DNA of 63,994 nucleotides, counting the filler, from Candidatus Hydrogenedentota bacterium (GTDB lineage Bacteria; JBFMHD01), in assembly GCA_040752395.1 (NCBI GenBank). It is 8 parts of 8 records of this genome, joined end to end, with 100 filler letters (N's around TTAATTAATTAA, not from the genome) between each part and the next. Parts side by side here need not be neighbours in the genome. Positions count along the whole stretch, not along the records: positions 1 to 21,102 come from JBFMHD010000016.1; positions 21,203 to 27,576 come from JBFMHD010000160.1; positions 27,677 to 34,030 come from JBFMHD010000161.1; positions 34,131 to 40,436 come from JBFMHD010000162.1; positions 40,537 to 46,816 come from JBFMHD010000163.1; positions 46,917 to 53,188 come from JBFMHD010000164.1; positions 53,289 to 59,459 come from JBFMHD010000165.1; positions 59,560 to 63,994 come from JBFMHD010000224.1. One strand, 5' to 3'. A program made the position numbers and the translations under genes. The notes under the pieces are model-generated. The model was not told the DNA's origin and ran no database searches. It saw only the letters and a list, made by a program, of their open reading frames with translations. Shown one piece after another: positions 1 to 63,994 of the stretch (the first letter of the stretch is position 1; each line of letters opens with the position of its first letter).

Positions 1-67
1 ATGGATAAATGGTGAAGGTTATGAGGGGTTACAAAGTAAGAAGTAAGAGGTGATACGAAACGAGTTT

Positions 68-3000
68 ATGAGTTTTGTGCATTTACACGTTCACAGTCAA
101 TTCAGTTTACTTGATGGTGCTATAAAATTTGAAGAGCTGATGGATAGGTGTCACAGGTTCGGGATGAAAAGCGTGGCTATTACTGACCACGGAAATATGT
201 TCGGAATTATCAAGTTTTATAAGATTGCCATAAATAACGGAATAAAACCAATAATAGGAACAGAAGTTTATTTAACTCCTAAATCAATGGAAGTGAAGCA
301 GGCTACGAAAGATAATAAAGAAAAGCTCTTTCATTTAACTCTTCTTGCTGAAAATATTGAAGGGTATAGAAATCTCTGCAGATTATCATCACTCTCTTAT
401 CTTAGAGGGTTTTATTACAAACCACGTCTGGACAAAGATACTTTAAGAAAATATTCAAAAGGCATAATAGCTCTATCTGGCTGTATGAATGGTGAGATAG
501 CATATTATATATTGCAGGATAAATTAGATATAGCAAAAGCTGTGCTGCTCGAGTATCTCGGGATATTTTCACATAATAATTTCTTTTTAGAAGTTATGAA
601 TCATAATCTTACTGAAGAGAAAAAAGTCTTCAGAGTGATGATGGAATTCCAGAAAGAGTTATCAGTAGAGATGGTGGCAACCAATGATTGCCATTATCTT
701 GAGAAGGATGATGCAAAAGCACATGACGTATTACTTGCGATACAGACTGGTAAAGACGTTAAAGAAGAAGATAGATTAAAGATGCCAAACAATGAATTCT
801 ACTTTAAATCCTGTGAGGAAATGAAAGAGATATTCAAAGATACTCCGTTAGCAATAAGAAATAGTTTAAAAATTGCTGATAGATGTTCAGTTGACTTTAA
901 TACCAAAACTTTTCATATACCAAAATATGATTTAACAGGCACAGGATTTAAACAGAGTAAAGAATATCTAAGAGCGCTGGTCTATGAGGGTCGAGACAAA
1001 AGATATGGGGATAATATTACTGAGGAAATTAATAAAAGAATAGAATATGAATTAAATATCATTTACAGGATGAATTTTGCAGATTATTTTTTAATTGTCT
1101 TTGATTTGATAAAATTTTGTAGAGACAATGGTATAGCTGTTGGACCGGGTCGAGGTTCGGCAGCAGGAAGTATAGTCGCTTATTGCTTATATATTACTGA
1201 TTTAGACCCGCTAAAATATAATCTGCTTTTTGAAAGATTCTTAAACCCTGATAGAATAAGTATGCCTGATATAGATATAGATTTTGAAGATGAACGAAGA
1301 GATGAAGCTACAAAATATCTTATAGAAAAATATGGTGAAGACAGAGTTGTAAAAGTGGCTACTTTTCAGAATTTAAAAGCAAGAAGGGCTATTAAAGAAG
1401 TGGGCCGCGTTATGGGTGTCCCATTTTCTGAGATGAATGAACTGACTAAACTCGTACCTGATGAACTTAATATCACTATTGAGCAGGCAATAAGTCGCGT
1501 CCCGAGATTAAAAGAACTTATAGAGAGTAATGAGATACAAGGCTCAATATTACAGATCGCCCAGAAACTTGAAGGACTGCCAGGATATCCATCAACCCAT
1601 CCCGCTGGTGTCGTTATCGGTGACGATCTGTTATTTGATTTAATACCTCTTTTTAAAGACTCGAAACGGGAAGAAATAACAAGTCAATATGAGAAAGATT
1701 CGCTCGAAGAAATAGGTTTGCTTAAAATGGATATCCTAGGTTTAAAAAATTTAAGCATTATAAAACATACATTAAAGTATATAAAAGAAAAGAGAGATAT
1801 AGATATTAACTGGAACGAGATAGGTTTAGAGGATAAAAAAACCTATGAATTATTATCAAATGGTGAGACCGCTGCCGTATTTCAGCTTGAATCCGATGGT
1901 ATGCGTGAATTATTAATTAGACTTAAACCAGAAACTTTTACAGATATTATAGCACTGATAGCATTATATCGACCAGGACCACTCGGGGGTAATGTGATTG
2001 AAGATTTTGTATTAAGAAAACACGGGAAAAAAGAGATAGAGTATTTTCATCCGTCTTTAGAACCTATTCTTAAAGAAACATACGGTATAATACTTTATCA
2101 AGAACAGGTAATGCAGATAGCAGGTGTTTTAGCAGGATTCAGTATGAGTCAGGCTGATAACTTACGAAAAGCGATGGCAAAAAAAATACCTGATGCTATG
2201 GAAAAATATAGAGATGAATTTACAACCAGAGCACAAAAGAATGGGATCTCAGAAGACGTTGCCTGGAATATATTTAATCTGATGGAGAATTTTGCGTCTT
2301 ATGGTTTTAATAAATCGCATTCTGCTGTCTATGCTGTTATAGCATTTCAAACAGCATATCTTAAGGCACATTATCCTGTAGAATTTATGACGGCTGTATT
2401 GAATAATGAGATAGGAGAGATAGAAAATATTGGTTATTATTTTAAGGAGTGTACAAGGATGGGGATCTCTGTATTAAAACCAGATGTAAATACAAGTGAG
2501 AGTCTCTTTGTAGCAGATAAGAATAAAATAAAATTTGGTTTAATAGCTATTAAAAACATAGGCAGAGGGTTCGGTGTATTAATTGAAGAAGCACGTGGGA
2601 ATAAAATATTTGAGTCTTTAGATGATTTTTTTAACAGAGTAAATCTTCAAGGCGTTAGTAAACGTGTCCTTGAGTCGCTTGTCTTAGCAGGCGCTTTTGA
2701 TTCGTTATACAAGAACAGGAAATCTCTATTTGATAGTTTAGAAGAAAGGCTTGATATAGTTCAAAAAACAAGACAGAGCAAAGATGATACCCAGGCCTCT
2801 ATTTTTGAATCGGCAACCGAGAAACCTACTATAACTTTTCCACCACTAAAAAAGACCGATGACTGGGATGAAATAACAAAACTAAAAAACGAAAAAGAGA
2901 TGCTTGGATTCTATCTCTCGGGACACCCAGTTAATAAATATAAAGAAAAATATTCTAATTTATATTTGAAAAGTATAGATGAGATATACAGGAACGGCAG

Positions 3001-3490
3001 CACAGGTGATTGGGCAGTGGTTTTATTAGAAGAAACAATCAGTAAAAAAGACAGAACTGGCCGTGAGATGGCAATAGTTTCTTTAAGTGACGAGAGTAGC
3101 AAAACAGAAGCACTGGTATTCTCAAGTTTGTATTCCCAAATAAAAAAATTGTTAACCATAAATAATATTTTGTTTTTTAAATTAAAGTATAACAAGGGGG
3201 ATATCTCAAAAAGAATGATTGTTGAAGATTGCATAAATCTTGAAAATATAGAAGATAATATTTCCAGATTAGGAATTAAAACTGATGCTCTCGATGAACA
3301 AACATCGGTCAGAATAAAAGAAGTGATAGAAAACTATAAGGGCAAAATACCTGTGAATATAAAATTTTTAGCCGAAGATAAAAAATATATCACAATAAAA
3401 ACAAACAAGAATGTCTATTATTCACAGGAGATAGTCAATAGATTAAAGAGTATCCTAAAGGATGCAGAAATAAAATGGATATTAATCTGA
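68..3490 (+). CDS. dnaE: DNA polymerase III alpha subunit
   Basis: N-terminal PHP domain (FVHLHVHSQFSLLDG, TDHGNMFG), GPGRGSAAGS, MPDIDIDF, YGFNKSHS. ATG at 68 preferred over GTG at 50. Confidence 0.97.
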   Translation: MSFVHLHVHSQFSLLDGAIKFEELMDRCHRFGMKSVAITDHGNMFGIIKFYKIAINNGIKPIIGTEVYLTPKSMEVKQATKDNKEKLFHLTLLAENIEGYRNLCRLSSLSYLRGFYYKPRLDKDTLRKYSKGIIALSGCMNGEIAYYILQDKLDIAKAVLLEYLGIFSHNNFFLEVMNHNLTEEKKVFRVMMEFQKELSVEMVATNDCHYLEKDDAKAHDVLLAIQTGKDVKEEDRLKMPNNEFYFKSCEEMKEIFKDTPLAIRNSLKIADRCSVDFNTKTFHIPKYDLTGTGFKQSKEYLRALVYEGRDKRYGDNITEEINKRIEYELNIIYRMNFADYFLIVFDLIKFCRDNGIAVGPGRGSAAGSIVAYCLYITDLDPLKYNLLFERFLNPDRISMPDIDIDFEDERRDEATKYLIEKYGEDRVVKVATFQNLKARRAIKEVGRVMGVPFSEMNELTKLVPDELNITIEQAISRVPRLKELIESNEIQGSILQIAQKLEGLPGYPSTHPAGVVIGDDLLFDLIPLFKDSKREEITSQYEKDSLEEIGLLKMDILGLKNLSIIKHTLKYIKEKRDIDINWNEIGLEDKKTYELLSNGETAAVFQLESDGMRELLIRLKPETFTDIIALIALYRPGPLGGNVIEDFVLRKHGKKEIEYFHPSLEPILKETYGIILYQEQVMQIAGVLAGFSMSQADNLRKAMAKKIPDAMEKYRDEFTTRAQKNGISEDVAWNIFNLMENFASYGFNKSHSAVYAVIAFQTAYLKAHYPVEFMTAVLNNEIGEIENIGYYFKECTRMGISVLKPDVNTSESLFVADKNKIKFGLIAIKNIGRGFGVLIEEARGNKIFESLDDFFNRVNLQGVSKRVLESLVLAGAFDSLYKNRKSLFDSLEERLDIVQKTRQSKDDTQASIFESATEKPTITFPPLKKTDDWDEITKLKNEKEMLGFYLSGHPVNKYKEKYSNLYLKSIDEIYRNGSTGDWAVVLLEETISKKDRTGREMAIVSLSDESSKTEALVFSSLYSQIKKLLTINNILFFKLKYNKGDISKRMIVEDCINLENIEDNISRLGIKTDALDEQTSVRIKEVIENYKGKIPVNIKFLAEDKKYITIKTNKNVYYSQEIVNRLKSILKDAEIKWILI

Positions 3491-3510
3491 CTGCCTGTAT
3501 CCATTCAGTC

Positions 3511-3601
3511 AGAACGTGTGAAATAATCATCATTAATACCGGCTAACTCTTTTATTATCACCCCCTGTTTTCTAAAAAAGTCTAATTTTTTCACACGTTC
3601 T
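3511..3601. mobile_element. 91-bp MITE-like element
   Basis: Perfect 13-bp TIRs AGAACGTGTGAAA (3511-3523) and TTTCACACGTTCT (3589-3601), with CAGTC on both flanks. A diverged copy of the left part is at 13209-13265. Confidence 0.65.
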
Positions 3602-3623
3602 CAGTCTTCAGTGGGATTCCGTA

Positions 3624-3673
3624 ATCTTGCTTCTTGCTTCTAAAGTATAAGTTCTACTGCACCAATAACTGAG
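3624..3673 (+). repeat. modular repeat: partial A + K
   Basis: ATCTTGCTTCTTGCTTC followed by TAAGTTCTACTGCACCAATAACTGAG, the same pairing as at 20437-20490. Confidence 0.8.
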
Positions 3674-3766
3674 GCTTTACAATTTTGAAACAGTAACCAA
3701 TCGGTTATAGTTGAAATTAAGAAGCAAGATATTCGGTTGGCTTGGGAAACTCGTGAGGGGATACAG

Positions 3767-5200
3767 TTAAAATATAGTTAAATATGCTGTATATGCTGAA
3801 TTTAGTAGTTTTGTTGGGAGAATACCTAAATATATATTGATAAATAATGAGATTATAATTACCAAAAAGCCGGATAGGGTTAAGAACGGATAGAACATAG
3901 GGACGTCTTCTTCACGCTCTTTATGCATAAACATAAAAACTATAACTCTTAAATAATAATACGCTGCTATGACTGAATTGATAAGCGCGATTATAACAGT
4001 GCAATATAAACTTGATTTTATACCAGCAGAGAAAATAATGAATTTTCCGATGAAGCCCGCAAACGGCGGGATACCGGTTAAAGATAATAAAAATACCGCC
4101 ATCGAGATAGCTAAAAACGGTCTTTTGTAAATAAGACCACGATATGCACCCAAACTACGACCGTATTCTTCATCCTCTGAATTCTCAAGACAACCAACTA
4201 TTGTAAACGCACCAAGATTGGCAAAAGTGTAAAATAATAGATAAAATAACATACCATAGCCACCAAGTATGTTATCGGATATTAAACCGATGAGAATATA
4301 TCCTGAATGAGCTATAGATGAAAAAGCAAGTAAACGCTTAATGTTATTCTGATTTATGGCACTTAGATTTCCAACAGTCATGGTAAAGATAGATATGAAA
4401 CTTAAAAGATATACTATATTTTTATTTGAGATTAATCTGTATGTTAAAAGAGCTAATAAACCATAAGCAGCTGATTTAACACCTGTGCTCATAAATGCCG
4501 TGGTTGGTGTCGGAGCACCATCATAGACATCAGCAGTCCAGAAATGGAATGGAAACGCCGAAATTTTAAAAAGTACACCGAAAATAATTAAAAGGATGCC
4601 TGCTAACTGTAAACCCGAATAAGTCTGAACATTTAAACTATCGATGCTTAATGAACCTGTCCATATATAATTTAGTGATATACCGTACAAAATAAAGCCT
4701 GCAGATATGCTGCCAAGTATAAGATACTTTATACCTGACTCTACACAGCGACTACTCTCTTTTAAATATGCACAAATAATATATATAGGAATAGACATAA
4801 GCTCTATACCTATATAGATATAAAGAAGATTCTTTGAAGAGACTAAAGTCATCATTCCGATTAAACTGAATAGCATACTTGAAGTATATACCCCACTAAA
4901 TTCGCGCATTAGACAGAAATATTGGTTCGCTGATAATAAAGATAAAATACCTGATATAATAAATAGTATCTTTAAATAAGTAGAATAAAATGTTAAATAA
5001 AAGTTATTATTAAAAGCAGGATAAAAATCTATTTTATGAAAAAACTCGCGTAATTGAAACCCAACAAATATTAAGCCCACTAAAGCAATAAAAGTAATGG
5101 GACCCTTCCATTGCCGAAATATAAAAACATCAAGTAATAGAATAATTAATGCTATCGCAAGAATGATAATTTCAGGTCTAATGACAAAAATTTCAGGCAT
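3767..5200 (-). CDS. nuoN: NADH-quinone oxidoreductase subunit N
   Basis: ESGIKYLILGS, FKISAFPFHFWTADVYDGAPTP, KRLLAFSSIAHSGY; operon position. Confidence 0.95.
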   Translation of the reverse strand: MPEIFVIRPEIIILAIALIILLLDVFIFRQWKGPITFIALVGLIFVGFQLREFFHKIDFYPAFNNNFYLTFYSTYLKILFIISGILSLLSANQYFCLMREFSGVYTSSMLFSLIGMMTLVSSKNLLYIYIGIELMSIPIYIICAYLKESSRCVESGIKYLILGSISAGFILYGISLNYIWTGSLSIDSLNVQTYSGLQLAGILLIIFGVLFKISAFPFHFWTADVYDGAPTPTTAFMSTGVKSAAYGLLALLTYRLISNKNIVYLLSFISIFTMTVGNLSAINQNNIKRLLAFSSIAHSGYILIGLISDNILGGYGMLFYLLFYTFANLGAFTIVGCLENSEDEEYGRSLGAYRGLIYKRPFLAISMAVFLLSLTGIPPFAGFIGKFIIFSAGIKSSLYCTVIIALINSVIAAYYYLRVIVFMFMHKEREEDVPMFYPFLTLSGFLVIIISLFINIYLGILPTKLLNSAYTAYLTIF

Positions 5201-5203
5201 AGA

Positions 5204-6655
5204 TTACTTTACATACTCTAAAATAGTCGTTTCAATTAGTTTTATAAAAGGTAAAGGATATAAACCTATAAGAAAAATAAAGGATACCAGAGGTACTAAA
5301 ACTATCCATTCCCTTATACTTAAATCTTTAAGATTTACATTATTACCTGTTGGTCTACCAAATATAACTTTTTGATTAACAAGTAATAGATACATAGCAG
5401 AGACAATAACGCCGAGCGATGCAAGGAAACCAGAAAGAGGATTGTATTTAAATCCGCCAACAAGACATAAGAATTCACCTATAAAACCGTTTGTGCCAGG
5501 TAATGCCATTGAAGCAAGGGTTGTTATAACGAATATACTCGAGTATCGCGGCATAGAAACTGCTAAACCATTAATATCAGCTATTTCTCTTGTATGTCTT
5601 CTCTCATAAATCATACCGACCAGAAGAAAGAGTAACCCGGTATTTATACCATGGTTTATCATCTGAATTATGCTGCCTGTTATACCCTGCAGATTAAATG
5701 AGAATACCCCAAGCATAACAAATCCGAGATGAGATACAGAAGAATACGCAACAAGCCGTTTCACATCGCTCTGTTTCATCGCAACAAGCCCACCAAAAAT
5801 AATCCCGATTATTGATAACCCAAGAATATAAGGCGCAAAATATTGCGATTCTTCCGGGAAAACAGGGATGGCGATCCTTAAAAAACCATAAACACCCATC
5901 TTTAAAAGTATCCCTGCAAGTATTACACTACCTGCTGTCGGAGCCTCTGTATGGGCATCAGGAAGCCAGGTATGAAATGGCCATAACGGAACTTTTATGG
6001 CAAAACCAAATGAGATAAATAAAAAGAATAATTTACCTAAGTGTGAGTGGGTATTGTAAAAATCAGGCAGATATAAAGATAATATACCTGTATGTTTGTA
6101 ATGAATAATATATAATGCGATAAGCCCAAAAAGTAAAAATACACTCCCTGCCATAGTAAATAAAAAGAATTTTATAGCTGCATAGATTCGATTCCCGCTA
6201 CCCCAGATACCAATAAATATAGCCATCGGTATTAACATAAATTCCCAGAATATGTAAAATAACAGAACATCAAGCGAGAGAAAAACACCTAACATAGCTG
6301 TCTCAAGTAAAAGTAATGATATATGAAAACTTTTAACTGATTTTGTTATGGCGCTGGAAGCTAAAACACAAATCGGGGAAAGAAAAACTGTGAGTAATAC
6401 AAGTAAGATACTTATACCATCAATCCCGAGATGATATTTAGCACCAAGATTAGGTATCCACTCTTTTATTTCTACAAGCTGGAACCCAGCAAGACTCGAA
6501 TCAAATAATATAAGTGTTCGTATCCCTGTAAATAAAGTAACAATAGTAAAAGCAAAGGCTATAGCTCTGATATGATACTCTTTTTCTTTTGGTAAAAATA
6601 ATAATACTATACTTCCTATAACAGGTAAAAAAATTAAAAGACTTAATATACCCAT
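5204..6655 (-). CDS. nuoM: NADH-quinone oxidoreductase subunit M
   Basis: LGIDGIS, FAIKVPLWPFHTWLPDAHTEAPTAGSV, LPGTNGFIGEF. Confidence 0.96.
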   Translation of the reverse strand: MGILSLLIFLPVIGSIVLLFLPKEKEYHIRAIAFAFTIVTLFTGIRTLILFDSSLAGFQLVEIKEWIPNLGAKYHLGIDGISILLVLLTVFLSPICVLASSAITKSVKSFHISLLLLETAMLGVFLSLDVLLFYIFWEFMLIPMAIFIGIWGSGNRIYAAIKFFLFTMAGSVFLLFGLIALYIIHYKHTGILSLYLPDFYNTHSHLGKLFFLFISFGFAIKVPLWPFHTWLPDAHTEAPTAGSVILAGILLKMGVYGFLRIAIPVFPEESQYFAPYILGLSIIGIIFGGLVAMKQSDVKRLVAYSSVSHLGFVMLGVFSFNLQGITGSIIQMINHGINTGLLFLLVGMIYERRHTREIADINGLAVSMPRYSSIFVITTLASMALPGTNGFIGEFLCLVGGFKYNPLSGFLASLGVIVSAMYLLLVNQKVIFGRPTGNNVNLKDLSIREWIVLVPLVSFIFLIGLYPLPFIKLIETTILEYVK

Positions 6656-6673
6656 TCTTTTTGCCTCTTGCCT

Positions 6674-8527
6674 CTATAATATAATTACCAATATAATAAT
6701 CATCCCTGCTAATATAAATAATACGTAATGCCTTATATATCCTGTCTGCATAAGGTTTGTTAATAGACCTGTTAACTTAATAACAAGACCAGAGCCATTA
6801 ACAAATAAGCCATCAATTAAAAGGTCATCAATCTTGTTTTTAAACTCCAGCGAGAAACGGTTAACAGGTTTTACAATCAATTCATCATAAAATTCATCAA
6901 CGTAGTACTTATTGAATAAAAGAGTATAAAGTTTTAAGAATTTTTGTTTTATTCGAGAGGAAGAAATAATATTTTTCTGATAGATTAGAAAAGCTGTAAC
7001 AATACCAGCAAGACACACAACTACTGAGAGCAATTCAAGAAGGTGTTTTGTGGAGGATGGTAAAACAAAAGATGGCTCTGGTAGTACGCGTGATAAATAC
7101 TCTGGTATCGGGATATAACCTGCAATGATAGATAAAAGAGCGAGAATAATAAGAGGTATGGTCATTATATAAGGTGATTCATGGGTATGCTGTCTTTTTT
7201 CTCTGTCAAATCGCTCGGTTGTAAAGAATATGAGCATAATCATTCTGAAGATATAGAAAGCTGTGATGTATGCTGTAAAAAGGCCTGATAACCAGAGCAG
7301 ATATTTGCCAGAAGAAAAAGCTGAAATAAGTATCTTATCTTTGGAAAAGAAACCCGAAAGACCGGGAAAACCTGAGATAGCAAGCCCCGCAATAATAAAA
7401 GTCCAGAATGTATAAGGGGTGTATTTACTCAAGTTTCCCATTTTAAAAATATTCAATTCACCACTCAAAGAATGCATTACACTCCCGGCTGCTAAAAATA
7501 GAAGCCCTTTAAAAAAAGCATGGGTTGCAAGATGAAAGATTCCTGCAGAATAAGCACCGATACCACACGCGAAAAACATATAACCAAGCTGGCTTATTGT
7601 AGAATAAGCAAGTATTCGCTTCATATCGGTATTTGTTATGGCTATGGTCGCCGAGAAAAAAGCTGTTAAAACACCGGTAATTGCAACAAGATTCATAGCG
7701 CAGGGAGATAACCCGAAAAGAAAATTGCACCGAGCTACAAGATAAACACCAGCAGTAACCATTGTCGCAGCATGAATAAGCGCACTTACTGGCGTCGGAC
7801 CTTCCATAGCATCGGGTAACCAGATATATAACGGTATCTGAGCTGATTTCCCGATACAACCTAAAAATAAAAGAAAACATATTACAGTGATAATCACGGG
7901 ATTTATATTGTTAACGTGTTGAGATACGGTGATAAAATCAAGTACGCCAAAATTTAAGAAGATTAAAATTATGCCACATAAGAAACCAAAATCACCGATC
8001 CGATTTACTATAAATGCTTTCTTGCCTGCAAAAACAGGGGCTCTCTCCTTGTACCAGAACCCGATTAAAAGATATGAGCATAAACCAACACACTCCCAAC
8101 CAATAAACATCATAAGAAAATTATTGGCAGAAACAAGTAATAACATCGATAAAACAAATAAATTAAGATATATAAAAAATCGCACAAAACCTTCATCTTC
8201 TTTCATATATCCGATTGAATATATATGAACAACTAAAGAGACAGAGGTCACAACAAGAAGCATTACAATACTTAATGGATCAATAAGAAATGAGATTGAG
8301 ATATCTAAATTACCAACTCTAATCCAGGTATATAAATCTTTTGTCCACACCACATTTGACTGGCTATGATGAAAGAACAATATTGTTGATATAAGAAAAG
8401 ATAAAAATATCATTCCTGAGGCGATGTATCCTGCATACTTTTTAAATTTAAAACCAAAAAAAGTATTCCATAGAATACCTGTTAATGGGAAAAGCAATAC
8501 AAGAGCAGGATGAGATAAACACTCCAT
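6674..8527 (-). CDS. nuoL: NADH-quinone oxidoreductase subunit L
   Basis: AFIVNRIGD, GKSAQIPLYIWLPDAMEGPTPVSALIHAATMV, HAFFKGLLFL. Confidence 0.96.
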   Translation of the reverse strand: MECLSHPALVLLFPLTGILWNTFFGFKFKKYAGYIASGMIFLSFLISTILFFHHSQSNVVWTKDLYTWIRVGNLDISISFLIDPLSIVMLLVVTSVSLVVHIYSIGYMKEDEGFVRFFIYLNLFVLSMLLLVSANNFLMMFIGWECVGLCSYLLIGFWYKERAPVFAGKKAFIVNRIGDFGFLCGIILIFLNFGVLDFITVSQHVNNINPVIITVICFLLFLGCIGKSAQIPLYIWLPDAMEGPTPVSALIHAATMVTAGVYLVARCNFLFGLSPCAMNLVAITGVLTAFFSATIAITNTDMKRILAYSTISQLGYMFFACGIGAYSAGIFHLATHAFFKGLLFLAAGSVMHSLSGELNIFKMGNLSKYTPYTFWTFIIAGLAISGFPGLSGFFSKDKILISAFSSGKYLLWLSGLFTAYITAFYIFRMIMLIFFTTERFDREKRQHTHESPYIMTIPLIILALLSIIAGYIPIPEYLSRVLPEPSFVLPSSTKHLLELLSVVVCLAGIVTAFLIYQKNIISSSRIKQKFLKLYTLLFNKYYVDEFYDELIVKPVNRFSLEFKNKIDDLLIDGLFVNGSGLVIKLTGLLTNLMQTGYIRHYVLFILAGMIIILVIIL

Positions 8528-8532
8528 AATGG

Positions 8533-8832
8533 TTATCCTCGTAATAACGAAATAGAATCGATATCAGTTGTGCCGGTTAACCGAGCCCACAGAATAGCAA
8601 GCGATAAACCAAGCGCTGCTTCAGCAGCTGAAATGGCTATAGTAAATAATACTATGATCTCACCATCAATGTTAGATACTAATCTGCTGCCAGCAACGAA
8701 TGAAATGTTACAGGCAGTAAGCATTAACTCTATGGACAGAAGAACAATGATGATATTCCGTCTTGTAAGAATACCGATTAATCCGATACAAAATAGTAAA
8801 AGACTTGTTCCGAAGACACAAACTAGAGACAT
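8533..8832 (-). CDS. nuoK: NADH-quinone oxidoreductase subunit K
   Basis: RRNIIIVLLSIELML, AAEAALGL. Start moved to ATG 8832 (99 aa) because the upstream extension is repeat DNA. Confidence 0.93.
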   Translation of the reverse strand: MSLVCVFGTSLLLFCIGLIGILTRRNIIIVLLSIELMLTACNISFVAGSRLVSNIDGEIIVLFTIAISAAEAALGLSLAILWARLTGTTDIDSISLLRG

Positions 8833-8842
8833 AGGTTGAAGA

Positions 8843-8925
8843 CCCCTCTGAAAAGCTGTAACTTTAGTAATCTTACATAGAAGCAAGAAGCAAGATAAAG
8901 AAACTAAAACCGAAGACCGGGGCGT
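8843..8925 (-). repeat. modular repeat: partial A + C, inside the nuo operon
   Basis: + strand CCCTCTGAAAAGCTGTAACTTTAGTAAT..AGAAGCAAGAAGCAAGATAA, plus CCGAAGACCGGGGCG resembling 52139-52153. Confidence 0.75.
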
Positions 8926-8927
8926 TA

Positions 8928-9431
8928 TCAGTCAGCCTCCTTTCGGGCAATATACAAAGAACCGATTATTGCACAGAGTAAAATTACTGATGCAAGCTCA
9001 AATGGTAAAAGATAATCTTTTAAAAGTAGTCGCGCAATAAGACTGATATCTGATGCTTCTTTAAATTTGATTAAGTTACTGGCACCAGGCAAAAATAAGA
9101 GGATACCAAACTGAGACCAGAATATCGTAATAAATATAAGAACAAGAATAATAGAAAAAGTTTTCTGTAATTTGAGTGGATTCTTTTTATACACTGGTAT
9201 ATCGCCGACAAGAATAAGAGCAAACACAAAGACAACAAGCAAAGCACCAGCATAAACTATTATCTGAATTATCCCTAAATACTCTGCCTGGAGCACAAAA
9301 AAAATACCAGCAGTCCCTAAAAAAATTATTAAAAAAAATATAATACTATTAGCTGGTTTTTTAGCAATAATAGCAAATACTGATGAGATAATAGTAATAA
9401 GTGAAAGAATAAATACGATATAAGCTAACAT
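8928..9431 (-). CDS. nuoJ: NADH-quinone oxidoreductase subunit J
   Basis: AEYLGIIQIIVYAGALLV, YLLPFELASVILL. Confidence 0.93.
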   Translation of the reverse strand: MLAYIVFILSLITIISSVFAIIAKKPANSIIFFLIIFLGTAGIFFVLQAEYLGIIQIIVYAGALLVVFVFALILVGDIPVYKKNPLKLQKTFSIILVLIFITIFWSQFGILLFLPGASNLIKFKEASDISLIARLLLKDYLLPFELASVILLCAIIGSLYIARKEAD

Positions 9432-9436
9432 AACTC

Positions 9437-10453
9437 TTAAAACGCAATAACCAGGATAGCGCTAATCAAAAAATTTGCAAACGCTACTGGTAAAAGAATC
9501 TTCCAGTTGAGATTCATTAACTGGTCAAATCTTACCCGCGGTAAAGTAGCACGAACCCAGATAAAAAGTAATACAAAGATAGAGACTTTTAAACCAAACC
9601 AGAGTGTCCCAGGGATTAAATTGAATGGGAATATATTAAATGGCGGAAGCCAGCCACCTAAAAAAACTACCACAATTAAACAAGAAAATACTAATATATG
9701 TGCATACTCTCCCATGTAAAACATAGCAAACTTCATCGATGAATACTCGGTATGATAACCCGAGACAAGCTCGCTCTCTGCTTCAGGTAAATCAAATGGT
9801 ATCCTGTTGGTTTCAGCAAAACCACAGATAAGAAATATTATGAACCCGATTATCTGAGGAATGATAAGCCAGACTGATGATTTCTGATAATTAACTATCT
9901 CAACAAGACTTAATGATTTAGCAGATAAAGCTACTGTAAGTATAACAACACTTCCTGTGATTTCATAAGATATTAACTGAGAGGTAGCCCGAATGCCACC
10001 TAATAAAGAGTATTTAGAATTAGAAGACCAGCCGGAAAATACAATGCCATATACACCAAGTGATGAGACAGCAATTATAAAAAGTAAAGAAACATTTATG
10101 TTAGCTATATAACCAAGAGAGATTATAGGTTTCCCCAGGCAATCAACTAAAAAATAATCGCCCCAGGGGATTACACAGATACCAAGCAACGCGGCACAAA
10201 CCACGATTACAGGCGATAAAACGAATAAAAGTTTATCAGCTTTTAGCGGGATAACCTCTTCTTTAAAAAGAAGTTTTAAGCCATCTGCTATTGGTTGAAA
10301 TATACCAAAAGGACCGACAACTGATGGCCCGATTCTTCGCTGCATATCTCCTATGAGTTTTCGTTCAACGTACGGTATATAAGCAACCAGACCCATTACT
10401 ACAGAGAAAACAATAACAATTTTAATAAAGATTAAAATAATGGTTAAAATCAT
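9437..10453 (-). CDS. nuoH: NADH-quinone oxidoreductase subunit H
   Basis: ERKLIGDMQRRIGP, QPIADGLKLLFKE, ETNRIPFDLPEAESELVSGYHTEYS. Confidence 0.96.
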   Translation of the reverse strand: MILTIILIFIKIVIVFSVVMGLVAYIPYVERKLIGDMQRRIGPSVVGPFGIFQPIADGLKLLFKEEVIPLKADKLLFVLSPVIVVCAALLGICVIPWGDYFLVDCLGKPIISLGYIANINVSLLFIIAVSSLGVYGIVFSGWSSNSKYSLLGGIRATSQLISYEITGSVVILTVALSAKSLSLVEIVNYQKSSVWLIIPQIIGFIIFLICGFAETNRIPFDLPEAESELVSGYHTEYSSMKFAMFYMGEYAHILVFSCLIVVVFLGGWLPPFNIFPFNLIPGTLWFGLKVSIFVLLFIWVRATLPRVRFDQLMNLNWKILLPVAFANFLISAILVIAF

Positions 10454-10496
10454 TCTTTTTTATCCTGATATTTGACGCCTCTCAAATCCCGGTTTT

Positions 10497-10877
10497 TTAG
10501 TGACTCGCTGAACTCCTACCTTTTATCCAGTTGAATATATTTAGTTTCCAAGCAAATAAATAGCCGATAAAGAGTATAAAAATAAATATAATTATTTCTA
10601 TTAAACCGACCAATCCGAGATTATCAGAGATAAGTGCAAATGGGTATAAAAAGACTAATTCAATATCAAAGAGAAGAAAGACCAGACAGACAAGATAGAA
10701 TTTAGGTTCAAATTTAGTTTGAGCATCTTTTACAGGATCGATCCCGCATTCGTACGGCATACATTTAAAATACGTGGGCCGTTTTTTACCAAGAAACGAT
10801 GAGATAACAACAGTTCCTATGCTAAACCCAACAATCACGAGAATAAAAATTAATATCGAGAGATAATCAATAGGCAT
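10497..10877 (-). CDS. nuoA: NADH-quinone oxidoreductase subunit A
   Basis: PYECGIDP, FYLVCLVFLLFDIELVFLYP. Confidence 0.95.
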   Translation of the reverse strand: MPIDYLSILIFILVIVGFSIGTVVISSFLGKKRPTYFKCMPYECGIDPVKDAQTKFEPKFYLVCLVFLLFDIELVFLYPFALISDNLGLVGLIEIIIFIFILFIGYLFAWKLNIFNWIKGRSSASH

Positions 10878-10972
10878 AATGTACTTAAGACTATTTAATT
10901 CTTTATCATAGTCAATAAAAAAAATGCATCCGGCCGAAATGAGAGCGTCAATTAGGTAGATGAATTTTCATT

Positions 10973-11001
10973 TTGACAGAATAGAACCAGCGTGCTATAA
11001 T
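10973..11001 (+). promoter_or_regulatory. sigma70 promoter of the PFK gene
   Basis: Perfect TTGACA-N17-TATAAT with an extended -10 TG. Confidence 0.8.
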
Positions 11002-11092
11002 ATATTTAACAATTGAACACCATGCAATTCCCGGCTGCACTTTTGGGACTTTGGTCTCAAGAAGATGGCAGTTTTTAAAAGGAGGTTTTTGT

Positions 11093-12343
11093 ATGTTAAG
11101 AGGAAACGCTGTGTATGCGCAGTCAGGTGGCGTATCGAGTGTTATTAATTCTTCAGCTTATGGCGTGATTAAATCCGCTATGAAATCAGATTATATTGAA
11201 AACATTTATGGCGGGTATTTTGGTATAAATGGTATTCTTGAAGAGAATCTTATTGATTTTCAAAAAGAGTCAAAGGAAAATATTGAAGGATTGAGGTATA
11301 CTCCCTCAGCAGCACTCGGTTCCTGCAGAAAAAAATTGCCTGATATAGAGAAAAATAGAAAAGATTTTGAACGTATAATCAGTGTATTTAAAGCACATAA
11401 CATAAGATATTTTTTTTATAATGGCGGTAATGACTCTATGGATACTGCCTTTAAAATCAGCAAAGTTGCTGTTGAACTCGGGTTTGAACTGGTTGTTATC
11501 GGTATACCCAAAACCGTGGATAATGATCTACCTGAAACAGATAATTGTCCGGGTTTTGGCTCTGTAGCAAAATATAATGCTATCTCAATACTCGAGGGTG
11601 GGTATGATGTGGAATCTATGTATCGGGATTCTACAAAAGTTTTTATTCTTGAGAGTATGGGTAGACATGCAGGCTGGATCGCTGCAAGTACAGGTTTGGC
11701 TCATCGAGATGAGAAAGATGGACCACATATTATTCTTTTCCCTGAAGTACCATTTAATCAGGAGCGTTTTCTAAATAAAGTCGATGATACTTTGAGAAAC
11801 TTAGGTTTTTGCGTGGTCGCTGTTAGTGAAGGGTTAAAAGACGAAAAAGGAAATTTTGTTGCTGAATCAGGAACAAAGGATGCTTTTGGTCATGTCCAGC
11901 TCGGTGGAGCAGGAATCTATATATCAGAATTACTTAAAAATTCTATGAAATTAAAGACACACACCGCTATCCTGGATTACTGTCAGCGCTCTGGCAGACA
12001 CATAGCTTCAGCAACTGATGTTAAACAGGCAATAGCTTGCGGAGAAAAAGCCGTGGAATTGGCGACACAAGGTATCAATGCTAAAATGGTGACAATTGTA
12101 AGAGAAAGTGATAACCCTTACAAATGGTCGCTTGGTTATACAAATCTTGAAAATATTGCAAACAAAGAAAAACATCTACCCAAAGAGTATATATCAAGTG
12201 ATGGTTTTCATATTACAGATAATTTCAGAGTTTATTGTGAACCACTGATAGCAGGTGAGGATTATCCACCCTACTTGAATGGGTTACCAGTATATACCCG
12301 TCTTTTCAAACATCTTGTCCCTAAAAAATTGGGTAATTTGTAA
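11093..12343 (+). CDS. pfp: pyrophosphate-dependent 6-phosphofructokinase
   Basis: QSGG, GGNDS (Asp typical of PPi-dependent enzymes), PKTVDND, MGRHAGW; AGGAGG before ATG 11093. Confidence 0.88.
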   Translation: MLRGNAVYAQSGGVSSVINSSAYGVIKSAMKSDYIENIYGGYFGINGILEENLIDFQKESKENIEGLRYTPSAALGSCRKKLPDIEKNRKDFERIISVFKAHNIRYFFYNGGNDSMDTAFKISKVAVELGFELVVIGIPKTVDNDLPETDNCPGFGSVAKYNAISILEGGYDVESMYRDSTKVFILESMGRHAGWIAASTGLAHRDEKDGPHIILFPEVPFNQERFLNKVDDTLRNLGFCVVAVSEGLKDEKGNFVAESGTKDAFGHVQLGGAGIYISELLKNSMKLKTHTAILDYCQRSGRHIASATDVKQAIACGEKAVELATQGINAKMVTIVRESDNPYKWSLGYTNLENIANKEKHLPKEYISSDGFHITDNFRVYCEPLIAGEDYPPYLNGLPVYTRLFKHLVPKKLGNL

Positions 12344-12358
12344 TTTTAAGCGGGTACC

Positions 12359-12979
12359 CTACAAAACTTCGAAATTTGTTTCAAGATAATCTACGTCTTT
12401 TTCACTACCGAGTTGAGCAGAGATATGGGTTACGAATGTGTATTCACCTGAATCTGCTTCATCCTGAAACGTGATGCTTCTAATTATTTGATGGGTACCA
12501 GCTTTGAAGGTAAATGTTTTTTCTATAGTATTACCTACCTGTTCTCCGTTGTGAAATATTGCTATTCTCTGTTTAACTTTGATATCCTTGTTTTGCTCGG
12601 GTGCAGCAAGTGATATCTGAGTAATTAGATCAGTTTCTTCACCTGGTTTAACTTTTGTTGGCTCAACACTTATACTTGAAATATTGACCTTTATTCCATC
12701 GGCTTTACTATAATCCATTATTTTTTCAGTATTTTCTGCATCTTTCACAGTTTTAGTTTCAACCCCACCAATAATGTAACCAACTGTTCCGCCAACCACA
12801 GCACCAATAAGAGCTCCCTCAGTAGTATCATCAGATTGATGCCCGATAACTGCTCCAAGTGCAGCACCAAGAATCGTTCCCTGTACTGTTCTTTTCTGTT
12901 GAGTGCTGCTGCTTGTACAACCCGTAAGTATTAGAGAGACAATTAAGAGACTGGATATAATATTATATTGGTTTCTCAT
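12359..12979 (-). CDS. glycine-zipper lipoprotein
   Basis: Lipobox LTGC; GTILGAALGAVIG and GALIGAVVGG glycine zipper; beta-rich C-terminus. Confidence 0.75.
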   Translation of the reverse strand: MRNQYNIISSLLIVSLILTGCTSSSTQQKRTVQGTILGAALGAVIGHQSDDTTEGALIGAVVGGTVGYIIGGVETKTVKDAENTEKIMDYSKADGIKVNISSISVEPTKVKPGEETDLITQISLAAPEQNKDIKVKQRIAIFHNGEQVGNTIEKTFTFKAGTHQIIRSITFQDEADSGEYTFVTHISAQLGSEKDVDYLETNFEVL

Positions 12980-13106
12980 AATTCTTTTTAACCCCCTTTA
13001 ATAGCAGTTATTTAATTTAATAAATTTTAATATATTTTTATAAAAAGTCAAGTAAAATCAACATATTTCGTATCTACCCTATCTTTGGTTGAGTTTCACA
13101 ATCTTG

Positions 13107-13270
13107 CCACAACACCAATTGTTTAATTGTTTATTAGACAGCTATTGTTTTTTGGCAATTGCTGGTGTGGTTTTCTGATACTTTTTACTTCTTCACCACA
13201 TATAACTGAGAACGTGTGAAATAATCATTATGGATACCACGTAACTCTTTTATTAGCGAGCCTGGTTACT
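13107..13270. repeat. degenerate repeat cluster (small IR element, A-like module, MITE left end)
   Basis: CCACAACACCAATTG..CAATTGCTGGTGTGG imperfect IR; CTGATACTTTTTACTTCTTCACCACATATAACTGA resembles 59582-59622; AGAACGTGTGAAATAATCAT matches 3511-3530. Confidence 0.6.
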
Positions 13271-13272
13271 TT

Positions 13273-14157
13273 CTATCTCATATCAGATATTCTAATTACC
13301 GTTCCGATTAGCTCTGTTTCACCACTTTTACTTATCTTTGAAATAGTTTTATTTGTTGGATCAAAAAAATAGGTATCCTCTTTTTCAGATTTTAGATATC
13401 CTTTATACGGTGTAAGTAGAAGATGTTTTTCTCTGTGTTTGGTTTTTACAATGTATAATTTCCATATACTCGGGTCTTCCAGCGGAGATGGTATTGGTAT
13501 TTCATCAACTAAAATTATACTCGAGTTTTTTAAATCTTCAGAAGATAAATCGCTTGCCGGGACTATTATCTTAATATCTTTATTTATAGTAGCATAGACC
13601 TGAGTACCTTTTGGTATTATCGCTGGTGTTCCTTGCTGGATCACAGAAACTGCAACCAAGCCGGGTAACCCTAAATATAACCCCGCGGCAGGTAGGATTA
13701 AGGCATCAGCTCTGTGTTTCTGCGATGATTTTAGTCCTATGAATATAGGTATCGGCGTATTATCCACAGCAGGTACCGTACCAAAATCTATTTTAAGTTT
13801 TCCACTACTACCCAGTATACCTTTCTTTTTAACTTTTGATAATATCGCTTCACCTTGAGTATCTTTTTTTATTATAATAATATTTTTTACCCCACACTTA
13901 TTTACGTCGTCCCCTGATACACTGGTAGCATCGGCAGAGGTGAGTGTGTTTACTTTAACATCTTCAAGAACTTTAATCGGTATCGGATCACCCTCAATAT
14001 TTATTTCAGAATTCACACTCTTTTGAAACTCAATTTTAAGTTTGGTACCTTTTGGGATACTCACAACCGCCCACAAATTTTTATCAGCAGATACCAATGG
14101 AGTTAAATAACTCGCCAGTAAGAATATATTGCATAACACAAAATTTATTTTAATCAT
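13273..14157 (-). CDS. exported hypothetical protein
   Basis: Signal peptide; IPKGT repeats and a beta-rich body; no confident family. Confidence 0.7.
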   Translation of the reverse strand: MIKINFVLCNIFLLASYLTPLVSADKNLWAVVSIPKGTKLKIEFQKSVNSEINIEGDPIPIKVLEDVKVNTLTSADATSVSGDDVNKCGVKNIIIIKKDTQGEAILSKVKKKGILGSSGKLKIDFGTVPAVDNTPIPIFIGLKSSQKHRADALILPAAGLYLGLPGLVAVSVIQQGTPAIIPKGTQVYATINKDIKIIVPASDLSSEDLKNSSIILVDEIPIPSPLEDPSIWKLYIVKTKHREKHLLLTPYKGYLKSEKEDTYFFDPTNKTISKISKSGETELIGTVIRISDMR

Positions 14158-14242
14158 AAATTATTATACTTATATCTGAGTAGGTGCTTATTATCAAGAT
14201 TAAATTATCATAGAGATTGGAATTTTTTTATTGTAAATCTCA

Positions 14243-14830
14243 GTGGATATGTTAGATTTCAGTAGTAGCACAGAATGCTGTGACTCTATTACTTTTATGA
14301 ATGATAAAATCGTTTATATATTAAAAAAGTACAATTTTACTCCTGATAGTATCACGATTATAGGGTGTATCATTGCTTCTTTATCATTTATGTTTTATGC
14401 TAAAGGGATGTTTTTTACAGGGGGGATAGTTATGGGTATAGGCAGTTTATTTGATGCTTATGATGGTTATTATGCGAGGAAGATAAATTCAATTACCAGA
14501 TTTGGCGCTTTTCTTGATTCTAATCTTGATCGTGTCTCTGAATTCTTTATATTTTTCGGGTTGTTTTTATATTATCCGGCCAGGATTAAAATAATTATCT
14601 TTTTTACTTTATTTTTCGGTATAATGGTAAGCTACAGTAAAGCACGAGCCGAGGGGCTGGGTATAGAATGTAAAGCAGGTATCTTTAATCGTGTTGTAAG
14701 AATGAGTTTACTATTTGCCGGTTCTATATTGGGTAAAAATATTATGATATATATATTGATTTTACTCTGTCTTGGTAATTTATTAACATTTATACACCGG
14801 GTTTACCATTGTTATAAGAAACTGGTTTAA
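14243..14830 (+). CDS. CDP-alcohol phosphatidyltransferase, phosphatidylinositol-phosphate synthase-like
   Basis: DAYDGYYAR..GAFLDSNLDR signature and SYSKARAEGLG. Start uncertain. Confidence 0.85.
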   Translation: MDMLDFSSSTECCDSITFMNDKIVYILKKYNFTPDSITIIGCIIASLSFMFYAKGMFFTGGIVMGIGSLFDAYDGYYARKINSITRFGAFLDSNLDRVSEFFIFFGLFLYYPARIKIIIFFTLFFGIMVSYSKARAEGLGIECKAGIFNRVVRMSLLFAGSILGKNIMIYILILLCLGNLLTFIHRVYHCYKKLV

Positions 14831-15930
14831 CTTAATCGTTTTCCAGAGATAAATTCATCAACCATATTTTTAGCGACAAAATCAGAGTATTGATGTGGAG
14901 GGCTTTTCATAAAATAAGCAGAGGGAGAGATTAATATTCCACCTATACCTCGATCCATTGCTACTTTCGCACACCTTATAGCATCTATAACAACACCTGC
15001 TGAATTAGGTGAATCCTCGACTGATAGTCTTAATTCGAGATTTATAGGCACATCACCAAAAATATTACCTTCCATCCTGATAAAACATATTTTGTTATCC
15101 TTAAGCCAGGGGATATAATCGCTTGGACCTATATGTATATTTTCATTTTTTAGTCTTTTATCTGTCATAGATTGAACAGCTTCGGTTTTAGATATCTTTT
15201 TACTTATTAATCTTTCGCGATTAAGCATATTAAGAAAATCAGTATTACCACCCATATTAAGCTGATAAGTTTTAGTAAGTTTAACACCTCGTTCTTTAAA
15301 TAGAGAGGTTAATGTTCTATGTATTATTGTAGCACCGATTTGTGATTTAATATCATCTCCTATAAGCGGTATATTTTTATCTTTAAACCTTTTCTGCCAG
15401 TTTTTATCGCTTGCTATAAACACAGGGATATTATTAATAAAAGCGCAATTAGCGGCGAGCGCACATTCAGCATAAAATTTTGTAGCTTCTCCTGAACCAA
15501 CAGGGAGGTAATTAAGTAATATCTCACAACCACTGTCTTTTAAAATTTTTATTATATCATTTCTATCAGGCTGTTTTGTCTTTGATACGATAAAAGTGTT
15601 ATCAGGATTATATTGTTTCATATGTTTGCTAAAACCATCAAGAACGCAGCCCATATTTACTTTAATATCTGCTCTTTCTATTCTTTTTGTAAAAATTTTC
15701 GTACAATTTGGGCTTTGAAATATAGCTTCTTTTAGAGGGCGTCCTACCTTTCGTTTATCTATATCAAAAGCACAGGCAAACTCTATAGCATTAGGGGTGT
15801 ATCCATTTATATCCCAGTGCATAATACCTATTATCTCTTTATCTTTTTTATCACTGTAATAGGATACTCCCTGCACTAAAGAGCTTGCACAATTACCAAC
15901 ACCAATGATTCCTGCTCGTATCTTTTCCAT
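14827..15930 (-). CDS. ino1: myo-inositol-1-phosphate synthase
   Basis: IIGVGNCASSLVQG, GDDIKSQIGAT, GGNTDFLNM, EDSPNSAG. Confidence 0.95.
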   Translation of the reverse strand: MEKIRAGIIGVGNCASSLVQGVSYYSDKKDKEIIGIMHWDINGYTPNAIEFACAFDIDKRKVGRPLKEAIFQSPNCTKIFTKRIERADIKVNMGCVLDGFSKHMKQYNPDNTFIVSKTKQPDRNDIIKILKDSGCEILLNYLPVGSGEATKFYAECALAANCAFINNIPVFIASDKNWQKRFKDKNIPLIGDDIKSQIGATIIHRTLTSLFKERGVKLTKTYQLNMGGNTDFLNMLNRERLISKKISKTEAVQSMTDKRLKNENIHIGPSDYIPWLKDNKICFIRMEGNIFGDVPINLELRLSVEDSPNSAGVVIDAIRCAKVAMDRGIGGILISPSAYFMKSPPHQYSDFVAKNMVDEFISGKRLS

Positions 15931-15938
15931 AATTTTTT

Positions 15939-15982
15939 AATTTAAATTTTTTGTTGCTATTAGTCAAGTTTTGATTTAAAAT
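15939..15982. promoter_or_regulatory. overlapping divergent sigma70 promoters
   Basis: + strand TTGCTA-N17-TAAAAT ending 7 nt before ATG 15990; - strand TTGACT-N17-TAAATT ending 8 nt before ATG 15930. Confidence 0.55.
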
Positions 15983-15989
15983 TTTTACT

Positions 15990-18005
15990 ATGAAACTTAT
16001 TTTTGATATCTTATTACCTTTAATTGTATTGATAGCTCCATTTATTTATTATTTTGTTACCTCATCCAAAAAAAAGTCTGTATTTGAACGTGTCTCAAGA
16101 GAATTTAAAGCTAAACTCGAGGTAACTAAAACTCTTCTTCGTAAAACCTATTCTTTTCAGGCTAAATATAAAGATACTGTTTTTACTGTTGATGAATTCT
16201 CCAAAGGCGAGGGTGAGACGCAGACTCAATGCGCAAGAGTTACGTTTTATCCTGAGTTGGTTTGCCCTTTTATCTCTATTAAATATAAAGATATAAGTGA
16301 TAAAATTCTCTCCTTTAGTGGAGAAAAACTCCAGATAGAAAATATTGATAAGGATTTTCACATTACTACAGAAGATATCGATTACTGGAAAAGAAATATA
16401 AATAAAAATATTATAGCCAAACTTAAACAATTACCCAAAAACACAACCATTGAGTTATTAGAAGGGACACTGCGATTATATTCTGATAAAGCATTAAAAC
16501 ATTACGATTTATTAAAAGAGATTATTTATTATGGTTATGATTTTTTTAAAATATTAACTGAAAAACCTACTAAGAGTATGGAGACCTTACCTCAAGTAGA
16601 AGAAAAGACTCAAGACTCACGACTTGTGACTCACGACTCACAGAATATATGTCCGCGTTGTAAAAGTAAGATACCATTAAATTATAGAGTCTGTCCAGTA
16701 TGCAGATACGAATTAAAGCCCGGCTTAAAAATTAATTATAGTTTTATATTCTCATTCTTTATTATATTAACTCTAATAGCATATCTTGTTTATAATAAAT
16801 ACGAGCCCTTGATTAAAGGCTGGGTAAAAGAGAGAACCCATACCAAATCAGCTACGCCTCTTAAATTACAAAAGCATAAAGTAACTATCACGTATAATAA
16901 TAAAAATGCAAGAGAGGTATATTTTGCCTGGGAAGGGAATAAATGGAATCCGAAAAAAGATAGGATGTCAGGACCTGATAGAAACGGAAATTTTAATATC
17001 GGGTTTGAGTTATATCCCGGAAAGTACCAGTATAAATTTGTGGTTGATGGAGAATGGACGCTTGACCCAAAAGCTTCGACTATAAAAGATGGCGAGTTCA
17101 CAAACTCATTACTGATTGTTGGGACAGAGAATGAGATTAAATTAGCCTGGAACCAGAAAATTATAGAACAAAGAAAAAAGATAAATCTATTAGCAAGTAT
17201 AGGAAAAGAAATTAGTGTATTCAATAAACAAACTGATATAAAACACTTTGCAGTTTTTGGTGATTCACGTGGGAACCCTCATTTATTTAGAAAAATATTA
17301 TTGGATATCAAACAGAGGGAAGCAGAGTTTGTTGTATTCACAGGAGACCTTGTCAACAGACCTGAGTTCATCAATGAATGGGTGGAGATGTTCGAGATTA
17401 TAAAAGAGTCAAATTTGCCGTTTTTTATGGTTCCAGGGAATCATGATATAATGGATACCTCTTCTTACAATTTTTATAGAGATATCTTCTTTTTACCAGA
17501 TGCCGAGACATACTATTCATTGAAATTCAAGAATATTAAAATGTTAGTTTTATCTTCTGAGGACCCGAATTATGTTTCGACTTTTTCTGATACTCAATTT
17601 GTGTTTTTGAAAAATGAATTATCTTCTGATACCCCATTATTAAAATTTGTATGTATCCACAGACCGTTTTATCCTGATAAAGAATTGAGTCATCATTATA
17701 AAGATTCGATGAACAAAAATCCACGATTTCGTGATCAAGTGTGGGAGACATTTATAAAAAATAAAGTTAAGTCCGTTTTTAGTAGTCATGACCATTTTTT
17801 TTATGTCAATCGAGTAGCGGGTCTTTATGAATTTATTTCAGGTGGTGGTGGGGCGAAACTCTATGCGCCGCCATCTAAAGGTGGCTTTTATCATTATTTA
17901 TTAGTTAATATAAAGGAGAAGGATATCATAATAGAAGTTTATAAATTTATAGAAGAGAGAAAAAGTTTTGAAAAACATAAAACTTTTTTTATTAATCAAG
18001 AATGA
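15990..18005 (+). CDS. membrane protein with zinc ribbon, CBM48-like domain and calcineurin-like metallophosphoesterase
   Basis: CPRC..CPVC; LYPGKYQYKFVVDGEWTLDP; GDSR, GDLV, GNHD, HRP, SHDH motifs. Confidence 0.8.
   Translation: MKLIFDILLPLIVLIAPFIYYFVTSSKKKSVFERVSREFKAKLEVTKTLLRKTYSFQAKYKDTVFTVDEFSKGEGETQTQCARVTFYPELVCPFISIKYKDISDKILSFSGEKLQIENIDKDFHITTEDIDYWKRNINKNIIAKLKQLPKNTTIELLEGTLRLYSDKALKHYDLLKEIIYYGYDFFKILTEKPTKSMETLPQVEEKTQDSRLVTHDSQNICPRCKSKIPLNYRVCPVCRYELKPGLKINYSFIFSFFIILTLIAYLVYNKYEPLIKGWVKERTHTKSATPLKLQKHKVTITYNNKNAREVYFAWEGNKWNPKKDRMSGPDRNGNFNIGFELYPGKYQYKFVVDGEWTLDPKASTIKDGEFTNSLLIVGTENEIKLAWNQKIIEQRKKINLLASIGKEISVFNKQTDIKHFAVFGDSRGNPHLFRKILLDIKQREAEFVVFTGDLVNRPEFINEWVEMFEIIKESNLPFFMVPGNHDIMDTSSYNFYRDIFFLPDAETYYSLKFKNIKMLVLSSEDPNYVSTFSDTQFVFLKNELSSDTPLLKFVCIHRPFYPDKELSHHYKDSMNKNPRFRDQVWETFIKNKVKSVFSSHDHFFYVNRVAGLYEFISGGGGAKLYAPPSKGGFYHYLLVNIKEKDIIIEVYKFIEERKSFEKHKTFFINQE
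16602..16641 (+). repeat. module D heptamers inside a CDS
   Basis: GACTCAA GACTCAC GACTTGT GACTCAC GACTCAC; compare 62356-62388. Confidence 0.8.
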
Positions 18006-18799
18006 AATCGAAATTTGATGCAATCTGGGAAGACTGGCTCTATAAAGAAGATTTCACAGCTGACATAGAGAGAACTGAAACAGGAAGAAAAAGGTTTCAT
18101 AGTATCATTAAAAATCTCTTAAATAAAAATAGAAATAATAATGTTTTAGAACTTGGCTCAGGTACCGGCACCGATACTCTCCTATTAAAAAAATATATCC
18201 CGCATAACCATTATTTTGCTATGGATATTTCTTTTACAGCAATAAAAGTAATGAAAAAAATAGAGAATAAATTATTTAATACACCAATAAGACCGGTCTA
18301 TAAGATTGTAGGAGATATCAATAATTTGTCTTTCAAAAAAAAATTTTATTTGATTTTTCATCAGGGAGTACTTGAACATCTTGATGAACCGGAAAAGATT
18401 ATCAGGTTTCAACTCGATATATTGCAGGATAATGGCTACATAGTAATTTCAGTTCCACAGACATTCACGTTTTATACAATCTACAAACATAGTAAAATGT
18501 TATTGGGGAAATGGGAATGGGGGTATGAGACAGAGTTTTCAATATTTAGAATAAAAAAAATTTGTAAAAAATTAAGATTAAATCTTATTGATGTGAGTGG
18601 TGAGGGTTATTATCCAACCTGGTTTGACCCTGTATTTGTTTTACGAGATTTAGCAGATAAATTTTTAAGACGATTTAATATGCCCTTTTTACTAAGAAAG
18701 TTATTTATTTTATACAACCAATGCTGGGAGTATTTAGAAACACGTTTCGGTTATTTATTTCAAAAAGAGATAGTATTTTTAATTCAAAAGAAAAAATAA
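18002..18799 (+). CDS. class I SAM-dependent methyltransferase
   Basis: VLELGSGTG, QGVLEHL, GYIVISVP. Confidence 0.85.
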   Translation: MKSKFDAIWEDWLYKEDFTADIERTETGRKRFHSIIKNLLNKNRNNNVLELGSGTGTDTLLLKKYIPHNHYFAMDISFTAIKVMKKIENKLFNTPIRPVYKIVGDINNLSFKKKFYLIFHQGVLEHLDEPEKIIRFQLDILQDNGYIVISVPQTFTFYTIYKHSKMLLGKWEWGYETEFSIFRIKKICKKLRLNLIDVSGEGYYPTWFDPVFVLRDLADKFLRRFNMPFLLRKLFILYNQCWEYLETRFGYLFQKEIVFLIQKKK

Positions 18800-18874
18800 T
18801 GAACGAAGCGATGAATCCAAGAGCCATTTCCCGGGCTTCGCTGGATCGGGATAAAGGGAGTTAAACAAATAACT

Positions 18875-20287
18875 ATGTTTCTAAAGATTATTAAAAAAAA
18901 TTCATTTATACTTTATAGTAGTTTAATATTTATAACTATCTCTGTTTTTTTATTATTCTTACATAAAGACGCATTATATCTTTTCAAAAATGGAGATATA
19001 GCTCAATATTGTTCTTTTATTTCTCATAGGAACCTTCTTCAGCTATCAATACATATCGGATACTATATGATAGGCATTTTATTCAACTCTATATCAATAT
19101 TTCCTGTTATTAATACTATGAATATTTTAAATGTTATTTTTTCAGCAGGCTCAGTGGTAATGTGTCTCTTAATAACTCATTATTTTAATGAAAATAAAAA
19201 TAGCTTTTATGCATTATTAGGATGTTTTGCTTTATTAACCAATCATACTTTCCAGATTAATACATCTTTATCCGAGATATATATGTGTCAATCATTTCTG
19301 AATCTACTGACATTGTTCTTATTTTTAAAGGGTTATTATTTTATAAGTGGAATTATATTTTTTTTAAGTGTATTAGTCTCTACTAATTCTATTTTATATC
19401 TTCTTATGTTTTTTCTTTCTATGAAGGCGTGGGAAAAAAGAATAAAATTTAGTATTCCTCTAATAATAGGGATCTCTCTTTTCATAATTCTATTGAAAGA
19501 AGATTTTATATACGGTGGTAGAGGCGCGAGATTTTATTTATTCGATCCCGTAAATAATATTTTTACAGGCAGATATATTTTGGTCAGGTCAATAATAGGA
19601 ATGTTTACAGATATATCAATTATATGGCTTATCTTTTCAATAACAGGAATAATAACTTTTATTAAAGAGAATAAAGAGGGTTCAATTTATCCGGCAGGTT
19701 TGATAATTGGATTTGTGGCTGGTATCATTTTTAATAGCATAGTAAGCGATAATCTTTTATGGGGACAGGATGAAAAAGAGATACCTGCTCAATTATCGAG
19801 TTTTATGATTTTATCCTGTTTTGCTGGTAGAGGATACTTATTTATTAAGAGATATGGTAGATTAAGTAAAATTTTGTTAATCATCGGGATTTGTTTTACA
19901 TTATATTATATATTCCAATGGAATAACACGGTTAGAAAGGATATAAATGAGGCCAGACATCAATATAATTTAGTTTGTATAACAAAATCTTATGAGGATA
20001 GAGGTTGTATAATATTATCATTGTGGTCATTTTATAAGATTTATTCACTGGTGCATTATGGCGATTCAGAAAGATTTAAACCGCCATTTGATAATTTAGA
20101 GAGAGTATTTATACCCGGGACAACTGAAAATACTAAATTTGAATCTATGATAAGGGATAAAAAATCTTTTGTTGTTACATATGGAATTCCGTCAAAGGTA
20201 GTTCAGTATTTAACAGGATATCAATATACTTTAAAAATCATTACACCGGGTCTTGGATTATTGGAATATGATATACTGCTCCCCTGA
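18875..20287 (+). CDS. polytopic membrane protein, possibly a GT-C glycosyltransferase
   Basis: About 10 hydrophobic segments; HIGY and SEIY motifs reminiscent of GT-C/DUF2723 proteins. Confidence 0.6.
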   Translation: MFLKIIKKNSFILYSSLIFITISVFLLFLHKDALYLFKNGDIAQYCSFISHRNLLQLSIHIGYYMIGILFNSISIFPVINTMNILNVIFSAGSVVMCLLITHYFNENKNSFYALLGCFALLTNHTFQINTSLSEIYMCQSFLNLLTLFLFLKGYYFISGIIFFLSVLVSTNSILYLLMFFLSMKAWEKRIKFSIPLIIGISLFIILLKEDFIYGGRGARFYLFDPVNNIFTGRYILVRSIIGMFTDISIIWLIFSITGIITFIKENKEGSIYPAGLIIGFVAGIIFNSIVSDNLLWGQDEKEIPAQLSSFMILSCFAGRGYLFIKRYGRLSKILLIIGICFTLYYIFQWNNTVRKDINEARHQYNLVCITKSYEDRGCIILSLWSFYKIYSLVHYGDSERFKPPFDNLERVFIPGTTENTKFESMIRDKKSFVVTYGIPSKVVQYLTGYQYTLKIITPGLGLLEYDILLP

Positions 20288-20490
20288 AACGTGAGACACT
20301 TTAAAGGGGAGGAAAAGAGGCACAAAGGCACAAAGCAGGCTACAGACTACAGGCTTACTGGCTCCAGCCGGCTGTAGTCCGTAGCCCGTAGCCCGTAGCC
20401 TGTAGCCTGTCCTCATACTTCTCACTTCTTCCGTTATCTTGCTTCTTGCCTCTTGCTTCTAAACTAAGTTCTACTGCACCAATAACTGAG
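20271..20490 (+). repeat. modular repeat array F-E-B-A-K
   Basis: Each module has near-identical copies elsewhere in the window; F overlaps the upstream stop codon. Confidence 0.92.
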
Positions 20491-20535
20491 AAATTACTTA
20501 TTAATTCCTTTTCTGCACTAACCGATAAATCTAAT

Positions 20536-21102
20536 ATGAAAAAAATATTTTATATCTTCATTTTTCTATTAATATTACTTTTCATTTTACCATCTGATAG
20601 CTGCTATGCCATATTGCAACAACAAATTATTCACGCAAAATCCGTAAATACTCTTAATAGAAAGCCAGCATCTAAAGTAAAATTAGAGTACGAGACTGGA
20701 AAGAGGTACATCCCTGAGGATTCTGATTATACTGAGGAAGATGCAAATATTGAAAGCTCATATTCTTATGATATATCAAAATTTAATTTCACACGAAATT
20801 TATCAAAAGAATGGTATCTCTCATTAACAGCAAAAAGAATAACTCGAAGATATGCTCTATTTACAGACTTAGATTTAAATTCCGAATCAGAGCATTTATT
20901 CGGGTTCTTACGCTATAGAAAATCTAAAAATTTCTGGTTCAAGGTTGACTGGAACTACAGAAAAAAAGATTATGATGACCCGCTCTCCCTTTCTGATAAT
21001 AAATGGCTTGCTCTGGGGACTGAGATGAAATATGAAACTGTGAAAGATATCTATTCATTAAGTTATACGAACAAATTTAATGAATTCTATATAGCCCCAT
21101 CA
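20536..21102 (+). CDS. exported protein, probable outer-membrane beta-barrel (3' truncated by contig end)
   Basis: MKKIF signal peptide; alternating aromatic beta-strand pattern. Confidence 0.6.
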
Positions 21103-21202
21103 NNNNNNNNNNNNNNNNNNNNNNNNNNNNNNNNNNNNNNNNNNNNTTAATTAATTAANNNNNNNNNNNNNNNNNNNNNNNNNNNNNNNNNNNNNNNNNN
21201 NN
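21103..21202. other. artificial contig spacer (also 27577-27676, 34031-34130, 40437-40536, 46817-46916, 53189-53288, 59460-59559)
   Basis: Identical N44-TTAATTAATTAA-N44 six-frame-stop linker at all seven sites. Confidence 0.99.
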
Positions 21203-21356
21203 CAGCCGGCTGGAGCCCGAAGCCCGGAGCCTGAAGCCAACATATCATCTTTAGTTTTTCATATATTGTGTAGAACGCAACCCGCGCTCATGAGTACTCC
21301 TCTGAAAAACATTTTAACTTTAATAATAGCAGATAGAAAGTTAAAAGTTAAAAGTG
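21203..21356 (-). repeat. modular repeat array C-I-J-B (cut by contig start)
   Basis: 21203-21300 is nearly identical to 26783-26881. Confidence 0.9.
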
Positions 21357-21359
21357 AGA

Positions 21360-22487
21360 TTAGCTCTTACACAATATAGTAACAAAATTACAGGAAGCAA
21401 GTCCACCAATACTATGAGCTAATGCTACGTTGACTTTTTCAAGCTGCCTTTTACCTGCTTGTTTTCTCATCTGATATGCGATTTCCACTATCTGGGCAAG
21501 CCCACTCGTGCCTACCGGGTGTCCACGTGACTTAAGCCCACCTGAGATGTTCACAGGTAATACACCATTTTTCTCAGTCGCTCCATCTAATGTTTTTTGC
21601 CAGGCTGTCCCTTTTTCAAAAAAACCTAAATCCTCAAGACTGATAATCTCAAACGAGGTAAAAGCATCGTGTATCTCAGCAAAATCTATATCAGCTGGTC
21701 CCAGTGAAGCCATAGAGAATGCCTGTTTTGCTGCTAAAATTGTAGCTTTAAAAGAGGTAAGTGAATCTCTGTTTCTTAAAGCTATATGGTCGGTGCCGCA
21801 ACCTATACCCGCAACATTTATATCGGTTTTTTTAGAGGTAAGAATACAGCAGGCAACACCATCAGAAATAGGACTGCAGTCATACAATCTTAAAGGCTCT
21901 GCTACTATCCTTGAGTCGAGGATATCTTTTTCAGTTATTAATTTTCGAAAATGCGCAAAAGAATTATAATACCCATAGCTGTGGTTTTTTATAGCAACCC
22001 TCATTAATGCTTTGTATGGCATTTTATATTCATACATATATCTTTTTGTGACAAGAGCAGCAAGCGATGGCATCGAGGCACCTATTATTCGCTCCTTTTT
22101 GTCTATAACCTGAGCAAGTATCGCAGTTATTCGTGGGGTTGGCAAATCAGACATCTTTTCACAAGCAATAACAAGAACATCCTTGAAAAGATCGCTTGCT
22201 ACAGATTGGGTTGCTGTATGAAATGCAGCTGCACCAGCCGAGGATGCTGTATCAACACAAAAAGCCGGCAGCCCTGATTTGCCAATCCAGTCAGCTATTA
22301 ATGGCCCAAGATTACCATCACCTATAAACTGTGCAGGCGCCATACTACCGACAAAAACCGCATCTATCTCATCTAAACTATGCTCTTCTCTCAAACGACT
22401 GATTGCCGAAATAACGAGTTCATATAAAGATGATTCAAGTTTACCAAACTGGCTCAACGATATACCAGCTATATATACTTTGTTCAT
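21360..22487 (-). CDS. thiolase-family protein (SCP2/archaeal type)
   Basis: CSPISDG, EIHDAFT, VNISGGLKSRGHPVG; the nucleophile position reads TASSAG. Confidence 0.85.
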   Translation of the reverse strand: MNKVYIAGISLSQFGKLESSLYELVISAISRLREEHSLDEIDAVFVGSMAPAQFIGDGNLGPLIADWIGKSGLPAFCVDTASSAGAAAFHTATQSVASDLFKDVLVIACEKMSDLPTPRITAILAQVIDKKERIIGASMPSLAALVTKRYMYEYKMPYKALMRVAIKNHSYGYYNSFAHFRKLITEKDILDSRIVAEPLRLYDCSPISDGVACCILTSKKTDINVAGIGCGTDHIALRNRDSLTSFKATILAAKQAFSMASLGPADIDFAEIHDAFTSFEIISLEDLGFFEKGTAWQKTLDGATEKNGVLPVNISGGLKSRGHPVGTSGLAQIVEIAYQMRKQAGKRQLEKVNVALAHSIGGLASCNFVTILCKS

Positions 22488-24253
22488 TATTCCAAATAGT
22501 CGATAAGCTTTCTTGCCCGTGTTGGGTGCCGGAGTTTATCAAGCGCTTTTGCCTCTATCTGTCTTATCCGTTCTCTTGTTACATTAAAATATTTACCCAC
22601 TTCTTCAAGTGTTCTCGGATACCCGTCTTCTAACCCGAACCTTAATCTTAAAACTCTCTGCTCCCTGTTCGTTAGAGTTGATAAAACTCTTATAAGCTGT
22701 TCAAATAGAAGCTGGTTTGTAGCGATTTTAGCGGGTGAATCAACTTCTTTGTCTTCAATAAAATCAGCGAGATGCGAATCCTCATCTTCACCAATAGGTG
22801 TTTCAAGCGAGATCGGTTCCATGGCTATCTTCATTATTCCACGCACCTTATCAACAGGCCAGTCAAGATTTTTAGCTATTTCCTCTGGTCTCGGTTCTCG
22901 TCCATATTTCTGCACAAGCGCTCTTGTCTCTTTAACAACTTTGTTGATCTGTTCAACCATATGAACAGGTATCCTTATAGTCCGCGCCTGGTCAGCGATC
23001 GCTCTGGTAATAGCCTGACGTATCCACCAGGTAGCATAAGTAGAAAATTTATATCCTCGCCGGTACTCAAATTTTTCAACTGCTTTAATTAAACCCGTGT
23101 TGCCCTCCTGAATTAAATCAAGGAAGGTTAAACCACGGTTTGTATATTTTTTTGCAATAGAAACCACCAACCTTAAATTAGCCTCAACCATTTCTTCACG
23201 AGCAGTATCCATAATCCTTTTGCCTTCACCATACTTCTCAATTGCTTTTTTTAATTCTTCAATACTGATTCCTTCTTTTTCCTCAATCTTCTTTATCTGA
23301 TAGTTATAACCATAAAAATAGGTTCTTAATTTTTTTAATTCTGCTTTAGATATATGATGTTTTTTTAACTCCGTATCAAGGAGCGGGTCTTTTCTTCCAA
23401 GCATATCTATCCATATCTTAATATCCTCTAATTTATAACCGTTTTTAGATTCAATAGCTATTTTTAATTTAAGCGATAAAATATCAGCTTCTTTTAAAAC
23501 ACCGTGTATTTTATCAAGAAAATATCGTATTACACCCTGATTAAAATTGAGTTTTTTCATTTCGTTGACAATAGAATTTTTAAATTTTTCCATTTTTTTG
23601 ATTAGAGTCAGATTTCTTGATTTCAAAGAGAACTTTTTTAATTCCAGTGCGGTTTTATTATACAAAGAATAATATCGTTTAACTCTTCTTAAAACAGTTT
23701 GCAGCCTTTTCTGCCAGCGCTTTTCCTCATATGGTTTTAACCTTATTCTACCCTTGATATTTATTAAATCTCTTACTCTTATCCTTTCTTCTTCTAAATT
23801 TTTATTTATTTCACAAGTAACCTCTTCTAAAATCTCTACAGATTTTGGCCATGAAAAGACAGCTTCCTGCATTAACGTTTCGCCTGTTTCAATTTTCTTT
23901 GCGATCTCGACTTCTTCTTCTGCTGTGAGCAGTTCAACCCGGCCTATTTCACGGAGATAAAGTCTTATCGGGTCATCTGTGATGCTCGTGGCTCTTTCAA
24001 GTGCTCGACGTTCTTTTAATAATTTGTCGTGTCTTGCTTCCTTGTGAAGTGATAAAATATCCCTTGAATCAACCTCATCAGCTATCTCTATGCCTTCTTT
24101 TGTAAGTAGCGTGAAAACCATGTCTATCTGGTCAGCGTCAGAAAGGTGTGGCGGTAGGATATCGTTTATCTGGTCATACGTAAGCCTGCCATGCTTTTTA
24201 CCAAGTAGTAATAATTTCTTTATTTCTTTTCGGTTTAATAACGCAGTGTTCAT
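22487..24253 (-). CDS. rpoD: RNA polymerase primary sigma factor
   Basis: Region 1.1, [46 protein letters not shown]. Confidence 0.98.
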
Positions 24254-26025
24254 ACTTTTACCTCTTTGGTGTAGGGGTTTATCTCATCTGCCATATTTTT
24301 TAATAATTCTTTTTTTGATGTTATGAGTTTATCAAACTCTTTTAGTAATAAATCTTTTCTCTTTTCAGTTTTTTCATCTTGAATAAGTTTTTTAATCTCG
24401 TTTATTTTAAAAGCGATCTTTTTCTCAATGATCTTCTTCATTAAATAATATGCGCTTGCAAGCTTGTTTAAATGCTCTTCTTTTTGCATCTCGAGATAAC
24501 TGATTAAACTAACAATTTTTTCATCATCTGTATTATTCATTAGTAAGGCTGTATCAATATAACCCTGATTGTAAAACTGCTCCTGTAACATCTTAAATAG
24601 TCTGCTATACTCTGTTCTTGTAAAAAAGTTTTCGTCCATAAACTTGTTTGTAAATTCAAAAACCTCTCTGTCTCCATAAGTTAAAATTAATAATAATCTG
24701 GTTTCAACGTCATCCTGTAATTCTTTTGTTTCAAGAGTTTTTTCCATTTTCATATCGCCTTCTATATTTCTTAGAAATATATCACTCTCAATATTTAAAC
24801 GTTTTGAAAATTCATCTGAATATAAGCGCCTATCAATATGCATCGGAACCCTTTTTAAAATCGGTATAATATTTTTCACTATTTTTATCTTGCCGGAAAT
24901 AGACGCTGTATCGCCTTTTTCACATTCACGCTCGAAGAGAAATTCAAGATAATCTTTAGCGTTCTTTATCAGTTCTTCCATTTTCTCTGCACCGTGCTTT
25001 TTTAAATAATCATCCGGGTCAGATTCACCAGGAATAATAACTATTTTAACTTTGAAATTTTTCGATAACGCTTTGTCTATCCCTCGCTCAGCAGCTGTTT
25101 TACCCGCACTATCACCATCAAAAAGTAATACCAGTGAATTAACAAGCCGTGCTAATATAGAGAGCTGTGAATCAGTAAGCGCAGTTCCCATAGTTGCCAC
25201 ACAATTCTTGAACCCGTATCTCTGCATCGTTATAACATCAGTATACCCTTCAACTATTACCATTTCATTCGAATGTGAAGAAAATTTACGCGCTATATGA
25301 ATACCATATAGATTCCTGCTCTTGTCAAAAACAAGGTTCGAAGAAGTGTTAATATATTTCGGCGAGTCATTGTCATTAACTATTCTACCTGAAAAACCCA
25401 CTACTTTAGAGGATTCATTTAAGATTGGGAAGATTATCCTGTTTTTGAAAAAATCTTCAAAGGTATTGTCTACTTGCTTGATAATGCCACATTCTATAGC
25501 TAACTCTCTCTCACTATCGTTAATTAACTTCGTTATATATCTGCTCTCCAGAGGAGCATACCCAATTTTAAATTTCGAGATATCTTCTGTCTTGATCTCT
25601 CTCTCTCTTAATATTTTCATAATTCTGTCACCTGCTTCTCTTAACGCCCTCTGATACATCTCACATACCTTCCCATTTAACTCTAACATTCTTATTCTCT
25701 TTTTGTCTTTTTCACTCAGAGTATAATCTGTGTCACTAATAAATACACCTGCTTCGTTAGCTAATCTTTTCACAGCATCTATAAAAGATATCTTCTCAAA
25801 AGCCATTAAAAAGTGGAAAACATTACCTCCCTTACCACAGCCAAAACAATGAAATATCTTCCTCTCTGGACTTATTATAAAAGAAGGTGTCTTTTCATGA
25901 TGAAAAGGACATAGCGCTTTAAAGTTTTTACCGCTCCGCTGTAAAGATATATATCTCGAGATAACATCGACTATGTCAGTTTTATCTCTAATATCATCTA
26001 TTAATTCACGGTCAATCCTATTCAT
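24250..26025 (-). CDS. dnaG: DNA primase
   Basis: [15 protein letters not shown] zinc finger, PKYIN, VEGYTD, FDGDSAG. Confidence 0.97.
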
Positions 26026-26027
26026 AA

Positions 26028-26471
26028 TTACGAAAGCATCTCCCTCACTAACATTTGAACAAACTTTCCATCAGCACGACCCTTAACCCTGGTTATGACC
26101 CCTTTCATAACCTTCCCAAAATCTTTTATTCCTTCTGCATTAGTCTCTTTTATAACTGCCTTTATACATTCTTTAATCTCATCCTCTGATAAAGGTGATG
26201 GAAGATATGACTCTATAATCTTTTTTTCTGTTTCTTCTTTTTTTGCTAAATCTTCCCTGTTAACTCTTTTATACTCTGAGATAGCTTCGTTTCGCTGCTT
26301 TAGTGCACGATTTAATACGTTTATTTCTTCATCTTCTGTGATCTCCCTTTTTAAAACTATCTCCTCCTGTTTTATAGCATTGATTAAAAGCCGTATAGTT
26401 GATAACCTCTCTTTCTCTCCTTTTTTTAAACTGATTTTTAAATCTTCATATAGTCTGCCAATTAAACTCAT
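26028..26471 (-). CDS. yqeY: GatB/YqeY domain protein
   Basis: KQRNEAISEY, YLPSPLSEDE, GKVM..KGRADG; lies between rpsU and dnaG. Confidence 0.92.
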   Translation of the reverse strand: MSLIGRLYEDLKISLKKGEKERLSTIRLLINAIKQEEIVLKREITEDEEINVLNRALKQRNEAISEYKRVNREDLAKKEETEKKIIESYLPSPLSEDEIKECIKAVIKETNAEGIKDFGKVMKGVITRVKGRADGKFVQMLVREMLS

Positions 26472-26513
26472 AATTCTTCAAAACCTACCAATTTATCCCC
26501 ATACCTTAGGATT

Positions 26514-26711
26514 TTAATAACCCCCTCCTCTGTATTTTTTGCTCATTCTTTTTCTTGCTCGCTCACTCTTCTTTTTTCGCTTCACACTCGGCTTCTCATA
26601 ATGCTGCCTCTTTTTAATCTCTGTCATTAATCCAGATTGCTGACAGGATTGCCTGAACCTCTTTAACGCTTTTTCAAAAGACTCGTCTTCTCTTACAATA
26701 ATATCCGGCAT
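26514..26711 (-). CDS. rpsU: 30S ribosomal protein S21
   Basis: ESFEKALKRF, HYEKPSVKRKKK. Confidence 0.96.
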   Translation of the reverse strand: MPDIIVREDESFEKALKRFRQSCQQSGLMTEIKKRQHYEKPSVKRKKKSERARKRMSKKYRGGGY

Positions 26712-26723
26712 CCTATACCAACC

Positions 26724-26886
26724 CTCCTTCGAAAAACGCTGTAACTCTAATAATTCGGGGTACAGGCTACGGGCTACGGACTACAGCCGGCTGGAGCCCG
26801 AAGTCCGGAACCTGAAGCCAACATATCATCTTTAGTTTTTCATACTTTGTGTAGAGCGCAAGCCGCGCTCATGAGTACTCCTTTCG
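26724..26886 (-). repeat. modular repeat array I-J-B-C
   Basis: Ends in GTTTTTCGAAGGAGG directly ahead of rpsU. Confidence 0.92.
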
Positions 26887-26958
26887 AACATCACGTATAA
26901 ACCAAACTATTGAAACACACCCTGCTACAAGTGTAACAAATGTTATCACCCATTCCAT
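26869..26958 (-). CDS. 29-aa single-TM small ORF or gene remnant
   Basis: AGGGGA RBS, then MEWVITFVTLVAGCVSIVWFIRDVRKEYS; the stop lies inside module I. Confidence 0.45.
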   Translation of the reverse strand: MEWVITFVTLVAGCVSIVWFIRDVRKEYS

Positions 26959-26989
26959 AATTATCCCCTATAAAAAATAAGAACTATCT

Positions 26990-27334
26990 CTAACCTGGTG
27001 GCCATGTAAATGTTCGACCACCTAAAAGATGATAGTGTATGTGAAATACTTCCTGACCAGCCCCTTTATTACAATTTAAAACTAATCTCACACCATCCTT
27101 TATTACCCCATTTTTTATGGCTATCTCTTTAGCGACAATCTGCATTTTACCAAGAACTTCTATATCCTCTTTCTTTGCATACTCTAAACTTGGTATATGT
27201 TTCTTTGGAATAATTAATATATGTAGCGGTGCTTTTGGATTTATATCATTAAAAGCTAAAATATCATCATCTTCATAAACTTTATTAGTAGCTATTTCGT
27301 TTTTTATAATTTTACAAAAAATACAATTATTCAT
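26990..27334 (-). CDS. hinT: histidine triad nucleotide-binding protein
   Basis: CIFCKI, AGQEVFHIHYHLLGG. Confidence 0.95.
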   Translation of the reverse strand: MNNCIFCKIIKNEIATNKVYEDDDILAFNDINPKAPLHILIIPKKHIPSLEYAKKEDIEVLGKMQIVAKEIAIKNGVIKDGVRLVLNCNKGAGQEVFHIHYHLLGGRTFTWPPG

Positions 27335-27676
27335 AATAAATTTCTTTTTCTAATTTCAATAATATCAATACTTTTATATCCAATTCTAAAAAATAGTCTT
27401 ATTAGTATAGCATAAACTTGAAAAAAAATCAATACCAATTTTATTAAATTTTTTATAGGCTAAAACTGGGTATAAAGATAGTCTTTTAAAAATATATCTA
27501 TAAGCCCACCTAAAAAACCATACCAGCATAATATAACTAAAATACTAATAACGAATCCGAATTCCTGAGATAAAATNNNNNNNNNNNNNNNNNNNNNNNN
27601 NNNNNNNNNNNNNNNNNNNNTTAATTAATTAANNNNNNNNNNNNNNNNNNNNNNNNNNNNNNNNNNNNNNNNNNNN

Positions 27677-28680
27677 TCACATTTTACGATCTCTTTTTTT
27701 CGCAAGGCATTATTTTTATCAGCTGTTGTTTGCAGGTCATCGATATCATAATAATACAGATTCTTTATTTTTTTACAGGTTTTATCCACGTTGCGTGGGA
27801 CTGCTATATCAATTATAAAAAGCTCTCTATAATGACGTTTTTTCATTATTATGTTTATTCTATCAAAAGTAATAATAGGGTGAGGTGCAGATGTCTGGGT
27901 TATAATAATATCTACATCTAATAAAATATCGTCGAATCTATCAAAAGAGACACTTGTTCCATGGAATCGTTTTGCAAGTTTTTCAGCATTCTCAAGTGTC
28001 CTTGAGCAGACCACAATCTTAGCGTCTCGTTTATGAAGATACATACAGCTCAGTTCACTCATCTTGCCAGCACCAATTACAAGCACTTTTTTATTTTTTA
28101 GATTTTTAAAAGTATCTTCAGCTAATCTCACTGCAATACTACTTATAGAAACAGGGTATCTGCTGATATTGGTTTCTGCCCTCACTTTTTTTCCGGTTCT
28201 AAAAGCAGCCTCAAATAGTTTATTTAACAGAGAATCAGTTGTGCCAGCAGATTTAAAATAATAGTACGCATCTTTGATCTGAGATAAAATTTGTGTCTCT
28301 CCAATGACCATTGAATCGATGCCTGAAGCGACCCTGAATAAATGTCTTGCAGCTTCTATGTCTGTATATTTATAGAAATTTTTATAAAAATCCATAGCAT
28401 CTATATTGAGTGTTTTTTTTATAATCTTTTTTAGAAATAAATAATCTTCAACATTATGAGGAAGGGATAAATATATTTCAGTACGATTACAGGTTGATAA
28501 AACTAATCCATACATCTTTTGGCAGGCGGGTTCCAGGCGTGCAGATTGGTCTTGCCATAGCGCAGCCGGGTTCAGAAATAAGTCTATTATTTTTTGTTTT
28601 AAAGTAGAATTAAAAGAAAACTTTTCTAAGATATCAATCGATGCCGTATTATGACTAATACCAAATACAGTTAACTTCAT
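27677..28680 (-). CDS. hemA: glutamyl-tRNA reductase (3' truncated by contig edge)
   Basis: LSTCNRTEIY, HLFRVASGIDSMVIGETQI, IGAGKM, DIAVPRNV. Confidence 0.95.
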
Positions 28681-28826
28681 AGAAATTATACTAATTATAG
28701 TTATTAAAAATTACAAGGTATTTTTTCAAATTCACTCTGCAACTACCATCGCGTCAGAATTTCTGGTATTTTTATTTTGACTATTTAATAGGGAATATAT
28801 TATTATGAGTAAACAGAACAGCGTCC

Positions 28827-29040
28827 GAGGCACAAAGGCACAAAGTATGAAAAAGATAGGAGTTAGGAGTTCGTAATAATAGATCTGAGCTCCGAGCTCC
28901 GAACTTTTTCGAAGGAGAAGGCTCCAGCCGGCTGTAGTCCGTAGCCTGTAGCCTGTCCTGATACCTCTCACTTCTTCCGTTATCTTGCTTCTTGCTTCTA
29001 CTTGATATTATTATAGTTACAATGTTTTTCAGAGGAGGGG
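28827..29040 (+). repeat. modular repeat array E-G-B-A-C
   Basis: Direct matches to the other arrays. Confidence 0.93.
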
Positions 29041-29055
29041 GCAATAATAAGTTAT

Positions 29056-29238
29056 ATGAATGATAGAAATATTAAAAGAGCAGGTATTTTATTTATAGTT
29101 TTATTATTCATTGCAACAATTCTGGGATATAAAAAGATGAATGTTTTATTTACATTGTTGAGTTTATTAATACTGATTAATATCGTCTTTCTTATTAGAG
29201 AATTGATAAAATACATTTATGAGGTATTTAAAAGATGA
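29056..29238 (+). CDS. small 2-TM protein coupled to trkH
   Basis: Hydrophobic 60-aa ORF with an ATGA overlap to trkH. Confidence 0.55.
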   Translation: MNDRNIKRAGILFIVLLFIATILGYKKMNVLFTLLSLLILINIVFLIRELIKYIYEVFKR

Positions 29239-30581
29239 TGAGGCGGATTCTTGGTGACCCTCCATTAATGATAATATTAAGTTTTGCTATAGCGATATGT
29301 GCTGGCACGTTAATTTTGAAACTACCATTTGCAACACATAATGGCATAAGTCTAATTGATGCATTGTTTACCATTACCTCTGCAACGTGTGTAACTGGTT
29401 TGATTGTAGTGGATACTGCTACTTATTTTACGATATGGGGTAAAATAATTATTTTGATATTTATTCAGATAGGTGGATTAGGTATACTTACATTATCAAC
29501 TATGTTTATGGGTATATTAAGTGGTAGAATCGGGATAAGTGGTCGAGGCTTTATTAGCGAGAGTTTAACACAGGATTTTGTCCTGGATTTTTATAAATTT
29601 TTGAAAAGATTAATCTATTTTGTAACAGGTATAGAAGTGTTAGGAGCGGTACTATTATTTATATTTTTTATAAGAACCGAAGATTTTATAAAAAGTATCT
29701 GGCTTTCTATATTTCATTCAATATCAGCTTTTTGCAATGCTGGTTTTTCTCTTTTCTCAGATAGTCTTGAACCTTTCCGGGGGAGCATACATTTAAATAT
29801 AGTAATTATGGTTCTCATTATATGTGGGGGGCTTGGGTTCGTTGTAATAAATGAGTTGTATGAGATCTTAAAAACAAAGAAAATCCAACTCTCATTTCAT
29901 AGCAAAGTTGTATTATCAACAACTTTATGTTTGATATTGTTTGGTGCTTGTTTTATTTTTTTTATCGAACAGAATTATTCTTTTTTTAATTTTACTTTTA
30001 AGGAAAAGATATTAAGTTCTTTTTTTCAAAGCGTGACAGCAAGAACAACTGGTTTTAATACTGTGCCTGTATATCTATTAAAAGAAGCCACAGCGCTAAT
30101 CCTTATAACATTGATGTTTATTGGTGGTTCGCCTGGTTCTACTGCGGGCGGGATAAAAACAACTTCGTTTGCAATATTTTTTTCTTTGATAATAAGCAGG
30201 ATCAGGGGAAGACCAAGACCAGAATTATTAAGACGAACTGTCTCAAAACAAACTGTTGAAAGAGTATTTACCTTAATACTTATCTCTTTGTTAATTTTAA
30301 CTCTTTGTATTTTTATCCTCCTGCTTTCAGAGATCGAGACAGTATCTCACAAGACTAATTCCAACTTTTTTTTAAGTGTTATATTTGAGGCATTCAGTGC
30401 TTTTGGTACTGTTGGTTTATCGCTCGGCATAACTCAGTACTTAACAAATCTTGGTAAATTGGTTATAATTATATTAATGTTTATAGGAAGGACAGGTCCA
30501 TTAACTTTGGCTATCTTAATGATGCAGGGTAAAGAAGAGCTTGAGTTTCAATATCCTGAGGAAGAGATAATGATTGGCTGA
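29235..30581 (+). CDS. trkH: Trk/Ktr potassium uptake membrane subunit (KtrB/TrkH)
   Basis: SATCVTGL, SAFCNAGF, RTTGFN, SAFGTVGLS selectivity-filter motifs. Confidence 0.93.
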   Translation: MMRRILGDPPLMIILSFAIAICAGTLILKLPFATHNGISLIDALFTITSATCVTGLIVVDTATYFTIWGKIIILIFIQIGGLGILTLSTMFMGILSGRIGISGRGFISESLTQDFVLDFYKFLKRLIYFVTGIEVLGAVLLFIFFIRTEDFIKSIWLSIFHSISAFCNAGFSLFSDSLEPFRGSIHLNIVIMVLIICGGLGFVVINELYEILKTKKIQLSFHSKVVLSTTLCLILFGACFIFFIEQNYSFFNFTFKEKILSSFFQSVTARTTGFNTVPVYLLKEATALILITLMFIGGSPGSTAGGIKTTSFAIFFSLIISRIRGRPRPELLRRTVSKQTVERVFTLILISLLILTLCIFILLLSEIETVSHKTNSNFFLSVIFEAFSAFGTVGLSLGITQYLTNLGKLVIIILMFIGRTGPLTLAILMMQGKEELEFQYPEEEIMIG

Positions 30582-30582
30582 T

Positions 30583-30675
30583 GTCCTGATACTTCTCACT
30601 TCTTCCGTTATCTTGCTTCTTGCCTCTTGCTTCTACTTGATATTATTAGAGTTACAATGTTTTTCAGGGGAGGAT
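30583..30675 (+). repeat. modular repeat array A-C inside the trk operon
   Basis: Near-identical to 28955-29038. Confidence 0.93.
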
Positions 30676-30682
30676 ATTTTCG

Positions 30683-31339
30683 ATGTCTGAATTTGTTGTT
30701 ATAGGGTTATCGACGTTCGGTGATGTGCTTGCACGAACACTTTATAAACTCAACCAGGAGGTACTTGTTATTGATAGAAACAAAGAAAAAATACAAGAAA
30801 TTAAAGATTCTGTTACAAAGGCGGTAGTAGCTGACGCTACAGAAAAAAAAGTGCTTGAAAAGTTTATAAAAGGTAGTGAGGCAACTATTATTGTCTCGCT
30901 TGGCGATAACATAGAAAAAAATGTTATGATAACCTATTATCTAAAAGAGATGGGGATAAAAAGGATTTATGTAAAGGCTACAAGTCTTGAACAAGGTAAA
31001 TTACTGAGAACAATAGGCGCAACTGACGTTATATATCCTGAACGAGATATGGCTGTTCGTACAGCTGAAACACTGGCGAACCCCAATCTACTCGAGAGTT
31101 TACCGCTTACCAATGAGTATGCGATAGTTGAGTTTGCCGTACCATCGCAGTTTATTGGCAAATCACTAATGGAATTAAAACTACGTAATGAATATGGTAT
31201 ATATGTTCTTGCGGTAAAAGAGGTTGTACCTGAAAAGATAATCGTTATGCCGCCACCTGATTATGTATTTAAAGATTCTGATGTACTCTTTATTCTTGGT
31301 AAATTGAGTGATATTGACAGATTAAGGCCCTCAACATAA
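30683..31339 (+). CDS. trkA: Trk/Ktr RCK regulatory subunit (KtrA/TrkA)
   Basis: VIGLSTFG Rossmann variant, IGATDVIYPERDMA, TrkA-C domain. Confidence 0.92.
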   Translation: MSEFVVIGLSTFGDVLARTLYKLNQEVLVIDRNKEKIQEIKDSVTKAVVADATEKKVLEKFIKGSEATIIVSLGDNIEKNVMITYYLKEMGIKRIYVKATSLEQGKLLRTIGATDVIYPERDMAVRTAETLANPNLLESLPLTNEYAIVEFAVPSQFIGKSLMELKLRNEYGIYVLAVKEVVPEKIIVMPPPDYVFKDSDVLFILGKLSDIDRLRPST

Positions 31340-31368
31340 GTAGGGTGCGGTTCGCGAACCGGTCCTGC
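31340..31368. repeat. GTAG-type REP-like palindrome between convergent genes
   Basis: GTAGGGTG-CGGTTCGCGAACCG-GTCCTGC, with a perfect 14-bp palindromic core. Confidence 0.6.
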
Positions 31369-31372
31369 TGGT

Positions 31373-32065
31373 TTATTCAAAAGCCCTTTTGCGTGGAAGA
31401 TTTATATCGATCCCCCATAAATCTTCATACCGTTCTTTATCGCGCTCCTCAGAAGTAAAATGACGTTTCTTCCCGGGGCTTTTTGTTTCCACCTGCCATC
31501 TATCAATAGCTTCTTCTTCTTCTTCTTTTGTCCATTCTTCTTTTTCTTCTTCCATATTTAAAGACCTATCTTCCGGGTTCTCGACCTCTACACGCCATCT
31601 ATCTATAGCCCCTCGGTCTTTATACCCTAGCCTTTTACCCATTCTCATCCTTTTCATACGTTCGCTTTTTAGTACTATAAATTTAGCTATCTGTTTTGTA
31701 GTAAGTATTTTACTTGCTTCATCATAAAGCTCATCATCTATAGACTGCATCTTATTTTTTTCATCTTTTATTTTATCGATTATATCCTGGAGTTCATTAT
31801 CAGGTGCTTCATTTTTCAGAGCTTCTTTAAGTGAGTCAGTCAGTTGTGCTAAGTCTTTTATAATCTTTTTGCGTTTGTTTTCGCTATCCTTGATTAACGA
31901 CGATATTTTCTCTTTTTGCTCATCAGTGAGTTCTAATCTTTCAGCGATTCTATCAAGCATTTTTTCTCTAAATTTAGACTCACCCTCTTTTTTGTTCTTA
32001 GAATACATAAAAGAGGGTACAAATAAAATACCTGAAACAACTAATAAAATAACAAGTTTACGCAT
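31373..32065 (-). CDS. Spy/CpxP-like periplasmic protein
   Basis: Signal peptide, LELTDEQKEKI and ILTTKQ (LTxxQ) motifs. Confidence 0.75.
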   Translation of the reverse strand: MRKLVILLVVSGILFVPSFMYSKNKKEGESKFREKMLDRIAERLELTDEQKEKISSLIKDSENKRKKIIKDLAQLTDSLKEALKNEAPDNELQDIIDKIKDEKNKMQSIDDELYDEASKILTTKQIAKFIVLKSERMKRMRMGKRLGYKDRGAIDRWRVEVENPEDRSLNMEEEKEEWTKEEEEEAIDRWQVETKSPGKKRHFTSEERDKERYEDLWGIDINLPRKRAFE

Positions 32066-32071
32066 AAACTA

Positions 32072-32350
32072 CCTCCTCTCCTCTGAAAAACATTGTAACT
32101 CTAATAATATCAAGTAGAAGCAAGATAACGGAAGAAGTGAGAGGTATCAGGACAGGCTACAGGCTACGGACTACAGCCGGTTGGAGCCAAAAGCCCGGAG
32201 CCGAAAGCCAACATCCTTTAAAAAAATCAGAATGCAAAATGCGGAAATCTGTAGTCAACAGCCAGAATTTAGAACGCAATAACCCAATAACCCAATAACC
32301 CAATAACCCAATAGTGTAGAGCGCAAAAGCGCTCATGTTGACTCCTCTGA
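32072..32350 (-). repeat. modular repeat array I-H-(unique)-B-A-C
   Basis: (AATAACCC)4 plus full B, A and C copies. Confidence 0.93.
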
Positions 32351-32457
32351 CTACAGCTCAAATATATTTCTTGAATAATTATATAATTTTTTAGTATGTT
32401 AATGCAATAAAAAATGGTATCTTTCACAATCATTTTTTTAAAGACAAATAAAATTCA

Positions 32458-32883
32458 TTAAAACAATTTAAAACATTTCATAATACTTGAAATAAAGCGT
32501 GGATAGATATTAAGAAATATTTTTATGTTTTTAAATACTATCTCATCGCGGTATTCACCGTATTCGTGAACAAGCCTGTTTCTTAATCCCGACGTTTTTG
32601 CAAGTCGTATTGCTAATTTATTAGAAATTAATCTTGAAGTTCCGAGTTTTTGGAAAACTTCATAATATGTTTCTGGGGGATTAATGTTTTTAAGCAGAAG
32701 CACCTCGCTTGATATGTCTGCACCAACTTCTACTATAAGCTGTAATAGTCTTTCCACTGCGCGCCTGGTCTTTCTTTCTTTGGAATACGTAATCCATTTT
32801 ATTTCTTTAAGTTCTTTGAGTTCGGAGATATAATCTGATAAAAGCTGTATCCTTCTTAAAAGTATAGAAGTCTCTGCATTCAT
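32458..32883 (-). CDS. hepT: HEPN (DUF86/HepT) ribonuclease toxin
   Basis: AVERLLQ, LRNRLVHEY (RX4HXY). Confidence 0.9.
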   Translation of the reverse strand: MNAETSILLRRIQLLSDYISELKELKEIKWITYSKERKTRRAVERLLQLIVEVGADISSEVLLLKNINPPETYYEVFQKLGTSRLISNKLAIRLAKTSGLRNRLVHEYGEYRDEIVFKNIKIFLNIYPRFISSIMKCFKLF

Positions 32884-32885
32884 AA

Positions 32886-33311
32886 TTATACTACCTGACT
32901 AAGTTTATTCTTAATAAAGTCTTCGTGTCTTTTGCGGAATTTTTTTGTATCCCTGTAATTACGCAATAATCTCAACCTAAAATCATGCCATTCTGAGGCA
33001 TTCCTGGCATACAAACATATTCCGTCCCTTGAAATAAAATAACCAAGTAATGGTGAAATATGATTCAGTATAACTATATCTAATGAAAATTCAGGCAATC
33101 TTTTAGTAAAATTTAAAAGTAAAATTTCTTCTTGTTTCAAAGACGGTTTATTATTAAATAATATACCAATATCTATATCAGATAATTGACCATATGTTGA
33201 TTTTACTGCCGACCCAAATAAAACGATTAACTTAATTGGTAAGTATTTAGCTGCTTTAACTATCCTATGTTTTAATCTTTCTATATCGATACCATGCTTT
33301 TTTTTTCTCAT
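32886..33311 (-). CDS. mntA: minimal nucleotidyltransferase antitoxin
   Basis: LFGSAVKSTYGQLSDIDIG (GSX10DXD). Start moved to ATG 33311 because the longer ORF runs through promoter and repeat DNA. Confidence 0.88.
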   Translation of the reverse strand: MRKKKHGIDIERLKHRIVKAAKYLPIKLIVLFGSAVKSTYGQLSDIDIGILFNNKPSLKQEEILLLNFTKRLPEFSLDIVILNHISPLLGYFISRDGICLYARNASEWHDFRLRLLRNYRDTKKFRKRHEDFIKNKLSQVV

Positions 33312-33376
33312 TATTGTCTTAAAAAAATCCGGTCCATTTCGTTGATTACAAAAAAGACCTGAATAAATTTCTTGAA

Positions 33377-33408
33377 TAATTATATAATTTTCTGGTATGT
33401 TAATGCAA
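33377..33408 (-). promoter_or_regulatory. sigma70 promoter of mntA-hepT (second copy at about 32376-32407)
   Basis: TTGCAT-N18-TATAAT on the - strand, within a ~55-bp direct repeat. Confidence 0.6.
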
Positions 33409-33427
33409 TAAAAAAAGTGTATAAAAG

Positions 33428-33825
33428 ATAGAAGACAGAAGACAGGAGCGACGTATGAAAGAGGCATATACTGCTCCCCTGAAACGTGAGACACTTTAAA
33501 GGGGAGTACTCATGAGCGCGGGTTGCGCTCTACACTATTGGGTTCTTGGGTTCTTGGGTTATTGCGTTTTTGCGCTCTACATAAAGGATGAAAAAGATAG
33601 GAGTTAGGAGTTCGTAATAATAGATCCGAGCTCCGAACTCCGAACTTTGAAGAAGTAGTGAGGGTCACAAGACCCGTAGTAGACTGAGGGAATATCAAGA
33701 AGCAAGATAACGGAAAAAAAGACAACGAAAAAGAAAGGTTGAGGTTGAGGCTAAGGTTGAGGAACGGAAAGAAAGACAACGAAAGGCACAAAGGCACAAA
33801 GGCACAAAGTGACAGAGGCACAAAG
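33428..33825 (+). repeat. largest modular repeat array: F-I-H-I-G-inverted A half-(AGGTTG)n-E
   Basis: Matches 20271-20310, 56768-56850 and 28846-28906; five GGCACAAA-type octamers. Confidence 0.9.
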
Positions 33826-34030
33826 TTTTTTCTATCAGCTCCGTACAGAACGAGTAATACGAACAGTTAAAGAAGAAACTATCTGGATATCAGATTGGGA
33901 GACATATGAGGAAGCGGTTTTGGGTATTTCAGAAGGGATAGAGTTATATAACGGGGATCATCTTCATTTATCATTAGGGTATTTAAGTGCAGTTGAGTTT
34001 GAGCAATTAATTTATGAGAGGTGTGAAGAG
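33826..34030 (+). pseudogene. IS3-family transposase, integrase-core C-terminal remnant
   Basis: ERVIRTVKEE..YN..H.SLGYLSAVEFE resembles the E-helix and HSSLGY motif of IS3 DDE transposases; the 5' part is missing. Confidence 0.75.
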
Positions 34031-34410
34031 NNNNNNNNNNNNNNNNNNNNNNNNNNNNNNNNNNNNNNNNNNNNTTAATTAATTAANNNNNNNNNNNNNN
34101 NNNNNNNNNNNNNNNNNNNNNNNNNNNNNNTTACTTTAGGAAATATAAGTAATACTTTCAACGATAATGTATCCTCATCAACTTAATTTGCTTTATTTAG
34201 ATATTCAAAATAGAGAGAAATGTCAAAGAAAAAGCAAATAAGGTAATCAATGATTTGGTTAATTTTTTTCTGGTTTTACTATGGGTTATAGGCTCGATTC
34301 TTTCAATGATAAGACAATCTTCAAGGATTTGAAAATATGACGCAATAGTGGTATGAGCCACACCGTGGGAATTGTATTATATCAAGCTTCAGGAAAAAAT
34401 TGGTAATTAA

Positions 34411-35181
34411 CTATGGTTGATTTCTGCCTTTAAAGATGAGATGCCAGCCAAGTTCGTAATCTTCAGGTACTTTTATTTTTACTTTTCTCTTTTTCTCTGT
34501 ATCTATAACATTGTACTCAACTGATAGTTTCACGTTTTTAAAATATTTTTTAAGAAGTTTTTTAATCTCCTCTTTAGTATACGCTTTTGTGTAAGGACAT
34601 CCTTTATTTCTCTCGGAATACATAGAAAGTATCCTGTCTAATGAATATTTCTTTAAAAGACCATGCTTTATCCCGCGTAGATAAACTATTGAATATGCGA
34701 ACAGTAAACTATCTCTATTATAAACCATACCTGCTATCTCTCCCCCCTTTTTAAGAACCCTTTTTATTTCATTTAAGATTTTCTTGATATCAGGAATATG
34801 GTGTAATACCCCGAAACTATAGACACAATCGATTGTACTATTTTTAAAAGGGAGGTTGTGACCATCGGCTCTAATAATATAACCTTTATATTTTTTCTCT
34901 TTTAAATATTTATTTGTTACTAATGTCCCTTTTTCAGTCATATCAGTAGCAACTATTTTTGCACCATATTTAGCAAACTCTAAACTATCTATTCCTGAAC
35001 CACATCCTATTTCAAGAACTAATTTGTTTTTATACTGATTGTATTTAAAAACACGTTGCATATAATCTTGCAATCTATATCTGAACTGTCTTTTCTTCTC
35101 AAAAGAATCTAATTTTATTTCATCTTGTGAGAATGGAATAGATTTTTCCCAGTACTTCATATTCTTTAAATTCATAACCAA
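34411..35181 (-). CDS. class I SAM-dependent methyltransferase
   Basis: VLEIGCGSG, LPFKNSTIDCVYSFGVLHHIPD. Confidence 0.88.
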   Translation of the reverse strand: MVMNLKNMKYWEKSIPFSQDEIKLDSFEKKRQFRYRLQDYMQRVFKYNQYKNKLVLEIGCGSGIDSLEFAKYGAKIVATDMTEKGTLVTNKYLKEKKYKGYIIRADGHNLPFKNSTIDCVYSFGVLHHIPDIKKILNEIKRVLKKGGEIAGMVYNRDSLLFAYSIVYLRGIKHGLLKKYSLDRILSMYSERNKGCPYTKAYTKEEIKKLLKKYFKNVKLSVEYNVIDTEKKRKVKIKVPEDYELGWHLIFKGRNQP

Positions 35182-35314
35182 AAAATATCCTTTTTCTTAC
35201 GCAATCAGAACTGTCTTATTTATACCATTATTAGAATTAGATTTTCAAATCCAAAAATTTAATTGTTATAATATCAATAAAATTCAAAATCATAACCGTC
35301 CTCATTTTTCATTA

Positions 35315-37042
35315 TCATGCTTTCTGGGTGCTGATATAATTGTTCAACCATAAGTCAAGCATCAACAAACCGAACACCTCTCTGCTGTAATTGTTTTCTA
35401 CAGTGAAATTAATCTTATTAAGATTATAAAGATGCCTGAACTTAGAATAATATATCTGTTCCCTTATTTCGTTAACTGAATTATTGATAAACGTGCCAAC
35501 TGGTGTGGTGAACCCCATTTTATCCTTACGGCCAAGTATGTCCTGCGGCAGCAAGTCATTCACCATCTTCTTTAAATAATGTTTCAGATTGTTCCTTCTG
35601 TATAATTTCTTTGCAGGTATTAAAAACACGTTTCTTACAAACTCCTGGTTCAGCAACGATGGTCTGCTCTCTATGGAGTGCCTCGCTGCTATTTTGTCCT
35701 CGATGTTAAGAAGCCCGGGTAAAAAATTTCTCATATCGAATATCTGCATTTTTCTTAAATCATCGGTATTGTAACGATTAAATTCATCGTAAAAAGAGAA
35801 AACGGTTTTATCGTCATAAAAATTGTAAAACCTAGCGTCGCCCTTGGTATGCAGCATCTCAAACCTCTCGACTATGGATAATGAACACTCTATTTTCCGA
35901 AAAGTCGGTAAATATTTTGGGTCCGGACAAAAACCCATTGCCATAGGATACCGCATATAACCCAAAAATAGTTCGTCACCACCTATGCCGTTTAATATAA
36001 CTCTATATCGTTTACTCACAAGTGAAAGTATATCGTTGAGCGGCAGTATCACGGACCCTATGCTCAGTTCGTCAAAATCCTGTAGAATATCATTGAGTCT
36101 GGATATAAGAGAAAATTTTTCGTCAGCATTTAAGGTCATAAGACGTGTTGATTTAATATAGTTCACCAGGCTTTTTGCAAACTTTGTCTCATTACAATCC
36201 TGGAAACTGAAATTGCAGTGATAAGCAACCTCGGGTTTTACTATCGCGGTAATGGTGCTTGAGTCTATACCACCGCTTACGAATGTGGTTATTGGGACAT
36301 CGCTTATCGTACTCTCATTTACTACTTTATACAGCAGTTTTCGCATCTTTAACAGAGAGGGTTCGTGTCCCGATTTTAGCAATTCATTATAATCAAAATA
36401 TCTCTGAAATTTTATCCTGTTTTTCCTTATATCGTATATCACAAATTCACCCGGTCGCACCTTGAATATATTTCTAATAAATGTTTTGTTATCAAATGTG
36501 AGTTGATATTTTACATATTCTGATAATGCAGAATAATTCAGTACCTTATCAATCTCGCACGACTGAATTATAGTTTTAATCATTGATGAGAAACAGAGCT
36601 TGTTTTTCTCGTAGTAATAATACAATGGTTTTACGCCAAAATGGTCACGACATAAAATAATCTTCTTTTTCTTTTTATCGTAAAGCACAAATGCCCAGAA
36701 CCCCCTGAACCTTTTTACAGCATTTAGTCCGTATTCAGTAACTGCTTCAAGAACCACTTCTGTATCAGACGAGGTTTTGAAAATAATCCCCCTGTTAATT
36801 AAATCTTTTTTTATATCCATAAAATTGTACACCTCGCCATTATATGCGATAACGTATCTTTTATTTTCAAGAGGCTGGTTACCTCTAAAGCCTGGGTCGA
36901 TTATAGACAGTCTGGATACAGCCATAAAAATTTTATCTGTATACCAGGTGCCTATAAAATCCGGGCCCCTTTTAAGTAAAAACTCAAGGTCTTTAAAACT
37001 ATACGAATCCCTGTAATTATAACCACCTAATATACCACACAT
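35315..37042 (-). CDS. asnB: asparagine synthase-family glutamine amidotransferase (probably glycan amidation)
   Basis: MCGI N-terminus, RGPD, YNGEVYNF, SGGIDS, GGDELF; located in a glycan cluster. Confidence 0.9.
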   Translation of the reverse strand: MCGILGGYNYRDSYSFKDLEFLLKRGPDFIGTWYTDKIFMAVSRLSIIDPGFRGNQPLENKRYVIAYNGEVYNFMDIKKDLINRGIIFKTSSDTEVVLEAVTEYGLNAVKRFRGFWAFVLYDKKKKKIILCRDHFGVKPLYYYYEKNKLCFSSMIKTIIQSCEIDKVLNYSALSEYVKYQLTFDNKTFIRNIFKVRPGEFVIYDIRKNRIKFQRYFDYNELLKSGHEPSLLKMRKLLYKVVNESTISDVPITTFVSGGIDSSTITAIVKPEVAYHCNFSFQDCNETKFAKSLVNYIKSTRLMTLNADEKFSLISRLNDILQDFDELSIGSVILPLNDILSLVSKRYRVILNGIGGDELFLGYMRYPMAMGFCPDPKYLPTFRKIECSLSIVERFEMLHTKGDARFYNFYDDKTVFSFYDEFNRYNTDDLRKMQIFDMRNFLPGLLNIEDKIAARHSIESRPSLLNQEFVRNVFLIPAKKLYRRNNLKHYLKKMVNDLLPQDILGRKDKMGFTTPVGTFINNSVNEIREQIYYSKFRHLYNLNKINFTVENNYSREVFGLLMLDLWLNNYISTQKA

Positions 37043-37045
37043 AAT

Positions 37046-38092
37046 TCATTCCCATCCTTTTCTGTTTTTGTTAATACTTTTGACATCTCTTATTATCCTC
37101 TCCCAGTTCTCCTTAAACCAGTAAACAGTGTTCTCGATTCCCTGCTCAAAATTCATTACCGGGGTATATTTAAGAATAGTTCTGGCTTTGTCTATCGATG
37201 CTTCACGTCTATACAGTCTATCCCATTTTCTTAAAGGTATATAATATTTTTTCACTCTTTTTTTATTAAAAATCCTGCTCACTGTATCTATAATAACATC
37301 TGCTACATAATTTATCTCTATCTGTCTCCCTGTTGAAAGATTAAAAATCTGATTCACCGCTTCATCAAGATATCCGCACCGTATTATTGCACAAGCAAGG
37401 TCTTCAGTATAAACAAAATCTCTTGTTTCCCTGCCGGTGCCCATAACCGGCAGATTTTGTCCGCAAATAGCTTTATAAATAAAATTTGAAACAACGTTTC
37501 TTCCATAACCCGGTATCTCACCAGGTCCATAAGCGTTAAAAAATCGTGCAGTTACCACTTTAAGGCTATAATTGGTCATAAAATAGTTGCAGTAGAGTTC
37601 TCCAAGCAGTTTTGTAATCTGGTAGGGTGTTTCCTGTATTAAAGATACCGGGAAATCCTCTTTGACCGGGTTTGGAGCGGATACTCCGTATATTGAACAA
37701 CCCGCTGAAGCATATATTAATCTGTCAACTTTATTTTCGATGCAAAATTGACATATATGTAATGTTCCGAAACCATTGACACGCAAATCTTCCTTGGGGT
37801 CTTCAACAGATTTCTGGTTTGCACAGAATGCCGCAAGATGAAATACTATATCCGGTTTATAAGAGAATACTTTTTTTAATGTTTTCTCCTCGACCACGCT
37901 GCCTTTAATAAAAATAATTTTTTTATCATAAGGTACGTTCCATCTTCTTGAGGTCACAAGATTGTCGAGAACAATTATTCTCCTTGTCCCTATATTCAAT
38001 AGCATCCTGACAAGATTGCTACCGATAAAACCCGTACCACCTGTCACAAGCACTGTCTTTTGTGAATAATATCTTGAAATTTTGTCAATCAT
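37046..38092 (-). CDS. NAD-dependent sugar epimerase/dehydratase
   Basis: TGGTGFIGS, YQITK, RFFNAYGP, TRDFVY. Confidence 0.92.
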   Translation of the reverse strand: MIDKISRYYSQKTVLVTGGTGFIGSNLVRMLLNIGTRRIIVLDNLVTSRRWNVPYDKKIIFIKGSVVEEKTLKKVFSYKPDIVFHLAAFCANQKSVEDPKEDLRVNGFGTLHICQFCIENKVDRLIYASAGCSIYGVSAPNPVKEDFPVSLIQETPYQITKLLGELYCNYFMTNYSLKVVTARFFNAYGPGEIPGYGRNVVSNFIYKAICGQNLPVMGTGRETRDFVYTEDLACAIIRCGYLDEAVNQIFNLSTGRQIEINYVADVIIDTVSRIFNKKRVKKYYIPLRKWDRLYRREASIDKARTILKYTPVMNFEQGIENTVYWFKENWERIIRDVKSINKNRKGWE

Positions 38093-39111
38093 ACAAAATA
38101 TAAATGGTCTGACCCCTCCTTAAAAATATAATTCAGTAATTCATTTGTCTTATCATACCAGCAGGCTGGACATTTTTTTATTTTTAGTCTGGAGATAAAG
38201 TTTCTACGTTTTCTACCATTCCAGATATTCTTAAAAGATGTTCTGTAAATAGAACCAAAGGAACACGATTTTATGTATTTCAGAACACAACATGGATACA
38301 CGTTCCCATCCACACCAATCTGGGTATTATATCTGTGTATATAACAGTGCTCAAAATCTCTGTCAGGCTGTGTGATATTCTTGATTCTATGCATAAGATT
38401 GATTACATTAAACCTGTCATCGGATAATTTTGCAGCTTTCTCAATCTGTTTATTTATCTTGCTTGACAACATAGCTATAGTTTTGATTTTAAATAAATCG
38501 TATTCTGGTTTGAATTGTATGTAATTTACACCAAGCTTTTTAAATAACTTTGCTGCTTTGTATATCTCTTTATAATTTTCAGTTGTCACTATAAAACTGA
38601 CACCCACATCAGTAAATCCTGTAATAAGTCTGATATTCTCTTTCAACTTTTTAAAATCAAAATTATCCTTAGGATTATGTATAATTTTGTAGGTTCTGCG
38701 AGTTGCGGCATCGACACTGACCCGGACCCAGGAAGCTTTTCTAAGTAACAATTTATTTTCAGGCAGTCTCGAGAGATTAGTCACGATACCAAACTTGATT
38801 CTGGTTTTAACTATCCTGTTCAGGATTTTATCAAAATCTCTGTGAATCATAGGCTCGCCACCGCCTACAAAGGTTACGGCTTTCACACCGAGTCTCTTCA
38901 GTTCATCAATCAGTCTAATTACTACGTCAGTTTCGAGAAACCCGATATTTTTTATATATTCCTGTTTCTTTGTTGTTCTGCTACCCTCCCTGAAAAAACA
39001 GAACGTGCAATTCTGGTTACAAGCTCCAGTTAGATCTATCTGAATATGTATAGGATATTTACTGTCTAATTTATGTTTTAATATTTTGAACTGACTGAAA
39101 CGATAATCCAT
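38089..39111 (-). CDS. radical SAM protein with SPASM/twitch domain
   Basis: CNQNCTFC, GGGEP, GNVYPCC..CPAC. Confidence 0.9.
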   Translation of the reverse strand: MDYRFSQFKILKHKLDSKYPIHIQIDLTGACNQNCTFCFFREGSRTTKKQEYIKNIGFLETDVVIRLIDELKRLGVKAVTFVGGGEPMIHRDFDKILNRIVKTRIKFGIVTNLSRLPENKLLLRKASWVRVSVDAATRRTYKIIHNPKDNFDFKKLKENIRLITGFTDVGVSFIVTTENYKEIYKAAKLFKKLGVNYIQFKPEYDLFKIKTIAMLSSKINKQIEKAAKLSDDRFNVINLMHRIKNITQPDRDFEHCYIHRYNTQIGVDGNVYPCCVLKYIKSCSFGSIYRTSFKNIWNGRKRRNFISRLKIKKCPACWYDKTNELLNYIFKEGSDHLYFV

Positions 39112-39130
39112 AATAAAATCGTATTTTAAT

Positions 39131-40237
39131 TCACTTTTTATCTTTAGCCAGCAATATTTTCACAATGCGTGCAGCGGTCTGACCATCCCATAAAGGGATA
39201 CGCTCAGCCTGTTTATACCGATTATTCATTATCTGGTTAAAATATTTTAAAATCTTATATTCTGAATTACCAACCAGAGTATTTGTTCCTTTTGTAATAG
39301 TGACTGGTCGTTCTGTATTATAACGCATTGTAAGACATGGTATGTTTAGAAAAGTTGTCTCCTGCTGCAGACTGCCTGAATCGGTCAAGACAAATTTTGC
39401 ATTGGTAAACAATTGAACAAACTCAAAATAACCGAGTGGCTCGGTAGCGATCATATTTTTCATATTATTTAAGAGTAGCTTCATTTCTGAATTGGTTTTT
39501 ATCTGTTTTAAAGTTCTTGGATGTACAGGAAAAACAAGTGGTATCTCTTTCTGTATCTCATCAAATATGTTCAATATCTGAATCAAAGTATCAGAATTAT
39601 CCACGTTTGAGGGACGATGCATTGTTATTACCCCATACTGTTTCTTCTTCAAGTGGTACCTTTTTAATACATCGTCTCTTGCTTTAATTTTTTTCAATGC
39701 AAACAATAACGAATCAATCATTATATCACCAACGATGTATATCTTTTTTTCTGAAATCCCCTCTCGTTTCAGATTACAGGCTGAGATCTGGTCGATAGCA
39801 AACAGATAGTCAGAAACTGCATCTGTCAGCAGACGGTTTATCTCTTCAGGCATCGTGCGGTCAAAACTCCGACATCCGGCTTCAATATGAGCCACCTTGA
39901 TACCGAGTTTTACCGCTACAAGAGAACAGGCGAGTGTAGAGTTAACGTCTCCTGCTACTATCACGATCTTGGGTTTTTCGTGAAGCAGGACTTTTTCAAA
40001 CTCAATCATAATTCTGCCTGTCTGTTCACCGTGCAAACCTGAACCACAGCCGAGATTATAATCCGGTTTACGAATACCCAGGTCTCTGAAAAATGAATCT
40101 GACATATTATAATCATAGTGCTGTCCTGTATGAACTAACTTGTACTCGATAAATTTACTGGATTTATTAAATATTCTCTGTAGCGGTGCAATCTTCATAA
40201 AGTTTGGTCTGGCACCAACTACATTGATAAACTTCAT
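39131..40237 (-). CDS. wecB: UDP-N-acetylglucosamine 2-epimerase (non-hydrolysing)
   Basis: GARPNFMK, HTGQHY, MPEEINR, TDSGSLQQE, TERP. Confidence 0.94.
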   Translation of the reverse strand: MKFINVVGARPNFMKIAPLQRIFNKSSKFIEYKLVHTGQHYDYNMSDSFFRDLGIRKPDYNLGCGSGLHGEQTGRIMIEFEKVLLHEKPKIVIVAGDVNSTLACSLVAVKLGIKVAHIEAGCRSFDRTMPEEINRLLTDAVSDYLFAIDQISACNLKREGISEKKIYIVGDIMIDSLLFALKKIKARDDVLKRYHLKKKQYGVITMHRPSNVDNSDTLIQILNIFDEIQKEIPLVFPVHPRTLKQIKTNSEMKLLLNNMKNMIATEPLGYFEFVQLFTNAKFVLTDSGSLQQETTFLNIPCLTMRYNTERPVTITKGTNTLVGNSEYKILKYFNQIMNNRYKQAERIPLWDGQTAARIVKILLAKDKK

Positions 40238-40536
40238 CTTTGTGGCTTTGCTCCATAGTAAATTGTAAATTTATTTGCCTATTCGCTGTCTCTGGATTCG
40301 CTACTACTTTAATTTTTTATCTTTGTGTCTTAAAATAACGTTTCAGCCCCTACTGTATTATAATTATCGGATTTTTCAACAAAAATCTATATTATATTTT
40401 TTCTTGCCAGTTTGCGATATTTAAATATACTTCCAANNNNNNNNNNNNNNNNNNNNNNNNNNNNNNNNNNNNNNNNNNNNTTAATTAATTAANNNNNNNN
40501 NNNNNNNNNNNNNNNNNNNNNNNNNNNNNNNNNNNN

Positions 40537-40600
40537 CCCATCCCCTATGAGCCATCCCCTAATATCCTTTGCGCCTTTGAAAGTAAAAAGTTAGAAGTAT
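40537..40600. repeat. repeat module CCCATCCCCTATGASCCATCCCCTAATAT plus E remnant
   Basis: Matches 63836-63875; lies at a contig start. Confidence 0.8.
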
Positions 40601-40646
40601 CATATAATCCGCAAAAAGCGGATATTGTTTTTTATATTATCAGATT

Positions 40647-41322
40647 TTAAAAAAAAGTAAAGTCATTTTTATTAATCAACTTTTTTATATCATCATTGTA
40701 TGGTAGAAGCCATAGTAGTGCTAATAATAAGAGAGTGATACTTAAAGATATTCCCAGCTTGTGCTCCATTTTAGCAGATAGTGTTAAAATTAAATTTAAG
40801 ATAACATCCAGCCCCAAAAATGGTGGCTTAATATACAAAAGAGTACTGCATAAAGAAAGGTGACAAACAATCCACATATTCAAAAAACGTTACGGAAATC
40901 CCGCAAAATATAGTTGCATAAAGACCTATATTTTTATTAATAACAAGCGAGATTATTTTATAGAAAAAATATAATCCAGAAACAGAAAATAATACTGCGA
41001 TAATTTTAAGAAAGTAAAAATCGTCAAGAATATATTTCATTAAGAATCCATTAATGATAGCAGATAACGGCGGGTAATGAGTATAATACCCTATTTCACT
41101 TTCAGTACCATGACTTGCACCGAGATAACCGGGATGATAATACGTTAAAAGATAATGTTTAAAAAATCCTTCATCTTTAAAATGCCTTGCTGCGACTAAA
41201 TTTTGTGCATCACCTATAGCCCATGCGCTCCAGCGATATTCATTTAATGTTCGTACTGCTGAAAAAATAAATATTATTAAAAGGAAAAATAAGACTAAGA
41301 TATGAGGTTTACGATCAACCAT
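40647..41322 (-). pseudogene. broken ArnT/PMT-like (GT-C) membrane glycosyltransferase
   Basis: YYTHYPPLS N-terminal motif; the frame ends after about 164 aa and a short hydrophobic ORF continues in another frame; far shorter than typical family members. Confidence 0.55.
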
Positions 41323-43258
41323 TCTTTGGCACATCTCTAATATAATTCAATTTACCGCCTGCTTTTAATATAGTTTTTTCTCTATCAGATGCGAGTAATT
41401 TTAATGTGATTCTGGTTTTATCTTTCAGGGATAGAACCTCAATTTTGCCTTTGTCGATAGTCAGGAGCATATCATTAAATTCAAGTTCATCATTTAAATC
41501 AATTTTTTCATAATCAGTTGAGTTTTCAAAAACAAGTGGTATAATCCCAAAATTTATGAGGTTGTCTCTATGTATACGGGCAAATGATTTAGCTATAATA
41601 GCTTTAATCCCAAGATACATAGGTGCGAGTGCTGCATGTTCTCTACTCGAGCCCTGACCATAGTTTTCGCCACCAATGATAATACCATATTTACCCTGTC
41701 CCTTTGTCTCTAATGCACGTTTGTAAAAAGTCGTATCAATCCCACTGTAAACAAATTCAGCTATTTTAGGGATATTAGACCTTAATGGTAAAACCTTTGC
41801 ACCAGCTGGCATTATATGGTCAGTAGTAATATTATCCTGAACCTTTAATATCACCTTTGCGATAAAATTATCTTTGATACCTTCATTAACAGGCAACGGC
41901 GCTATATTGGGTCCGCGAATAATTTCTATTTTTTCTTCATCTTTTGCAGGCGATATAATCATAGAATCGTCAATCAGAAATTTCGCTGAAGATTTTATTC
42001 TTTTTCTTTTACCAAGAGTTCGTGGGTCTGTAATTACGCCGGTTAGAGCAGAGGCACAGGCTGTCTCTACACTTACAAGATAAACTTGAGCAGACTTTGT
42101 TCCGCTTCTTGCTTCGAAGTTTCTGTTAAAAGTTCGTAAGGATATTCCATTTGTATTTGGCGCCAGCCCCATCCCGATACACGGTCCACAGGCTGTCTCA
42201 AGCACACGAGCACCAGCCCGATATAACTCTTTTAATCCGCCATTTTTAGCAAGCATCATAAGAACCTGACGCGAGCCTGGAGCTAATGCGAAACTTACCT
42301 CAGGATGGACATAATTTCCTTCGAGTATCTTAACAGCTGTCATAATATCACTAAAAGACGAGTTTGTACAGGAACCAATAAGTATCTGATTAATTTTAGT
42401 TCCGGTAACTTCTCTTACTGGTTTAACATTATCTGGTGAATGCGGGCAAGCAATCAAAGGTTCAATTTCTGAGAGATTTATCTCTATGGTGGCATCATAT
42501 CTTGCATCATCGTCAGGCAGTATCTCAACAAAATCTTTTTCTCTATTCTGTCTTGATAGCCAATCATAAGTAATTTTATCACTGGGGAATATAGAGCTGG
42601 TGGCACCAAGTTCAGCACCCATATTCGTTATTGTAGCTCGCTGTGGAACAGAAAGAGTATTTACACCGCTACCTGTATATTCAAATATTTTACCAACGCC
42701 ACCTTTAACAGAGAGTCGGCGAAGAACCTCAAGAATAATATCTTTAGCACTCGACCACTCGTTCAAGCGACCTGTAAGTCTGATATTAACTATTTCAGGC
42801 ATCTTAAGATAAAACGGCATACCAGCCATAGCAAGCGCTATATCAAGCCCACCCACGCCAATAGCAAGCATTCCAATCCCACCAGCTGTAGGTGTGTGGC
42901 TGTCTGACCCAAGTAAAGTTTTTCCCGCGATTCCAAACCGTTCCAGATGAACCTGATGACAGATACCATTCCCGGGTTTAGAAAAATATACACCGTATTT
43001 TTTAGCTATGGTTTGAAGAAATAAATGGTCATCAGCATTCTCAAACCCGGTTTGTAAAGTATTATGGTCTATATAACTCACAGATAACTCAGTCTTTACT
43101 TTGGGGATGCCAATAGCCTCGAACTGCAAGTATGCCATAGTACCGGTCGCGTCCTGGGTCAGGGTCTGGTCAATTTTTAAGCCTATCTCCTGTCCTTTAA
43201 CCGGTTCACCGCTTACAATATGGTTTCTAATTATTTTTTCAGTTACTGATAAAGCCAT
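41315..43258 (-). CDS. aconitate hydratase (~650-aa type)
   Basis: QDATGTMA, GICHQVH, GSDSHT, GSCTNS, CGPCIG, TTDHI, YGQGSSREHA. Confidence 0.93.
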   Translation of the reverse strand: MALSVTEKIIRNHIVSGEPVKGQEIGLKIDQTLTQDATGTMAYLQFEAIGIPKVKTELSVSYIDHNTLQTGFENADDHLFLQTIAKKYGVYFSKPGNGICHQVHLERFGIAGKTLLGSDSHTPTAGGIGMLAIGVGGLDIALAMAGMPFYLKMPEIVNIRLTGRLNEWSSAKDIILEVLRRLSVKGGVGKIFEYTGSGVNTLSVPQRATITNMGAELGATSSIFPSDKITYDWLSRQNREKDFVEILPDDDARYDATIEINLSEIEPLIACPHSPDNVKPVREVTGTKINQILIGSCTNSSFSDIMTAVKILEGNYVHPEVSFALAPGSRQVLMMLAKNGGLKELYRAGARVLETACGPCIGMGLAPNTNGISLRTFNRNFEARSGTKSAQVYLVSVETACASALTGVITDPRTLGKRKRIKSSAKFLIDDSMIISPAKDEEKIEIIRGPNIAPLPVNEGIKDNFIAKVILKVQDNITTDHIMPAGAKVLPLRSNIPKIAEFVYSGIDTTFYKRALETKGQGKYGIIIGGENYGQGSSREHAALAPMYLGIKAIIAKSFARIHRDNLINFGIIPLVFENSTDYEKIDLNDELEFNDMLLTIDKGKIEVLSLKDKTRITLKLLASDREKTILKAGGKLNYIRDVPKNG

Positions 43259-43271
43259 TGTCGCTTCGCTC

Positions 43272-44585
43272 CTATACTACTCCTGTTTTCAAGTTTTCGT
43301 ATTCTAATGCATTGTTAATAGCATTAGCAAGTAGAGTGGATGCGAGTCGTGCTATGAGTTTATCCTTTTTCAAGAAGGGCTTATTATTAATTTTATTCCG
43401 AATCATAAAGACGCCAATGACCCTGCCTTTCGCAACTAATGCTGCAATGAGTGCTACCCCTGGTTGCGGGTCATCAACAATAGTTGTGGTCCCGAATTCA
43501 GCAGTTAAACCTATATCGCTCTGTCCAACTTTAACTCTGATTGTTGAGAGTTCACTTTCAGAGATAACACCATTTTCATCATACCCGATTTTACCCACAA
43601 GTTCGTTGGTAGCCGAGTCAAGCAAAAAGAGGGTCATAATTCTTACTTTCATCAACCTCACAATCGAACCCACAGCCATCTGTAGAACCTCACTTAAATC
43701 AAGTGTTGCGCCGATACGTTTAGCAATATCAAGCAGGTTAAAAAATTCCTGACCTGTTAATGGTTGTGGTCCTTCTTCACCGCTTTCCCCTGTTTCAACT
43801 TCTTTTTTCATTTTATCTATTTCGTGCTTGTATTTTCTCTCAAGTTCTAATTTAATATCTGATATAATTTCTTCGGTACCATCATTAATATTTTTACTTA
43901 TAAAAAGGCTTGCAATAATCACAGAAGATATAAGAACAATCGAGATTAAAAGTATAAAATTTCGAAGCTGAACAAAATCATAAAAGCTATCAACAGAGAA
44001 CCCCACCCTGATGGCCCCCCATACAATAGAGTAATTATTAATATTTATAGGAACTATTACATCAAGTACATCTCTGCCGCTACTTTTCAATCTTCGTTCA
44101 GTGCGTGTAAGCTGAGGCGGTATCTCTTGATAATTTGTTATCTCACCATCAGCGGTTCTTAATTTATGCAAACCTGCCTGCTGGTCGGCAAGTTCTGTTT
44201 TAACTCTTATTTTCTTGTAAACTTTTTGTTCGATCTCATCAACTTCAGCCCTTGTAATTTTACCAGAAAACTCTTCAGCAAGCGGAACACCATCACCATC
44301 AAGTATATATACATACACTATCTCGCCCTGCTCGCCTATATCACCTATTGTATTAGCCACAGCATCTCTTAAGGAACTTATATCGTTCTCTGCGATTTGT
44401 TTAGCATTGGATAATGCCATAATTTTGGGTATAAGTTCTGTTCTTCTTATAATCTCTTGTTCAAACTTTTCTTTATCAATATAATAAACAATAAAAACGA
44501 TTATAATAGCAAGTATAACATTCAAAAGAGAGATGCCAATCACTTTAAAGCCGATGTTTAAATACTTTAATCTCTCCTCAGCCAC
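43272..44585 (-). CDS. 2-TM sensor-like protein with a C-terminal GAF domain
   Basis: TM - Cache-like periplasmic region - TM, then IGATLDLSEVL..IGVFMIRNK..AINNALEYE GAF pattern. Confidence 0.75.
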   Translation of the reverse strand: MAEERLKYLNIGFKVIGISLLNVILAIIIVFIVYYIDKEKFEQEIIRRTELIPKIMALSNAKQIAENDISSLRDAVANTIGDIGEQGEIVYVYILDGDGVPLAEEFSGKITRAEVDEIEQKVYKKIRVKTELADQQAGLHKLRTADGEITNYQEIPPQLTRTERRLKSSGRDVLDVIVPININNYSIVWGAIRVGFSVDSFYDFVQLRNFILLISIVLISSVIIASLFISKNINDGTEEIISDIKLELERKYKHEIDKMKKEVETGESGEEGPQPLTGQEFFNLLDIAKRIGATLDLSEVLQMAVGSIVRLMKVRIMTLFLLDSATNELVGKIGYDENGVISESELSTIRVKVGQSDIGLTAEFGTTTIVDDPQPGVALIAALVAKGRVIGVFMIRNKINNKPFLKKDKLIARLASTLLANAINNALEYENLKTGVV

Positions 44586-44592
44586 TATATCA

Positions 44593-44847
44593 CTCCTCTG
44601 AAAAACGCTGTAACTCTAATAAAATCAAATAGAAGCAAGAAGCAAGATAACGGAAGAAGTGAGAGGTATCAGGACGGGCTACAGGCTACAGGCTACGGAC
44701 TACAGCCGGCTGGAGCCAAAAGCCCGGAGCCTGCTGAAAAGTCTCGAGTCTTGAGTCTTGAGTCTTGTTTTGACTCACGACTCTTTTCATACTTTGTGCC
44801 TCTGTGCCTCTGTGCCTCTGTGCCTTTCCTTTGAATCTTTCATCCTT
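44593..44847 (-). repeat. modular repeat array (TGAAAGAT)-E-D-B-A-C
   Basis: Collinear with 62229-62425 apart from unit copy numbers. Confidence 0.94.
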
Positions 44848-46815
44848 TTAATCCACAGTTATTTTGTCTTTAATTTTATTATACAACTCTTCGTCAATAC
44901 CCGGGACATTCAGTAAACCTTCGTTCTTTTTAAAACTTCCTTTTGAATCACGATAAGCTACAATCATTCTCGCCTGATATTCGCTAATACCCAATGTTTT
45001 CATCAGTTCTGTATACTCTGCTTTGTTTATATTAACTTTAACCTCTTCCTTAATTTTTTCCTCTTTTACTACTCTTTCTTCCTTTTGTGGTTTCACTTTT
45101 ACCTCAATCTTTGGTTCTTCTATGTATAAGTACTCAGTTAATTCAGGATGCGATTCTTTATCAATACCTGGTACATTATATACATCCTCAACTTTTTTAT
45201 ACAATCCATATTCATCTCTGTAAGCGATTATAAGCATAGCCTCGAATTTAGTAAGTCCTGGTATTGTTTCTAATTCTTTTAACTGGGCTGTGTTCAAATT
45301 GACCTTTGTAATAGTTTCTTTTTTTTCAACAGGCTTAATGACTTCTATCTTTTCTTTTGGTTTTTCAATTTTTCGTTCCTCTGCAGGTATTTTTACTTTT
45401 TCTTTTTCTTCGGGTTTTACTTGCGGGATTCTTTCTTTTGGAACTTTAGTTTCGACCACATAGAGATAAGGTCTTGCTAATCTGTATATATCTTCATTAA
45501 CTCCAGGGACAAGCAGTAAATCCTCAAGCTGTCTAAAATTACCGTATTTTTCTCTATAAGCTACTATAAGTTTAGCAATAGCTTCATCAATACCAGGTAT
45601 TTTTTTAAGTTCTTCGAAATTTGCAGTATTCAGGTTTAAGAATATTTTTTCTTTTTCTATACCAATCGGCTGGTCAGGACCATTAAAGTCAACAACATAA
45701 TCAGATAATAAAGGATATTTAGCTTTTTCGTCTTCCATCTGGGCAACATAAGCTTCTGGCCGAATTATTCTCGGAGTTATAAAAATAAGAGTTTCATTAT
45801 TGACTCGATTAGTAGTTTTTGTTTTAAATAAATTACCAAGTACAGGGATATCACCCAGAACCGGGACCTTGCTTACTGTTACATCTTCTGACCCCTGAAT
45901 CAATCCGCCAATTATTAAAGTATAACCATCCTGAATCAAGACTTTAGTATTTGCGCTGCTTGAGCTTACTGGCACCTGCCCGGTTGACGTAGGTTTGCCA
46001 GCAGGTATGTCAATCTGTGGGTTCACCTCAAGTTCAATAATATTGTCATCACCTACATGAGGTGTAACTGTAAGCGTTATAGGTACTCGCTGAGTACTTG
46101 GGATCTGGTAAGGTTGACCCGTAACCGGGTCTTTTTCAATTGTATATGTTGGGAACTCCTGTCCGATATCAATAGTAGCCTCTTTATTATCAAGTACTAC
46201 AACCTTTGGACTTGCGATGACATTCACAGAGGTGTATTGAGCTAATGCATTGAGTAAGCCCTGTAAATCGCCAACAGAGCTCAAAGGGTTATTGGGGTCA
46301 GCAAAATTTACCACAGCAAACCTTAATGTTGCGCCAACATTTGCAGTAGAACCAATATTCATTTTTATATATTCATCTGTCCCGAATCTCAGGTTCTCAT
46401 TAATAAATTTTAAGCTCGGTATATACTGCCACTCAATACCAAGAGACTCAGCATTTGATAATTGAACACTTGCAACAACCGCTTCAATTAATACCTGTGG
46501 GATACGGCAATCAAGGTGTTCTAACACTTCGTCTACTTTGTTTATTACTTCAGCTGATGCTGTAATTATAAGCGAATTTGTTCTCTCATCAACCTCAAGT
46601 GTTCCGCCGTTATCAGTTAAAAACGAGGAGATAGGAGTATTTATATCAGCTGGCTGAACAAACTTAAGTTTCCGAACGACAGTTACCCTCTTAGTATCAA
46701 GTTCTTTAACTACATCAGCTATTTTAGTGTATATCTTTTCATCATCGATAAATGCTACGGCATTCTGCTGGTCTAATGCAAAAAAATTGATTCCCGGGAA
46801 TAAATCTGTAAGGGT
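44848..46815 (-). CDS. secretin (GspD/PilQ family) with three C-terminal ComEA-like helix-hairpin-helix domains (5' truncated)
   Basis: Frame is open to the contig edge (..VDERTNSLII.. secretin N domain); QVLIEA, IIGGLI, KVPVLGDIPVLGNLFK, IFITPRII; then 3x (L/V)N(L/I)NxAxxxEL..A..I(V/I)AYR..G.(F/Y)....L..VPG. Confidence 0.88.
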   Translation of the reverse strand, partial: TLTDLFPGINFFALDQQNAVAFIDDEKIYTKIADVVKELDTKRVTVVRKLKFVQPADINTPISSFLTDNGGTLEVDERTNSLIITASAEVINKVDEVLEHLDCRIPQVLIEAVVASVQLSNAESLGIEWQYIPSLKFINENLRFGTDEYIKMNIGSTANVGATLRFAVVNFADPNNPLSSVGDLQGLLNALAQYTSVNVIASPKVVVLDNKEATIDIGQEFPTYTIEKDPVTGQPYQIPSTQRVPITLTVTPHVGDDNIIELEVNPQIDIPAGKPTSTGQVPVSSSSANTKVLIQDGYTLIIGGLIQGSEDVTVSKVPVLGDIPVLGNLFKTKTTNRVNNETLIFITPRIIRPEAYVAQMEDEKAKYPLLSDYVVDFNGPDQPIGIEKEKIFLNLNTANFEELKKIPGIDEAIAKLIVAYREKYGNFRQLEDLLLVPGVNEDIYRLARPYLYVVETKVPKERIPQVKPEEKEKVKIPAEERKIEKPKEKIEVIKPVEKKETITKVNLNTAQLKELETIPGLTKFEAMLIIAYRDEYGLYKKVEDVYNVPGIDKESHPELTEYLYIEEPKIEVKVKPQKEERVVKEEKIKEEVKVNINKAEYTELMKTLGISEYQARMIVAYRDSKGSFKKNEGLLNVPGIDEELYNKIKDKITVD

Positions 46816-46916
46816 TNNNNNNNNNNNNNNNNNNNNNNNNNNNNNNNNNNNNNNNNNNNNTTAATTAATTAANNNNNNNNNNNNNNNNNNNNNNNNNNNN
46901 NNNNNNNNNNNNNNNN

Positions 46917-47407
46917 ACAAGGAATAAAGCCATAGGTAAAGCAAGTTCAAGATAATGAGATAAAACATTCGGGTTCCCAAGCCCTGATTGTACAGTATAT
47001 CCAAATAATGGTATATTCTTTGTCTTTAATATATGAAATCCAGCATTAATAGAGGCTGCTAACACAAAAATAAAAAGAAGATATTTATCTCTTGCCTCTT
47101 TTGTCTTTGCAATAGCAATACTTAAAAGAAAACAGCTTGTAAAAAGAAGCGTCTCTTTTAAAGCTATTACTTTATTTATAGCAAAATATGAACCAATAAT
47201 ACCAAGCAAAAAAAATATCAATATCCATACAATCTCAAAATCAAATTTTATTTTTCTTATAGCAAAAAATCCGCAAAGACCAAATAGAAAAACAAACATT
47301 AAAAAGGGTTCTTTGATATAAAGTGTATCTTTTGTTAAAAGCGAATACATAAAAGGAGAGAGAACAAGAAGATAAACAAGTAATAATCTAATGAGCCAGT
47401 TATTCAT
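46917..47407 (-). CDS. O-antigen ligase-like membrane protein (3' truncated)
   Basis: Multi-TM; SGLGNPNVLSHYL motif. Confidence 0.7.
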
Positions 47408-48155
47408 TTTTATACCTGATATCTACAAGATAGAGCCCATGCGGCCAATAAGGTGTTATGTTTTTAGAACGTTTACCTGAGATGAGCATATTTTTAATCT
47501 CTTCCAGACTTATTTTATTGTAATATAACATAAAAATACCTGAAATAATCAATCGAGCCATTTTTCTTAAAAAAGCATCAGCAGTTATTCTGAAAATAAT
47601 AGTATCATTGTTTTTAACGAACCATTCTATCTCCTTTACCTTTCTTATATAGGTCTCTGTTTTTGTCCCTGTGACAGAGAAAGCCTTAAAGTTATGTTCC
47701 CCTCTAAATACTTGAGATATTCCATTCAGCTTTTTAATATCAAGTTCATCTCTAACAAAATGAAATCTATCTTTGAGAAAAGGCGATTGGTAATCACATC
47801 TTTTAATTCTATATTCATACGTTCTTGATATGGCATCTCTTCTGCTATCAAATTCAGGGTGAGCATACTCTATCTCTTTAACACCTATGTCTATTGGTAA
47901 TTTAGAATTCATTATTTCTTTTAATTTAGCTGGTTGTATATCAATATCTAAATCAAAATCAATGACCTGATATTCGGCGTGTACACCTGCGTCTGTTCTT
48001 CCAGCGGCACGGGGTAGCCTTTTTATATTAAATACTTGCTTCAGCAACTTATAAATCTCTTCCTGAACAGTTCTCTGATTTTTCTGTATCTGCCAGCCAT
48101 AAAAATGAGTCCCTGCATATTCGATTATAGCTTTATATCTTATTTTAAGGGGCAT
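47400..48155 (-). CDS. truA: tRNA pseudouridine(38-40) synthase
   Basis: FYGWQIQ, AGRTDAGVHA, GEHNFKAF, ADAFLRKMAR, GLYL. Confidence 0.95.
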   Translation of the reverse strand: MPLKIRYKAIIEYAGTHFYGWQIQKNQRTVQEEIYKLLKQVFNIKRLPRAAGRTDAGVHAEYQVIDFDLDIDIQPAKLKEIMNSKLPIDIGVKEIEYAHPEFDSRRDAISRTYEYRIKRCDYQSPFLKDRFHFVRDELDIKKLNGISQVFRGEHNFKAFSVTGTKTETYIRKVKEIEWFVKNNDTIIFRITADAFLRKMARLIISGIFMLYYNKISLEEIKNMLISGKRSKNITPYWPHGLYLVDIRYKNE

Positions 48156-48167
48156 AAAATCTCAGTT

Positions 48168-48239
48168 ATAAGAAGCAAGACAACGAAAGAAGTTATAGGA
48201 GACAGAAGACAGATTATCCGAAAGGATTCAAAGATGAAA
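48168..48239. repeat. degenerate modular repeat
   Basis: AAGAAGCAAGACAACGAAAG, AGACAGAAGACAG and GATTCAAAG pieces shared with 33428, 33697-33732 and 44829. Confidence 0.55.
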
Positions 48240-48241
48240 TA

Positions 48242-49921
48242 CTATTTTTTTTCGGTCTTTTTCAAGATCTTAGCTATGTGGTTCAATTTTTTCTGAGCAT
48301 CCTTACCGTAAACCGTGTCAGGATAATCTTCAACAATCTTCTTAAGATATGGCACTGCTGAATTATAATCTTTTTCTTCAATAAAAGTAATGGCAATTTT
48401 ATATAATGCTTCTAAAGAAATTTTTGCTTTCGGATAGTCATTAACAACTTTTAAATATTTCTCTCTCGCTTCCTGGAACTTATACTTTCTTTCAAGATTC
48501 AAACCCTGGATGTATAGTAAAAAAGGTGTTGAATCAGCTTCGAGATTGGTCTCGATATTTTTTATCTCCACATCAACGATAAGCTGTTTGGCTTTATCAG
48601 GATATTTTTCTTTAAGCTGTTTAAAATATGAAAGCGCGGTTTGGGGGCACCCGCTTAAATAATAACTATTCGCAAGACCATATAATGCATCGGCTACAGC
48701 GTCACCCTGAGAATATTCCTGCAGTATTTTATTATAAAGCGTAATGGCTTTTTCATAGTTTGAATATCGTGAGAAATATATATTAGCAAGTGATTTCAAA
48801 ACATTATCAGCCACACTGGTTTTAGAATAATTATCAATCAACTCCTCGTATATCTTTACTGCCGCCTCTATCTCACCTTTTAAATAATAAGCCTGCGCTT
48901 TATTTGCAAGATTAACCGCCTTTCTTGATATATTATCTGATTTTAGTGAATCAATATAATCTATTACAGCATCATAATCCCGGAGCATCATAAATATATC
49001 AATAATATTATCTTCTGCCTGATATGCCAAAGGGGTTCCTGAAACCGATGATGTTATTTCACGAAACAATGTTTCGGCTCTTCTAAAAGATCCTTTAACC
49101 TTGTAAATATTAGCTAATTGAAACTTAATCTGGTTTGTATATTTAGATTTAGAATTGGTATTAATATAAAACTCAAGCAGTTCAATAGCCTTGTCAAAAT
49201 TCTTTTTTTTCTTTAATTGATACTCGCCAACTACAAAATCATAGGTCTTTTTAGTGTACTCGCTATCAGGGAACTCTTTTGCTAATATCAGTAATTTTTC
49301 CTCACCTGCTTTTTCAAGCCCGATTTCATAATAATTCAGAATAGTATAATAATACGCTTCGGGTATTCTTTCATTTTCAGGGTATCTTTTTATAAACTCT
49401 AAAAAAGCGATACTTGATTTTTCGTTCTCTTTAAGCCCCATATAACATACGCCTTTGCCAAACCGCGCTCGCTCAGTATATCCATACCTGTTCTGCGGGT
49501 CCTTCATAATTATTTGATTCAATACTTCCAGACACTCATCAAACTTTTTTTCTAAATTAAGTTTCTGTGCTTTCTCAAATAACTCTTTTATCTCTTTTCT
49601 AAGTGGCAATAATTCTTTAGGTGGCTTTTTTCCCTCTATCCATGGCCATTCACCCTCTTTAATAACATCAACATAATTCTCGTATACCCAACCTTTTACT
49701 CCACCGGCCTTCTCAATGTAAAACCATTTTTTGTCAGTGGTTTTTTCAAGTATTTTAGATTTCTCCCTTGCTTTTAATCGCCCTGTAACTTTTGCTAATA
49801 TATTGGGTCTTGCTCTTAATTCTGCATCTTTATCCTTGCAGACCACATATTCATCCTGTGAATGTAAAACCGCAACATAACATATAAACATAATTATAGC
49901 TGTTGAAATTCTCTTTACCAT
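48242..49921 (-). CDS. exported SH3b + TPR repeat protein (BamD/CpoB-like repeats)
   Basis: Signal peptide, ELRARP..KGWVY SH3b pattern, multiple TPRs ending in YP. Confidence 0.82.
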   Translation of the reverse strand: MVKRISTAIIMFICYVAVLHSQDEYVVCKDKDAELRARPNILAKVTGRLKAREKSKILEKTTDKKWFYIEKAGGVKGWVYENYVDVIKEGEWPWIEGKKPPKELLPLRKEIKELFEKAQKLNLEKKFDECLEVLNQIIMKDPQNRYGYTERARFGKGVCYMGLKENEKSSIAFLEFIKRYPENERIPEAYYYTILNYYEIGLEKAGEEKLLILAKEFPDSEYTKKTYDFVVGEYQLKKKKNFDKAIELLEFYINTNSKSKYTNQIKFQLANIYKVKGSFRRAETLFREITSSVSGTPLAYQAEDNIIDIFMMLRDYDAVIDYIDSLKSDNISRKAVNLANKAQAYYLKGEIEAAVKIYEELIDNYSKTSVADNVLKSLANIYFSRYSNYEKAITLYNKILQEYSQGDAVADALYGLANSYYLSGCPQTALSYFKQLKEKYPDKAKQLIVDVEIKNIETNLEADSTPFLLYIQGLNLERKYKFQEAREKYLKVVNDYPKAKISLEALYKIAITFIEEKDYNSAVPYLKKIVEDYPDTVYGKDAQKKLNHIAKILKKTEKK

Positions 49922-50111
49922 AATATCCTCTTAATTTTTACAAATATGTAAAATAAAACAGAATCTGTCAAAGGAAAAGCAAGTATCGTTCCACTTTTTG
50001 CTAATTTAATATCTGACTTTAAATGTGCAGAAATGGTTAAAATATAAGTAAATCAAAAAATCAAGGGGTCATATTAGATAAATAATCGAAGTTTATAGTG
50101 TAACCGACTTA

Positions 50112-50453
50112 TTATAAAGAGTAAACCATCTTTCCTTTTTGAGATATTTCGCCGGTTATACTAAAACAATCAGGATGATTTAATTCTTCCCGAGTAAAAC
50201 CTAACAAATCTATATTTACCAAGTATGGTATTTTAATTTCTTTTAGACCTGACAATAATATTTTTAAACGATCTATGTCGTCTACCCCTTTAAAACTACT
50301 GGATACTACAGCTAAATCAATATCACTGTATTTATTATAAGATTTTGTTGCACATGAGCCGAATAAAATAACTTTTTCAATCTTGATCTTATTCGATAAT
50401 ACCTTTACTAATTCTTTTACAATTTTTTTAATTGCTGATTTTTTATAAACCAT
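50112..50453 (-). CDS. minimal nucleotidyltransferase
   Basis: LFGSCATKSYNKYSDIDLAV. Confidence 0.88.
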   Translation of the reverse strand: MVYKKSAIKKIVKELVKVLSNKIKIEKVILFGSCATKSYNKYSDIDLAVVSSSFKGVDDIDRLKILLSGLKEIKIPYLVNIDLLGFTREELNHPDCFSITGEISQKGKMVYSL

Positions 50454-50821
50454 CTAATTGTCCTCAATGTTTGATCTAATAATTTTTCTGCATTAAGACG
50501 GTTATAAATTTTTGTATTAAATCTATCTTCTTTATACCGTGCTATGATATAATGCGCATTGGCTAAAATAATAGTTTCATTTATATTATCCGGTAATTCA
50601 ATATGTAACAGATTAACTAATTGGACAAGGTTATGAATAAGAGGTGGCGGTTTTCTTTTTGAATGAATATATGCTGCTTTCAACATCGCTTCTAAAGTTT
50701 GCTGACACATAAACATACAAAAATTCCATCTGCCAGCTTTAAACATCGCTCTGGCTGTTTTTAAATTGTCTTTATAACAATTAATCCAAAAAGTTAAATT
50801 TTTCTTAATGGTATTATTCAC
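50417..50821 (-). CDS. HEPN domain protein
   Basis: FMCQQTLEAMLKA, HNLVQL, YIIARY (HEPN subfamily lacking RX4H). Confidence 0.85.
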   Translation of the reverse strand: MNNTIKKNLTFWINCYKDNLKTARAMFKAGRWNFCMFMCQQTLEAMLKAAYIHSKRKPPPLIHNLVQLVNLLHIELPDNINETIILANAHYIIARYKEDRFNTKIYNRLNAEKLLDQTLRTIRWFIKNQQLKKL

Positions 50822-50914
50822 GTTTTAATTAAATAATTATATACTCTTTGTTGTCAAGTTGAGAATTTGCTGTAGAAAATAAAGAACTCCACCGAAGCCT
50901 GAGTGATTACTGCG

Positions 50915-52078
50915 TTATTTTAAAAAAAGTTTAGCAAAATTATAAAGAACCCTGAATAAGTAGTTTTTATTAACAATCTCGCGAATGTTATTAAATAATT
51001 CTGAATATCTTATTTCACCCTTTAATAATTTCTCAAACAAGGAGACAATATAATCGTTCTTAATACCAAAATAATATGTTAGATATGGTAATCGGAACAT
51101 AAAATCAGCTAATATGTTCGCATACTTATATTCAGCGTAAAACTCTTTGTTTATATGCTCAAAATATTCTGAAAAATCAGGCCCATATTCATTAAACATT
51201 TTTAATATCACATTCGCTGCTATTTTAGCACTATAAATAGCTTGATAAATCCCTTCGCCGCTTAATGGGTCTACTAAAAATCCTGCATCACCAATAAGTA
51301 AAGTGTGTTTAAAAGTTATTTGAGGAATAATCAGTTTTGATATACAAGCAAGCCCCCCACCTCTTATCGACTCATTACAATAACTCATCCCCATTCGTGA
51401 TAAAAATTCTCTTGTATCTCTGACAATACCCGGACATCTATTAGACATTCTCCCAACACCACAGGATAGATATTCTTCTTTGGGAAATATCCAACCATAT
51501 CCATTATCAATATATCCTGTTTCCATTACGGACTTGATTAAATTTTTATTATTACTGATTTTTATGTCAGTAGCCCAGCCTATCTGTGTTTTAAGACTAT
51601 CTTCTATCTCTGGTTTTAAACATTTTCTTGTTATACTTAATCCACCATCAGCACCTATACAGAATTTAGATTTATATATCCCTTTTATGGTTTCAACAGT
51701 AACAAGCTGCTGACCCTCATAAACTTTTAATACTCTTTCATTATCATTAACAATTACGCCTTGATTTTTTGCTATGCTTAAAAGCCAGAGATCAAACTCT
51801 TTTCTGTCAACCATAAGTATCTCTGTATCTGCTATATAATCTCTGGTGAATTTTTTAAATTTAAACTCAATATTTTTTACTCTTGCTTTGATTAGATTAT
51901 TTAACTCTTTATTAGCTATTAACTGAAAAGTGCGTGTCGTGATACCGCCAGCACAGGGTTTATATCGTGGTAATTTTTCTTTTTCAATCAATAAGACCTT
52001 TAAGCCAGCGTTTGCTAAAATTCTTGAAGCAGTGGAGCCAGCTGGTCCTGCACCAATAACAATAGCATCATAAATCAT
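50915..52078 (-). CDS. geranylgeranyl reductase-family FAD oxidoreductase
   Basis: GAGPAG, RYKPCAGG, GYGWIFPK, GDAGFLVDPLSGEGIYQA. Confidence 0.9.
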   Translation of the reverse strand: MIYDAIVIGAGPAGSTASRILANAGLKVLLIEKEKLPRYKPCAGGITTRTFQLIANKELNNLIKARVKNIEFKFKKFTRDYIADTEILMVDRKEFDLWLLSIAKNQGVIVNDNERVLKVYEGQQLVTVETIKGIYKSKFCIGADGGLSITRKCLKPEIEDSLKTQIGWATDIKISNNKNLIKSVMETGYIDNGYGWIFPKEEYLSCGVGRMSNRCPGIVRDTREFLSRMGMSYCNESIRGGGLACISKLIIPQITFKHTLLIGDAGFLVDPLSGEGIYQAIYSAKIAANVILKMFNEYGPDFSEYFEHINKEFYAEYKYANILADFMFRLPYLTYYFGIKNDYIVSLFEKLLKGEIRYSELFNNIREIVNKNYLFRVLYNFAKLFLK

Positions 52079-52082
52079 TGTA

Positions 52083-52153
52083 ACACCGAAAACCTATCAC
52101 CTATCACCGAACACCAAACACCGAACTTAAAAACTCCACCAAAGACCGAGGCG
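52083..52153. repeat. heptamer tract (CACCKAW)n plus AACTCCACCRAAG motif
   Basis: ACCTATC ACCTATC ACCGAAC ACCAAAC ACCGAAC; the motif recurs at 50885-50903. Confidence 0.65.
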
Positions 52154-53188
52154 TTACGGTTTCAAGAGTTCTATAAACTCATCTTCGGTAATTATTTCTA
52201 CACCTAATTTTTTTGCTTTAGCAAGTTTGCTGCCTGCTTCTTCTCCACAAACAACATAATCTGTATTACTCGATACAGAGGAAGATACTTTACCGCCCCT
52301 CTCCTTAACAAGTTTGCCTGCCTCATCTCTTGAAAATCGCTGTAACGCTCCTGTAAAAACAAACGATTTGTTCTCTATCTCTTTTATTATCTTTTTCTTT
52401 TTCTCAACATACGGCTCCAAGCCGTACATAAGCATTCTTTCAATCCGCTTTATGTTTGAATTATCACTAAAATACTCAACAATACTTTTAGCTATCTCAT
52501 CACCTATACCTTTTATAGAAATCAAATCATCATATTTAGCTTCTTTTAATCTATCTATACTTTCATAATGAGAGGCGAGAAGTTCAGCAATCACTTCACC
52601 TACATTTTTAATCCCAAGCGCATAAATAAATTTAGATAAAGTCACTCTTTTACTCATATTTATAGCATTTATTAAATTATCAGATGCCTTATCTGCAAAT
52701 CCTGGCAAGCCGATAAGGTCTTGTTTTTTTAGTCTATATAAATCAGCTTCATCTTTTATTAATCCTTTTTTAATGAGCAGTTCAACAATCTTATCGCCAA
52801 GTCCCTCAATATTCATTGAATCCCTGCTTACGAAATGCTTTATCCTCTCGATAATTTGTATCTCGCATTTTTTAGAATCACACCGTAAATACGCTCCGTC
52901 TTTAGTAAGTGTGTACCCACATCCTGGACATCTTTTCGGAGAAATAACTCTTTTTTCGTTACCACTTCTTTTTTCCACTACGGGTTTCACAACTTCAGGT
53001 ATAACATCACCGGCACGTTTAATAACAACTCTATCACCAATACGAATATCTTTTCTTTCAAGGTCTTCAAAATTATGTAAAGTTGCTCGTTTAACAATCA
53101 CGCCGCCAATATTAACAGGTTCAAGATTCGCAACGGGTGTAATTATCCCTGTTCTACCAACCTGAAAAATTATCTCTTTAACAGTAGT
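52154..53188 (-). CDS. ligA: NAD-dependent DNA ligase (5' truncated)
   Basis: QVGRTG, RATLHN, RAGDVIPEV, Zn finger, HhH motifs, BRCT (GSKLAKAKKLGV). Confidence 0.96.
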   Translation of the reverse strand, partial: TTVKEIIFQVGRTGIITPVANLEPVNIGGVIVKRATLHNFEDLERKDIRIGDRVVIKRAGDVIPEVVKPVVEKRSGNEKRVISPKRCPGCGYTLTKDGAYLRCDSKKCEIQIIERIKHFVSRDSMNIEGLGDKIVELLIKKGLIKDEADLYRLKKQDLIGLPGFADKASDNLINAINMSKRVTLSKFIYALGIKNVGEVIAELLASHYESIDRLKEAKYDDLISIKGIGDEIAKSIVEYFSDNSNIKRIERMLMYGLEPYVEKKKKIIKEIENKSFVFTGALQRFSRDEAGKLVKERGGKVSSSVSSNTDYVVCGEEAGSKLAKAKKLGVEIITEDEFIELLKP

Positions 53189-53409
53189 NNNNNNNNNNNN
53201 NNNNNNNNNNNNNNNNNNNNNNNNNNNNNNNNTTAATTAATTAANNNNNNNNNNNNNNNNNNNNNNNNNNNNNNNNNNNNNNNNNNNNTTATGATGTCAG
53301 GTGATAAAACAAATTTGTCTGATTTTAAAATAATATCAGATGCTTATTCATTGAATTGGGCTTTATTCAAAGCATTAAATACCAACGATTTTGTTACTCT
53401 ACAATACTT

Positions 53410-53675
53410 CTAACTTCTGACCCCTGATACTTCTTACTTCGTGAAATTATTAGAGTTACAACGTTTTTCGAAGGAGTCAACACGAGCGTGGGTTGCGCTC
53501 TAGACTATTGCGTTCTTGCGCTCTACACTATGGGGTTCTTGGGTTCTTGGGTTATTGCGTTATTGCGTTTTTGCGCTCTACACAACGTATGAAAAACCAG
53601 ATGTTTGTTTATCTTGCTTCTTGCTTCTTGCTTCTATTTGATATTATTAGAGTTACAACGTTTTTCAGAGGAGGT
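53410..53675 (+). repeat. modular repeat array C-I-I-H-I-A-C
   Basis: Two C copies (53446-53477, 53638-53674), three TTGCGCTCTA units and GGGTTCTT octamers. Confidence 0.92.
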
Positions 53676-53685
53676 TTACACGGCT

Positions 53686-55971
53686 ATGGCTATGCAGCAT
53701 AAAACAAAAAAAGATTCGAAACTTAATCTACTGCCATTATTTGAAGAACAATTATCAAAAACAAGAGATGAGATTTTCTTTGAACCCGAACTTTCAGAGA
53801 ACGCTCAAATAGTACTTCAAAAAAGGTATTTCAAAAAGGATGAGGAAGGCAAAATAATCGAAGACGCTAAAGCTATGTTTCTCAGGGTAGCAAAAGATAT
53901 CGCTAAAGCTGAAGAAAAATATGGCTCTTTAGAGAATGTTCGAAAATATACAGAGATATTTTATCAAATGATGGCTAATCTTGATTTTTTACCTAACTCA
54001 CCAACACTTATGAATGCTGGTAAACCTTTGCAGCAGCTCTCTGCGTGTTTTGTGCTATCAGTTGGCGATTCAATGGAAGAGATATTCGACGCTGTAAAAT
54101 ATACAGCGTTGATACATAAATCAGGTGGGGGGACAGGATTTTCTTTTTGTAAATTAAGACCAAAGGGTAGTGTCGTATCTTCAACAAAAGGGATAGCATC
54201 AGGTCCTGTCTCATTTATGCGTGTGTTTGATGCTGCTACAGAAACTATTAAACAGGGCGGGACACGCCGGGGCGCAAATATGGGGGTTTTAAAAGTTGAC
54301 CATCCTGATATACTTGAATTTATTGATTGTAAAAAAGATCAGAAACATCTCAACAATTTTAATATATCAGTAGCTATCACTGACGAATTTATGCAGGCTC
54401 TGTATGAAGACAGGGAGTATGGTTTATTAGACCCGACATCAGGTAAAATAACAGGACGTTTATCAGCTCATTATGTTTTTAATAGAATAATTGAGAATGC
54501 TCATAGAAATGGCGAACCAGGTATAATTTTTATTGACCGTATCAATGCTTTTAATCCAACACCTGAGATAGGTATGATCCAGGCAACTAATCCCTGCGGG
54601 GAACAGCCTCTCTTGCCTTATGAATCCTGCAACCTTGGCTCAATCAACCTTTCAAATTTTGTAAAAAATAATAAAGAGATAGATTTCCAAAGACTTGGAG
54701 ATGTAGTTGGATATGGTGTCAGGTTTCTTGATAATGTAATAGACAGAAATCACTATCCTTTGAAACAGATTGAACTCCAAACTTTAGGTAATAGAAAGAT
54801 CGGGCTCGGTGTTATGGGGTTTGCTGATATGTTGATAAAACTCGGGATACCATATAATAGTGAAAAAGCTGTTGAAATAGCCGGCAAGGTAATGAAATTT
54901 ATTAATGAAAAAACTACCAAATATTCAGAACAGTTAGGGATTGAAAGAGGTAATTTCCCTAATCATTATAAAAGTATTTATAAAGATAGACACCCAATGA
55001 GGAATGCAACTGTAACTACAATTGCACCTACTGGAACCATAAGTATTATTGCAGGTGTATCAAGTGGCATAGAACCGTTATTTGCTTTAAGTTTTTATAG
55101 AAACGTGCTTGATGGCAATAAACTAATTGAAGTCCATCCACTCTTTAAAAAAATACTCGAACAAAACGGATTATATAACAAAGAATTGATTAACAAGGTT
55201 GCTGAAAAAGGGAGTATCAAGGAGATAAAAGAAATACCGGATGATATAAAAAGAGTTTTTGTAACAGCACATGATATAGAACCGAAATGGCATATTATAA
55301 TGCAGGCTGAGTTCCAGAAATATACAGCCAATGCTGTTTCTAAAACAGTGAACTTACATAATAACTCAACAAAAGATGATGTTAAAGAGATATATTTACT
55401 TGCTTATAAACTTGGCTGTAAAGGGGTAACGGTTTATCGTGATGGCAGTCGTGAGGAACAGGTTCTTGTGAAAACAAAAGAAGGGAAGACTCGTGAGGTA
55501 AAACATCCAAGAAAACGACCCGTTATAACAGAGGGTAAGACAGTAAGAATCAATACTGGCTGTGGTAAATTATATGTTACAATAAATGAAGATGAGTTTG
55601 GCGTATGTGAGGTTTTTAGTACTATGGGTAAGGCAGGTGGTTGTACTGCAAGCCAGTGCGAAGCTATCTCAAGACTTATCTCAGTCTCTTTAAGAGGAGG
55701 GATGGATATTAATGAGATTATCACGCATCTAAAGGGCATATCCTGTCCTAATCCAGGCTGGGATGCTAAAGGCCAGATTTTATCCTGTGCTGATGCCATA
55801 GCAACCTCGCTTGAGTTATATCTTGAATCACGAGGTAAAAACGGCACAAGACCCGCTTTACCACAGAAGATCGTGATAACAGCAGGCGGGTGTCCATCGT
55901 GCGGCGGCACAATGGTAAATATGGAAGGTTGTGCGACCTGCCGTGTCTGCGGATTCTCAAAGTGTTCGTAA
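53686..55971 (+). CDS. nrdJ: class II (adenosylcobalamin-dependent) ribonucleotide reductase with TSCPD domain
   Basis: [43 protein letters not shown]-terminal CPSC..EGCATC..CGFSKC. Start moved to ATG 53686. Confidence 0.94.
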
Positions 55972-55983
55972 GGATTATAACCT

Positions 55984-56568
55984 GTGTTTGTAGAACTTAT
56001 AAATTATACTCCGGATCCTGAGATTACAGTCGTAACAGCGGCACGAACCTGTTATAAATCAGAATCAGATTCAAAAGACCATAAGCTTGGGCACCGTGAT
56101 GCTAAACTTTTAAAAAATCTTATTAAAAAAGGCCATCATTCAATACTTGAACATATCAGTTTTACATTCAGGATAAGCGGTGTAAGCAGAGCATTAACAC
56201 ATCAATTAGTAAGGCATCGTATAGCGAGTTATTCTCAGAAGAGTCAACGATACGTCCGTGAAGATGGTTTTGAGTATATTACACCTGATACAATTAAAAC
56301 CTCGAAATATCATAGACGTTATGAAGCCCTGATGAAAGAGATCGATAATTTTTACAACGAGATGATAAACGATAAAATCCCGGCTGAAGATGCACGCTAT
56401 ATACTTCCCAATGCCTGCTGCAGCGAGATTGTAGTGACAATGAATGCGCGTGCGTGGCTGCATTTTTTAGAACTGCGTGAAGAAAACAATGCACAATGGG
56501 AGATCCGCAAACTTGCTAAACAAATCCACTTAAAACTCCAAAATATCGCACCAACTATATTTAAATAA
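55984..56568 (+). CDS. thyX: FAD-dependent thymidylate synthase
   Basis: GHHSILEH, RHRIASYSQKSQRY, AQWEIR. Confidence 0.95.
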   Translation: MFVELINYTPDPEITVVTAARTCYKSESDSKDHKLGHRDAKLLKNLIKKGHHSILEHISFTFRISGVSRALTHQLVRHRIASYSQKSQRYVREDGFEYITPDTIKTSKYHRRYEALMKEIDNFYNEMINDKIPAEDARYILPNACCSEIVVTMNARAWLHFLELREENNAQWEIRKLAKQIHLKLQNIAPTIFK

Positions 56569-56767
56569 AAAACGGAAAAACAGGAACGGTTCTAGTTTTT
56601 CCTGTTTTTTGATAATAATTTTAGCGTGTTTTGGAATAAAATTTATATAAAGTGTGGCAGCTTTTGTGTTCCAAGTTCAGGTTTTTCAGAGACCTCTACA
56701 ATAAATCTTGACAAAAAGAAGGATACCTTTTAATAAATCTCGACCTTTTATTAATAAAAGAAGTCGC

Positions 56768-57077
56768 CATGAGCGCGTTTGCGCTCTACACTATTGGGTT
56801 CTTGGGTTATTGCGTTTTTGGGTTTTTGCGCTCTACACAAAGTATGAAAAACTAAAGATGATATGAAAAGAGTCGTGAGTCGCAAGTCGTGAGTCAAAAC
56901 AGGACTCGAGACTCAAGACTCAAGACTTTTCAGCAGGCTTTGGGCTTTTGGCTCCAGCCGGCTGTAGTCTGTAGCCTGTACCCCGAATTATTAGAGTTAC
57001 AGCGTTTTTCAGAGGATAGGAGTTAGGAGTTCGTAATAATAGCTCCGAGCTCCGAACTTCGAACTTTTTCGAAGGGG
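56768..57077 (+). repeat. modular repeat array I-H-I-J-D-B-C-G
   Basis: D-B is the reverse complement of 62275-62395; G matches 28856-28915. Confidence 0.94.
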
Positions 57078-57083
57078 TCGATT

Positions 57084-57956
57084 ATGAAATTTGAAGATGA
57101 TGATTTAAAAAAGATTATAGAAATAGAAGATAGCATACTTGAAAAACTTGGTTCCTGCGAAAAAGTTGATTCTGGATATGAGGGATTAAATGATGAGGAG
57201 CGTAAAAAATTAGCAGCTCTTTCGAGTAGTAAGGAATTGTACTCTACAGTTATACAATCGATCCTTGGGATTAAGCTTACTGAAGAGACAGCGCGTAATG
57301 ACTGGAACAATATTTTGGTCCATAAATATTTTCTCTCCCAGAAGGTCGGGCACGATGTAGGGATTATTCTTGCTGTGCTTGACTATTATAAAAACATAAA
57401 AAAAGAGGATAGAGAATTCAGGCTTATTGACAGAAAGACACTGGAATCAACGTATCAGAACCTGATCACAGATAGTTTAACAGGGCTTTATAATCACAGA
57501 TATTTTCACGAACAACTTCAGAGATTTATACAATCTCATAGTAAAACCAGCTCAACATTATCTCTTTTCTTTTTTGATATAGATGATTTTAAAAATTTTA
57601 ATGATACAAATGGTCATCTTGCAGGAGATATATTATTGGCTGAGATCGCTCGAATAATTTATGAGAATATCAGAATGGATTTTGATTTACCCTGTAGATA
57701 TGGTGGTGAAGAGTTTGCTATAATTATGCCTTATACTGATAAAAAGAATGCATTACAATTAGCTGAGAGGACGAGGGAAAACATAGCATCGTATTCGTTT
57801 CCTGGCAGAGAATATCAACCCTTAAAAATTGTTTCTATAAGCGGTGGGATCTCGGAATTTCCGTCTGAAGCAAACAATAGAAAAGATTTAATAAATCTTG
57901 CTGATAAAAGATTATACCGTGCGAAGAAGAAGGGAAAAAACAGAATAGTTACATGA
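57084..57956 (+). CDS. diguanylate cyclase
   Basis: DSLTGLYN, DIDDFKNFND..GHLAGD, RYGGEEF. Confidence 0.92.
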   Translation: MKFEDDDLKKIIEIEDSILEKLGSCEKVDSGYEGLNDEERKKLAALSSSKELYSTVIQSILGIKLTEETARNDWNNILVHKYFLSQKVGHDVGIILAVLDYYKNIKKEDREFRLIDRKTLESTYQNLITDSLTGLYNHRYFHEQLQRFIQSHSKTSSTLSLFFFDIDDFKNFNDTNGHLAGDILLAEIARIIYENIRMDFDLPCRYGGEEFAIIMPYTDKKNALQLAERTRENIASYSFPGREYQPLKIVSISGGISEFPSEANNRKDLINLADKRLYRAKKKGKNRIVT

Positions 57957-58219
57957 AAAAGCTGTTCTTATTTTTCGATTTCTTCTAATTCAGCTTTAAT
58001 AGATTGATGATACTTAATTCCTCCTTTTTCTATATTCTTTCTACTTGTTAATATTTTTAGTAACTTAAAGTCTAAAGTTTAAAGAACGGGTCTTGTGACC
58101 CTCTTTACATTATATTGATTATATTGAAATTACAAAAAATAAAAAATGTAGTGAGCATCTTTAGATGCGATGACCAGGTTTTTCAGAGCTCTCTTTCCAA
58201 ATAATAACCATACAAAGAT

Positions 58220-58248
58220 TTGACAGAATACATAGTTTGTTCTAACAT
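58220..58248 (+). promoter_or_regulatory. sigma70 promoter of the MNT-HEPN fusion gene
   Basis: TTGACA-N17-TAACAT. Confidence 0.6.
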
Positions 58249-58284
58249 AAAAGTGATATGAAATCAGTTTAGAGTGATGATTAT

Positions 58285-59130
58285 ATGGATGATGGGAAAA
58301 ATAAGGTTGAATTACTAAAAGAATATTTCAAAAAAAGAGACGATATTGTAATGGCTTTTTTATTCGGTTCAAGAACAAAAAATAGTAGTCATAGCCAGTC
58401 TGACTGGGACATAGCAATATACCTGAAACCTGATAAACAGTACGTTGAGATAGAAGAACAAGACCGAGCGTATGAACAAGAAGATGTTATCTGGAATGAT
58501 TGTATAAAAATACTTAATACTGATAATGTTGATTTAATCATTTTAAACCGTGCACCGGTAAATATTTCTGATACTGCTATCAGGGGGAAAACTTTGATTA
58601 TTAAAGACCATACCTTATATTTATTGTTTATGCTGGCTGTTACACGTGAAGCTGAAGATTATAGAAAATTTGTAAACGAATACTATAGTATCAGTCAGCG
58701 TTCTACATCTTTTTCGTCTGCAGACAGGGTCATACTACAAAAAAGTATCAGTTTTGTCGAGGAGCAGATGACACTTTACCCATATTTTAATAATCTAACT
58801 CTCAAAGAATACACCGCCAATATTCACAAAAGGAATGATGTAGAACGCTGGGTTGAGAATATCGTTAATGCAGTTATCGATATGTCAAAGATTATACTTG
58901 CAAGCCGGCATAAAATTATACCTGATACTTACAGAGAAGTTATAGTACGAGCTTTAGTGATATTAAAACTATCTGAGAATTATATAAGTAAATTCGAAAA
59001 GTGGATAAAACTCAGAAATATACTTGCTCATGAATATCTGGATATAAGATGGGGAAGGATTGAAGACTTTATAAAGACAAGCGAACCCGTGGTCAATGAC
59101 TTTTTATCTTCCCTCAAAACCTATTTATAA
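58285..59130 (+). CDS. fused MntA-like nucleotidyltransferase and HepT-like (DUF86) RNase
   Basis: LFGSRTKNSSHSQSDWDIA and LRNILAHEY in one 281-aa ORF. Confidence 0.88.
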   Translation: MDDGKNKVELLKEYFKKRDDIVMAFLFGSRTKNSSHSQSDWDIAIYLKPDKQYVEIEEQDRAYEQEDVIWNDCIKILNTDNVDLIILNRAPVNISDTAIRGKTLIIKDHTLYLLFMLAVTREAEDYRKFVNEYYSISQRSTSFSSADRVILQKSISFVEEQMTLYPYFNNLTLKEYTANIHKRNDVERWVENIVNAVIDMSKIILASRHKIIPDTYREVIVRALVILKLSENYISKFEKWIKLRNILAHEYLDIRWGRIEDFIKTSEPVVNDFLSSLKTYL

Positions 59131-59257
59131 GTGCGGTTCCCAACATTTAATAAATAAACATTTATACGAGTCTGTTGCAGAGGTTAGTTTTTTGGTTTTC
59201 TTAGCGGATTTATCTATACACCAATTGTTATCGTGCGATACTTTACTTCCTTCAAGC

Positions 59258-59459
59258 TTAGTCTTCTAATTCAGCTTTAACTGATTGATGATACTTAATC
59301 CTTGCTTTCTTTTTAGCCTGCTCGAACCACTGATTAAATATCTCATTTTGTTTTTTTTCAAAGAGGTCATTATAGAGTTCGGCCCGGAATCTCTCAAATT
59401 CCTCTTCGTCAAAAGGTTTACGTTTTATAAGTTGAAATATATGGTAACCGTTCTGAGCG
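59258..59459 (-). CDS. C-terminus of a probable PpiD/SurA-type parvulin chaperone (5' truncated)
   Basis: Manual translation ..NGYHIFQLIKRKPF..KQNEIFNQWFEQAKKKARIKYHQSVKAELED*. Confidence 0.6.
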
Positions 59460-59652
59460 NNNNNNNNNNNNNNNNNNNNNNNNNNNNNNNNNNNNNNNNN
59501 NNNTTAATTAATTAANNNNNNNNNNNNNNNNNNNNNNNNNNNNNNNNNNNNNNNNNNNNTTTGTTTTCGGTTATAGGTTATCTGATACTTCTCACTTCTT
59601 ATTTCTTCACCACCTATAACTGAAAGATTACTCTTAATATTAATATATATCG

Positions 59653-60837
59653 TCAAATTTTATTTATTTCCTTTAAATTAATTATGCTTAAATTTTTCAG
59701 ATAGTACGAAATAATGTGAGCAACAAATTCGTGGCCTTGTTCATTAAAATGTGCGTCGTATTTGAAATAAAGGGTTCTATCAGTCTTTTTAAAATAATCT
59801 TTAAGATTTATAAAATTAATATTGTTTTCTGTAAGAAATGGTTTTAAGATATTTATCGGTTTATCAAGGTCAAGATGCGCGGTCTGGAGATATGGGTTAA
59901 TCTCAATGGTCTCTTTTAATCTGTCATTGTATAACTCTATCTGGTCAGGTATAGATACAAAAATAAAAGAAGCTTTATTTTCTATTGTTAAATCCCTTAT
60001 TTTTAATATCAGTTGTTTAGTAATCTGCCAGGCCTCATCCCAGCCCTGTTCATAATCCTTATAATATACACGATTGTTTAAGATGCCTTTATATAATCTC
60101 TTTTTTGCTCTGAAACTATATAAAAGTTTATATTTTATATCGTAGATAAAATTTCTTATATAAGATTTTCGCCATAGACTCTTTGTTAAATACGTTTGTT
60201 TCCGCTGCCTTATTACTCTATCATAATCATACGGAACCAATTTCAGTTCATACCCTCCTCCTTTACTATCAACAAGTTTCCATAAAGGCCGGTTTTTCGA
60301 GCCCTGGAGAAGATATTCATAGTTCAAAAAATAGGAATTATCCCAGACATCGTTGTTGGCAAAAAAACAAAGTATAACAATATCAGGCTTTAATATATCA
60401 ATATAATCTTTTAATATCAGATACTGCTGTCCAGTACCGTGACCCTGGATCGCAAGATTAAAACATTCGTATACGTCTGTATCGTTATTTAATAGTTTTT
60501 CAAGGATCCTGGGAAAGGTTTTATCAACAGATACCTGCGCCCCTAAAGTAAAAGAATCACCTAAAAATATTATTCTCTTTTTACCCTCTGACTTAAAAGT
60601 AAACTCCCTTTCTCTGAAACCAGAAGAATTTGAGCTTATTTTTGTTTTAAAACCATAACCTGTATAAATACTTTCACGCGATGGTGTATGATACGAGCCA
60701 TAAACAGGATGCGGTATCCAGATATCTTTGTATTCGGGTGAATACTCCAAAAAAAATAATCGTAATATAAACTCAATTATGAAAATGCTGCAAATTATTG
60801 AGATAAAAAAAACAGAAGATAATTTTAAAACCCTCAT
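59653..60837 (-). CDS. membrane-anchored SGNH/GDSL hydrolase (AlgJ/AlgX-like)
   Basis: NSSGFRE, LGDSFTLG, ANND, DAHFNEQGH. Confidence 0.85.
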   Translation of the reverse strand: MRVLKLSSVFFISIICSIFIIEFILRLFFLEYSPEYKDIWIPHPVYGSYHTPSRESIYTGYGFKTKISSNSSGFREREFTFKSEGKKRIIFLGDSFTLGAQVSVDKTFPRILEKLLNNDTDVYECFNLAIQGHGTGQQYLILKDYIDILKPDIVILCFFANNDVWDNSYFLNYEYLLQGSKNRPLWKLVDSKGGGYELKLVPYDYDRVIRQRKQTYLTKSLWRKSYIRNFIYDIKYKLLYSFRAKKRLYKGILNNRVYYKDYEQGWDEAWQITKQLILKIRDLTIENKASFIFVSIPDQIELYNDRLKETIEINPYLQTAHLDLDKPINILKPFLTENNINFINLKDYFKKTDRTLYFKYDAHFNEQGHEFVAHIISYYLKNLSIINLKEINKI

Positions 60838-62195
60838 AATTTGTTTAGCGCAGCTACAGCATCACGAATTGAGGTAACAGGAAAGAGTTTAATATCAGTA
60901 AAATTCAATTTCTGGGATATCTCAGGTATGATTATTCTTTTAAAACCGTTTCTTGTAGCTTCTTTAATCCTTGATTCGATGCCGATCACACCCCGAACCT
61001 CACCTGTAAGACTGACCTCACCTATAAAACATAAATCACCAGCTAAACTTATTTCTTTATAACTTGAGTATAATGCGAAACAGGTGGCTAAATCACAAGC
61101 TGTATCATTCAATCTTATTCCGCCACTCACATTTATATAAATGTCCTGACCCGATAACCTTATACCTGCTTTTTTCTCAATTACAGCGATACAAATAGCC
61201 ATCCTGTTATAATCTATGCCTGTAGATAGTCTTCTTGGTTGAGGAAATGGTGAATAACATACAAGGCCTTCTATCTCGACAAGCAATGGTCTTGTGCCTT
61301 CAAGTGTTACAGCGGTCGCAACCCCCGGGCTTTTTGTAAGGTTTTTTGAGATAAATATTTGCGATGGGTTTTTTATCTCAATTAAACCTCTGCCTGTCAT
61401 CTCAAATACGCCTATCTCATCAGTTGAACCAAATCTATTCTTTACAGCTCTAAGTATCCGTATCATACCCTTTGTTTCGCCCTCAAAATAAAGAACAGTA
61501 TCAACCATATGTTCAAGTACCCGTGGTCCTGCAATGACCCCTTCTTTTGTAACATGACCTATAATAAAAGTCGGGATACCCATACCTTTAGATATTTTTA
61601 AAAATCTGGCTGCACATTCTCTTACCTGTATCAGTGTCCCCGGAACTGTGTTAATCTCTGGTATGACCACTGTCTGGATAGAATCTACGATAATAATATC
61701 AGGTTTTAATTCCTGTAATTCTGTTTCAATACTCTCGATATTATTTTCAGTAAAAACAATCACGTTTTGTGATGTTACATTTAATCTTTCAGCTCTTAAT
61801 TTAATCTGGGATTGCGATTCTTCGCCTGAGACATACAACACCTTTTTCCCTGATTTTGCGATTGCATCGGTCATCTGAAGCAGGAGTGTAGATTTACCGA
61901 TGCCTGGTTCACCACCTATCAATACCAGACTTCCTTCCACAATGCCGCCACCAAGTACTCTATCAAGCTCGTTTATACCTGTTTTTATTCGATGGATATT
62001 ATCAATATTTATTTTATTAATAGGGAGTGGTCTGGCTAAATTTAAATTCAAGCTGAACCCCTGTCTTTCTGTTCCTTTTTTTGGTATCTCTTCTTTTAAG
62101 GTATCCCAGTTTTTACATTCTGGGCATCTGCCAAGATAACTTAATGTAGTATAACCGCATTCAATACAAACATATCTTTTTTTAGTCTTAGTCAT
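60834..62195 (-). CDS. radA: DNA repair protein RadA/Sms
   Basis: CIECG..CPEC, GEPGIGKST, KNRFG. Start moved to ATG 62195. Confidence 0.96.
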   Translation of the reverse strand: MTKTKKRYVCIECGYTTLSYLGRCPECKNWDTLKEEIPKKGTERQGFSLNLNLARPLPINKINIDNIHRIKTGINELDRVLGGGIVEGSLVLIGGEPGIGKSTLLLQMTDAIAKSGKKVLYVSGEESQSQIKLRAERLNVTSQNVIVFTENNIESIETELQELKPDIIIVDSIQTVVIPEINTVPGTLIQVRECAARFLKISKGMGIPTFIIGHVTKEGVIAGPRVLEHMVDTVLYFEGETKGMIRILRAVKNRFGSTDEIGVFEMTGRGLIEIKNPSQIFISKNLTKSPGVATAVTLEGTRPLLVEIEGLVCYSPFPQPRRLSTGIDYNRMAICIAVIEKKAGIRLSGQDIYINVSGGIRLNDTACDLATCFALYSSYKEISLAGDLCFIGEVSLTGEVRGVIGIESRIKEATRNGFKRIIIPEISQKLNFTDIKLFPVTSIRDAVAALNKL

Positions 62196-62228
62196 AGCCG
62201 CTTCGCTCCATTGCAAATTGCTTTATTT

Positions 62229-62490
62229 AGAAGCAAGATAACGGAAGAAGTGAGAGATATCAGGACAGGCTACAGGCTACGGACTACAGCCGGCTGGAGC
62301 CAAAAGCCAAAAGCCTGCTGAAAAGTCTTGAGTCTTGAGTCTCGAGTCCTGTTTTGACTCACGACTTGCGACTTGTGACTCACGACTCTTTTCATACTTT
62401 GTGCCTCTGTGCCTTTGTGCCTTTCTCTGTGGCTCTGTGCCTCTTTTCCTCCTCTTTAAAGTGTCTCACGTTTCAGGGGAGCAGTATATC
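62229..62490 (-). repeat. modular repeat array F-E-D-B-A
   Basis: Fills the lysA-radA spacer; every module recurs elsewhere. Confidence 0.94.
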
Positions 62491-62499
62491 ATCTACTAC

Positions 62500-63744
62500 T
62501 CACAGACTCTCACCTCGTATAATGTCTCTATAGCTTTCGCGCTTTCTTATTATTCGAAAATCTTTGCCATCAACCAGGACCTCAGCGCACCTTGGCCTTG
62601 AATTATAATTCGAAGCCATAGAGAATCCATAAGCCCCTGCAGACCTTATCGCGAGCAAATCACCTGAGAGTGGGATATTCATCTCGTAATCTTGTGCGAA
62701 AAAATCAGCTGATTCACAAACAGGACCAACAATATCAACCTTCTTTAGCTCTGTATCAGAACGTTTTCTTATATATTCGACTCTATGATAGGCTTCATAA
62801 AATGCGGGTCTAATTAAATCATTCATACCAGCATCTACAATAACGAAATTTTTACTGTAAGACTCTTTATAATATAAAACTTTTGTTACAAGAATGCCAC
62901 TATTGCCAACAATCAACCGCCCGGGCTCCATTAAAAGTTTTAGATTTAAATCCTTTATCAAGGGTAAGATAGCATTGCTTAATTCAAAAGGTGTGGGCGG
63001 GTTCTCATCTTTATAAATAATTCCGTAACCGCCTCCAATATTTAAAATCTCTATTTTAAATCCGTTGGTTCTTAAATTATTAATCAGTTTGTTTAATTTT
63101 GAGACTGCTTTTATATACGGTTCAACACTGACGAGTTGTGAGCCGATATGCGAGTGAATGCCTACGACATTAAGAGCTTTTAAGTCTTTTAAAAAAGCAA
63201 ATATCTCAAAAGCTTTATCAATCGGCAATCCAAACTTGTTTTCTTTTGTTCCTGTTATAATAAATTTATGAGTTTTAGCTTCTACATCGGGATTGATTCT
63301 TACTGCGATATTTGCGACTCTACCCATCTTTTTAGCGATCTCATTTATTCTTTCTGCTTCAGTAAACGATTCGATGTTAAAAAGCATTATGTTATTTTTT
63401 AAAGCCATGGTTATCTCGTCATCTGTTTTACCAACACCCGCATAAACAACTTTTGATGTATCTGAACAAGCCTCTATAACTCTGTAAAGCTCGCCACCAG
63501 AAACAATGTCAAAACCACTCCCTTCATCACTCAGTAATTTAATTATCGCTATATTTGAATTTACCTTAACAGAATAACATATCAGATGTTCCACCTTTTC
63601 AAACGCTGCATCAAATTTTCTGTAATGGTCAAGAATGGTATTTGCACTGTATATATAAAGAGGTGTCCCAACTTTTTTTACAATCTCCTCAACTGATACG
63701 CCCTCGCAATATAGTAAATCATCCTTGTACATAATCCGATCCAT
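62500..63744 (-). CDS. lysA: diaminopimelate decarboxylase
   Basis: YSVKVN, HIGSQ, EPGR, GPVCESAD, SNYNSRPR. Confidence 0.96.
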   Translation of the reverse strand: MDRIMYKDDLLYCEGVSVEEIVKKVGTPLYIYSANTILDHYRKFDAAFEKVEHLICYSVKVNSNIAIIKLLSDEGSGFDIVSGGELYRVIEACSDTSKVVYAGVGKTDDEITMALKNNIMLFNIESFTEAERINEIAKKMGRVANIAVRINPDVEAKTHKFIITGTKENKFGLPIDKAFEIFAFLKDLKALNVVGIHSHIGSQLVSVEPYIKAVSKLNKLINNLRTNGFKIEILNIGGGYGIIYKDENPPTPFELSNAILPLIKDLNLKLLMEPGRLIVGNSGILVTKVLYYKESYSKNFVIVDAGMNDLIRPAFYEAYHRVEYIRKRSDTELKKVDIVGPVCESADFFAQDYEMNIPLSGDLLAIRSAGAYGFSMASNYNSRPRCAEVLVDGKDFRIIRKRESYRDIIRGESL

Positions 63745-63748
63745 AAAT

Positions 63749-63912
63749 GCTCCTCTGAAAAGTCTCTAGTCTCCGGTCATTAAGTCGTCAGTCTTATCCT
63801 GACTCACGACTCTCGACTCCCGACCCCTAATATACCCCATCCCCTATGACCCATCCCCTAATATCCTCTGTGCCTCTGTGCCTTTCCTTTGAATCTTTCA
63901 ATCTTTCAACCT
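63749..63912 (-). repeat. degenerate modular repeat array (TGAAAGAT)-E-(GGGGATGG)-D-C end
   Basis: 63867-63900 matches 44808-44842; ends TTTTCAGAGGAG before lysA. Confidence 0.85.
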
Positions 63913-63994
63913 CTTATCATTTCTATTGCTTTCAATATCTGGCTGTCATCTAAACCCTTTAATCTGCTCTCCTGTAATTTATCCTTCATCTCGG

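Follow-up and report, generated by a model that had tools for sequence, protein, structure and literature searches.

Repeat arrays in the intergenic spacers

The window analysed here, 63,994 nucleotides of an uncultured low-GC bacterium, consists of eight contig pieces separated by N-TTAATTAATTAA-N linkers and comes from a metagenome-type assembly with short contigs. Its spacers carry non-coding repeat modules combined into arrays (Table 1). Modules are present in 17 of the 36 spacers of at least 40 nt, nearly half of them, on seven of the eight pieces, rather than in about 20 spacers on all eight pieces as the original prediction had it; the piece at 34131-40436 was searched for modules and has none. 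They occupy 4811 of the 7675 spacer nucleotides, and the median spacer length is 278 nt with modules versus 93 nt without. Mean pairwise identity is 90-99% over 15 module definitions, and 256 distinct 14-mers occur at least three times in the window where 20 first-order Markov controls have between 0 and 2, so that the predicted modular family, with its high identity and variable tandem counts, is real. All nine module strings quoted in that prediction were recovered at their places, and the gene contexts it named (nuoJ-nuoK, trkH-trkA, lysA-radA and the region 5' of rpsU) are right by Pfam. Its copy numbers (A 6, B 8, C about 10) agree with ours: six copies of full A, seven of the B core plus one truncated at a contig end (21203), and nine of C at no more than two mismatches (0 expected from 100 shuffles) plus a degenerate tenth at 8843-8870. 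The right half of module I occurs 10 times in the 64 kb.

Table 1. Arrays of the window, given as oriented module strings in spacers, with neighbouring genes identified by Pfam.
Array	Positions	Strand	Modules	Context
a13	3510-3673	+	L element (3510-3602, 14-nt inverted ends), A-tail (3622-3642), K (3649-3673, includes ATAACTGAG)	convergent spacer 3' of dnaE
a14	8843-8905	-	A-tail (TTATCTTGCTTCTTGCTTCT), degenerate C, TTTTCAGAGGGG	nuoJ-nuoK spacer; 10 nt to nuoK ATG
a16	13175-13255	+	A-like CT-rich block, ATAACTGAG, L left half	
a1	20270-20490	+	F-E-B-A-K	stop codon of upstream gene (18875-20287) within F left arm
a2	21203-21326	-	C-I-J-B, B core cut by contig end	3' of thiolase gene
a3	26724-26881	-	I-J-B-C, terminating in TTTTCGAAGGAG	5' of rpsU-like ORF (26514-26711), which heads the row rpsU-yqeY-dnaG-rpoD
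a4	28827-29037	+	E-J'-G-B-A-C	hemA (divergent) on one side, 60-aa ORF then trkH on the other; tool-called promoter-like TTGACT-18-TATTAT directly upstream (28777-28806)
a5	30582-30672	+	A-C	trkH-trkA spacer, from trkH stop codon to 9 nt from trkA ATG
a6	32078-32345	-	I-H(x5)-unique stretch-B-A-C	6 nt to ATG of LTXXQ-family gene (31373-32065)
a7	33465-33826	+	F-I-H-I-J'-G, unique stretch, inverted A-tail, short repeats, E(x5)	
a15	40537-40600	-	A-like block, E-like units, module P (CATCCCCTAATAT type)	contig end
a8	44593-44842	-	E(x4)-J'-D-B-A-C	secretin-like gene / GAF-domain gene; 7 nt to GTG start
a17	48161-48195	-	degenerate A-like block, ATAACTGAG	5 nt to truA ATG
a9	53400-53674	+	A-like block-C-I-I-H-I-J'-A-tail-C	5' of ribonucleotide reductase gene
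a10	56768-57077	+	I-H-I-J-D-B-C-G	6 nt to ATG of GGDEF gene
a11	62226-62489	-	F-E-J'-D-B-A	between lysA and radA
a12	63750-63900	-	E-P-D-like hairpin-TTTTCAGAGGAG	5 nt to lysA ATG

The Rfam search that the original prediction had called for was run and gave no match for the family, and neither did plasmid and phage collections or scans of viral and JGI metagenome contigs. The sole copy outside the window, L001, comes from a distant MAG, where its contig is 2.2 kb long, and has the order I-J-B-C; its start is nearly identical to the array at 21203, and it is not independent of the window. The closest proteins to those of the window share only 56-61% identity with them.

It is important to consider that a short-read metagenome assembly might have collapsed or mis-joined fewer repeats, leaving the module combinations and some neighbourhoods chimeric. 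The window is made of eight short contigs, modules are interrupted by no fewer than two contig ends (the B core at 21203, P at 40537), one contig terminates in an IS remnant (34030), and arrays of 210-310 nt are longer than a typical short read. Three observations nevertheless make this explanation highly improbable. First, several arrays lie between common neighbours: the adjacency of nuoJ and nuoK, that of trkH and trkA, and the position of rpsU at the head of the rpsU-yqeY-dnaG-rpoD row are common among bacteria. Second, exact junction sequences are shared across loci despite different unit counts. Third, the I-J-B-C order is also found on L001, an independently assembled contig.

Structure, order and orientation of the modules

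Modules B, D, G and F form imperfect hairpins out of 7-nt tandem units, E is an octamer array, and I is a REP-like hairpin accompanied by the H octamer array; A is rich in pyrimidines, lacks structure and carries a heptamer tail, and C is AU-rich with a strong Shine-Dalgarno-like end. The 7- and 8-nt units vary in copy number. On their sequence, the H octamers probably derive from one arm of module I, the unit phasing (TTGGGTTC ... TTGCGTTT, TTGCGCTC) grading into its right arm. Folding z-scores for G, D, B and F range from about -1 to -7, the unstructured A-C has z = +1.2, and the more stable strand is the sense strand in 14 of 18 folded module copies. Folding of a whole array (44586-44850) was no better than that of shuffles (z = -1.6 sense, -1.4 antisense).

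About a dozen blocks are arranged in a nearly linear order, [F][E or I-H-I][J][D or G][B][A][C or K], with the F hairpin immediately following the stop codon of the gene upstream. The next module after B is A in five arrays and C in two arrays and in L001; after A comes C in six arrays, K in two and a gene in one; D precedes B in all three cases. The parts are thus not freely interchangeable, as had been proposed; given their near-fixed order and orientation, many arrays look as if derived from a few composite cassettes by deletion or substitution. The order also contains cycles, with C preceding I at 21203 and at 53400 and preceding G at 56768, which require tandem joining of cassettes as an explanation. 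According to a hand-curated orientation table, 16 of the 17 arrays are sense to the flanking genes (p = 2.7e-4), including each of the 11 arrays that have a known downstream start and two or more canonical modules. The exceptions are the array at 13175-13255, the only one that runs antisense to the genes on either side, and an inverted A-tail within 33465-33826. Along one 6-kb contig the array strands flip together with the genes (28827 and 30582 on the plus strand, 32078 on the minus strand, 33465 on the plus strand), and the orientation bias therefore tracks transcription, not replication.

The left cassette border is marked by GTATGAAAAR (7 occurrences versus 0.70 expected), and most arrays close with TTTTCRRAGGRG, which holds a Shine-Dalgarno-like sequence: its 11 occurrences, versus 0.05 expected, are all sense, and eight of them lie directly 5' of annotated starts. 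In many arrays the distance from the array end to the start codon is 5-11 nt, and a strong Shine-Dalgarno motif is absent from most genes without an array. Four copies of ATAACTGAG follow A-like blocks, versus 0.79 expected, a count that one of 100 shuffles also gave. Accessibility of the start region beats shuffled-upstream controls in only three of eight arrays, and promoter-like and terminator-like sites do not exceed their frequency in shuffled sequence. Since promoter-like sites are not enriched, the placement of arrays downstream of promoters draws on one tool-called site (28777-28806) and a reading by eye.

The sense orientation and the proximity to start codons would also suit blocks that do not move, either conserved cis-regulatory leader blocks under selection, serving to bind the ribosome or a protein that recognises RNA or DNA, or, in the case of A-C, a reused promoter with its ribosome-binding site. 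Forward-oriented heptamer repeats directly 5' of start codons are described in Beggiatoaceae, where the TAACTGA repeats offer a precedent for the leader reading (MacGregor 2015, PMC4679880), and 'promoter reuse' is a proposed precedent for A-C (Nijveen et al. 2012, PMC3575422). Moreover, C brings a GGAGG that most genes of this genome lack, the A-C junction TGATATTAT resembles by eye an extended -10 element, a TG-extended TTAACT-17-TATTAT was tool-called at a C copy (21323-21351), and one of the ATAACTGAG copies lies 5 nt from the truA start. However, the downstream genes are unrelated in function (rpsU, trkA, RNR, GGDEF, lysA, radA, nuoK), the arrays triple the spacer length, cassette content varies freely across loci, some arrays are antisense or in a convergent spacer, promoter-like sites show no enrichment, and the ATAACTGAG excess is marginal. 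We therefore rank this reading second among the alternatives and consider it quite unlikely.

Candidate mobile-element origins

In E. coli BIMEs, REP types are combined with several further motifs. A comparable REP/REPIN system, in which a RAYT (an IS200/IS605-like tyrosine transposase) encoded elsewhere would move I and perhaps B as REPs in the form of single-stranded DNA, with the remaining blocks as inter-REP motifs, is the foremost of the alternatives, if still an unlikely one. Read in antisense, I has a GTAG head and a GC-rich imperfect palindrome (GTGTAGAGCGCAA-n-CCGCGCTC), matching the REP anatomy given by Nunvar (2010, PMC2817692); the tenfold presence of its right half, the GTAGCC unit run that forms the right arm of B, and the clustered, extragenic distribution of the modules are also consistent with such a system. 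Against it, the I copies of the window are directly oriented, whereas alternating or inverted orientation is typical of BIMEs and REPINs, and a single orientation, tied to transcription, is common to all modules. In addition, Pfam identified no RAYT or Y1 transposase in the 52 ORFs and frames of the window that were scanned.

In the same set there is no other transposase and no reverse transcriptase, save one rve remnant; the original prediction that no transposase lies adjacent to an array holds to that extent and needs qualifying at array 33465-33826, which this remnant adjoins. It is the C-terminal part of an rve-type integrase core, weakly matched (33836-34030; rve_3, E = 6e-5, 23.2 bits, under the 26.5-bit Pfam cut-off) and without the N-terminal two thirds. 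A gene of this type could be the DDE transposase that mobilises an IS-derived MITE, with a master of ~400 nt that has F as its left end and C as its right end, and arrays that represent its internal deletions. The modules are colinear, and the F left arm (CTCCCCTGAAA) repeats the C end exactly, in inverted form, over 11 nt, a score that 1 in 2000 shuffles attained, as did 3 of 1970 43-mers drawn at random from the window. This qualifies the earlier claim that the arrays have no common TIR, which stands insofar as F and C occur together in none of the 17 arrays. The inverted match coincides with the pairing of Shine-Dalgarno and anti-Shine-Dalgarno sequences in the F hairpin and may therefore be functional, not terminal. 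No target-site duplication was recognised at the arrays, and modules that alternate at one position (D with G; E with I-H-I) represent substitution rather than deletion. Altogether, a MITE origin seems improbable.

A probable composite interspersed repeat family

Our preferred reading, to which we assign a probability of roughly 0.55, is that of lineage-specific composite interspersed repeats, BOX/BIME-like, in mRNA-leader and intercistronic spacers. They would belong to the broad class that also includes pneumococcal BOX elements and enterobacterial BIMEs. BOX elements are modular, 67-637 bp long and predicted to fold if transcribed, and the BOX-type elements of Streptococcus suis have seven sub-sequences (Croucher 2011, PMC3049150), which tempers the earlier remark that no recognised analogue has this many interchangeable parts. 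The heptamer repeats of Beggiatoaceae, forward-oriented and close to start codons (PMC4679880), are a further precedent for this reading. Given comparable complexity in known analogues, the family is better regarded as an elaborate new relative of known mosaic intergenic repeats than as the undescribed kind of system that was proposed.

We infer the mobility, the transcription and the function of these composite repeats from their sequence, and to call the family actively spreading, as had been proposed, would be an overstatement. The arrays are probably carried in mRNA leaders and would be transcribed within the mRNA. Their tandem 7-8-nt units would expand and contract in place by replication slippage, and whole cassettes would be gained, lost or exchanged among loci by recombination or template switching, with the border motifs GTATGAAAAR (left) and TTTTCRRAGGRG (right) and the shared blocks B, A and C as exchange points. 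Because exchange would take place at shared motifs, a mosaic would arise while order and orientation are preserved. The first dispersal to new spacers may have depended on a transposase acting in trans from another part of the genome or on recombination alone. Since each cassette brings its own ribosome-binding motif, its insertion or deletion would keep the downstream gene translatable, and arrays would thus be tolerated even in essential operons. The hairpins probably influence mRNA stability or processing, and varying unit counts may tune expression.

Extent and block order of the repeat family

The repeat family is real, and both its density and its order are striking. Self-comparison of the window delimited 23 repeat-covered intervals, totaling 2830 nt and nearly all intergenic, and 256 distinct 14-mers were present in at least three copies, compared with 0-2 in 20 Markov controls. 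Modules were carried by 17 of the 36 spacers of at least 40 nt and occupied 4811 of the 7675 spacer nucleotides; the median spacer length was 278 nt with modules and 93 nt without them. The mean pairwise identity of module copies was 85-100%, and Tandem Repeats Finder resolved 7- and 8-nt units of variable copy number. Module C, a 3' block, was found in nine copies at no more than two mismatches (0 expected), with an additional degenerate copy before nuoK. Each of the nine module strings that the original prediction gave as examples was recovered at its position, and its copy numbers agree with ours (six full copies of the 3' block A, seven cores of the heptamer hairpin B plus one copy cut by a contig end, and nine copies of C). 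The family was, however, located on seven of the eight contig pieces and not on all of them as first proposed, since no modules occur in 34131-40436.

We turned all the arrays so that module C reads TTATTAGAGTTACA..GTTTTTCAGAGGAG before comparing their order, and a near-fixed succession of blocks in seven slots emerged. The first slot holds the F hairpin, which begins at or just past the upstream stop codon, and the second holds either E, with octamers of the AGGCACAA type, or the combination I-H-I; these are followed by J (GTATGAAAAA...) in the third slot, by the D or G heptamer hairpin or by nothing in the fourth, by B, a heptamer hairpin around CAGCCGGCTG, in the fifth, by the pyrimidine-rich block A with its TTCTTGC tail in the sixth, and by C or K in the seventh. 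The block next after B is A in five cases and C in two, plus one further case in the outside contig L001; after A come C (six cases), K (two) or a gene (one); and after D comes B in all three cases. Because these junctions recur, the blocks are not freely shuffled, which qualifies the earlier view of them as interchangeable parts. The exceptions to the order, in which C precedes I (arrays at 21203 and 53400) or G (array at 56768), may be read as two cassettes in a head-to-tail junction. On their left the D and G cassettes are bordered by the motif GTATGAAAAR (7 copies, 0.70 expected). In one case a 470-aa ORF has its last five codons and its stop codon inside module F, and the repeat therefore provides the end of this ORF.

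The arrays are also oriented with respect to their flanking genes: 16 of the 17 are in the sense direction (p = 2.7e-4, from a table curated by hand), as are all 11 arrays that combine two or more canonical modules with a known start downstream. Along a single 6-kb contig the strand of the arrays changes together with that of the genes, so that their orientation tracks transcription and not replication. The array-terminal motif TTTTCRRAGGRG occurs in 11 copies where 0.05 are expected, all of them sense, and eight are immediately upstream of annotated starts, with 5-11 nt between GGAG(G) and the start codon in most cases. When the 40 nt upstream of 54 ORFs were examined, the strongest GGAGG motifs were those contributed by module C, and the genes without arrays mostly had AT-rich leaders with no clear or strong Shine-Dalgarno motif.

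The genes among which the arrays are found belong to a housekeeping set. With Pfam, applied to 52 ORFs and frames, we identified dnaE, seven nuo genes, pfk, thiolase, hemA, trkH-trkA, thyX, aconitase, ribonucleotide reductase, lysA, radA, truA, part of ligA and a rpsU-yqeY-dnaG-rpoD row, in DNA whose G+C content is about 28-40% per 2 kb across the window. The best outside matches in the protein database were 59-61% identical for TrkA (nearest named matches in Hydrogenedentota and Aminicenantes) and 56% for RadA (nearest in Bacillota), and no close relative of the host was found in that database. HEPN/HepT-nucleotidyltransferase genes are present at three loci, and at two places toxin-antitoxin-type genes are enclosed by direct repeats. 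The 54-nt repeats M, which are 94% identical and each bear a -10-like TATAAT on the minus strand, flank a HepT/nucleotidyltransferase pair and may represent a promoter duplication or a mobile toxin-antitoxin cassette; 38-nt repeats flank a second gene of this type, a nucleotidyltransferase-HepT fusion.

Four palindromes are strongly avoided over the whole window relative to a second-order Markov expectation, namely GATC (69 vs 227 expected), CTAG (7 vs 80), CATG (42 vs 123) and GGCC (32 vs 68), which suggests restriction-modification pressure; GANTC is not among them. We also considered whether the arrays gather restriction or methylation sites, given GANTC in D, GAGCTC in G and GCCGGC in B. 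This was unsupported: GANTC occurs 161 times outside the arrays and 186 times in total, where 175 are expected in total, and thus it is not avoided elsewhere. Table rows below give the coordinates of the individual features.

Coordinates of the contig pieces, repeats and associated features (strand left empty where none is assigned)
Feature	Position	Strand	Description
Contig pieces	1-21102, 21203-27576, 27677-34030, 34131-40436, 40537-46816, 46917-53188, 53289-59459, 59560-63994		Linkers between the eight pieces N-TTAATTAATTAA-N
L element	3510-3602	+	MITE-like; inverted ends of ~14 nt, GAGAACGTGTGAAA ... TTTCACACGTTCTC, enclosing some 60 nt
L left half	13208-13254	+	Left half of L alone
Phosphoesterase ORF	15990-18005	+	Metallophosphoesterase with glycogen-binding domain
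D-type heptamers in ORF	16605-16639		Five units (GACTCAA/GACTCAC), in frame, encoding ...KTQDSRLVTHDSQ...
470-aa ORF	18875-20287		Stop codon at 20285-20287, inside module F
Module I ORF	21292-21260	-	From module I ATG
Module I ORF	26873-26841	-	From module I ATG
Module I ORF	32336-32157	-	From module I ATG
Module I ORF	33511-33606		From module I ATG
Module I ORF	56769-56855		From module I ATG
I-...-C unit	26724-26881		Between TTCGAAAGGAG and TTTCGAAGGAG
M repeats	32361-32414, 33362-33415	+	54-nt direct repeats
HepT/nucleotidyltransferase pair	32458-33494		Between the M repeats
Array	33465-33826		Followed by the rve remnant
I and I-right copies	33514, 33523, 33570		Direct
H series	33536-33577		TTGGGTTC, TTGGGTTC, TTGGGTTA, TTGCGTTT, TTGCGCTC
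rve remnant	33836-34030	+	~65 aa, C-terminal; at contig end
FAD-binding gene	50915-52078		Preceded by the AACACCG array
AACACCG array	52082-52126		AACACCG x6.4 on plus strand; CGGTGTT-type on the gene's strand
Module I copy	53480		ACG in place of ATG
I and I-right copies	53484, 53493, 53516, 53571		Direct
I and I-right copies	56779, 56826		Direct
38-nt repeats	57981-58018, 59262-59299	+	Direct repeats
Nucleotidyltransferase-HepT fusion	58285-59130		Between the 38-nt repeats

Folding, growth and dispersal of the cassettes

The hairpin modules G, D, B and F fold with z values of about -1 to -7, their stems being broken by one mismatch per 7-nt unit, and A-C is unstructured (z = +1.2). In 14 of the 18 module copies folded, the sense strand was the more stable of the two, an observation compatible with a function of the RNA or single strand in sense direction, yet expected of any G+U-rich strand. 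One whole array (44586-44850) folded no better than its shuffles (z = -1.6 sense, -1.4 antisense). The start region was more accessible than with shuffled upstream sequence in just three of eight arrays; a ribosome-binding site designed to be open or accessible is thus unsupported, and we do not claim one. Promoter and terminator scans found sites no more commonly than in shuffles, and a TTGACA-17-TAATAA upstream of 56768, spotted by eye, fails the criteria of the promoter tool.

Module I, the REP-like hairpin, begins with an ATG located 5-6 nt past a GGAG, from which short ORFs of 10-59 aa extend. We rejected these as a conserved peptide on account of their differing frames and lengths and of the copy that has ACG instead. 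They are rich in hydrophobic residues, since the H octamers encode YWVIGLLG-like sequence whichever frame is used.

A likely course of growth of the tandem units can be followed in the H octamers, whose phase is that of the right arm of hairpin I and which pass gradually into that arm. The graded series listed in the table has similar counterparts in the arrays at 56792 and 53509, and the 13-nt stretch TTGCGCTCTACAC is present on both sides of the H array; this would be the outcome expected of local slippage from a seed. CACAAAGTATG is common to E and to the end of I, and the A tail and the B arms also extend from a seed unit. Given the graded H units and the shared seeds, growth of tandem units in place by slippage appears well supported at the sequence level. 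The unique parts of the cassettes, which are 90-99% identical at unlinked loci, suggest dispersal of whole cassettes. The mechanism that we prefer is exchange at shared border motifs and shared blocks, which would explain the preserved order, the orientation and the terminal ribosome-binding motif.

No transposase, RAYT or reverse transcriptase was detected with Pfam in the 52 ORFs and frames of the window except for the remnant of an rve-type (DDE) integrase/transposase core, which has lost its N-terminal two thirds and whose match is weak (rve_3, E = 6e-5, 23.2 bits, under the 26.5-bit cut-off). This remnant is directly 3' of an array; the absence of an adjacent transposase, which had been part of the original prediction, is thus not quite exact. 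The companion claim that no terminal inverted repeat is common to the arrays calls for a qualification. Over 11 nt, the left arm of F repeats the C end exactly in inverted form, a match reached by one of 2000 shuffles, but no array carries both F and C; the match also coincides with the Shine-Dalgarno/anti-Shine-Dalgarno pairing of the F hairpin. Inspection by eye revealed no consistent target-site duplication around the arrays. Shine-Dalgarno-like motifs are found on both sides of the I-...-C units and are also module parts. Read on the antisense strand, module I corresponds to GTGTAGAGCGCAA-n-CCGCGCTC, a GTAG head with a GC palindrome, by eye in agreement with REP anatomy. The copies of I and of its right part are direct within arrays; I-right occurs 10 times in 64 kb, and the modules are extragenic.

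Outside the window, the whole sequence gave 0 matches on both strands to the Rfam 15 covariance models, at gathering scores and at E up to 0.1. A blastn search of two arrays against plasmids and phages returned no match, JGI metagenome contigs contained 0 exact matches for the B core or C, and an exact-pattern search of viral contigs gave 0 matches. In a genome-contig collection, at least one contig carries the module C pattern: L001, of 2198 bp, in which positions 1-140 present I(half)-J-B-C followed by an ATG, obeying the grammar of the window. Spread between species could be proposed from this contig, which is binned in an unclassified MAG (G001) with identities to the window proteins of only 46% for DnaE and 48% for RadA. 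We rejected this proposal: the first 75 nt of L001 equal the window array at 21203 with one mismatch, and G001 is otherwise unrelated, sharing no coding DNA with the 6.4-kb piece 27677-34030, the one piece compared. Moreover, modules within G001 are confined to this 2.2-kb contig, and the pattern is absent from 40 relatives and from the other 24 genomes of the phylum of G001. Based on the distance of G001, its single modular contig and the near-identity to the array at 21203, we take L001 as mis-binned; it is probably a contig of the window organism or of a close strain, placed in the wrong bin because of its repeats.

Comparison with known intergenic repeats

The family belongs to a known class, that of composite interspersed intergenic repeats, and by analogy its closest design is that of the BOX elements. 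In Streptococcus pneumoniae, as described by Croucher et al. (2011, PMC3049150), these are intergenic composites of 67-637 bp whose modules keep the order boxA-boxB(n)-boxC, with internal modules that vary in number and with predicted stem-loops if transcribed, located next to and within operons and bounded by terminal inverted repeats and target duplications; the same account reports that large BOX elements can generate short expressed ORFs and that the BOX-type repeats of S. suis form two families from seven sub-sequences "in particular permutations". Ordered modules, variable internal cassettes and hairpins with the z values found here make a resemblance of design only, and the I-H-I block might likewise yield short ORFs. 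Compared with BOX as so described, our family has more slots, with alternative cassettes per slot; its variable parts are 7-8-nt tandem units in hairpin arms and not 45-nt boxB units; and it is strictly sense, with a Shine-Dalgarno-like motif at its 3' end before the start codon. The host is not a streptococcus, because its RadA is at most 56% identical to any database protein.

REP sequences, in the description of Nunvar et al. (2010, PMC2817692), are units, about 20-40 nt in length, in which a GT(A/G)G head precedes an imperfect GC-rich palindrome; more than about 100 extragenic copies occur per genome, in alternating orientation in BIMEs, and the RAYT gene is flanked by two inverted REPs. 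The arrays resemble BIMEs as described there in being dense, mosaic and extragenic, in combining GC-rich imperfect palindromes with other conserved motifs and in lying inside operons, and module I shares the head and palindrome. In contrast to the alternating REPs, the copies in our window are all direct and track transcription, and most modules are tandem heptamers or octamers. The BIMEs of E. coli are built from about ten motif types.

A third likeness concerns the TAACTGA heptamer repeats of marine Beggiatoaceae, some Cyanobacteria and Bacteroidetes. According to MacGregor (2015, PMC4679880), these are intergenic direct repeats, mostly forward, that lie no more than a few nucleotides from start codons and overlap the ribosome-binding position, ahead of genes that are unrelated and also essential, those for ribosomal proteins among them, in hosts with little Shine-Dalgarno use; in that account they consist of one heptamer repeated 2-43 times with no other modules, and no mobilizer is known. 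The forward orientation near starts is shared by our arrays (16/17 sense; 8/11 copies of TTTTCRRAGGRG directly before starts), as are heptamer units in intergenic DNA, unrelated and essential genes downstream and a host that makes sparing use of Shine-Dalgarno motifs; our arrays differ from that description in having many different 7-8-nt units as hairpin arms within a multi-block grammar. Tandem TAACTGA is absent from the window, where only single copies of ATAACTGAG occur (4 vs 0.79 expected) and where Tandem Repeats Finder gives other units. A separate heptamer array of AACACCG units, foreign to the main family, stops a few nucleotides before the ATG of a FAD-binding gene, and D-type heptamers are found in frame within the phosphoesterase ORF. 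The STRR sequences of cyanobacteria are tandem heptanucleotide arrays dispersed in intergenic DNA, with very small repeats nested inside them; tandem heptamers in intergenic DNA are common to both, but the unit sequences differ, and we know of no STRR arrays described as ordered multi-module cassettes with a terminal ribosome-binding motif. The nuo genes, the lack of photosystem genes in the window and the protein matches indicate that the host is not a cyanobacterium.

Correia/NEMIS, ERIC, RUP and YPAL elements are presented by Delihas (2008, PMC2229807) as small non-autonomous intergenic repeats, co-transcribed MITEs whose long stem-loops alter the stability or processing of neighboring mRNAs and some of which contain promoters or ORFs; each is one unit of about 100-200 bp, bordered by terminal inverted repeats and TA duplications and inserted in either orientation. 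Our family is likewise made of small non-autonomous intergenic repeats, although it is sense-only and multi-module. The terms "Shine" and "ribosome binding" have 0 occurrences in that review, and a terminal ribosome-binding motif therefore falls outside the properties listed there. The window also contains a MITE-like element, L, once complete and once as its left half, and both loci adjoin A-like/ATAACTGAG blocks.

The combination of slots with alternative cassettes, hairpins of 7-nt units, strict sense orientation and a terminal Shine-Dalgarno-like motif seems distinctive. A limited literature search returned only the analogues cited here and no described equivalent of such an element. Two original assessments, that the family is actively spreading and that it is an undescribed system, are not established.

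Translation-initiation regions as a possible niche

One reading of these observations, to which we assign a probability of roughly 0.15, is a class of mobile cassettes that run from ribosome-binding site to ribosome-binding site and are specialized for translation-initiation regions. Such a unit would open directly behind a Shine-Dalgarno-like motif, in many cases bringing an ATG of its own, as module I does, and would close with a new motif, so that it could be inserted, stacked or excised between the ribosome-binding site and the start codon without silencing the gene. The sense-only orientation would then derive either from RNA-mediated spread, by template switches from one leader to another and subsequent reverse transcription or recombination, or from the use of the arrays by the host as tunable leaders, in which mRNA stability or translation would depend on the counts of 7-8-nt units; the lineage otherwise makes hardly any use of Shine-Dalgarno sequences.

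If the reading of the arrays as one composite repeat family holds, nearly two thirds of the intergenic DNA in the window would be given to one ordered repeat system, which in this deep-branching uncultured bacterium extends into essential operons. It would provide a natural, compact case of tandem repeats, hairpins and a portable ribosome-binding motif acting together as modular mRNA leaders, and a possible source of fast and reversible variation in expression, and would be, in practice, a reason why assemblies fragment and contigs are mis-binned in this lineage. The BOX/BIME type of repeat would thereby be widened to a new lineage and to a new design, sense-locked, with a Shine-Dalgarno-like terminus and heptamer hairpins.

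Follow-up and report, generated by a model that had tools for sequence, protein, structure and literature searches.

Polar arrays of short tandem repeats at gene starts in a Candidatus Hydrogenedentota bacterium and their likeness to S23p cassettes

Repeat arrays between the genes of the window

The window, by which we mean the whole stretch of 63,994 nucleotides analysed here, consists of eight contigs of a Candidatus Hydrogenedentota bacterium (GCA_040752395.1) with N spacers between them. Genes were called with a simple in-house caller, which miscalled nuoK. Pfam matches support nuoK, S21, TrkH, TrkA, GAF, class II RNR, GGDEF and a DAP-decarboxylase type, the profile alignments beginning at the N-terminal residues that follow from the proposed starts; no Pfam match came up for the "Spy-like" gene or for ORF 29056, which is 60 aa long. 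Arrays of repeat modules (M1 to M7) lie between these genes, many of them ending in a box that contains GGAG (Table 1), and the window also has a copy of M8, a separate family used as internal control. Rfam 15 yielded no match at gathering score over the entire window.

Table 1. Repeat arrays and related features, in positions of the window
Position	Strand	Feature	End and neighbouring gene
3509..3606	.	M8, MITE-like	~16-bp terminal inverted repeats (CAGAACGTGTGAAA...TTTCACACGTTCTCAG)
6656..6673	-	nuoL-nuoM spacer, 18 nt; 2x AGAGGCA (left-arm, M2-like heptamer)	
8843..8927	-	nuoJ-nuoK spacer, filled by diverged M5	GCTTTTCAGAGGGG, 10 nt to nuoK ATG 8832
20271..20490	+	M7-M2-M4-M5a	alternative tail (AAGTTCTACTGCACCAATAACTGAG), no box; next start 20537, no obvious SD
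21203..21312	-	array fragment at contig end	internal box 21297-21310, then M1
26724..26883	-	M1-M4-M5b	TTTTTCGAAGGAG, 12 nt to rpsU ATG 26711
28827..29040	+	M2-M6-(internal box 28905-28917)-M4-M5a-M5b-box	box 29024-29037, 18 nt to ORF 29056
30582..30672	+	M5 alone, directly after trkH stop	box 10 nt to trkA ATG 30683
32076..32348	-	M1-M4-M5-box	box 32078-32091, 12 nt to Spy-like ATG 32065; second AGGAGG between
33426..33842	+	M7-M1-M6-(inverted M5a arm ~33697)-M2	heads towards contig end
44591..44841	-	full array M2-M3-M4-M5a-M5b-box	box 44593-44606, 7 nt to GAF gene GTG 44585
53423..53678	+	M5b-(internal box 53463-53476)-M1-M5-box	box 53660-53673, 12 nt to nrdJ ATG 53686
56768..57077	+	M1-M3-M4-M5b-(internal box 57004-57017)-M6-box	box 57065-57077, 6 nt to GGDEF ATG 57084
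62199..62489	-	M7-M2-M3-M4-M5a	no box; 35-nt unique stretch and own native-looking GGAG before ATG 62194
63749..63907	-	M2 + M3-type hairpin	ACTTTTCAGAGGAG (63750-63763), 5 nt to lysA-type ATG 63744

Box-like sequences are clearly over-represented in the window: GTTTTTCAGAGGAG with up to two mismatches has 12 matches against 0.56 expected, a number that none of 100 shuffles reaches, and TTTTTCGAAGGRG with up to one mismatch has four against 0.26. The first-pass annotation had placed such an end just upstream of nine gene starts, always pointing into the gene; all nine hold, on the gene strand, with 5-18 nt from GGAG to the start codon. The four internal boxes are followed by another module and no gene. 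A box match at 11071 (two mismatches) stands before pfk with no other module nearby, and the two boxless arrays at 62199-62489 and 20271-20490 end 35-45 nt before the start codon. At rpsU the 5' end of the array meets, at a box-like AAGGAG, a truncated copy (26869-26958, -) of a small membrane-protein gene that is found five times in the genome, and the full array before the GAF gene lies only 1 nt from the upstream stop codon. The "inverted A halves" reported earlier at 33697 and 6660 are real sequences; they belong to the CTTGCTT hairpin as its complementary arm (AGAAGCAAG...) and are no exceptions to the polarity.

The terminal box and the polarity of the arrays

The exact box, TTTTTCAGAGGAG, has 322 copies in the 2.84-Mb assembly and is near-invariant over 13 nt. 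An ORF of at least 60 aa starts 3-13 nt after 223 of them, compared with 7/322 for the reverse complement and 1132/10720 for other GGAG sites; if one mismatch is allowed there are 576 copies, 374 of which have such an ORF within 40 nt. Genome-wide, the distance from the end of the element to the start codon peaks at 4-12 nt. The proposal that the terminal module supplies the ribosome-binding site is borne out in so far as the module sits at Shine-Dalgarno (SD) distance and carries the canonical SD core of this organism, AGGAG and GGAGG being the most enriched pentamers upstream of 1563 genes that have no box. Altogether 316 of the 2397 genes (~13%, about one in eight) carry it. The box is a discrete element rather than the tail of a graded consensus: of the 547 GGAG sites found at gene starts, 124 agree with it at all ten preceding bases, while the bulk peaks at three of ten.

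Conservation ends after GGAG, the spacer and start codon being gene-specific, which means that the junction between repeat and unique DNA coincides with the SD. Five paralogous genes illustrate this, as their homology begins at AGGAG and the DNA upstream is M5 in one case, M3-type in another and unique in the remaining three. The SD may be the true target of insertion, or merely the point where selection lets the junction survive. If the box is a working SD, a repeat-borne sequence underlies translation initiation of ~13% of genes, including nuoK, rpsU, trkA, nrdJ and lysA. Leaders with M5 have a lower predicted median probability of an unpaired GGAG than other leaders (0.22, n=131, versus 0.42, n=350 sampled from 380), and this greater predicted masking argues against a simple translation enhancer.

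The orientation of the arrays is strongly biased over the whole genome, at about 93:7 rather than the 50:50 of an unoriented element. The terminal box lies on the same strand as the downstream gene in 227 cases and on the opposite strand in 18, with a further 87:1 inside over-extended ORF calls. Modules behave likewise (M4 233:29, M3 149:12, M1 126:7, M6 41:5), and only 33 of 764 marker clusters are of mixed orientation, whereas the M8 control is unoriented (11:15). Polarity tracks transcription rather than replication: at sites with conflicting local GC skew and gene strand, modules side with the gene 53:17. The module order is fixed as (M7)-(M1 or M2)-M3-M4-M5-box. The arrays also fill the spacers in which they lie. 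In co-directional gene pairs (n=186) the median distance from stop codon to GGAG is 209 nt, of which a median of 93% is repeat, and the median number of unique nucleotides after the stop is three. Across 330 copies, the type of junction goes together with the ACA(NN)G variant, and we read this linkage as the mark of copy lineages.

Shared repeat arms and the hairpin modules

What is new here is that the hairpin arms of the arrays recur, as the same 7-8-nt repeat arms, on either side of the S23p genes of this genome (PF05635, an Avd-like four-helix bundle). Five PF05635 matches exceed the cut-off in the assembly, two of them truncated. The four loci with both flanks visible are all bracketed by inverted arms, and in three of them the arms are high-copy array units (202-339 copies): GAGTCGT/GACTCAA (M3) at C284, AGGCACAG and its complement (M2) at C92:3632, and AGAAGCAAG/CTTGCTT (M5a) at C347. 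C146 is the sole locus with private arms, and C92:6, at a contig end, has an M1-type octamer on its visible side. Every S23p gene is in the sense of its flanking genes. The arrays themselves carry no gene, only the S23p loci do, and the tails of M1 and M2 look like the first codons of an S23p gene; none of the five S23p loci is a gene-bearing counterpart of M4, M6 or the M5b-box tail.

An S23p gene with 7-8-nt repeat arms is the architecture of 23S-rRNA intervening sequences (IVS). In Coxiella, Leptospira and others, an S23p gene lies between inverted arms with variable tandem heptamers, and the element is sense to the host transcript (Warrier et al., 2016, PMC4990558). The Coxiella IVS is described as having terminal inverted repeats, variable tandem heptamers before the S23p ORF and excision by RNase III (PMC4990558). 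In ORF-bearing IVS in general, RNase III acts on the long stem in the RNA, and the ORF degenerates although the RNA portion is retained (PMC4990558). The PF05635 family is described as similar to Avd (PMC10053308). An RNase III gene is present in our assembly. Unlike the IVS, the arrays are found in mRNA spacers and leaders: all S23p and array copies seen lie between protein-coding genes, and no location in a 23S rRNA helix was seen in this assembly, which is without rRNA (a 16S search was blank). The array copies also differ from the IVS in being almost all gene-less and stacked in a fixed order, in occupying more than 1100 loci, and in having a 3' tail that puts an SD before a host gene.

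The first-pass annotation had held that the strand polarity would suit an RNA-level function or an RNA intermediate. The former gains indirect support from the link to RNase III-processed IVS and from the hairpins, which are more stable in the sense than in the antisense strand (M3 109:38, M4 202:65, M6 38:6); for the latter, no reverse transcriptase was found in the 93.8%-complete assembly. Folding z-scores for M6 were -2.6 and -4.6, and the M5b-box end is unstructured, without a hairpin (+0.97 and +1.36). A whole array, folded on either strand, did not outdo shuffled sequences (z -1.08 in sense, -1.23 in antisense). At the level of single pairs, where copies are not independent, wobbles show no overall sense bias (GU 182 versus AC 191); M3 runs in the opposite direction (50 versus 101, again with non-independent copies), and its sense bias is confined to the inner helices (24 versus 3, same caveat). 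The hairpin stems hold 14-20 imperfect pairs, a short length for an RNase III substrate.

We consider it somewhat more probable than not (roughly 0.55) that the arrays are stacked or nested, mostly gene-less derivatives of polar IVS-type S23p cassettes, co-transcribed with host genes and ending in a tail that restores the SD. Each complete cassette has a small gene of the S23p family (PF05635, whose four-helix bundle is akin to the Avd of diversity-generating retroelements, DGRs) between inverted arms of 7-8-nt tandem repeats. The arrays would be part of host mRNAs, and the box would be the working SD of ~13% of genes. The polarity could then have two causes: a promoterless cassette would express its gene only under sense read-through by host transcription, and the host would tolerate an insertion between stop and start only if a new SD comes in sense. 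In the RNA, M3, M4, M6 and the outer M2:M5a stem, all of them imperfect periodic hairpins, might be cut or bound like the IVS stems, with RNase III as a candidate, and would then be intercistronic processing or stability sites. The CU-rich M5 tail may partly mask its own SD, and recombination, both at the box that the arrays share and inside their repeat arms, would explain the mosaic variants. The array-S23p link connects three poorly understood subjects: the intervening sequences of rRNA, what S23p/Avd-like proteins do, and the hairpins of heptamer repeats seen in many phyla. A far broader, and to us improbable, extension is that S23p (Avd-like) repeat-arm cassettes are widespread unrecognised polar mobile elements inside host transcripts, spreading via hairpin RNA released by RNase III; their gene-less relics would be the operon punctuation of this lineage, cutting polycistronic mRNAs and giving one in eight genes its ribosome-binding site, and the same process would lie behind the intervening sequences of rRNA, the STRRs of cyanobacteria and the TAACTGA repeats.

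Alternative origins and comparison with known repeats

Alternatively, the arrays could be a domesticated regulon, in which a single RNA-binding factor particular to this lineage (for instance of the CsrA, S1 or Csp type, or S23p itself) reads host 5' leaders and intercistronic spacers at the 7-8-nt units or the box and would thus set translation of hundreds of genes jointly. Near-invariance of the box over 13 nt exceeds what an SD requires, and the predicted masking of the SD in M5 leaders fits switchable translation. Arrays are also rarer in convergent spacers (37/190) than in tandem (458/1804) or divergent ones (72/164), and the TAACTGA heptamers just 5' of starts have been interpreted in this way (MacGregor, 2015, PMC4679880). 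We nonetheless think it unlikely. The near-identical copies, sub-family linkage, deletion variants and variable unit numbers resemble recent copying, the genes served are unrelated housekeeping genes, and there are arrays without a box as well as arrays in a few convergent spacers. The TAACTGA repeats, known from marine Beggiatoaceae and from some Cyanobacteria and Bacteroidetes, do resemble ours in being mainly intergenic, "forward" 7-nt tandem units that end a few nt 5' of starts, housekeeping genes included, with no known mechanism of mobility (PMC4679880). In that account, however, they have neither SD character nor ordered multi-module arrays, whereas the arrays here have a canonical SD end and several hairpin modules.

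Another option, which we rate as quite improbable, is spread through RNA: array or cassette RNA, perhaps a piece from hairpin cleavage, would be reverse-transcribed with the help of an Avd-like S23p protein and reinserted at SD sites. Strict polarity and 5'-truncated copies are its expected outcome. The polarity is indeed strict, and a nested series with a common 3' end is present (5b-box, 5a-5b-box, 4-5a-5b-box, 3-4-5a-5b-box and 1-3-4-5a-5b-box); PF05635 is moreover the Avd family, described as the partner of reverse transcriptase in DGRs (PMC10053308). Internal deletions (1-5b-box, 4-5b-box, 2-5b-box) are, however, no rarer than 5' truncations, RVT_1 has no match in the 93.8%-complete assembly, an A-specific mutation pattern was not seen, and a poly-A or other priming feature is absent.

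The Neisseria REP2 (CREN) and Borrelia IR elements are described as interspersed, RBS-carrying sequences with internal stem-loops, lying directly 5' of unrelated genes and pointing inward, as the arrays do (PMC3184786). According to Delihas (2011, PMC3184786), REP2 supplies promoter, RBS and ATG alike, and by analogy M5 could be a portable promoter and RBS that starts both transcription and translation. We find this very improbable, despite TTGCTT, TTGATA, TATTAT and TACAAT hexamers within M5. Their spacings, counted on the consensus, are 10, 11 or 15 nt; a sigma-70 scan of 27677-34030 flags none of the three M5 copies there, yet flags a site (28777-28806) upstream of the array at 28827; and of the 223 box-bearing genes whose neighbour is known, 198 come after a co-directional gene, as in nuoJ-nuoK and trkH-trkA, where no promoter is necessary. 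Unlike REP2, the arrays leave the start codon to the gene itself. They serve at least 316 genes, most copies being intercistronic, against ~26 REP2 copies in the same account; if the box is a working SD, this scale is far above the couple of dozen Neisseria genes served by REP2.

The faintest chance we leave to SD-targeting single-strand DNA transposition of the IS200/IS605 or RAYT kind next to bottom-strand CTCC, with the target setting strand specificity: the junction lies exactly at (A)GGAG, the modules are hairpins and an M1 array is fused to coding sequence at the box-like AAGGAG, but the assembly profile search gave no Y1_Tnp and no TnpB-type match, an all-against-all protein comparison revealed no multi-copy transposase-like protein, the SD-side end (M5b-box) has no hairpin, and independent insertions would not predict a fixed module order. 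The arrays are likewise no IS200/IS605-type element, given the blank TnpA (Y1) and TnpB searches and the unstructured M5b-box end. Nor are they MITEs, as their ends (5' M1 or M2, 3' M5b-box) have no terminal inverted repeat or flanking direct repeat in the junction lists; such terminal repeats belong to the separate M8.

Among other intergenic repeats, the mosaic build of few modules in fixed order, with variable module numbers and no transposase of their own, recalls Streptococcus pneumoniae BOX and enterobacterial BIMEs, which are described as transcribed (PMC3184786). Unlike these, the arrays are anchored at start codons and supply the SD. BIME/REP elements are described as alternating in orientation and RAYT-dependent (PMC3184786), in contrast to the rarity of mixed array clusters and to the absence of RAYT here (PF01797 matched nothing in this assembly, which is 93.8% complete; the control was positive in 6 of 14 genomes). 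Mycobacterial MIRUs are co-transcribed and, like the arrays, lie between operon cistrons and abut the flanking stop and start; their small ORFs overlap these codons (PMC3184786), whereas the arrays rely on the SD. By inspection only, an in-frame ORF of the MIRU type is absent from the arrays, M5 having TGA and TAG in one frame, and the 7- and 8-nt units of variable copy number shift the reading frame. Xanthomonas and Nostoc carry intergenic tandem heptamers too, often as convergent inverted pairs, with 70-75 inverted pairs per Xanthomonas genome; these units are G-rich and quadruplex-forming, and the parts of that report which concern them describe neither start-codon anchoring nor SD supply (Rehm et al., 2015, PMC4692102).

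The arrays also have consequences for genome annotation and assembly. ORF-based start prediction is misled by them, as 87 boxes lie inside over-extended ORF calls, and the assembly breaks at arrays in 265 of its 698 contig ends.

The terminal box at gene starts

The first-pass annotation described polar arrays whose terminal box sits at gene starts, and our counts, in the window (63,994 bases; contigs C68-C74 and C140, N-spaced) as well as genome-wide, confirm this observation. Within the window, GTTTTTCAGAGGAG with up to two mismatches has 12 matches against 0.56 expected, and TTTTTCGAAGGRG with up to one mismatch has four against 0.26. The box lies upstream of all nine starts cited in that annotation, on the gene's own strand, pointing into the gene and 5-18 nt away. 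Pfam identities at these starts include nuoK, S21, TrkH/TrkA, a GAF protein, a class II ribonucleotide reductase, a GGDEF protein and a protein of the diaminopimelate-decarboxylase type; profile alignments begin at the first residues and therefore support the proposed start codons. ORF 29056 (60 aa, box 18 nt off) and the 'Spy-like' gene had no Pfam match. Four further boxes in the window are internal to arrays, with another module coming next, and two arrays have no box. Where an alternative tail replaces the box, at 20462-20490, the gene behind it (ATG 20537) shows no obvious SD. Elsewhere, a second AGGAGG between box and start codon would suit placement of the array upstream of a pre-existing SD.

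The source assembly (G000) has 349 contigs, 2,843,250 bases, 34.8% G+C and a completeness of 93.8%. Its gene set (2507 genes, 87.7% coding) comes from a dicodon caller of our own, and these calls carry a small error rate, given that nuoK was miscalled. With up to one mismatch the box is found 576 times in G000; in 374 cases an ORF of 60 aa or more begins no further than 40 nt downstream, and the spacing from box to start peaks at 4-12 nt. The start of such an ORF lies 3-13 nt behind 223 of the 322 exact copies, compared with 7/322 for the reverse complement of the box and 1132/10720 for all other GGAG sites. Box carriers make up 316 of the 2397 genes whose 5' end is complete (198/1804 behind a co-directional neighbour, 25/328 behind a divergent one and 93/265 at a contig end).

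The box might be nothing more than the native SD consensus of this organism. The SD of genes without a box is indeed canonical (upstream of 1563 genes, GGAGG is enriched 9.6-fold and AGGAG 7.7-fold); the 16S rRNA, searched for its anti-SD, is absent from the assembly. The ten bases before GGAG at gene starts match in full at 124 of 547 sites and are random-like at the rest, with a mode of 3/10. This bimodal distribution rules out a mere native consensus, whose matches would be graded, and marks the box as a discrete element.

Boxes lie on the same strand as the downstream gene in 227 cases and on the opposite strand in 18, and another 87:1 sit within over-extended ORF calls. The same polarity (same : opposite) is seen for M1 (126:7), M3 (149:12), M4 (233:29) and M6 (41:5); the ratios of M2 (105:23) and M5a (183:54) are weaker because their markers cross-hit, each module being nearly the reverse complement of the other. 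M8, a MITE-like element with terminal inverted repeats that is distinct from the array family, is unoriented to genes (11:15; 30 marker hits genome-wide). Where GC skew and gene strand disagree, module orientation goes with the gene 53:17, which suggests that polarity tracks gene strand and not skew, a count we regard as supportive only, local skew being confounded with coding strand. Across the whole genome, the local sign of GC skew agrees with gene strand in 1237 of 1463 genes (85%), which would mean either very strong replication co-orientation or a strong purine skew of the coding strand.

Array anatomy and spacer filling

A k-mer map of G000 contains 1140 repeat stretches totalling 143,594 nt (5.05% of the assembly), a lower bound, since 265 of 698 contig ends fall within such stretches. 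Module order in the marker strings is fixed as (M7)-(M1 or M2)-M3-M4-M5a-M5b-box, modules may be omitted, and only 33 of 764 marker clusters are of mixed orientation. Conservation of M5 ends exactly behind GGAG; of 234 copies, 46% have G at the first position past it and 43% have T at the second, extending the SD. The junction type, TTGATATT or CCCGAATT, is linked to the ACA(NN)G variant (330 copies), which shows copy lineages.

Repeats occupy 458/1804 tandem, 72/164 divergent and 37/190 convergent spacers, marker modules being present in only 20 of the convergent ones, several of which adjoin doubtful small ORF calls. Among 186 co-directional pairs, the median distance between stop codon and GGAG is 209 nt, this spacer being 93% repeat, and a median of 3 unique nt comes behind the stop codon; in several pairs the junction is at the stop codon itself. 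Coverage is 73% in 28 divergent cases, thereby leaving room for promoters. A promoter-like site lies upstream of the array at 28827, and a promoter scan of three M5 copies found no site. Two identities were considered and dropped: integron attC, since the genes on either side are housekeeping genes and dispersed, and small ORFs running through the arrays (MSAFALYT...), whose frame is shifted by the variable number of 8-nt units. In the window, one M3-arm fragment is translated in frame, where it forms part of a linker in a protein of 671 aa that carries AMPK1_CBM and metallophosphoesterase domains.

Repeat-related features of the window and of the source assembly (G000)
Feature	Location	Strand	Detail
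Arrays without box	window 62199-62489; 20271-20490		
Alternative array tail AAGTTCTACTGCACCAATAACTGAG	window 3640-3670; 20462-20490		after M5a, replacing M5b-box
Second AGGAGG, native-looking	window 32066-32077	-	between box and ATG at 32065
M8, MITE-like, ~95 nt	window 3509-3606; 13201-13226		terminal inverted repeats ~16 bp, CAGAACGTGTGAAA...TTTCACACGTTCTCAG
Antisense M3-arm fragment	window 16605-16641	+	within ORF 15990-18005 (…EEKTQDSRLVTHDSQN…)
Full membrane-protein copies	C298, C3, C90, C79 (loci L009-L012); C291		
Truncated sixth membrane-protein copy	window 26869-26958	-	29 codons left, cut by M1 array
S23p locus	C284		arms = M3 left and right arms
S23p locus	C92:3632		arms = M2 and its complement
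S23p locus	C347		arms = AGAAGCAAG/CTTGCTT pair; M5a = right arm
S23p locus	C92:6		M1-type octamer on visible side
S23p locus	C146		private arms
Gene running into left S23p arm	C146 (locus L017) ~1850-1920	-	repeat-translated tail (…IIVHSQQSTVHSPW)
Right S23p arm in frame with next ORF	C347 (locus L016) ~1905-1990		(CTTGCTT)n, then hydrophobic N-terminus MFYYLVSCFLLLASLVLFLPAL…

Junctions, RNA level and mobility

Five paralogous membrane-anchored proteins of ~130 aa, with tandem DVQKTSL peptide repeats in variable number and no Pfam family, show where repeat and unique DNA meet. Their alignment extends from the coding region up through AGGAG and then ends, the DNA further upstream being M5 in one, an M3-type end in one and unique in three. 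The junction of the truncated sixth copy with its M1 array is a box-like AAGGAG inside the coding sequence. In both cases the point of exchange is therefore the SD, or the box, which could be either the target of insertion or the sole junction that survives selection.

The interpretation that accompanied the first-pass observation, that the element either targets existing SD sequences or has been domesticated as a portable 5' leader, with a polarity that would suit an RNA-level function, finds partial support; the evidence at the RNA level is mixed. When unique copies were folded singly, the sense hairpin was the more stable for M3 (109:38), M4 (202:65) and M6 (38:6), and M6 folds far below shuffles (z -2.6 and -4.6). 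The inner M3 helices hold 24 wobble variants versus 3 A-C variants; as the copies share ancestry, none of the hairpin or base-pair counts given here is a probability. Against an RNA-level function, an anchored pair-level count found no overall bias (GU 182 vs AC 191), changes in unit number probably shifting the register, and a whole array, folded as one, did no better than shuffles. Rfam at the gathering score gave no match in the window. By itself, M5 is unstructured (z +0.97 and +1.36), as would befit a simple translation enhancer. This role is ruled out because the SD in M5 leaders is predicted to be less open (0.22, n=131) than that in the leaders of other genes (0.42, n=350); by these predictions M5 may partly mask its own SD.

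We found no Y1 transposase (PF01797), reverse transcriptase (PF00078) or TnpB-type protein (PF07282) in G000, no multi-copy transposase-like family in an all-against-all comparison of its proteins, and no terminal inverted repeat or target duplication at array ends. IS elements frequently fail to assemble in MAGs, so the absence of a transposase is not proven. In the genome collection, the kin of G000 are related at the 'same domain' level only and the phylum is represented by G000 alone; a search for empty sites in 30 genomes, each of them 'same domain', gave no match. The sole occurrence beyond G000 in the genome-contig scan is a 2.2-kb contig of another MAG (G031 C128, loci L005/L006), whose M1-M4-M5b-box array is almost the same as the G000 arrays and stands ahead of a gene that G000 lacks. 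Neither M5 nor M4 occurs anywhere else in this MAG, and the contig is probably a mis-binned one from a G000-like organism. The only match among metagenome contigs (JGI, locus L007) was rejected as chance, since it falls within coding sequence of 43% GC that shows no similarity to G000, and viral contigs matched neither M5 nor M4. Both function and mobility of the arrays are what we infer from these patterns.

S23p cassettes and known systems

Five PF05635 (S23p) matches in G000 exceed the cut-off, each in sense with its neighbouring genes, and inverted arms of 7-8-nt repeats bracket the S23p gene at all four loci with both flanks visible. The arms shared with the arrays have genome copy numbers of 202-339, and the tails of M1 and M2 (…AAAGTATGAAAAACTAAAGATGATATG) are similar to the beginning of the S23p gene. 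Given that array units recur as S23p arms, the hairpin modules are arms of S23p cassettes, and we read the arrays as nested or stacked cassettes, mostly gene-less. Those inverted A halves that had been listed as exceptions to polarity do exist; they are no breaches of it, simply the other arm of the hairpin.

Intervening sequences (IVSs) of rRNA have the same cassette architecture. In the published passages cited, the 23S IVS of Coxiella carries inverted repeats at its ends, its S23p ORF is preceded by tandem heptamers in variable number, and RNase III excises the element, whereas the ORF decays (PMC4990558); PF05635 is described as similar to the DGR protein Avd (PMC10053308). An RNase III gene is present in G000. 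Other repeats are comparable in part, as far as the cited excerpts describe them. Neisseria REP2 and Borrelia IR repeats bring promoter, RBS and ATG ahead of about two dozen genes, and MIRUs, polar elements between cistrons, have small ORFs that overlap (both PMC3184786). TAACTGA heptamers of Beggiatoaceae end directly ahead of start codons, without an SD (PMC4679880), and Xanthomonas has heptamer arrays as inverted pairs (PMC4692102). As described there, none of these systems unites ordered multi-module arrays, a strict anchoring at start codons that provides one gene in eight with its SD, and an origin in S23p cassettes. The nearest known classes are interspersed mosaic repeats or IVS-type cassettes. 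The literature searched contains no description of the present family or of a comparable SD-supplying array. The significance of the arrays lies in their scale and in the S23p link.

Two S23p cassettes adjoin or enter coding sequence. At L017, the gene upstream continues into the left arm of the cassette and acquires a repeat-translated tail; by eye, its C-terminal translation resembles a CobN/ChlH-type chelatase subunit. At L016, where the right arm is in frame with the next ORF, the repeat may code for a signal-peptide-like start.

Follow-up and report, generated by a model that had tools for sequence, protein, structure and literature searches.

Intervening sequences (IVSs) of 23S rRNA that carry a gene of the S23p/PF05635 family occur in Coxiella burnetii, Leptospira and other organisms (PMC4990558); in each, terminal inverted repeats pair into a long stem whose loop holds a small four-helix-bundle gene, and the elements are regarded as selfish and horizontally spread. 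The mosaic repeat family described below resembles IVSs in that its arms are complementary, three of its modules (D, B and G) fold as hairpins, and arms of the D, H and E types flank PF05635 genes on contigs C284, C347 and C92, respectively. Unlike IVSs, the elements lie between protein genes rather than in rRNA helices 9, 25 or 45, their arms are tandem runs of 7-8-nt units, and nearly all copies are gene-less and strung in ordered arrays. In IVSs of 23S rRNA the stem-loop is cut out of the transcript by RNase III.

Several composite intergenic repeats offer further points of comparison. BOX elements of Streptococcus pneumoniae have the structure boxA-(boxB)n-boxC and share with the present arrays, by architecture, a fixed module order, a variable number of inner modules and the lack of a transposase of their own. 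The present family differs from BOX in having far more types of module, all built of tandem heptamers or octamers, in the orientation of its arrays to the next gene, with a ribosome-binding end, and in its traceable link to a gene cassette. In Neisseria, the blocks of mosaic elements are joined at a short recurrent motif, dRS3, a recombinase or phage integration target that flanks every block. This is the nearest analogue of the hub motifs considered below, but most joints here are motif-less and linkage across the hub is strong. Mycobacterial MIRUs also lie in operons, are oriented to genes and carry start and stop signals at their ends, but a MIRU is a single 40-100-bp unit, arranged in tandem, unlike the ordered hairpin arrays here. 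Cyanobacterial STRRs are likewise intergenic tandem heptamers of several sequence types. We know of no hairpin pairing or module order described for STRRs, and a literature search showed no link between them and PF05635. Finally, MITEs have terminal inverted repeats, a target-site duplication and an autonomous, transposase-encoding partner; in the present family inverted arms are present, whereas the ORF-bearing partner encodes PF05635 rather than a known transposase, and no clear target duplication is seen around D or G.

Organization of the repeat arrays

The window, by which we mean the whole 63,994-nt stretch of DNA that was analyzed, consists of eight contigs, with N spacers between them, from a 349-contig metagenome-assembled genome (MAG) of a Candidatus Hydrogenedentota bacterium (GCA_040752395.1; 2.84 Mb, 93.8% complete). 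The arrays in it are sited between protein-coding frames, as called by a crude longest-ORF caller (Table 1), and an Rfam search of the window returned no family match and no rRNA. Genome-wide, the arrays form a mosaic intergenic repeat family of ~15-20 short modules with exact ends that makes up ~6-8% of the genome, with ~233 copies of module B alone. Modules abut without a gap at nearly all K to D (175/177), J to K (139/139) and K to J (110/110) transitions, and a single gap is seen in 85 of 89 P to H and 69 of 70 H to C transitions. For the eight commonest transitions the junction spacing is exact in 85-100% of cases, and the 12 commonest types account for 945 of the 1,136 transitions. The canonical order is (F/M/N)-E-K-(J-K)-D-B-(P-H or Q)-C-gene, with I-K-J.. 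as a second entry. An earlier, sequence-only reading of the window had proposed an assembly grammar for these modules; the nucleotide-sharp ends and recurrent order agree with it, but what recurs is mostly one canonical order inherited as composite blocks.

The array interiors are known from the short contigs of the MAG, the long-range joins inside them being those of the assembly, repeat DNA lies no more than 30 nt from 274 of the 698 contig ends, and some arrays contain N runs, all of which could point to junctions that are chimeric repeat paths of a short-read assembly. This explanation is scarcely credible, since the same junctions recur inside contigs at dozens to more than 100 loci with different unique flanking genes, and the hub with E units is also present in independent assemblies of other organisms. 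An assembler may mis-pair flanks, but it should not be able to create a junction word that no read contains.

The mean fold energies on the sense strand are −29.0, −29.8 and −22.4 kcal/mol for D, B and G, and the hairpins are more often the more stable on that strand than on the complement (D, 135 versus 49; B, 164 versus 66; G, 41 versus 5). This result fits transcribed, RNA-level stems like those of IVS elements (PMC4990558). The arrays almost always point at the next gene: where an ORF was called downstream of a D loop, the two are co-oriented in 133 cases and opposed in 14, and divergent spacers are favored over convergent ones (D, 13 versus 3; B, 18 versus 5; I, 19 versus 4). The two arms of D have 1-7 and 0-6 units, and their lengths are uncorrelated (rho = −0.07), so that most arrays are not simple nested cassettes. 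In addition, only 6 of 149 E runs have a reverse-E partner nearby, and complete reverse-H...H shells are rare (11 matches, ~7 unique).

Hairpin units with mosaic linkers, present intergenically in hundreds of copies, are also what would be expected of palindromes of the enterobacterial REP/BIME type. These form intergenic mosaics that combine palindromic units with defined linker motifs and lie mostly past the 3' ends of genes, and the agent of their spread would be a RAYT (IS200/IS605-like) transposase. That origin is very improbable here, because the 93.8%-complete assembly has no match to the Y1 transposase family (Y1_Tnp, PF01797; 0 matches, with 6 of 14 known genomes matched in a positive control) and no RAYT gene, the arrays favor the 5' sides of genes over convergent 3' ends, and the arms are tandem heptamers or octamers and not a single conserved palindrome.

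Table 1 Positions of hub motifs, arrays and hairpin centers in the window
Feature	Position	Strand	Context
Hub 1, exact	28839..28853	+	E (GGCACAAAG units), hub, G hairpin
Hub 1, exact	44784..44798	-	E, hub, D hairpin directly
Hub 1, exact	62389..62403	-	E, hub, D hairpin directly; spacer ahead of RadA-like gene
Hub 1, exact	56836..56850	+	I, hub, J, second TATGAAAA, D
Hub 1, exact	26837..26851	-	I, hub, J, B hairpin
Hub 1 family variant CACAACGTATGAAAA (one mismatch)	53581..53595	+	I, hub, T (ACCAGATGTTT), H
Hub 1 family variant CATAAAGGATGAAAA	33580..33594	+	I, hub, G hairpin
Hub 1 family variant CACAATATATGAAAA	21256..21270	-	I, hub, J; at contig start
Second hub-tail copy ATATGAAAA	56861..56869	+	End of J, directly before D; 8-nt direct repeat with hub tail 19 nt upstream
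Hub 2 TTTTTCGAAGGAG	28905..28917	+	Ends G hairpin, then B hairpin
Hub 2 TTTTTCAGAGGAG	29025..29037	+	Ends C; next long open frame starts ~20 nt on
Hub 2	53464..53476	+	Ends C, then I, which here opens with ACG, not ATG
Hub 2	53661..53673	+	Ends C, then gene start
Hub 2	57005..57016	+	Ends C, then G hairpin
Hub 2 variant TTTTTCGAAGGGG	57065..57077	+	Ends G; ATG 8 nt downstream
Hub 2	44593..44605	-	Ends C; GTG start ~9 nt downstream
Hub 2	32078..32090	-	Ends C, then gene start
Hub 2	26724..26736	-	Ends C, then small ORF starting MPDIIVRED, which we take to resemble ribosomal protein S21
Hub 2	21297..21309	-	Ends C, then I; ATG of I 5 nt past GGAG
Hub 2-like end TTTTCAGAGGAG	63750..63761	-	After D-like right arm; 5 nt before ATG of Orn/DAP-decarboxylase-family gene (62500-63744)
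Array I-K-J-K-D-B-Q-C-G, then gene	56715..57115	+	Whole; reference for break-point mapping
Array M-E-K-D-B-P-H-C, then gene	44560..44882	-	Whole
Array F-E-K-D-B-P-H, then RadA-like gene	62169..62529	-	Whole
Array E-K-G-B-P-H-C, then gene	28797..29080	+	Whole
Array I-K-J-B-Q-C, then gene	26694..26924	-	Whole
Long array N-F-I-K-G, then reverse-H piece and E units	33395..33882	+	
Array P-C-I-K-T-H-C, then gene	53393..53754	+	
Array U-C-I-K-J-B	21203..21397	-	Cut by contig start
Array F-E-B-P-H	20241..20530	+	
Two adjoining arrays: I units, then B-P-H-C and gene	32046..32388	-	
Short array P-H-C, then gene	30552..30707	+	
Array M-E-V, then D-like hairpin, hub 2-like end and gene	63720..63949	-	
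D hairpin loop	56892..56907	+	Heptamer arms (GAGTCGT)n / (GACTCAA)n around AAAACAG
D hairpin loop	62344..62359	-	
D hairpin loop	44760..44775	-	
B hairpin center CCAGCCGGCTGTAG	56954..56967	+	
B hairpin center	20364	+	
B hairpin center	28924	+	
B hairpin center	62284	-	
B hairpin center	44700	-	
B hairpin center	32171	-	
B hairpin center	26781	-	
G hairpin loop TCGTAATAATAG	28871..28882	+	
G hairpin loop	33612	+	
G hairpin loop	57031	+	

Composition and context of the hubs

The sequence-only reading had singled out two recurrent motifs, here hub 1 and hub 2, as points at which modules are spliced, and every position that it gave for them proved correct in a position-by-position check. The 15-mer of hub 1, CACAAAGTATGAAAA, has five exact copies in the window and one more with one mismatch, compared with none in 100 dinucleotide shuffles; the full 2.84-Mb genome holds 74 such exact copies, and the wider family, ..CACAnnnN-ATGAAAA, numbers 284, with two further variants in the window at 33580(+) and 21256(-). 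As had been noted, hub 1 is preceded by E (GG) at 28839, 44784 and 62389 and by I (CTA) at 56836 and 26837. It is followed by G (AGATAGGAG) at 28853 and 33594, by D (GAGTCG) at 44783 and 62388, or by J (ACTAAAGATG) at 56851, with J itself ending in ATGAAAA before D at 56863. Genome-wide, two unrelated left modules, E and I, meet five right continuations (D, J, G, T and H). The ATGAAAA that follows an arm is nearly invariant (212 cases versus ~9 point variants), whereas six or more variants of the preceding four bases occur (AAGT, 74; AAGG, 78; ACGT, 47; ATAT, 36; AAGC, 18; AGGT, 14). Stop codons are present in all three frames within hub 1 plus J. A direct repeat of 8 nt, TATGAAAA...TATGAAAA, brackets J, and it is precisely this 19-nt unit that is missing from the K-D form; the loss or presence of this unit is one hub event that does look like microhomology.

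Hub 2 leads to I at 21296, 33507 and 53477, to B at 28918, to G at 57017 and to E at 20311, again as had been claimed. Genome-wide, TTTTTCAGAGGA has 339 copies, at a median of 10 nt ahead of the downstream start, and TTTTTCGAAGGA has 70.

These features could also be read as selected 5' leaders, in which the hubs are RNA signals, namely a start/stop pair (GT-ATG-A) and a Shine-Dalgarno sequence, reused in a MIRU-like manner for translational coupling, mRNA processing or mRNA stability, with the resemblance to cassettes secondary. The near-invariance of ATG and AAAA beside variable bases, the ATG with which I opens 5 nt past GGAG, the stops in three frames, the greater stability of the sense hairpins, and the co-orientation of arrays with, and closeness to, the downstream start are all consistent with such a role. 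We nevertheless consider this reading quite improbable: array make-up varies freely between unrelated genes, arm lengths are unmatched, units of 8 nt mean that the reading frame of I shifts with unit number, and no Rfam family is matched. In addition, a sigma-70 pattern scan of one contig gave 30 sites against 23.1 ± 4.7 in shuffles, which is no excess, and no sense-strand site within the two arrays of that contig.

Linkage of modules across the hubs

The sequence-only reading explained the module combinations by recombination or template switching at defined microhomologies. On this mechanism the two hubs would be the active assembly sites, where recombination, or a polymerase or reverse transcriptase that switches templates, would continually generate new combinations. 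The joining of unrelated E and I to five continuations, the several left-by-right combinations seen for one hub variant and the bracketed J unit agree with this mechanism, as does the occurrence of B in both orientations past the same J end, an arrangement suggestive of flipping between inverted arms. Break-points are also strongly clustered, with 55.4% of 409,864 HSP ends within the top 5% of covered positions (5% if uniform), but the hubs are neither the main nor special break-points. Most joints carry no shared motif, and motif-less joints are used more than hub joints: the most used are H-C (84 arrays), B-P (73), Q-C (62), P-H (58) and B-Q (53), with the hub 1 joints mid-list at 27-32. Nor do neighbors assort freely across the hub, as hub-mediated recombination of the NIME/dRS3 kind would have it. 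Left and right neighbors of hub 1 are not independent (E to D, 26; I to D, 0; Fisher p = 7e-6), and hub 1 variants co-segregate with their flanks, ATAT being found with I in 35 of 36 cases and only AAGT with E leading to D. Furthermore, 13,169 array pairs share at least 150 nt and 4,384 are collinear over at least 200 nt, with a median identity of ~83%. Together, this linkage, the co-segregation, the collinearity and the commoner use of other joints argue that combinations are mainly inherited as composite blocks and are not re-made at hubs. No match to a reverse transcriptase (RVT_1) was found in the 93.8%-complete assembly, which also lacks a Y1 transposase, and template switching is thus left without a candidate enzyme. 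The hubs are accordingly an unlikely source of the present combinations.

PF05635 cassettes and their arms

Five PF05635 (four-helix-bundle) loci were found in the genome, all outside the window and each between arms, which at three of the five are of D, H and E module types. On C284, an ORF truncated at its 3' end, which covers model positions 1-75 of 106, lies directly between the D arms (GAGTCGT)n and (GACTCAA)n, and on C347 an intact ORF lies between reverse-H and H units. On C92 (3632-3760), E units precede, and reverse-E units follow, a decayed ORF whose start lies at GGCACAGAG-T-ATGAAAAC (MKTYKDLIVWQKS). The tie of I to PF05635 is weak, consisting of two I units that precede a single gene at the end of a contig. 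No ORF-bearing counterpart of B or G was found in the genome, tblastn gave no further ORF remnants inside arrays, and the arrays and hubs of the window contain no PF05635 ORF. The resemblance of J to the first codons of the ORF is only suggestive.

In another phylum, the ATG of the hub is a PF05635 start codon: at L006/L125 the exact 18-mer AGGCACAAAGTATGAAAA gives the start of a 119-aa PF05635 protein (E = 1.6e-39), reverse-E units lie past the stop of the gene, and L091 is similar. In further genomes (G041, L016, L031/L063 and L053) the same 18-mer forms the arm/loop border of ORF-less ~120-nt palindromes. RadA of G041 is only 49% identical to RadA of G000, and the shared element is thus not explained by simple vertical descent. 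Of 28 PF05635 loci taken from as many other genomes, 20 have the gene flanked by inverted tandem-unit arms (z of at least 4). G035 has 3 PF05635 genes but carries the heptamer found in the arms of one of its cassettes at 28 or more loci, several of which are inverted pairs 13-85 nt apart, that is, empty hairpins. An ATGAAAA start is found at 2 of the 28 other loci and is not general for the gene family, so hub 1 fits one subfamily only.

Proposed origin of the modules

Based on these comparisons, the modules are probably relics of PF05635 stem-loop cassettes of the 23S rRNA IVS type that have spread as composite blocks. This link between a mosaic intergenic repeat and PF05635 cassettes is new here. 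In the ancestral cassette, a PF05635 gene would have been flanked by two complementary arms, left and right, both built of 7-8-nt units in tandem. Loss of the gene would leave an empty hairpin, as in D, B and G, an arm without its partner (E or I for the left arm, H for the right) or a short end-piece. Hub 1 would be the end-piece at which the left arm meets the gene: after the last unit and one free base comes ATG AAA A, with the start codon and the codon for the first lysine. Hub 2 would close the last module, C or G, and place its Shine-Dalgarno GGAG 4-10 nt before the next start or the ATG of I. The hub motifs thus look like leftover landmarks of cassettes, a start codon and a ribosome-binding site, and are not proven recombination sites. 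Because such landmarks would be common to cassettes with unrelated arms, module similarity would begin and end there and give the appearance of hubs, and translation landmarks (ATG with AAAA, and GGAG) are a simpler reason for unrelated modules to share them. The present combinations would mostly be copies of a few composite blocks in one canonical order. Slippage would have changed the number of units in these blocks, and short direct repeats, for example the TATGAAAA pair around J, would now and then have allowed the sequence between them to be deleted or duplicated. Modules B, G, I, P, C, F and J may share their origin with D, H and E. The direction proposed is gene loss rather than gene gain, and spread as blocks is the presumed route; the reverse, a gene invading the loops of pre-existing hairpins, could also be the case.

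A bolder possibility, which we regard as doubtful, is that four-helix-bundle cassettes of the IVS type are an actively or recently proliferating mobile element in this deep-branching lineage, with hubs as preferred landing sites and arrays as fossil stacks of serial insertions followed by gene loss. If true, this genome would show for the first time, at genome scale, how elements of the IVS type choose their targets and decay; the mobility of this class has been in question ever since the discovery of intervening sequences in rRNA. The landing sites in such a mobile-element reading would lie just past the ATGAAAA start and at the ribosome-binding tail.

Recurrent joints and module order

G000, the Candidatus Hydrogenedentota bacterium genome under study, is a metagenome-assembled genome of 349 contigs and 2.84 Mb, of which eight contigs, with N spacers, make up the window (GC ~33%). 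In the window, hub 1, the 15-mer joint with an ATGAAAA tail that ends modules E and I, is present as five exact copies of CACAAAGTATGAAAA and one copy with a single mismatch, for a chance expectation of none. Every flank and branch described in the sequence-only reading, including the hub-2 junctions, is also present. Across G000, the exact 15-mer is found in 74 copies and is only one member of a hub-1 family of 284 copies. Within this family, ATGAAAA is near-invariant after the end of E or I (212 copies versus ~9 point variants), and the four bases that precede it take at least six forms.

With K standing for the hub-1 tail, 945 of 1,136 adjacencies among 16 module anchors fall in 12 edges: K to D (177), J to K (139), K to J (110), D to B (104), P to H (89), H to C (70), E to K (64), B to P (51), B to C (47), I to K (45), K to K (25), and J to B (24). 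The main edges have an exact spacing in 85-100% of cases. The recurring joints are observed as stated, and the module grammar is real. It was derived from pairwise transitions and BLAST break-points; whole-array tokenising with regular expressions broke at variant copies. A nested-shell build, in which reverse-H and H units enclose other modules, was rejected as a general plan (11 hits, ~7 unique).

Break-points had also been predicted to cluster in the hubs. When 540 arrays were compared with one another, all against all, the top 5% of positions held 55.4% of the 409,864 similarity ends, a strong clustering of break-points. This clustering is, however, shared by ~40 joints, among which those of hub 1 are ordinary members: ACAAAG/TATGAA, GAAAAG/AGTCGT, and AAAAAC/CAGATG (slashes mark the joint) are used in 27, 32, and 29 arrays, respectively. 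The most used joints are H/C, B/P, Q/C, P/H, and B/Q. An unbiased count of the contexts on either side places the hub-1 15-mer, as a hub, below both the H unit (12 x 15 contexts, 956 occurrences) and the E unit (10 x 8 contexts, 309 occurrences).

Linkage across hub 1

To explain the module combinations, the same reading invoked recombination or template switching at the hubs. The recurrence of the joints fits this proposal, but a hub-specific mechanism is at odds with three observations. First, modules on the two sides of hub 1 are linked: across the exact 15-mer, D comes after E in 26 cases and after I in none (Fisher p = 7e-6). In the wider family, D appears only after the AAGT variant behind E, and of the 36 copies of the ATAT variant, 35 come after I and 32 go on to J. 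Second, arrays at different loci are collinear, with 13,169 pairs of at least 150 nt and 4,384 pairs of at least 200 nt at a median identity of ~83%. Third, neither an RVT_1 reverse transcriptase nor a Y1/RAYT transposase is found in the G000 assembly, which is 93.8% complete. The linkage and collinearity have the pattern that blockwise copying of a small number of composite sub-families would leave, not that of free assortment at the joint. The arrays would mainly be inherited as such blocks, which would then be varied by slippage and occasional repeat-mediated insertions and deletions.

One candidate for such a change lies at hub 1 itself. Copies of TATGAAAA stand on both sides of J, and precisely that 19-nt unit is missing from the K-D form, so that J looks like a repeat-mediated gain or loss. 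Separately, the B hairpin follows the same J end (GATATG/TTGGCT..) in either orientation in contigs C101, C129, C158, and C254 of G000; this change in orientation suggests in-place inversion by exchange between inverted arms.

Hub 2 at the border of genes

Modules C and G both end, on the 3′ side, in the second hub, TTTTTC(AGA/GAA)GGAG, of which D has a weaker form, CTTTTCAGCAGG. The sequences TTTTTCAGAGGA and TTTTTCGAAGGA are present in 339 and 70 copies in G000, respectively. A start codon follows 4-10 nt after hub 2 and is either the gene's own or the initial ATG of module I; based on crude longest-ORF gene calls, the TTTTTCAGAGGA end lies a median of 10 nt upstream of the called start. Hub 2 has 16-29 right contexts in the unbiased count. 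Its "branching" is the point where the repeat stops and unique genes start; where it continues into B, G, or E, one more module separates the gene from the ribosome site.

The hub-1 tail, GAAAA(A)G, is the reverse complement of the hub-2 head, C(T)TTTTC, as in window positions 28846-28853 with 28905-28911. From this complementarity, the two could extend the stem of an intervening D or G hairpin by 7 bp. As a common stem base the pairing was set aside: the right end occurs with any left flank, and there is no informative covariation.

Module arms around PF05635 genes

The reading best supported by these results takes the arrays as relics, stacked in a set order, of a cassette resembling a 23S rRNA intervening sequence (IVS), which carries a four-helix-bundle gene of family PF05635; the two hubs would be the translation landmarks of this cassette. 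Five PF05635 loci are present in G000, and a tblastn search found no remnants in the genome beyond them. The genes lie within or next to module arms.

PF05635 genes in G000 and the repeat units that flank them
Location (contig:positions)	State of gene	Flanking repeats
C284:24581-24805	3′-truncated	bounded directly by the D arms, (GAGTCGT)n and (GACTCAA)n
C347	intact	between reverse-H and H units
C92:3632-3760	decayed	starts GGCACAGAG-T-ATGAAAAC (MKTYKDLIVWQKS) behind E units; reverse-E units after
C92:6-260		two I-like units ahead
C146		arms of own type

From these flanks, D is read as a D-armed cassette in its empty form, E and H as orphan arms, and hub 1 as the border between arm and start codon of the E-armed subfamily. 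The truncated gene of C284 stops at position 75 of the 106 in the model, fused directly to the right arm, and in the decayed gene of C92 only the first codons and the last ~45 residues are left. Both have the appearance of intermediates between a complete cassette and an empty hairpin.

Hub 1 in other genomes

The origin of hub 1 was also sought in other genomes. The hub 15-mer has no match in 40 other genomes, related to G000 at the domain level only, and an 18-mer spanning the E unit and hub 1 has none among viral contigs. When this 18-mer was searched through 185,579 species genomes, 37 stretches were recovered. Most are single chance matches, and four belong to one metagenome-assembled genome, G041, which holds four exact and six one-mismatch copies and has a RadA protein 49% identical to that of G000. 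In G041 and at loci L016, L031/L063, and L053, the hub forms the border between left arm and loop of a ~120-nt palindrome, with E-unit and reverse-E-unit arms inside 13-nt terminal inverted repeats. G000 lacks both the 13-nt termini and the loop of these palindromes. At loci L006, L125, and L091, the ATG of the hub starts a reading frame, MKKTFRDLLVWQKAM.., with reverse-E units after its stop. This frame is a PF05635 '23S rRNA intervening sequence protein' (E = 1.6e-39).

In G041 itself, no PF05635 match exceeds the cut-off, so copies without the reading frame persist with no intact partner in that assembly. The hub reads GTAGGAAAA, with the ATG gone, in six of the ten E-hub-reverse-E palindromes of this genome (L042-L051). 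At two of them, L049 and L050, a second shared repeat (..AAAAAAGAGGGAAAAATATGAAACCACAGAGAGCACAGAGGA..) and CACAGAG-type units lie downstream.

Generality of armed cassettes

PF05635 genes are present in 58 of 151 genomes sampled; all 150 comparison genomes share only their domain with G000. Inverted arms of tandem units, idiosyncratic in sequence, surround the gene at 20 of 28 loci of other genomes (z >= 4 versus shuffles), a 29th locus being left out for its short flanks. ATGAAAA starts 2 of the 28 genes, and hub 1 therefore marks a subfamily and not the whole class. In the unrelated 3.4-Mb genome G035, the arm heptamer GAACTGA/GAACTGT has 136 pattern matches at no fewer than 28 loci, versus three PF05635 genes. 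Several of these loci are inverted pairs separated by only 13-85 nt and so count as empty hairpins; orphan arms are seen too, as in G000. A similar excess of arms, on a smaller scale, is present in G039.

The known relative of these cassettes is the ORF-bearing IVS of 23S rRNA, which PMC4990558 describes as a selfish element that folds into a stem-loop, has inverted repeats at its ends, is cut by RNase III, and is of unknown origin and mobility. Two CRISPR surveys note the PF05635 gene inside cas loci. In openly accessible articles, neither PF05635 cassettes with tandem-unit arms outside rRNA nor a tie between them and mosaic repeats was found.

Mosaic intergenic repeats such as BOX and BIME are common, but it is seldom clear where they come from. 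In G000, a repeat family filling 6-8% of the genome would be traceable, module by module, to a known but poorly understood selfish element, the gene-bearing 23S rRNA IVS. If correct, this reading gives a reason for the same short joints in unrelated modules. It would also mean that cassettes decay to empty hairpins and orphan arms that far outnumber intact copies, in G035 as in G000, and that hundreds of natural variants are at hand for studying cassette spread and the effects of long 5′ hairpins on genes. For annotation, many 'heptamer repeats' and pre-gene hairpins may derive from the PF05635 cassette class.

Extent and other features of the repeat family

Repeat regions, marked as 14-mer words present at least six times, cover 8.2% of G000 (1,466 regions, 169 kb in total); 11-mers were too loose, marking 52% of the genome. 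Contig ends fall within repeat regions in 274 of 698 cases. Runs of C of at least 14 nt occur ~31 times in these regions, and N runs are present in a number of arrays; both may be assembly or scaffolding artefacts.

The modules are composed of tandem 7-8-nt units, and D, B, and G are predicted to fold into hairpins. The predicted sense-strand fold is more stable than its complement in 135 versus 49 copies of D, 164 versus 66 of B, and 41 versus 5 of G. Relative to the downstream frame, 133 D loops have the same orientation and 14 are opposed (crude longest-ORF gene calls), and every module tested prefers divergent over convergent spacers. Matched arm lengths, taken as a sign of selection on the D stem, are not seen: the numbers of left and right units vary independently (rho = -0.07, n = 224 copies). 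A sigma-70 pattern scan of one contig gave 30 sites versus 23.1 +/- 4.7 in shuffles, with no sense-strand site inside its two arrays, which lends no support to a promoter role of module C. Rfam gave no match within the window at gathering thresholds, and the 23-mer core of the B hairpin had none in metagenome contigs.

Module F (CTCCCCTGAAACGTGAGACACTTTAAAGGGGAG) is a small hairpin, CTCCCC..GGGGAG, at window positions 33440-33506 and 62470-62515(-). In front of it stands GATGATAT, the 8-mer that also ends J and a further shared short motif, and the module often comes after a stop codon. Finally, a separate palindromic, MITE-like element of ~110 nt, with inverted ends AGAACGTGTGAAA ... TTTCACACGTTCT, is present in the window at 3479-3715 and 13149-13295; it has ~25-35 copies in the genome and is unrelated to the hub modules.

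Follow-up and report, generated by a model that had tools for sequence, protein, structure and literature searches.

Few outer-membrane machines have been studied as well as the secretins. Solved members assemble as 12-15-mers and, to our knowledge, the known variation among secretins is confined to the N terminus. GspD, the secretin of type II secretion systems (TIGR02517; structures 5wq7, 5w68 and 6hcg), has four N-type domains. PilQ, which serves type IVa pili and competence (TIGR02515; 6w6m from V. cholerae, 6ve2 from P. aeruginosa, and Thermus thermophilus PilQ) comprises AMIN, N0 and N-type domains and the barrel, and the Thermus protein reportedly forms an extended periplasmic ring stack that serves DNA uptake. 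ComEA (HHH_3, TIGR00426; 8dss, 8dfk and 2duy) is the periplasmic DNA receptor in natural transformation, a free or membrane-anchored extracytoplasmic protein with a two-hairpin helix-hairpin-helix (HhH) fold. Among 197 T4aP secretins surveyed in Proteobacteria, AMIN-N0-N3-secretin was the only type of architecture reported (PMC7545093).

In the gene described here, a secretin and three ComEA-fold domains are one protein. This is a rare design, and our literature search yielded no description of a secretin with a ComEA-like tail, in keeping with the original prediction, which did not recognise the architecture as characterised.

Gene and domain organization

The window is the whole stretch of 63,994 nucleotides that was analysed, in which eight contigs are spliced with artificial N44-TTAATTAATTAA-N44 linkers that contain stops. 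The host genome, 93.84% complete, is a bin broken into 349 contigs. Minus-strand translation from 46815 to 44851 gives 655 stop-free residues, followed by a stop codon at 44848-44850 (Table 1). Contig C72 ends at 46816, adjoining one of the artificial linkers, and because the frame runs off this end, an ORF listing gives just 559 aa of it, starting at an internal GTG. Over its first bases the fragment overlaps contig C105 at that contig's low end; C105 positions 2-172 match fragment residues 1-57 at 98%, and C105 carries the N-terminal 1,408 codons, starting at an ATG, outside the window. The frame is the last third of an outer-membrane secretin gene of about 2,006 aa, and 46815 is no gene start.

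Table 1. Features of the giant secretin locus in the window (residues are those of the 655-aa fragment)
Feature	Residues	Coordinates	Strand	Basis and remarks
Aconitase gene		41315..43258	-	ORF, homology; downstream of the secretin gene, same strand
Giant secretin gene, C-terminal part	1-655	44848..46815	-	ORF/translation, Pfam; 655 codons + stop; open to contig end at 46816
Overlap with low end of contig C105		46643..46815	-	173 bases, 1 mismatch
Last N-type (Secretin_N) ring-building domain	46-105	46501..46680	-	Pfam, 52.8 bits
Secretin beta-barrel	190-352	45760..46248	-	Pfam, 146.4 bits; ends ..IFITPRII
Conserved post-barrel helix, S-domain-like	353-371	45703..45759	-	AF2, structure alignments
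HhH domain 1	393-454	45454..45639	-	Pfam, AF2; hairpins PGID + PGVN
K/E/P-rich linker 1	455-504	45304..45453	-	sequence; pLDDT <50 over 473-499
HhH domain 2	505-566	45118..45303	-	Pfam, AF2; hairpins PGLT + PGID
K/E-rich linker 2	567-593	45037..45117	-	sequence; pLDDT <50 over 571-588
HhH domain 3	594-655	44851..45036	-	Pfam, AF2; hairpins LGIS + PGID

On this minus-strand frame, Pfam places Secretin_N, Secretin (cut-off 27.5 bits) and HHH_3, the last in three stretches that together score 172.6 bits (cut-off 27), all far above chance level. The secretin core and three HhH units in one frame, as originally read, are thereby confirmed, and the peptides cited for them (IFITPRII, LNLNTANFEELKKIPGI, VNLNTAQLKELETIPGL and VNINKAEYTELMKTLGI) are all found, with K/E/P-rich linkers between them. 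The N-terminal piece on C105 has Pfam matches to TPR, to AMIN (22.4 bits, cut-off 20.5, residues 167-253), to STN, which corresponds to N0 (31.5 bits, cut-off 28.4), and to Secretin_N in five stretches (197.7 bits). With an iterated repeat profile, 12 N-type units are detected in this piece and one in the C-terminal piece, about 13 in total. In the assembled gene, a signal-peptide-like start precedes the TPR, AMIN and N0/STN parts.

The AF2 model of the fragment has a mean pLDDT of 79.5, with about 90-96 in the last N-type domain and more than 90 in each HhH domain. In this model, the last N-type domain superposes on the N domains of XcpQ/GspD with an rmsd of 1.1-1.3 over 60-62 residues. Foldseek matches the fragment model to GspD (5wq7_A, E 3.6e-18) and to PilQ (6ve2_A, E 1.7e-17). 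The post-barrel segment is modelled as helices 353-366 and 368-371; structure alignments to the T2S and T3S secretins GspD, PulD and InvG reach model residue 377-378, while those to PilQ end at 353-357. Directly after this helix, D376, G379 and P383 are invariant in the family alignment. HhH domain 1 matches ComEA of G. stearothermophilus (8dss_B) with Z 12.4 and an rmsd of 1.1 over 65 residues at 46% identity, and a tail domain matches 2duy with Z 10.1; the fold has two hairpins and no connector helix. The tail passes the ComEA HhH-repeat model TIGR00426 (138.7 bits, cut-off 53.1), and the fragment stays below the cut-off of the whole-protein comEA model TIGR01259 (138.2 against 152.35 bits). 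ComEA and the tail domains share the two-hairpin fold, the HHH_3 and TIGR00426 matches and an extracytoplasmic location, but the tail domains are fused to a secretin and occur in three copies.

The best-scoring curated model is that of GspD, TIGR02517 (cut-off 351.35), for which the pieces of the split gene reach 227.3 and 219.1 bits. Both full-length relatives tested, P0127 and P0129, exceed this cut-off with 364.7 and 375.5 bits, values that may be inflated because their N domains are repeated (3-6 stretches). The PilQ model TIGR02515 (cut-off 284.35) scores the pieces at 184.3 and 78.9 bits and the two relatives at 238.7 and 222.4. With GspD the giant secretin shares N0/STN, N-type rings and the barrel, and its predicted post-barrel helix aligns with the S-domain region, although no pilotin was identified. 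It differs from GspD in the number of N-type domains (about 13 here and 6-23 in relatives), in the added N-terminal TPR, AMIN and Ig-like parts, in the 280-residue tail with three HhH domains and in having no gspC-M genes on its available flanks. With PilQ it shares AMIN, N0, N-type domains and the barrel, and its fold match to PilQ is as good as that to GspD, but no pilMNOP genes lie in the 1.1 kb upstream of it. The curated models rank GspD above PilQ, the secretin named in the original prediction, and the available flanks carry no pilus or competence genes.

Conservation of the fusion and genomic context

An exhaustive search covered 1.84 billion representative proteins, and 14 proteins were then domain-scanned. 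The best nine matches (283.7-342.1 bits; 1,519-3,242 aa), together with P0137, all have Secretin followed by 3-4 HHH_3, so that ten of the 14 scanned proteins, which represent ten clusters at 50% identity, carry the architecture for which a search had been suggested. Among genome loci, the whole query is covered in four of 80, two of which are named Hydrogenedentota or Hydrogenedentes. All five genomes grouped with one such locus genome match as well, with frames of 889-3,392 aa, and among 40 genomes related at domain level only, one (G039) shows an HhH match within a giant frame. None of the 119 non-self matches listed in a search for homologues of similar length carries PF12836; this search missed the fused family because all fused members exceed 1,147 aa. 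Among longer proteins, six of seven matches carry both PF00263 and PF12836. In the ESM Atlas, none of ten structure-search rows contains the secretin family, and a feature search gave no usable match. The one annotated member of the family is named just 'hypothetical protein' at NCBI.

An error of assembly or gene calling that merged a secretin gene with a separate multi-HhH gene could look the same, and the fragmentation of the 349-contig bin and the break of the gene at a contig end would suit such an artefact. Against it, the identical one-frame domain order recurs in the ten independent clusters and in four genome loci from other assemblies, residues of the post-barrel segment are invariant family-wide, and P0126 aligns through the junction as a single stretch (query 182-654). 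The probability of an artefact is negligible and the fusion is genuine; this conservation contradicts the misassembly that would have undone the earlier reading of the junction. The family spans 1,500-3,400 residues and 6-23 ring domains, and if these rings stack, the tube would far exceed that of any solved secretin. The conserved C-terminal array of ComEA-fold domains is a new site for function on secretins.

The aconitase encoded downstream has a counterpart in the Hydrogenedentota locus L033, likewise placed after the giant secretin gene and 40% identical to it (E 2e-162). The other neighbours show no homology to that locus (upstream ORF, E 0.004 over 33 residues; GAF protein, E 3). The 1.1 kb upstream on C105 hold a 129-aa aspartyl-protease-like ORF and a 234-aa ORF without a Pfam match. 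The genes pilMNOP, the ATPase and comE are absent from the available flanks of this gene and of three of the four related loci, and gspC-M are absent from the C72 and C105 flanks and from the 10-kb flanks of L033, L034 and L044. A Pfam search of the host genome for T2SSK gave nothing at E 1e-5. In one related genome (G041), the closest T2SSE genes on the same contig lie about 185 kb from the secretin. In another, G044, the same strand of contig C204 encodes a pseudopilin and three ATPases resembling PilB, PilB and PilT some 11 kb downstream of the secretin gene. A PilB-PilB-PilT trio is present in four of four relatives.

Elsewhere, the host genome encodes two ComEC-type genes, DprA, eight T2SSE-family ATPases, some of them PilT-sized, and PilM, whose genes are on contigs C292, C101 and C289. 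A standard ComEA-type SLBB+HHH_3 protein is encoded on C12, and two proteins with three HHH_3 domains each adjoin comEC on C298. Of the genes that the original prediction proposed to look for, comEC and a standalone comEA are both present in the genome, but neither lies on the available flanks of the secretin gene. Two other proteins of the genome, on contigs C57 and C118, carry HhH domains of the diverged tail type. HHH_3 domains also occur in several nucleases that are secreted or anchored. These nucleases and the multi-HHH_3 proteins (C298, C157 and C212) resemble the tail in their tandem HHH_3 domains, charged linkers and export, and differ from it in their canonical hairpins and in being comEC-adjacent or fused to Lactamase_B or PLDc_2 nuclease domains.

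ComEA hairpin and DNA-contact positions in the tail domains

Motifs were counted from profiles in all 41 tail domains of 11 proteins. The second glycine of the G-h-G hairpin is found in none of the 41 domains in hairpin 1 and in none in hairpin 2 (0/82), and all six hairpins of the window tail are without it. The position of K195 of G. stearothermophilus ComEA is basic in none and acidic in 31 of the 41 domains (D, E and E in the window), and that of K166 is basic in one (I, E and Q in the window). A proline immediately follows hairpin 2 in 22 tail domains. The positions of ComEA K199 and K201 stay basic in 24 and 32 of the 41 domains, respectively. Among ten other HHH_3 domains of the host genome, the second glycine is present in nine and ten for the two hairpins and a lysine occupies the K195 position in eight; the loss of K166 is a weak argument in this genome because only one of these ten domains keeps that lysine. 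A GID hairpin 1 also occurs in one PLD-nuclease-linked HHH_3 domain of the host.

HhH motifs contact DNA chiefly via backbone amides, and losses of side chains are for this reason no proof of lost binding. Of the ComEA residues studied, V. cholerae K63, B. subtilis K164 and G. stearothermophilus K166 are equivalent lysines (PMC3879209, PMC9747964), K164 of B. subtilis ComEA is described as the best-conserved DNA-contact residue (PMC9747964), and G60E, G60V and K63E in V. cholerae ComEA each abolish DNA uptake (PMC3879209). Judged by their residues at these positions, the tail domains form a conserved subfamily of their own within the ComEA fold, one in which the hairpin glycines and DNA-contact lysines have been lost. 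Arguments from the net charge or pI of HhH domains were dropped, as canonical GIG-type domains can be equally acidic. The idea of a GspK-like HhH tail was also rejected, with GspK and T2SSK matches below threshold and no T2SSK match in the genome.

Possible roles of the tail

The protein runs from the signal-peptide-like start, TPR, AMIN and N0/STN through about 13 N-type rings to the barrel and the S-like helix, and ends in three HhH domains on flexible charged linkers. By homology, a 12-15-mer would make a pore in the outer membrane, with 36-45 tail domains and a periplasmic tube of unusual length. If the tail is placed like the S domain of T2S and T3S secretins, it would lie in the periplasm at the outer face of the barrel, just below the outer membrane; the PilQ-like AMIN domain of this protein and the extracellular C termini reported for two type IV pilus secretins (PMC4453517) speak against this placement. 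We give about an even chance to a giant secretin whose tail is a flexible tether or docking array rather than a DNA ratchet of the ComEA type. The tail domains would most probably form a multivalent array for partner proteins or neighbouring subunits and be at most a weak polyanion binder, a role that the lost hairpin glycines and DNA-contact lysines make the most likely one. Speaking against it, no partner protein for such an array emerged, the tail passes TIGR00426 and its fold is nearly superposable on the DNA-binding domain of ComEA, the K199 and K201 positions are still mostly basic, and weak binding by 36-45 copies per pore could work through avidity.

If the tail does not bind DNA, the family is a clean natural case of the ComEA fold repurposed. 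If it does, one protein unites channel and DNA receptor, and the ratchet model of uptake could be tested on that protein alone. Either outcome concerns an unstudied envelope machine in Hydrogenedentota-like lineages.

The self-ratcheting DNA-uptake pore of the original prediction is disfavoured and is possible rather than likely. It would have a tethered periplasmic ring of DNA-binding domains bias DNA inward through a secretin entry pore, and we consider it unlikely. The tail does fall in HHH_3 and the ComEA HhH-repeat model and has the ComEA fold, two of the ComEA lysine positions are mostly basic, and many weak binders per pore might act through avidity. The remaining competence pathway (two ComEC, DprA, T2SSE ATPases and PilM) is encoded in the genome, and the pseudopilin and ATPase trio of G044 would also agree with an entry pore. 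These points meet the complete loss of the second glycines, the acidic K195 position and the proline after hairpin 2, and in V. cholerae ComEA the equivalent changes G60E and K63E abolish DNA binding (PMC3879209). GspD moreover scores above PilQ, whose cut-off is reached neither by the fragment nor by the two relatives tested, and canonical ComEA-type proteins are encoded separately. The flanks of this gene and of three of the four loci are free of pilMNOP, ATPase and comE genes, with the T2SSE genes of G041 far off on the contig. The barrel and the about 13 stacked rings would also separate an outside tail from DNA in the lumen. A multivalent collar of 36-60 diverged, low-affinity DNA-handling ComEA-fold domains per pore, on a giant trans-envelope conduit, is doubtful too; if true, it would in these deep-branching bacteria merge an outer-membrane channel and a periplasmic DNA receptor for DNA uptake, scavenging or export.

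Much less probable than the tether or docking array is an extracellular C terminus, with the HhH domains as a crown on the cell surface where the pore opens, capturing DNA or some other polymer from the environment. Its precedent is a 2015 flow cytometry study that places the C terminus outside the cell in two type IV pilus secretins, BfpB and P. aeruginosa PilQ, but reports the C termini of T2S and T3S secretins as unexposed (PMC4453517). The protein studied here scores best as GspD, its post-barrel helix aligns with the T2S/T3S S-domain region, and the motif losses disfavour DNA binding at the surface as well. The PilQ-like AMIN domain is consistent with such a crown, and the secreted or anchored HHH_3 nucleases of the host would fit a DNA-scavenging lifestyle.

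Gene extent and domain anatomy

The minus strand of the window reads from 46815 to 44851 as 655 residues without a stop, and Pfam finds a Secretin_N stretch, the secretin core and three HHH_3 domains in this single frame, which confirms the secretin with three ComEA-like units that the original prediction had described. The peptides it quoted are all present in the translation, where K/E/P-rich linkers space the helix-hairpin-helix (HhH) units. The frame is a fragment of a longer gene. After base 46816 comes N44-TTAATTAATTAA-N44, an artificial six-frame stop spacer found in seven copies in the window, which consists of eight contigs (C68-C74 and C140), placed end to end and all taken from a single genome bin of 349 contigs. 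Features that touch the spacers are cut by a contig end.

The front part of the gene, located by tblastn with full-length relatives as queries, lies on contig C105, whose minus strand carries a 1,408-codon frame with an ATG start and a hydrophobic, signal-peptide-like N terminus, which is still open where the contig stops at its low end. C105 and C72 share 173 bases, the first of the one and the last of the other, with one base differing. In protein terms the shared part is 57 residues, 98% identical, so the gene has about 1,408 + 655 - 57 = 2,006 codons. The two pieces, called here the N piece (C105) and the window piece (C72), were analysed as separate, unjoined sequences.

Features of the giant secretin, of the window and of ATPase genes in related genomes (G041-G044)
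Feature	Location	Strand	Source or size
TPR	N piece, residues 50-89		Pfam
AMIN	N piece, residues 167-253		22.4 bits (cut-off 20.5)
N0/STN	N piece, residues 533-577		31.5 bits
Secretin_N, five stretches	N piece		197.7 bits
Secretin_N	window piece, residues 46-105		Pfam, 52.8 bits
Secretin	window piece, residues 190-352		Pfam, 146.4 bits
HHH_3, three stretches	window piece		Pfam, 172.6 bits combined
Stop codon of the secretin frame	44848-44850	minus	translation
Contig C72	40537-46816 of the window		6,280 bases
Artificial spacers between contigs	21103-21202, 27577-27676, 34031-34130, 40437-40536, 46817-46916, 53189-53288, 59460-59559
PilB/GspE-PilB/GspE-PilT-sized ATPase run	G041:C1:288510-292405, G042:C110:35617-39630, G043:C52:10396-14238, G044:C204:1518-5313

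A repeat profile iterated over the giant secretin and ten relatives, which may have drifted though its units are contiguous, finds 12 consecutive N-type units of ~65 residues at 607-1401 of the N piece and one further unit at 42-112 of the window piece. The protein therefore has about 13 N-type ring domains, and its relatives have 6-23 such units. AlphaFold2, given the window piece with an alignment of 58 rows, modelled the last N domain and the barrel with confidence (mean pLDDT of the model 79.5). The last strand (331-351) leads into two helices (353-366 and 368-371) and then a disordered segment (373-389), after which come three compact HhH domains with pLDDT above 90, separated by disordered linkers.

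Conservation and class of the secretin

Searched exhaustively with phmmer against 1.84 billion representative proteins, the window piece gave 57,001 matches at E 0.001 or better, and the nine best after the query itself score 283.7-342.1 bits and are 1,519-3,242 residues long. One of them, P0126, aligns without a break over query residues 182-654, across the secretin-tail junction. Pfam recovers Secretin followed by 3-4 HHH_3 domains in 10 of 14 selected matches (P0121-P0129 and P0137), which also have many Secretin_N stretches and frequently Big_1, TPR, AMIN or STN at the front; D376, G379 and P383, just past the barrel, are invariant in an alignment of 11 sequences. A scan of genomes, each species represented once, yielded 500 secretin-encoding stretches, of which 80 were kept, and four of these cover the whole query in frames of 2,779, 2,789, at least 1,547 and 3,382 codons (two named Candidatus Hydrogenedentota or Hydrogenedentes, two "uncultured bacterium"). 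The match is present in all five genomes grouped with one of these loci. A word-indexed search of longer proteins gave seven matches, six with both families, and the only named one is a "hypothetical protein".

Since the same fusion occurs in independent relatives, misassembly of the junction is excluded for practical purposes and the chance that the fusion is an artefact is negligible. The fusion is real and conserved, and together with the gene structure it can be held secure with very little doubt. No secretin with HhH or ComEA-like domains was found in a search of the full-text literature, which agrees with the original view of the architecture as uncharacterised, and a published survey of 197 T4aP secretins reports no secretin-HhH architecture (PMC7545093). 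The giant secretin with a ComEA-fold tail is real, rare and undescribed.

Other giant secretins of 3,695-5,277 residues (P0134, P0146, P0148, P0153, P0236 and others) are also among the phmmer matches. Their barrel is followed by no more than about 100 residues, so they apparently lack an HhH tail, and the occurrence of giant secretins extends beyond the HhH-tailed family.

The protein may be a hybrid of the GspD and PilQ classes. The core fold matches both equally well (Foldseek E 3.6e-18 and 1.7e-17, respectively). The GspD NCBIfam model scores highest, with 227.3 and 219.1 bits on the two pieces and 364.7 and 375.5 bits in relatives (cut-off 351.35), sums that repeated N domains may inflate; the PilQ model is second, with 184.3 and 78.9 bits on the pieces and 238.7 and 222.4 bits in relatives (cut-off 284.35). 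Structural alignments with T2S/T3S secretins take in the post-barrel helix and reach model residue 377-378, while those with PilQ end at 353-357, and in the model this helix fits an S-domain-like element. The AMIN domain of the N piece, on the other hand, is a PilQ trait (PMC7545093).

Tail domains and their possible role

HhH domain 1 superposes on Geobacillus stearothermophilus ComEA (8dss_B; Z 12.4, rmsd 1.1 over 65 residues, 46% identity) and on the HhH of Tex (3bzc; Z 12.5), and the tail passes TIGR00426. Profile-based extraction gave 41 tail domains from 11 family proteins, the same total as Pfam's count, and these were compared with 10 other HHH_3 domains of the genome, excluding those on contigs C57 and C118.

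Hairpin positions and ComEA lysine positions in tail domains and in other HHH_3 domains of the genome (K numbering of G. stearothermophilus ComEA)
Position	Tail domains	Other HHH_3
Second glycine, hairpin 1	0/41 (S, T, P, D instead)	9/10
Second glycine, hairpin 2	0/41 (T in 33)	10/10
Proline after hairpin 2	22/41	1/10
K195	basic 0/41, acidic 31/41	lysine 8/10
K166	basic 1/41	lysine 1/10
K199	basic 24/41	basic 6/10
K201	basic 32/41	basic 8/10

In the window piece the hairpins of the three domains are GID/GVN, GLT/GID and GIS/GID; the K166 position is occupied by I, E and Q, and K195 by D, E and E. A study of Vibrio cholerae ComEA describes that G60V, G60E and K63E abolish DNA uptake and that the K62/63A protein loses the DNA shift (PMC3879209). 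For Bacillus subtilis ComEA, another study reports a drop in transformation of more than two logs with K164A, and describes K164 as conserved no less than the HhH signature (PMC9747964). The tail domains resemble DNA binders in fold but not in the residues that matter.

The original prediction saw a self-ratcheting DNA-uptake pore; the fusion on which it was built stands, while the ratchet, an attractive mechanism, is unproven and, with no second hairpin glycine and no basic K195 position in the tail domains, does not appear the likeliest. A periplasmic DNA collar formed by the tail is doubtful, though it draws on several points: the K199 and K201 positions are still mostly basic, the GID of hairpin 1 occurs also in one nuclease-linked HHH_3 domain of the genome, the K166 lysine is rare in its other HHH_3 domains too, HhH-DNA contacts are made largely via backbone amides, and avidity across dozens of copies could rescue weak sites. 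The expected geometry speaks against it. If the post-barrel helix is seated like an S domain, the tail would exit on the periplasmic outer face of the barrel, and incoming DNA would run inside the barrel and the ~13-ring stack, where the tail could not touch it until far below; the N-terminal end would be the better site for a ratchet. A caveat is that one study found C-terminal tags of BfpB and Pseudomonas aeruginosa PilQ exposed on the cell surface, but not those of T2S/T3S secretins (PMC4453517), which leaves an extracellular capture crown as an improbable reading. There is about an even chance that the tail is a diverged, non-canonical ComEA-fold array which serves as a flexible periplasmic tether or docking collar.

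Gene neighbourhood and DNA-handling genes

In the window the secretin is followed by a GAF-domain membrane protein and an aconitase, and on C105 it is preceded by a small aspartyl-protease-like ORF and a 234-aa ORF without a family. In three related loci the upstream gene encodes a large Ig-like repeat protein with TPR at its end, and in one relative's locus (L033) an aconitase lies at the same relative place after the secretin, with 40% identity to that of the window (E 2e-162). A phylum-level search around the genome reached only that genome, and all 40 "relatives" are related at domain level only, so the bin seems alone at phylum rank among the species genomes searched; the secretin-aconitase arrangement is still common to it and a Hydrogenedentota locus.

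The flanks covered, those of the secretin itself and of the related loci, contain no pilMNOP, ATPase, pilin or comE genes. The exception is the related genome G044: ~11 kb downstream of its secretin, without change of contig or strand, come a pseudopilin-like gene and three T2SSE-family ATPase genes. The closest T2SSE genes on the secretin's contig in G041 are ~185 kb distant. A run of two PilB/GspE-sized and one PilT-sized ATPase genes is conserved in all four Hydrogenedentota-like relatives, and in the genome of the window two PilB-sized genes stand side by side (C37:3411-6564).

This genome, which is 93.84% complete, has five secretin genes, one of which shares C289 with PilM and an ATPase. 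It also encodes two ComEC-type proteins, DprA and eight ATPases that score above the T2SSE cut-off. HHH_3 is expanded, with 17 matches, 16 above the cut-off. Both comEC and a stand-alone comEA, proposed as things to look for, are present: on C298 (1803-6025) comEC is directly followed by two proteins with three HHH_3 apiece, and C12 encodes a classic SLBB+HHH_3 ComEA. Other carriers are a GYF_2+Lactamase_B+HHH_3 protein (metallo-beta-lactamase; C157), two PLD-type nucleases (C212) and two coiled-coil proteins (C57 and C118), which have the diverged hairpin type of the secretin tail. It is clear that the organism deals with DNA beyond its cytoplasm, for which it has stand-alone receptors. The exported HHH_3 protein set on these six contigs is unusually large. 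Elsewhere in the window, two small overlapping minus-strand ORFs of 113 and 134 aa (50112-50821) look by eye like a nucleotidyltransferase/HEPN-type toxin-antitoxin pair.
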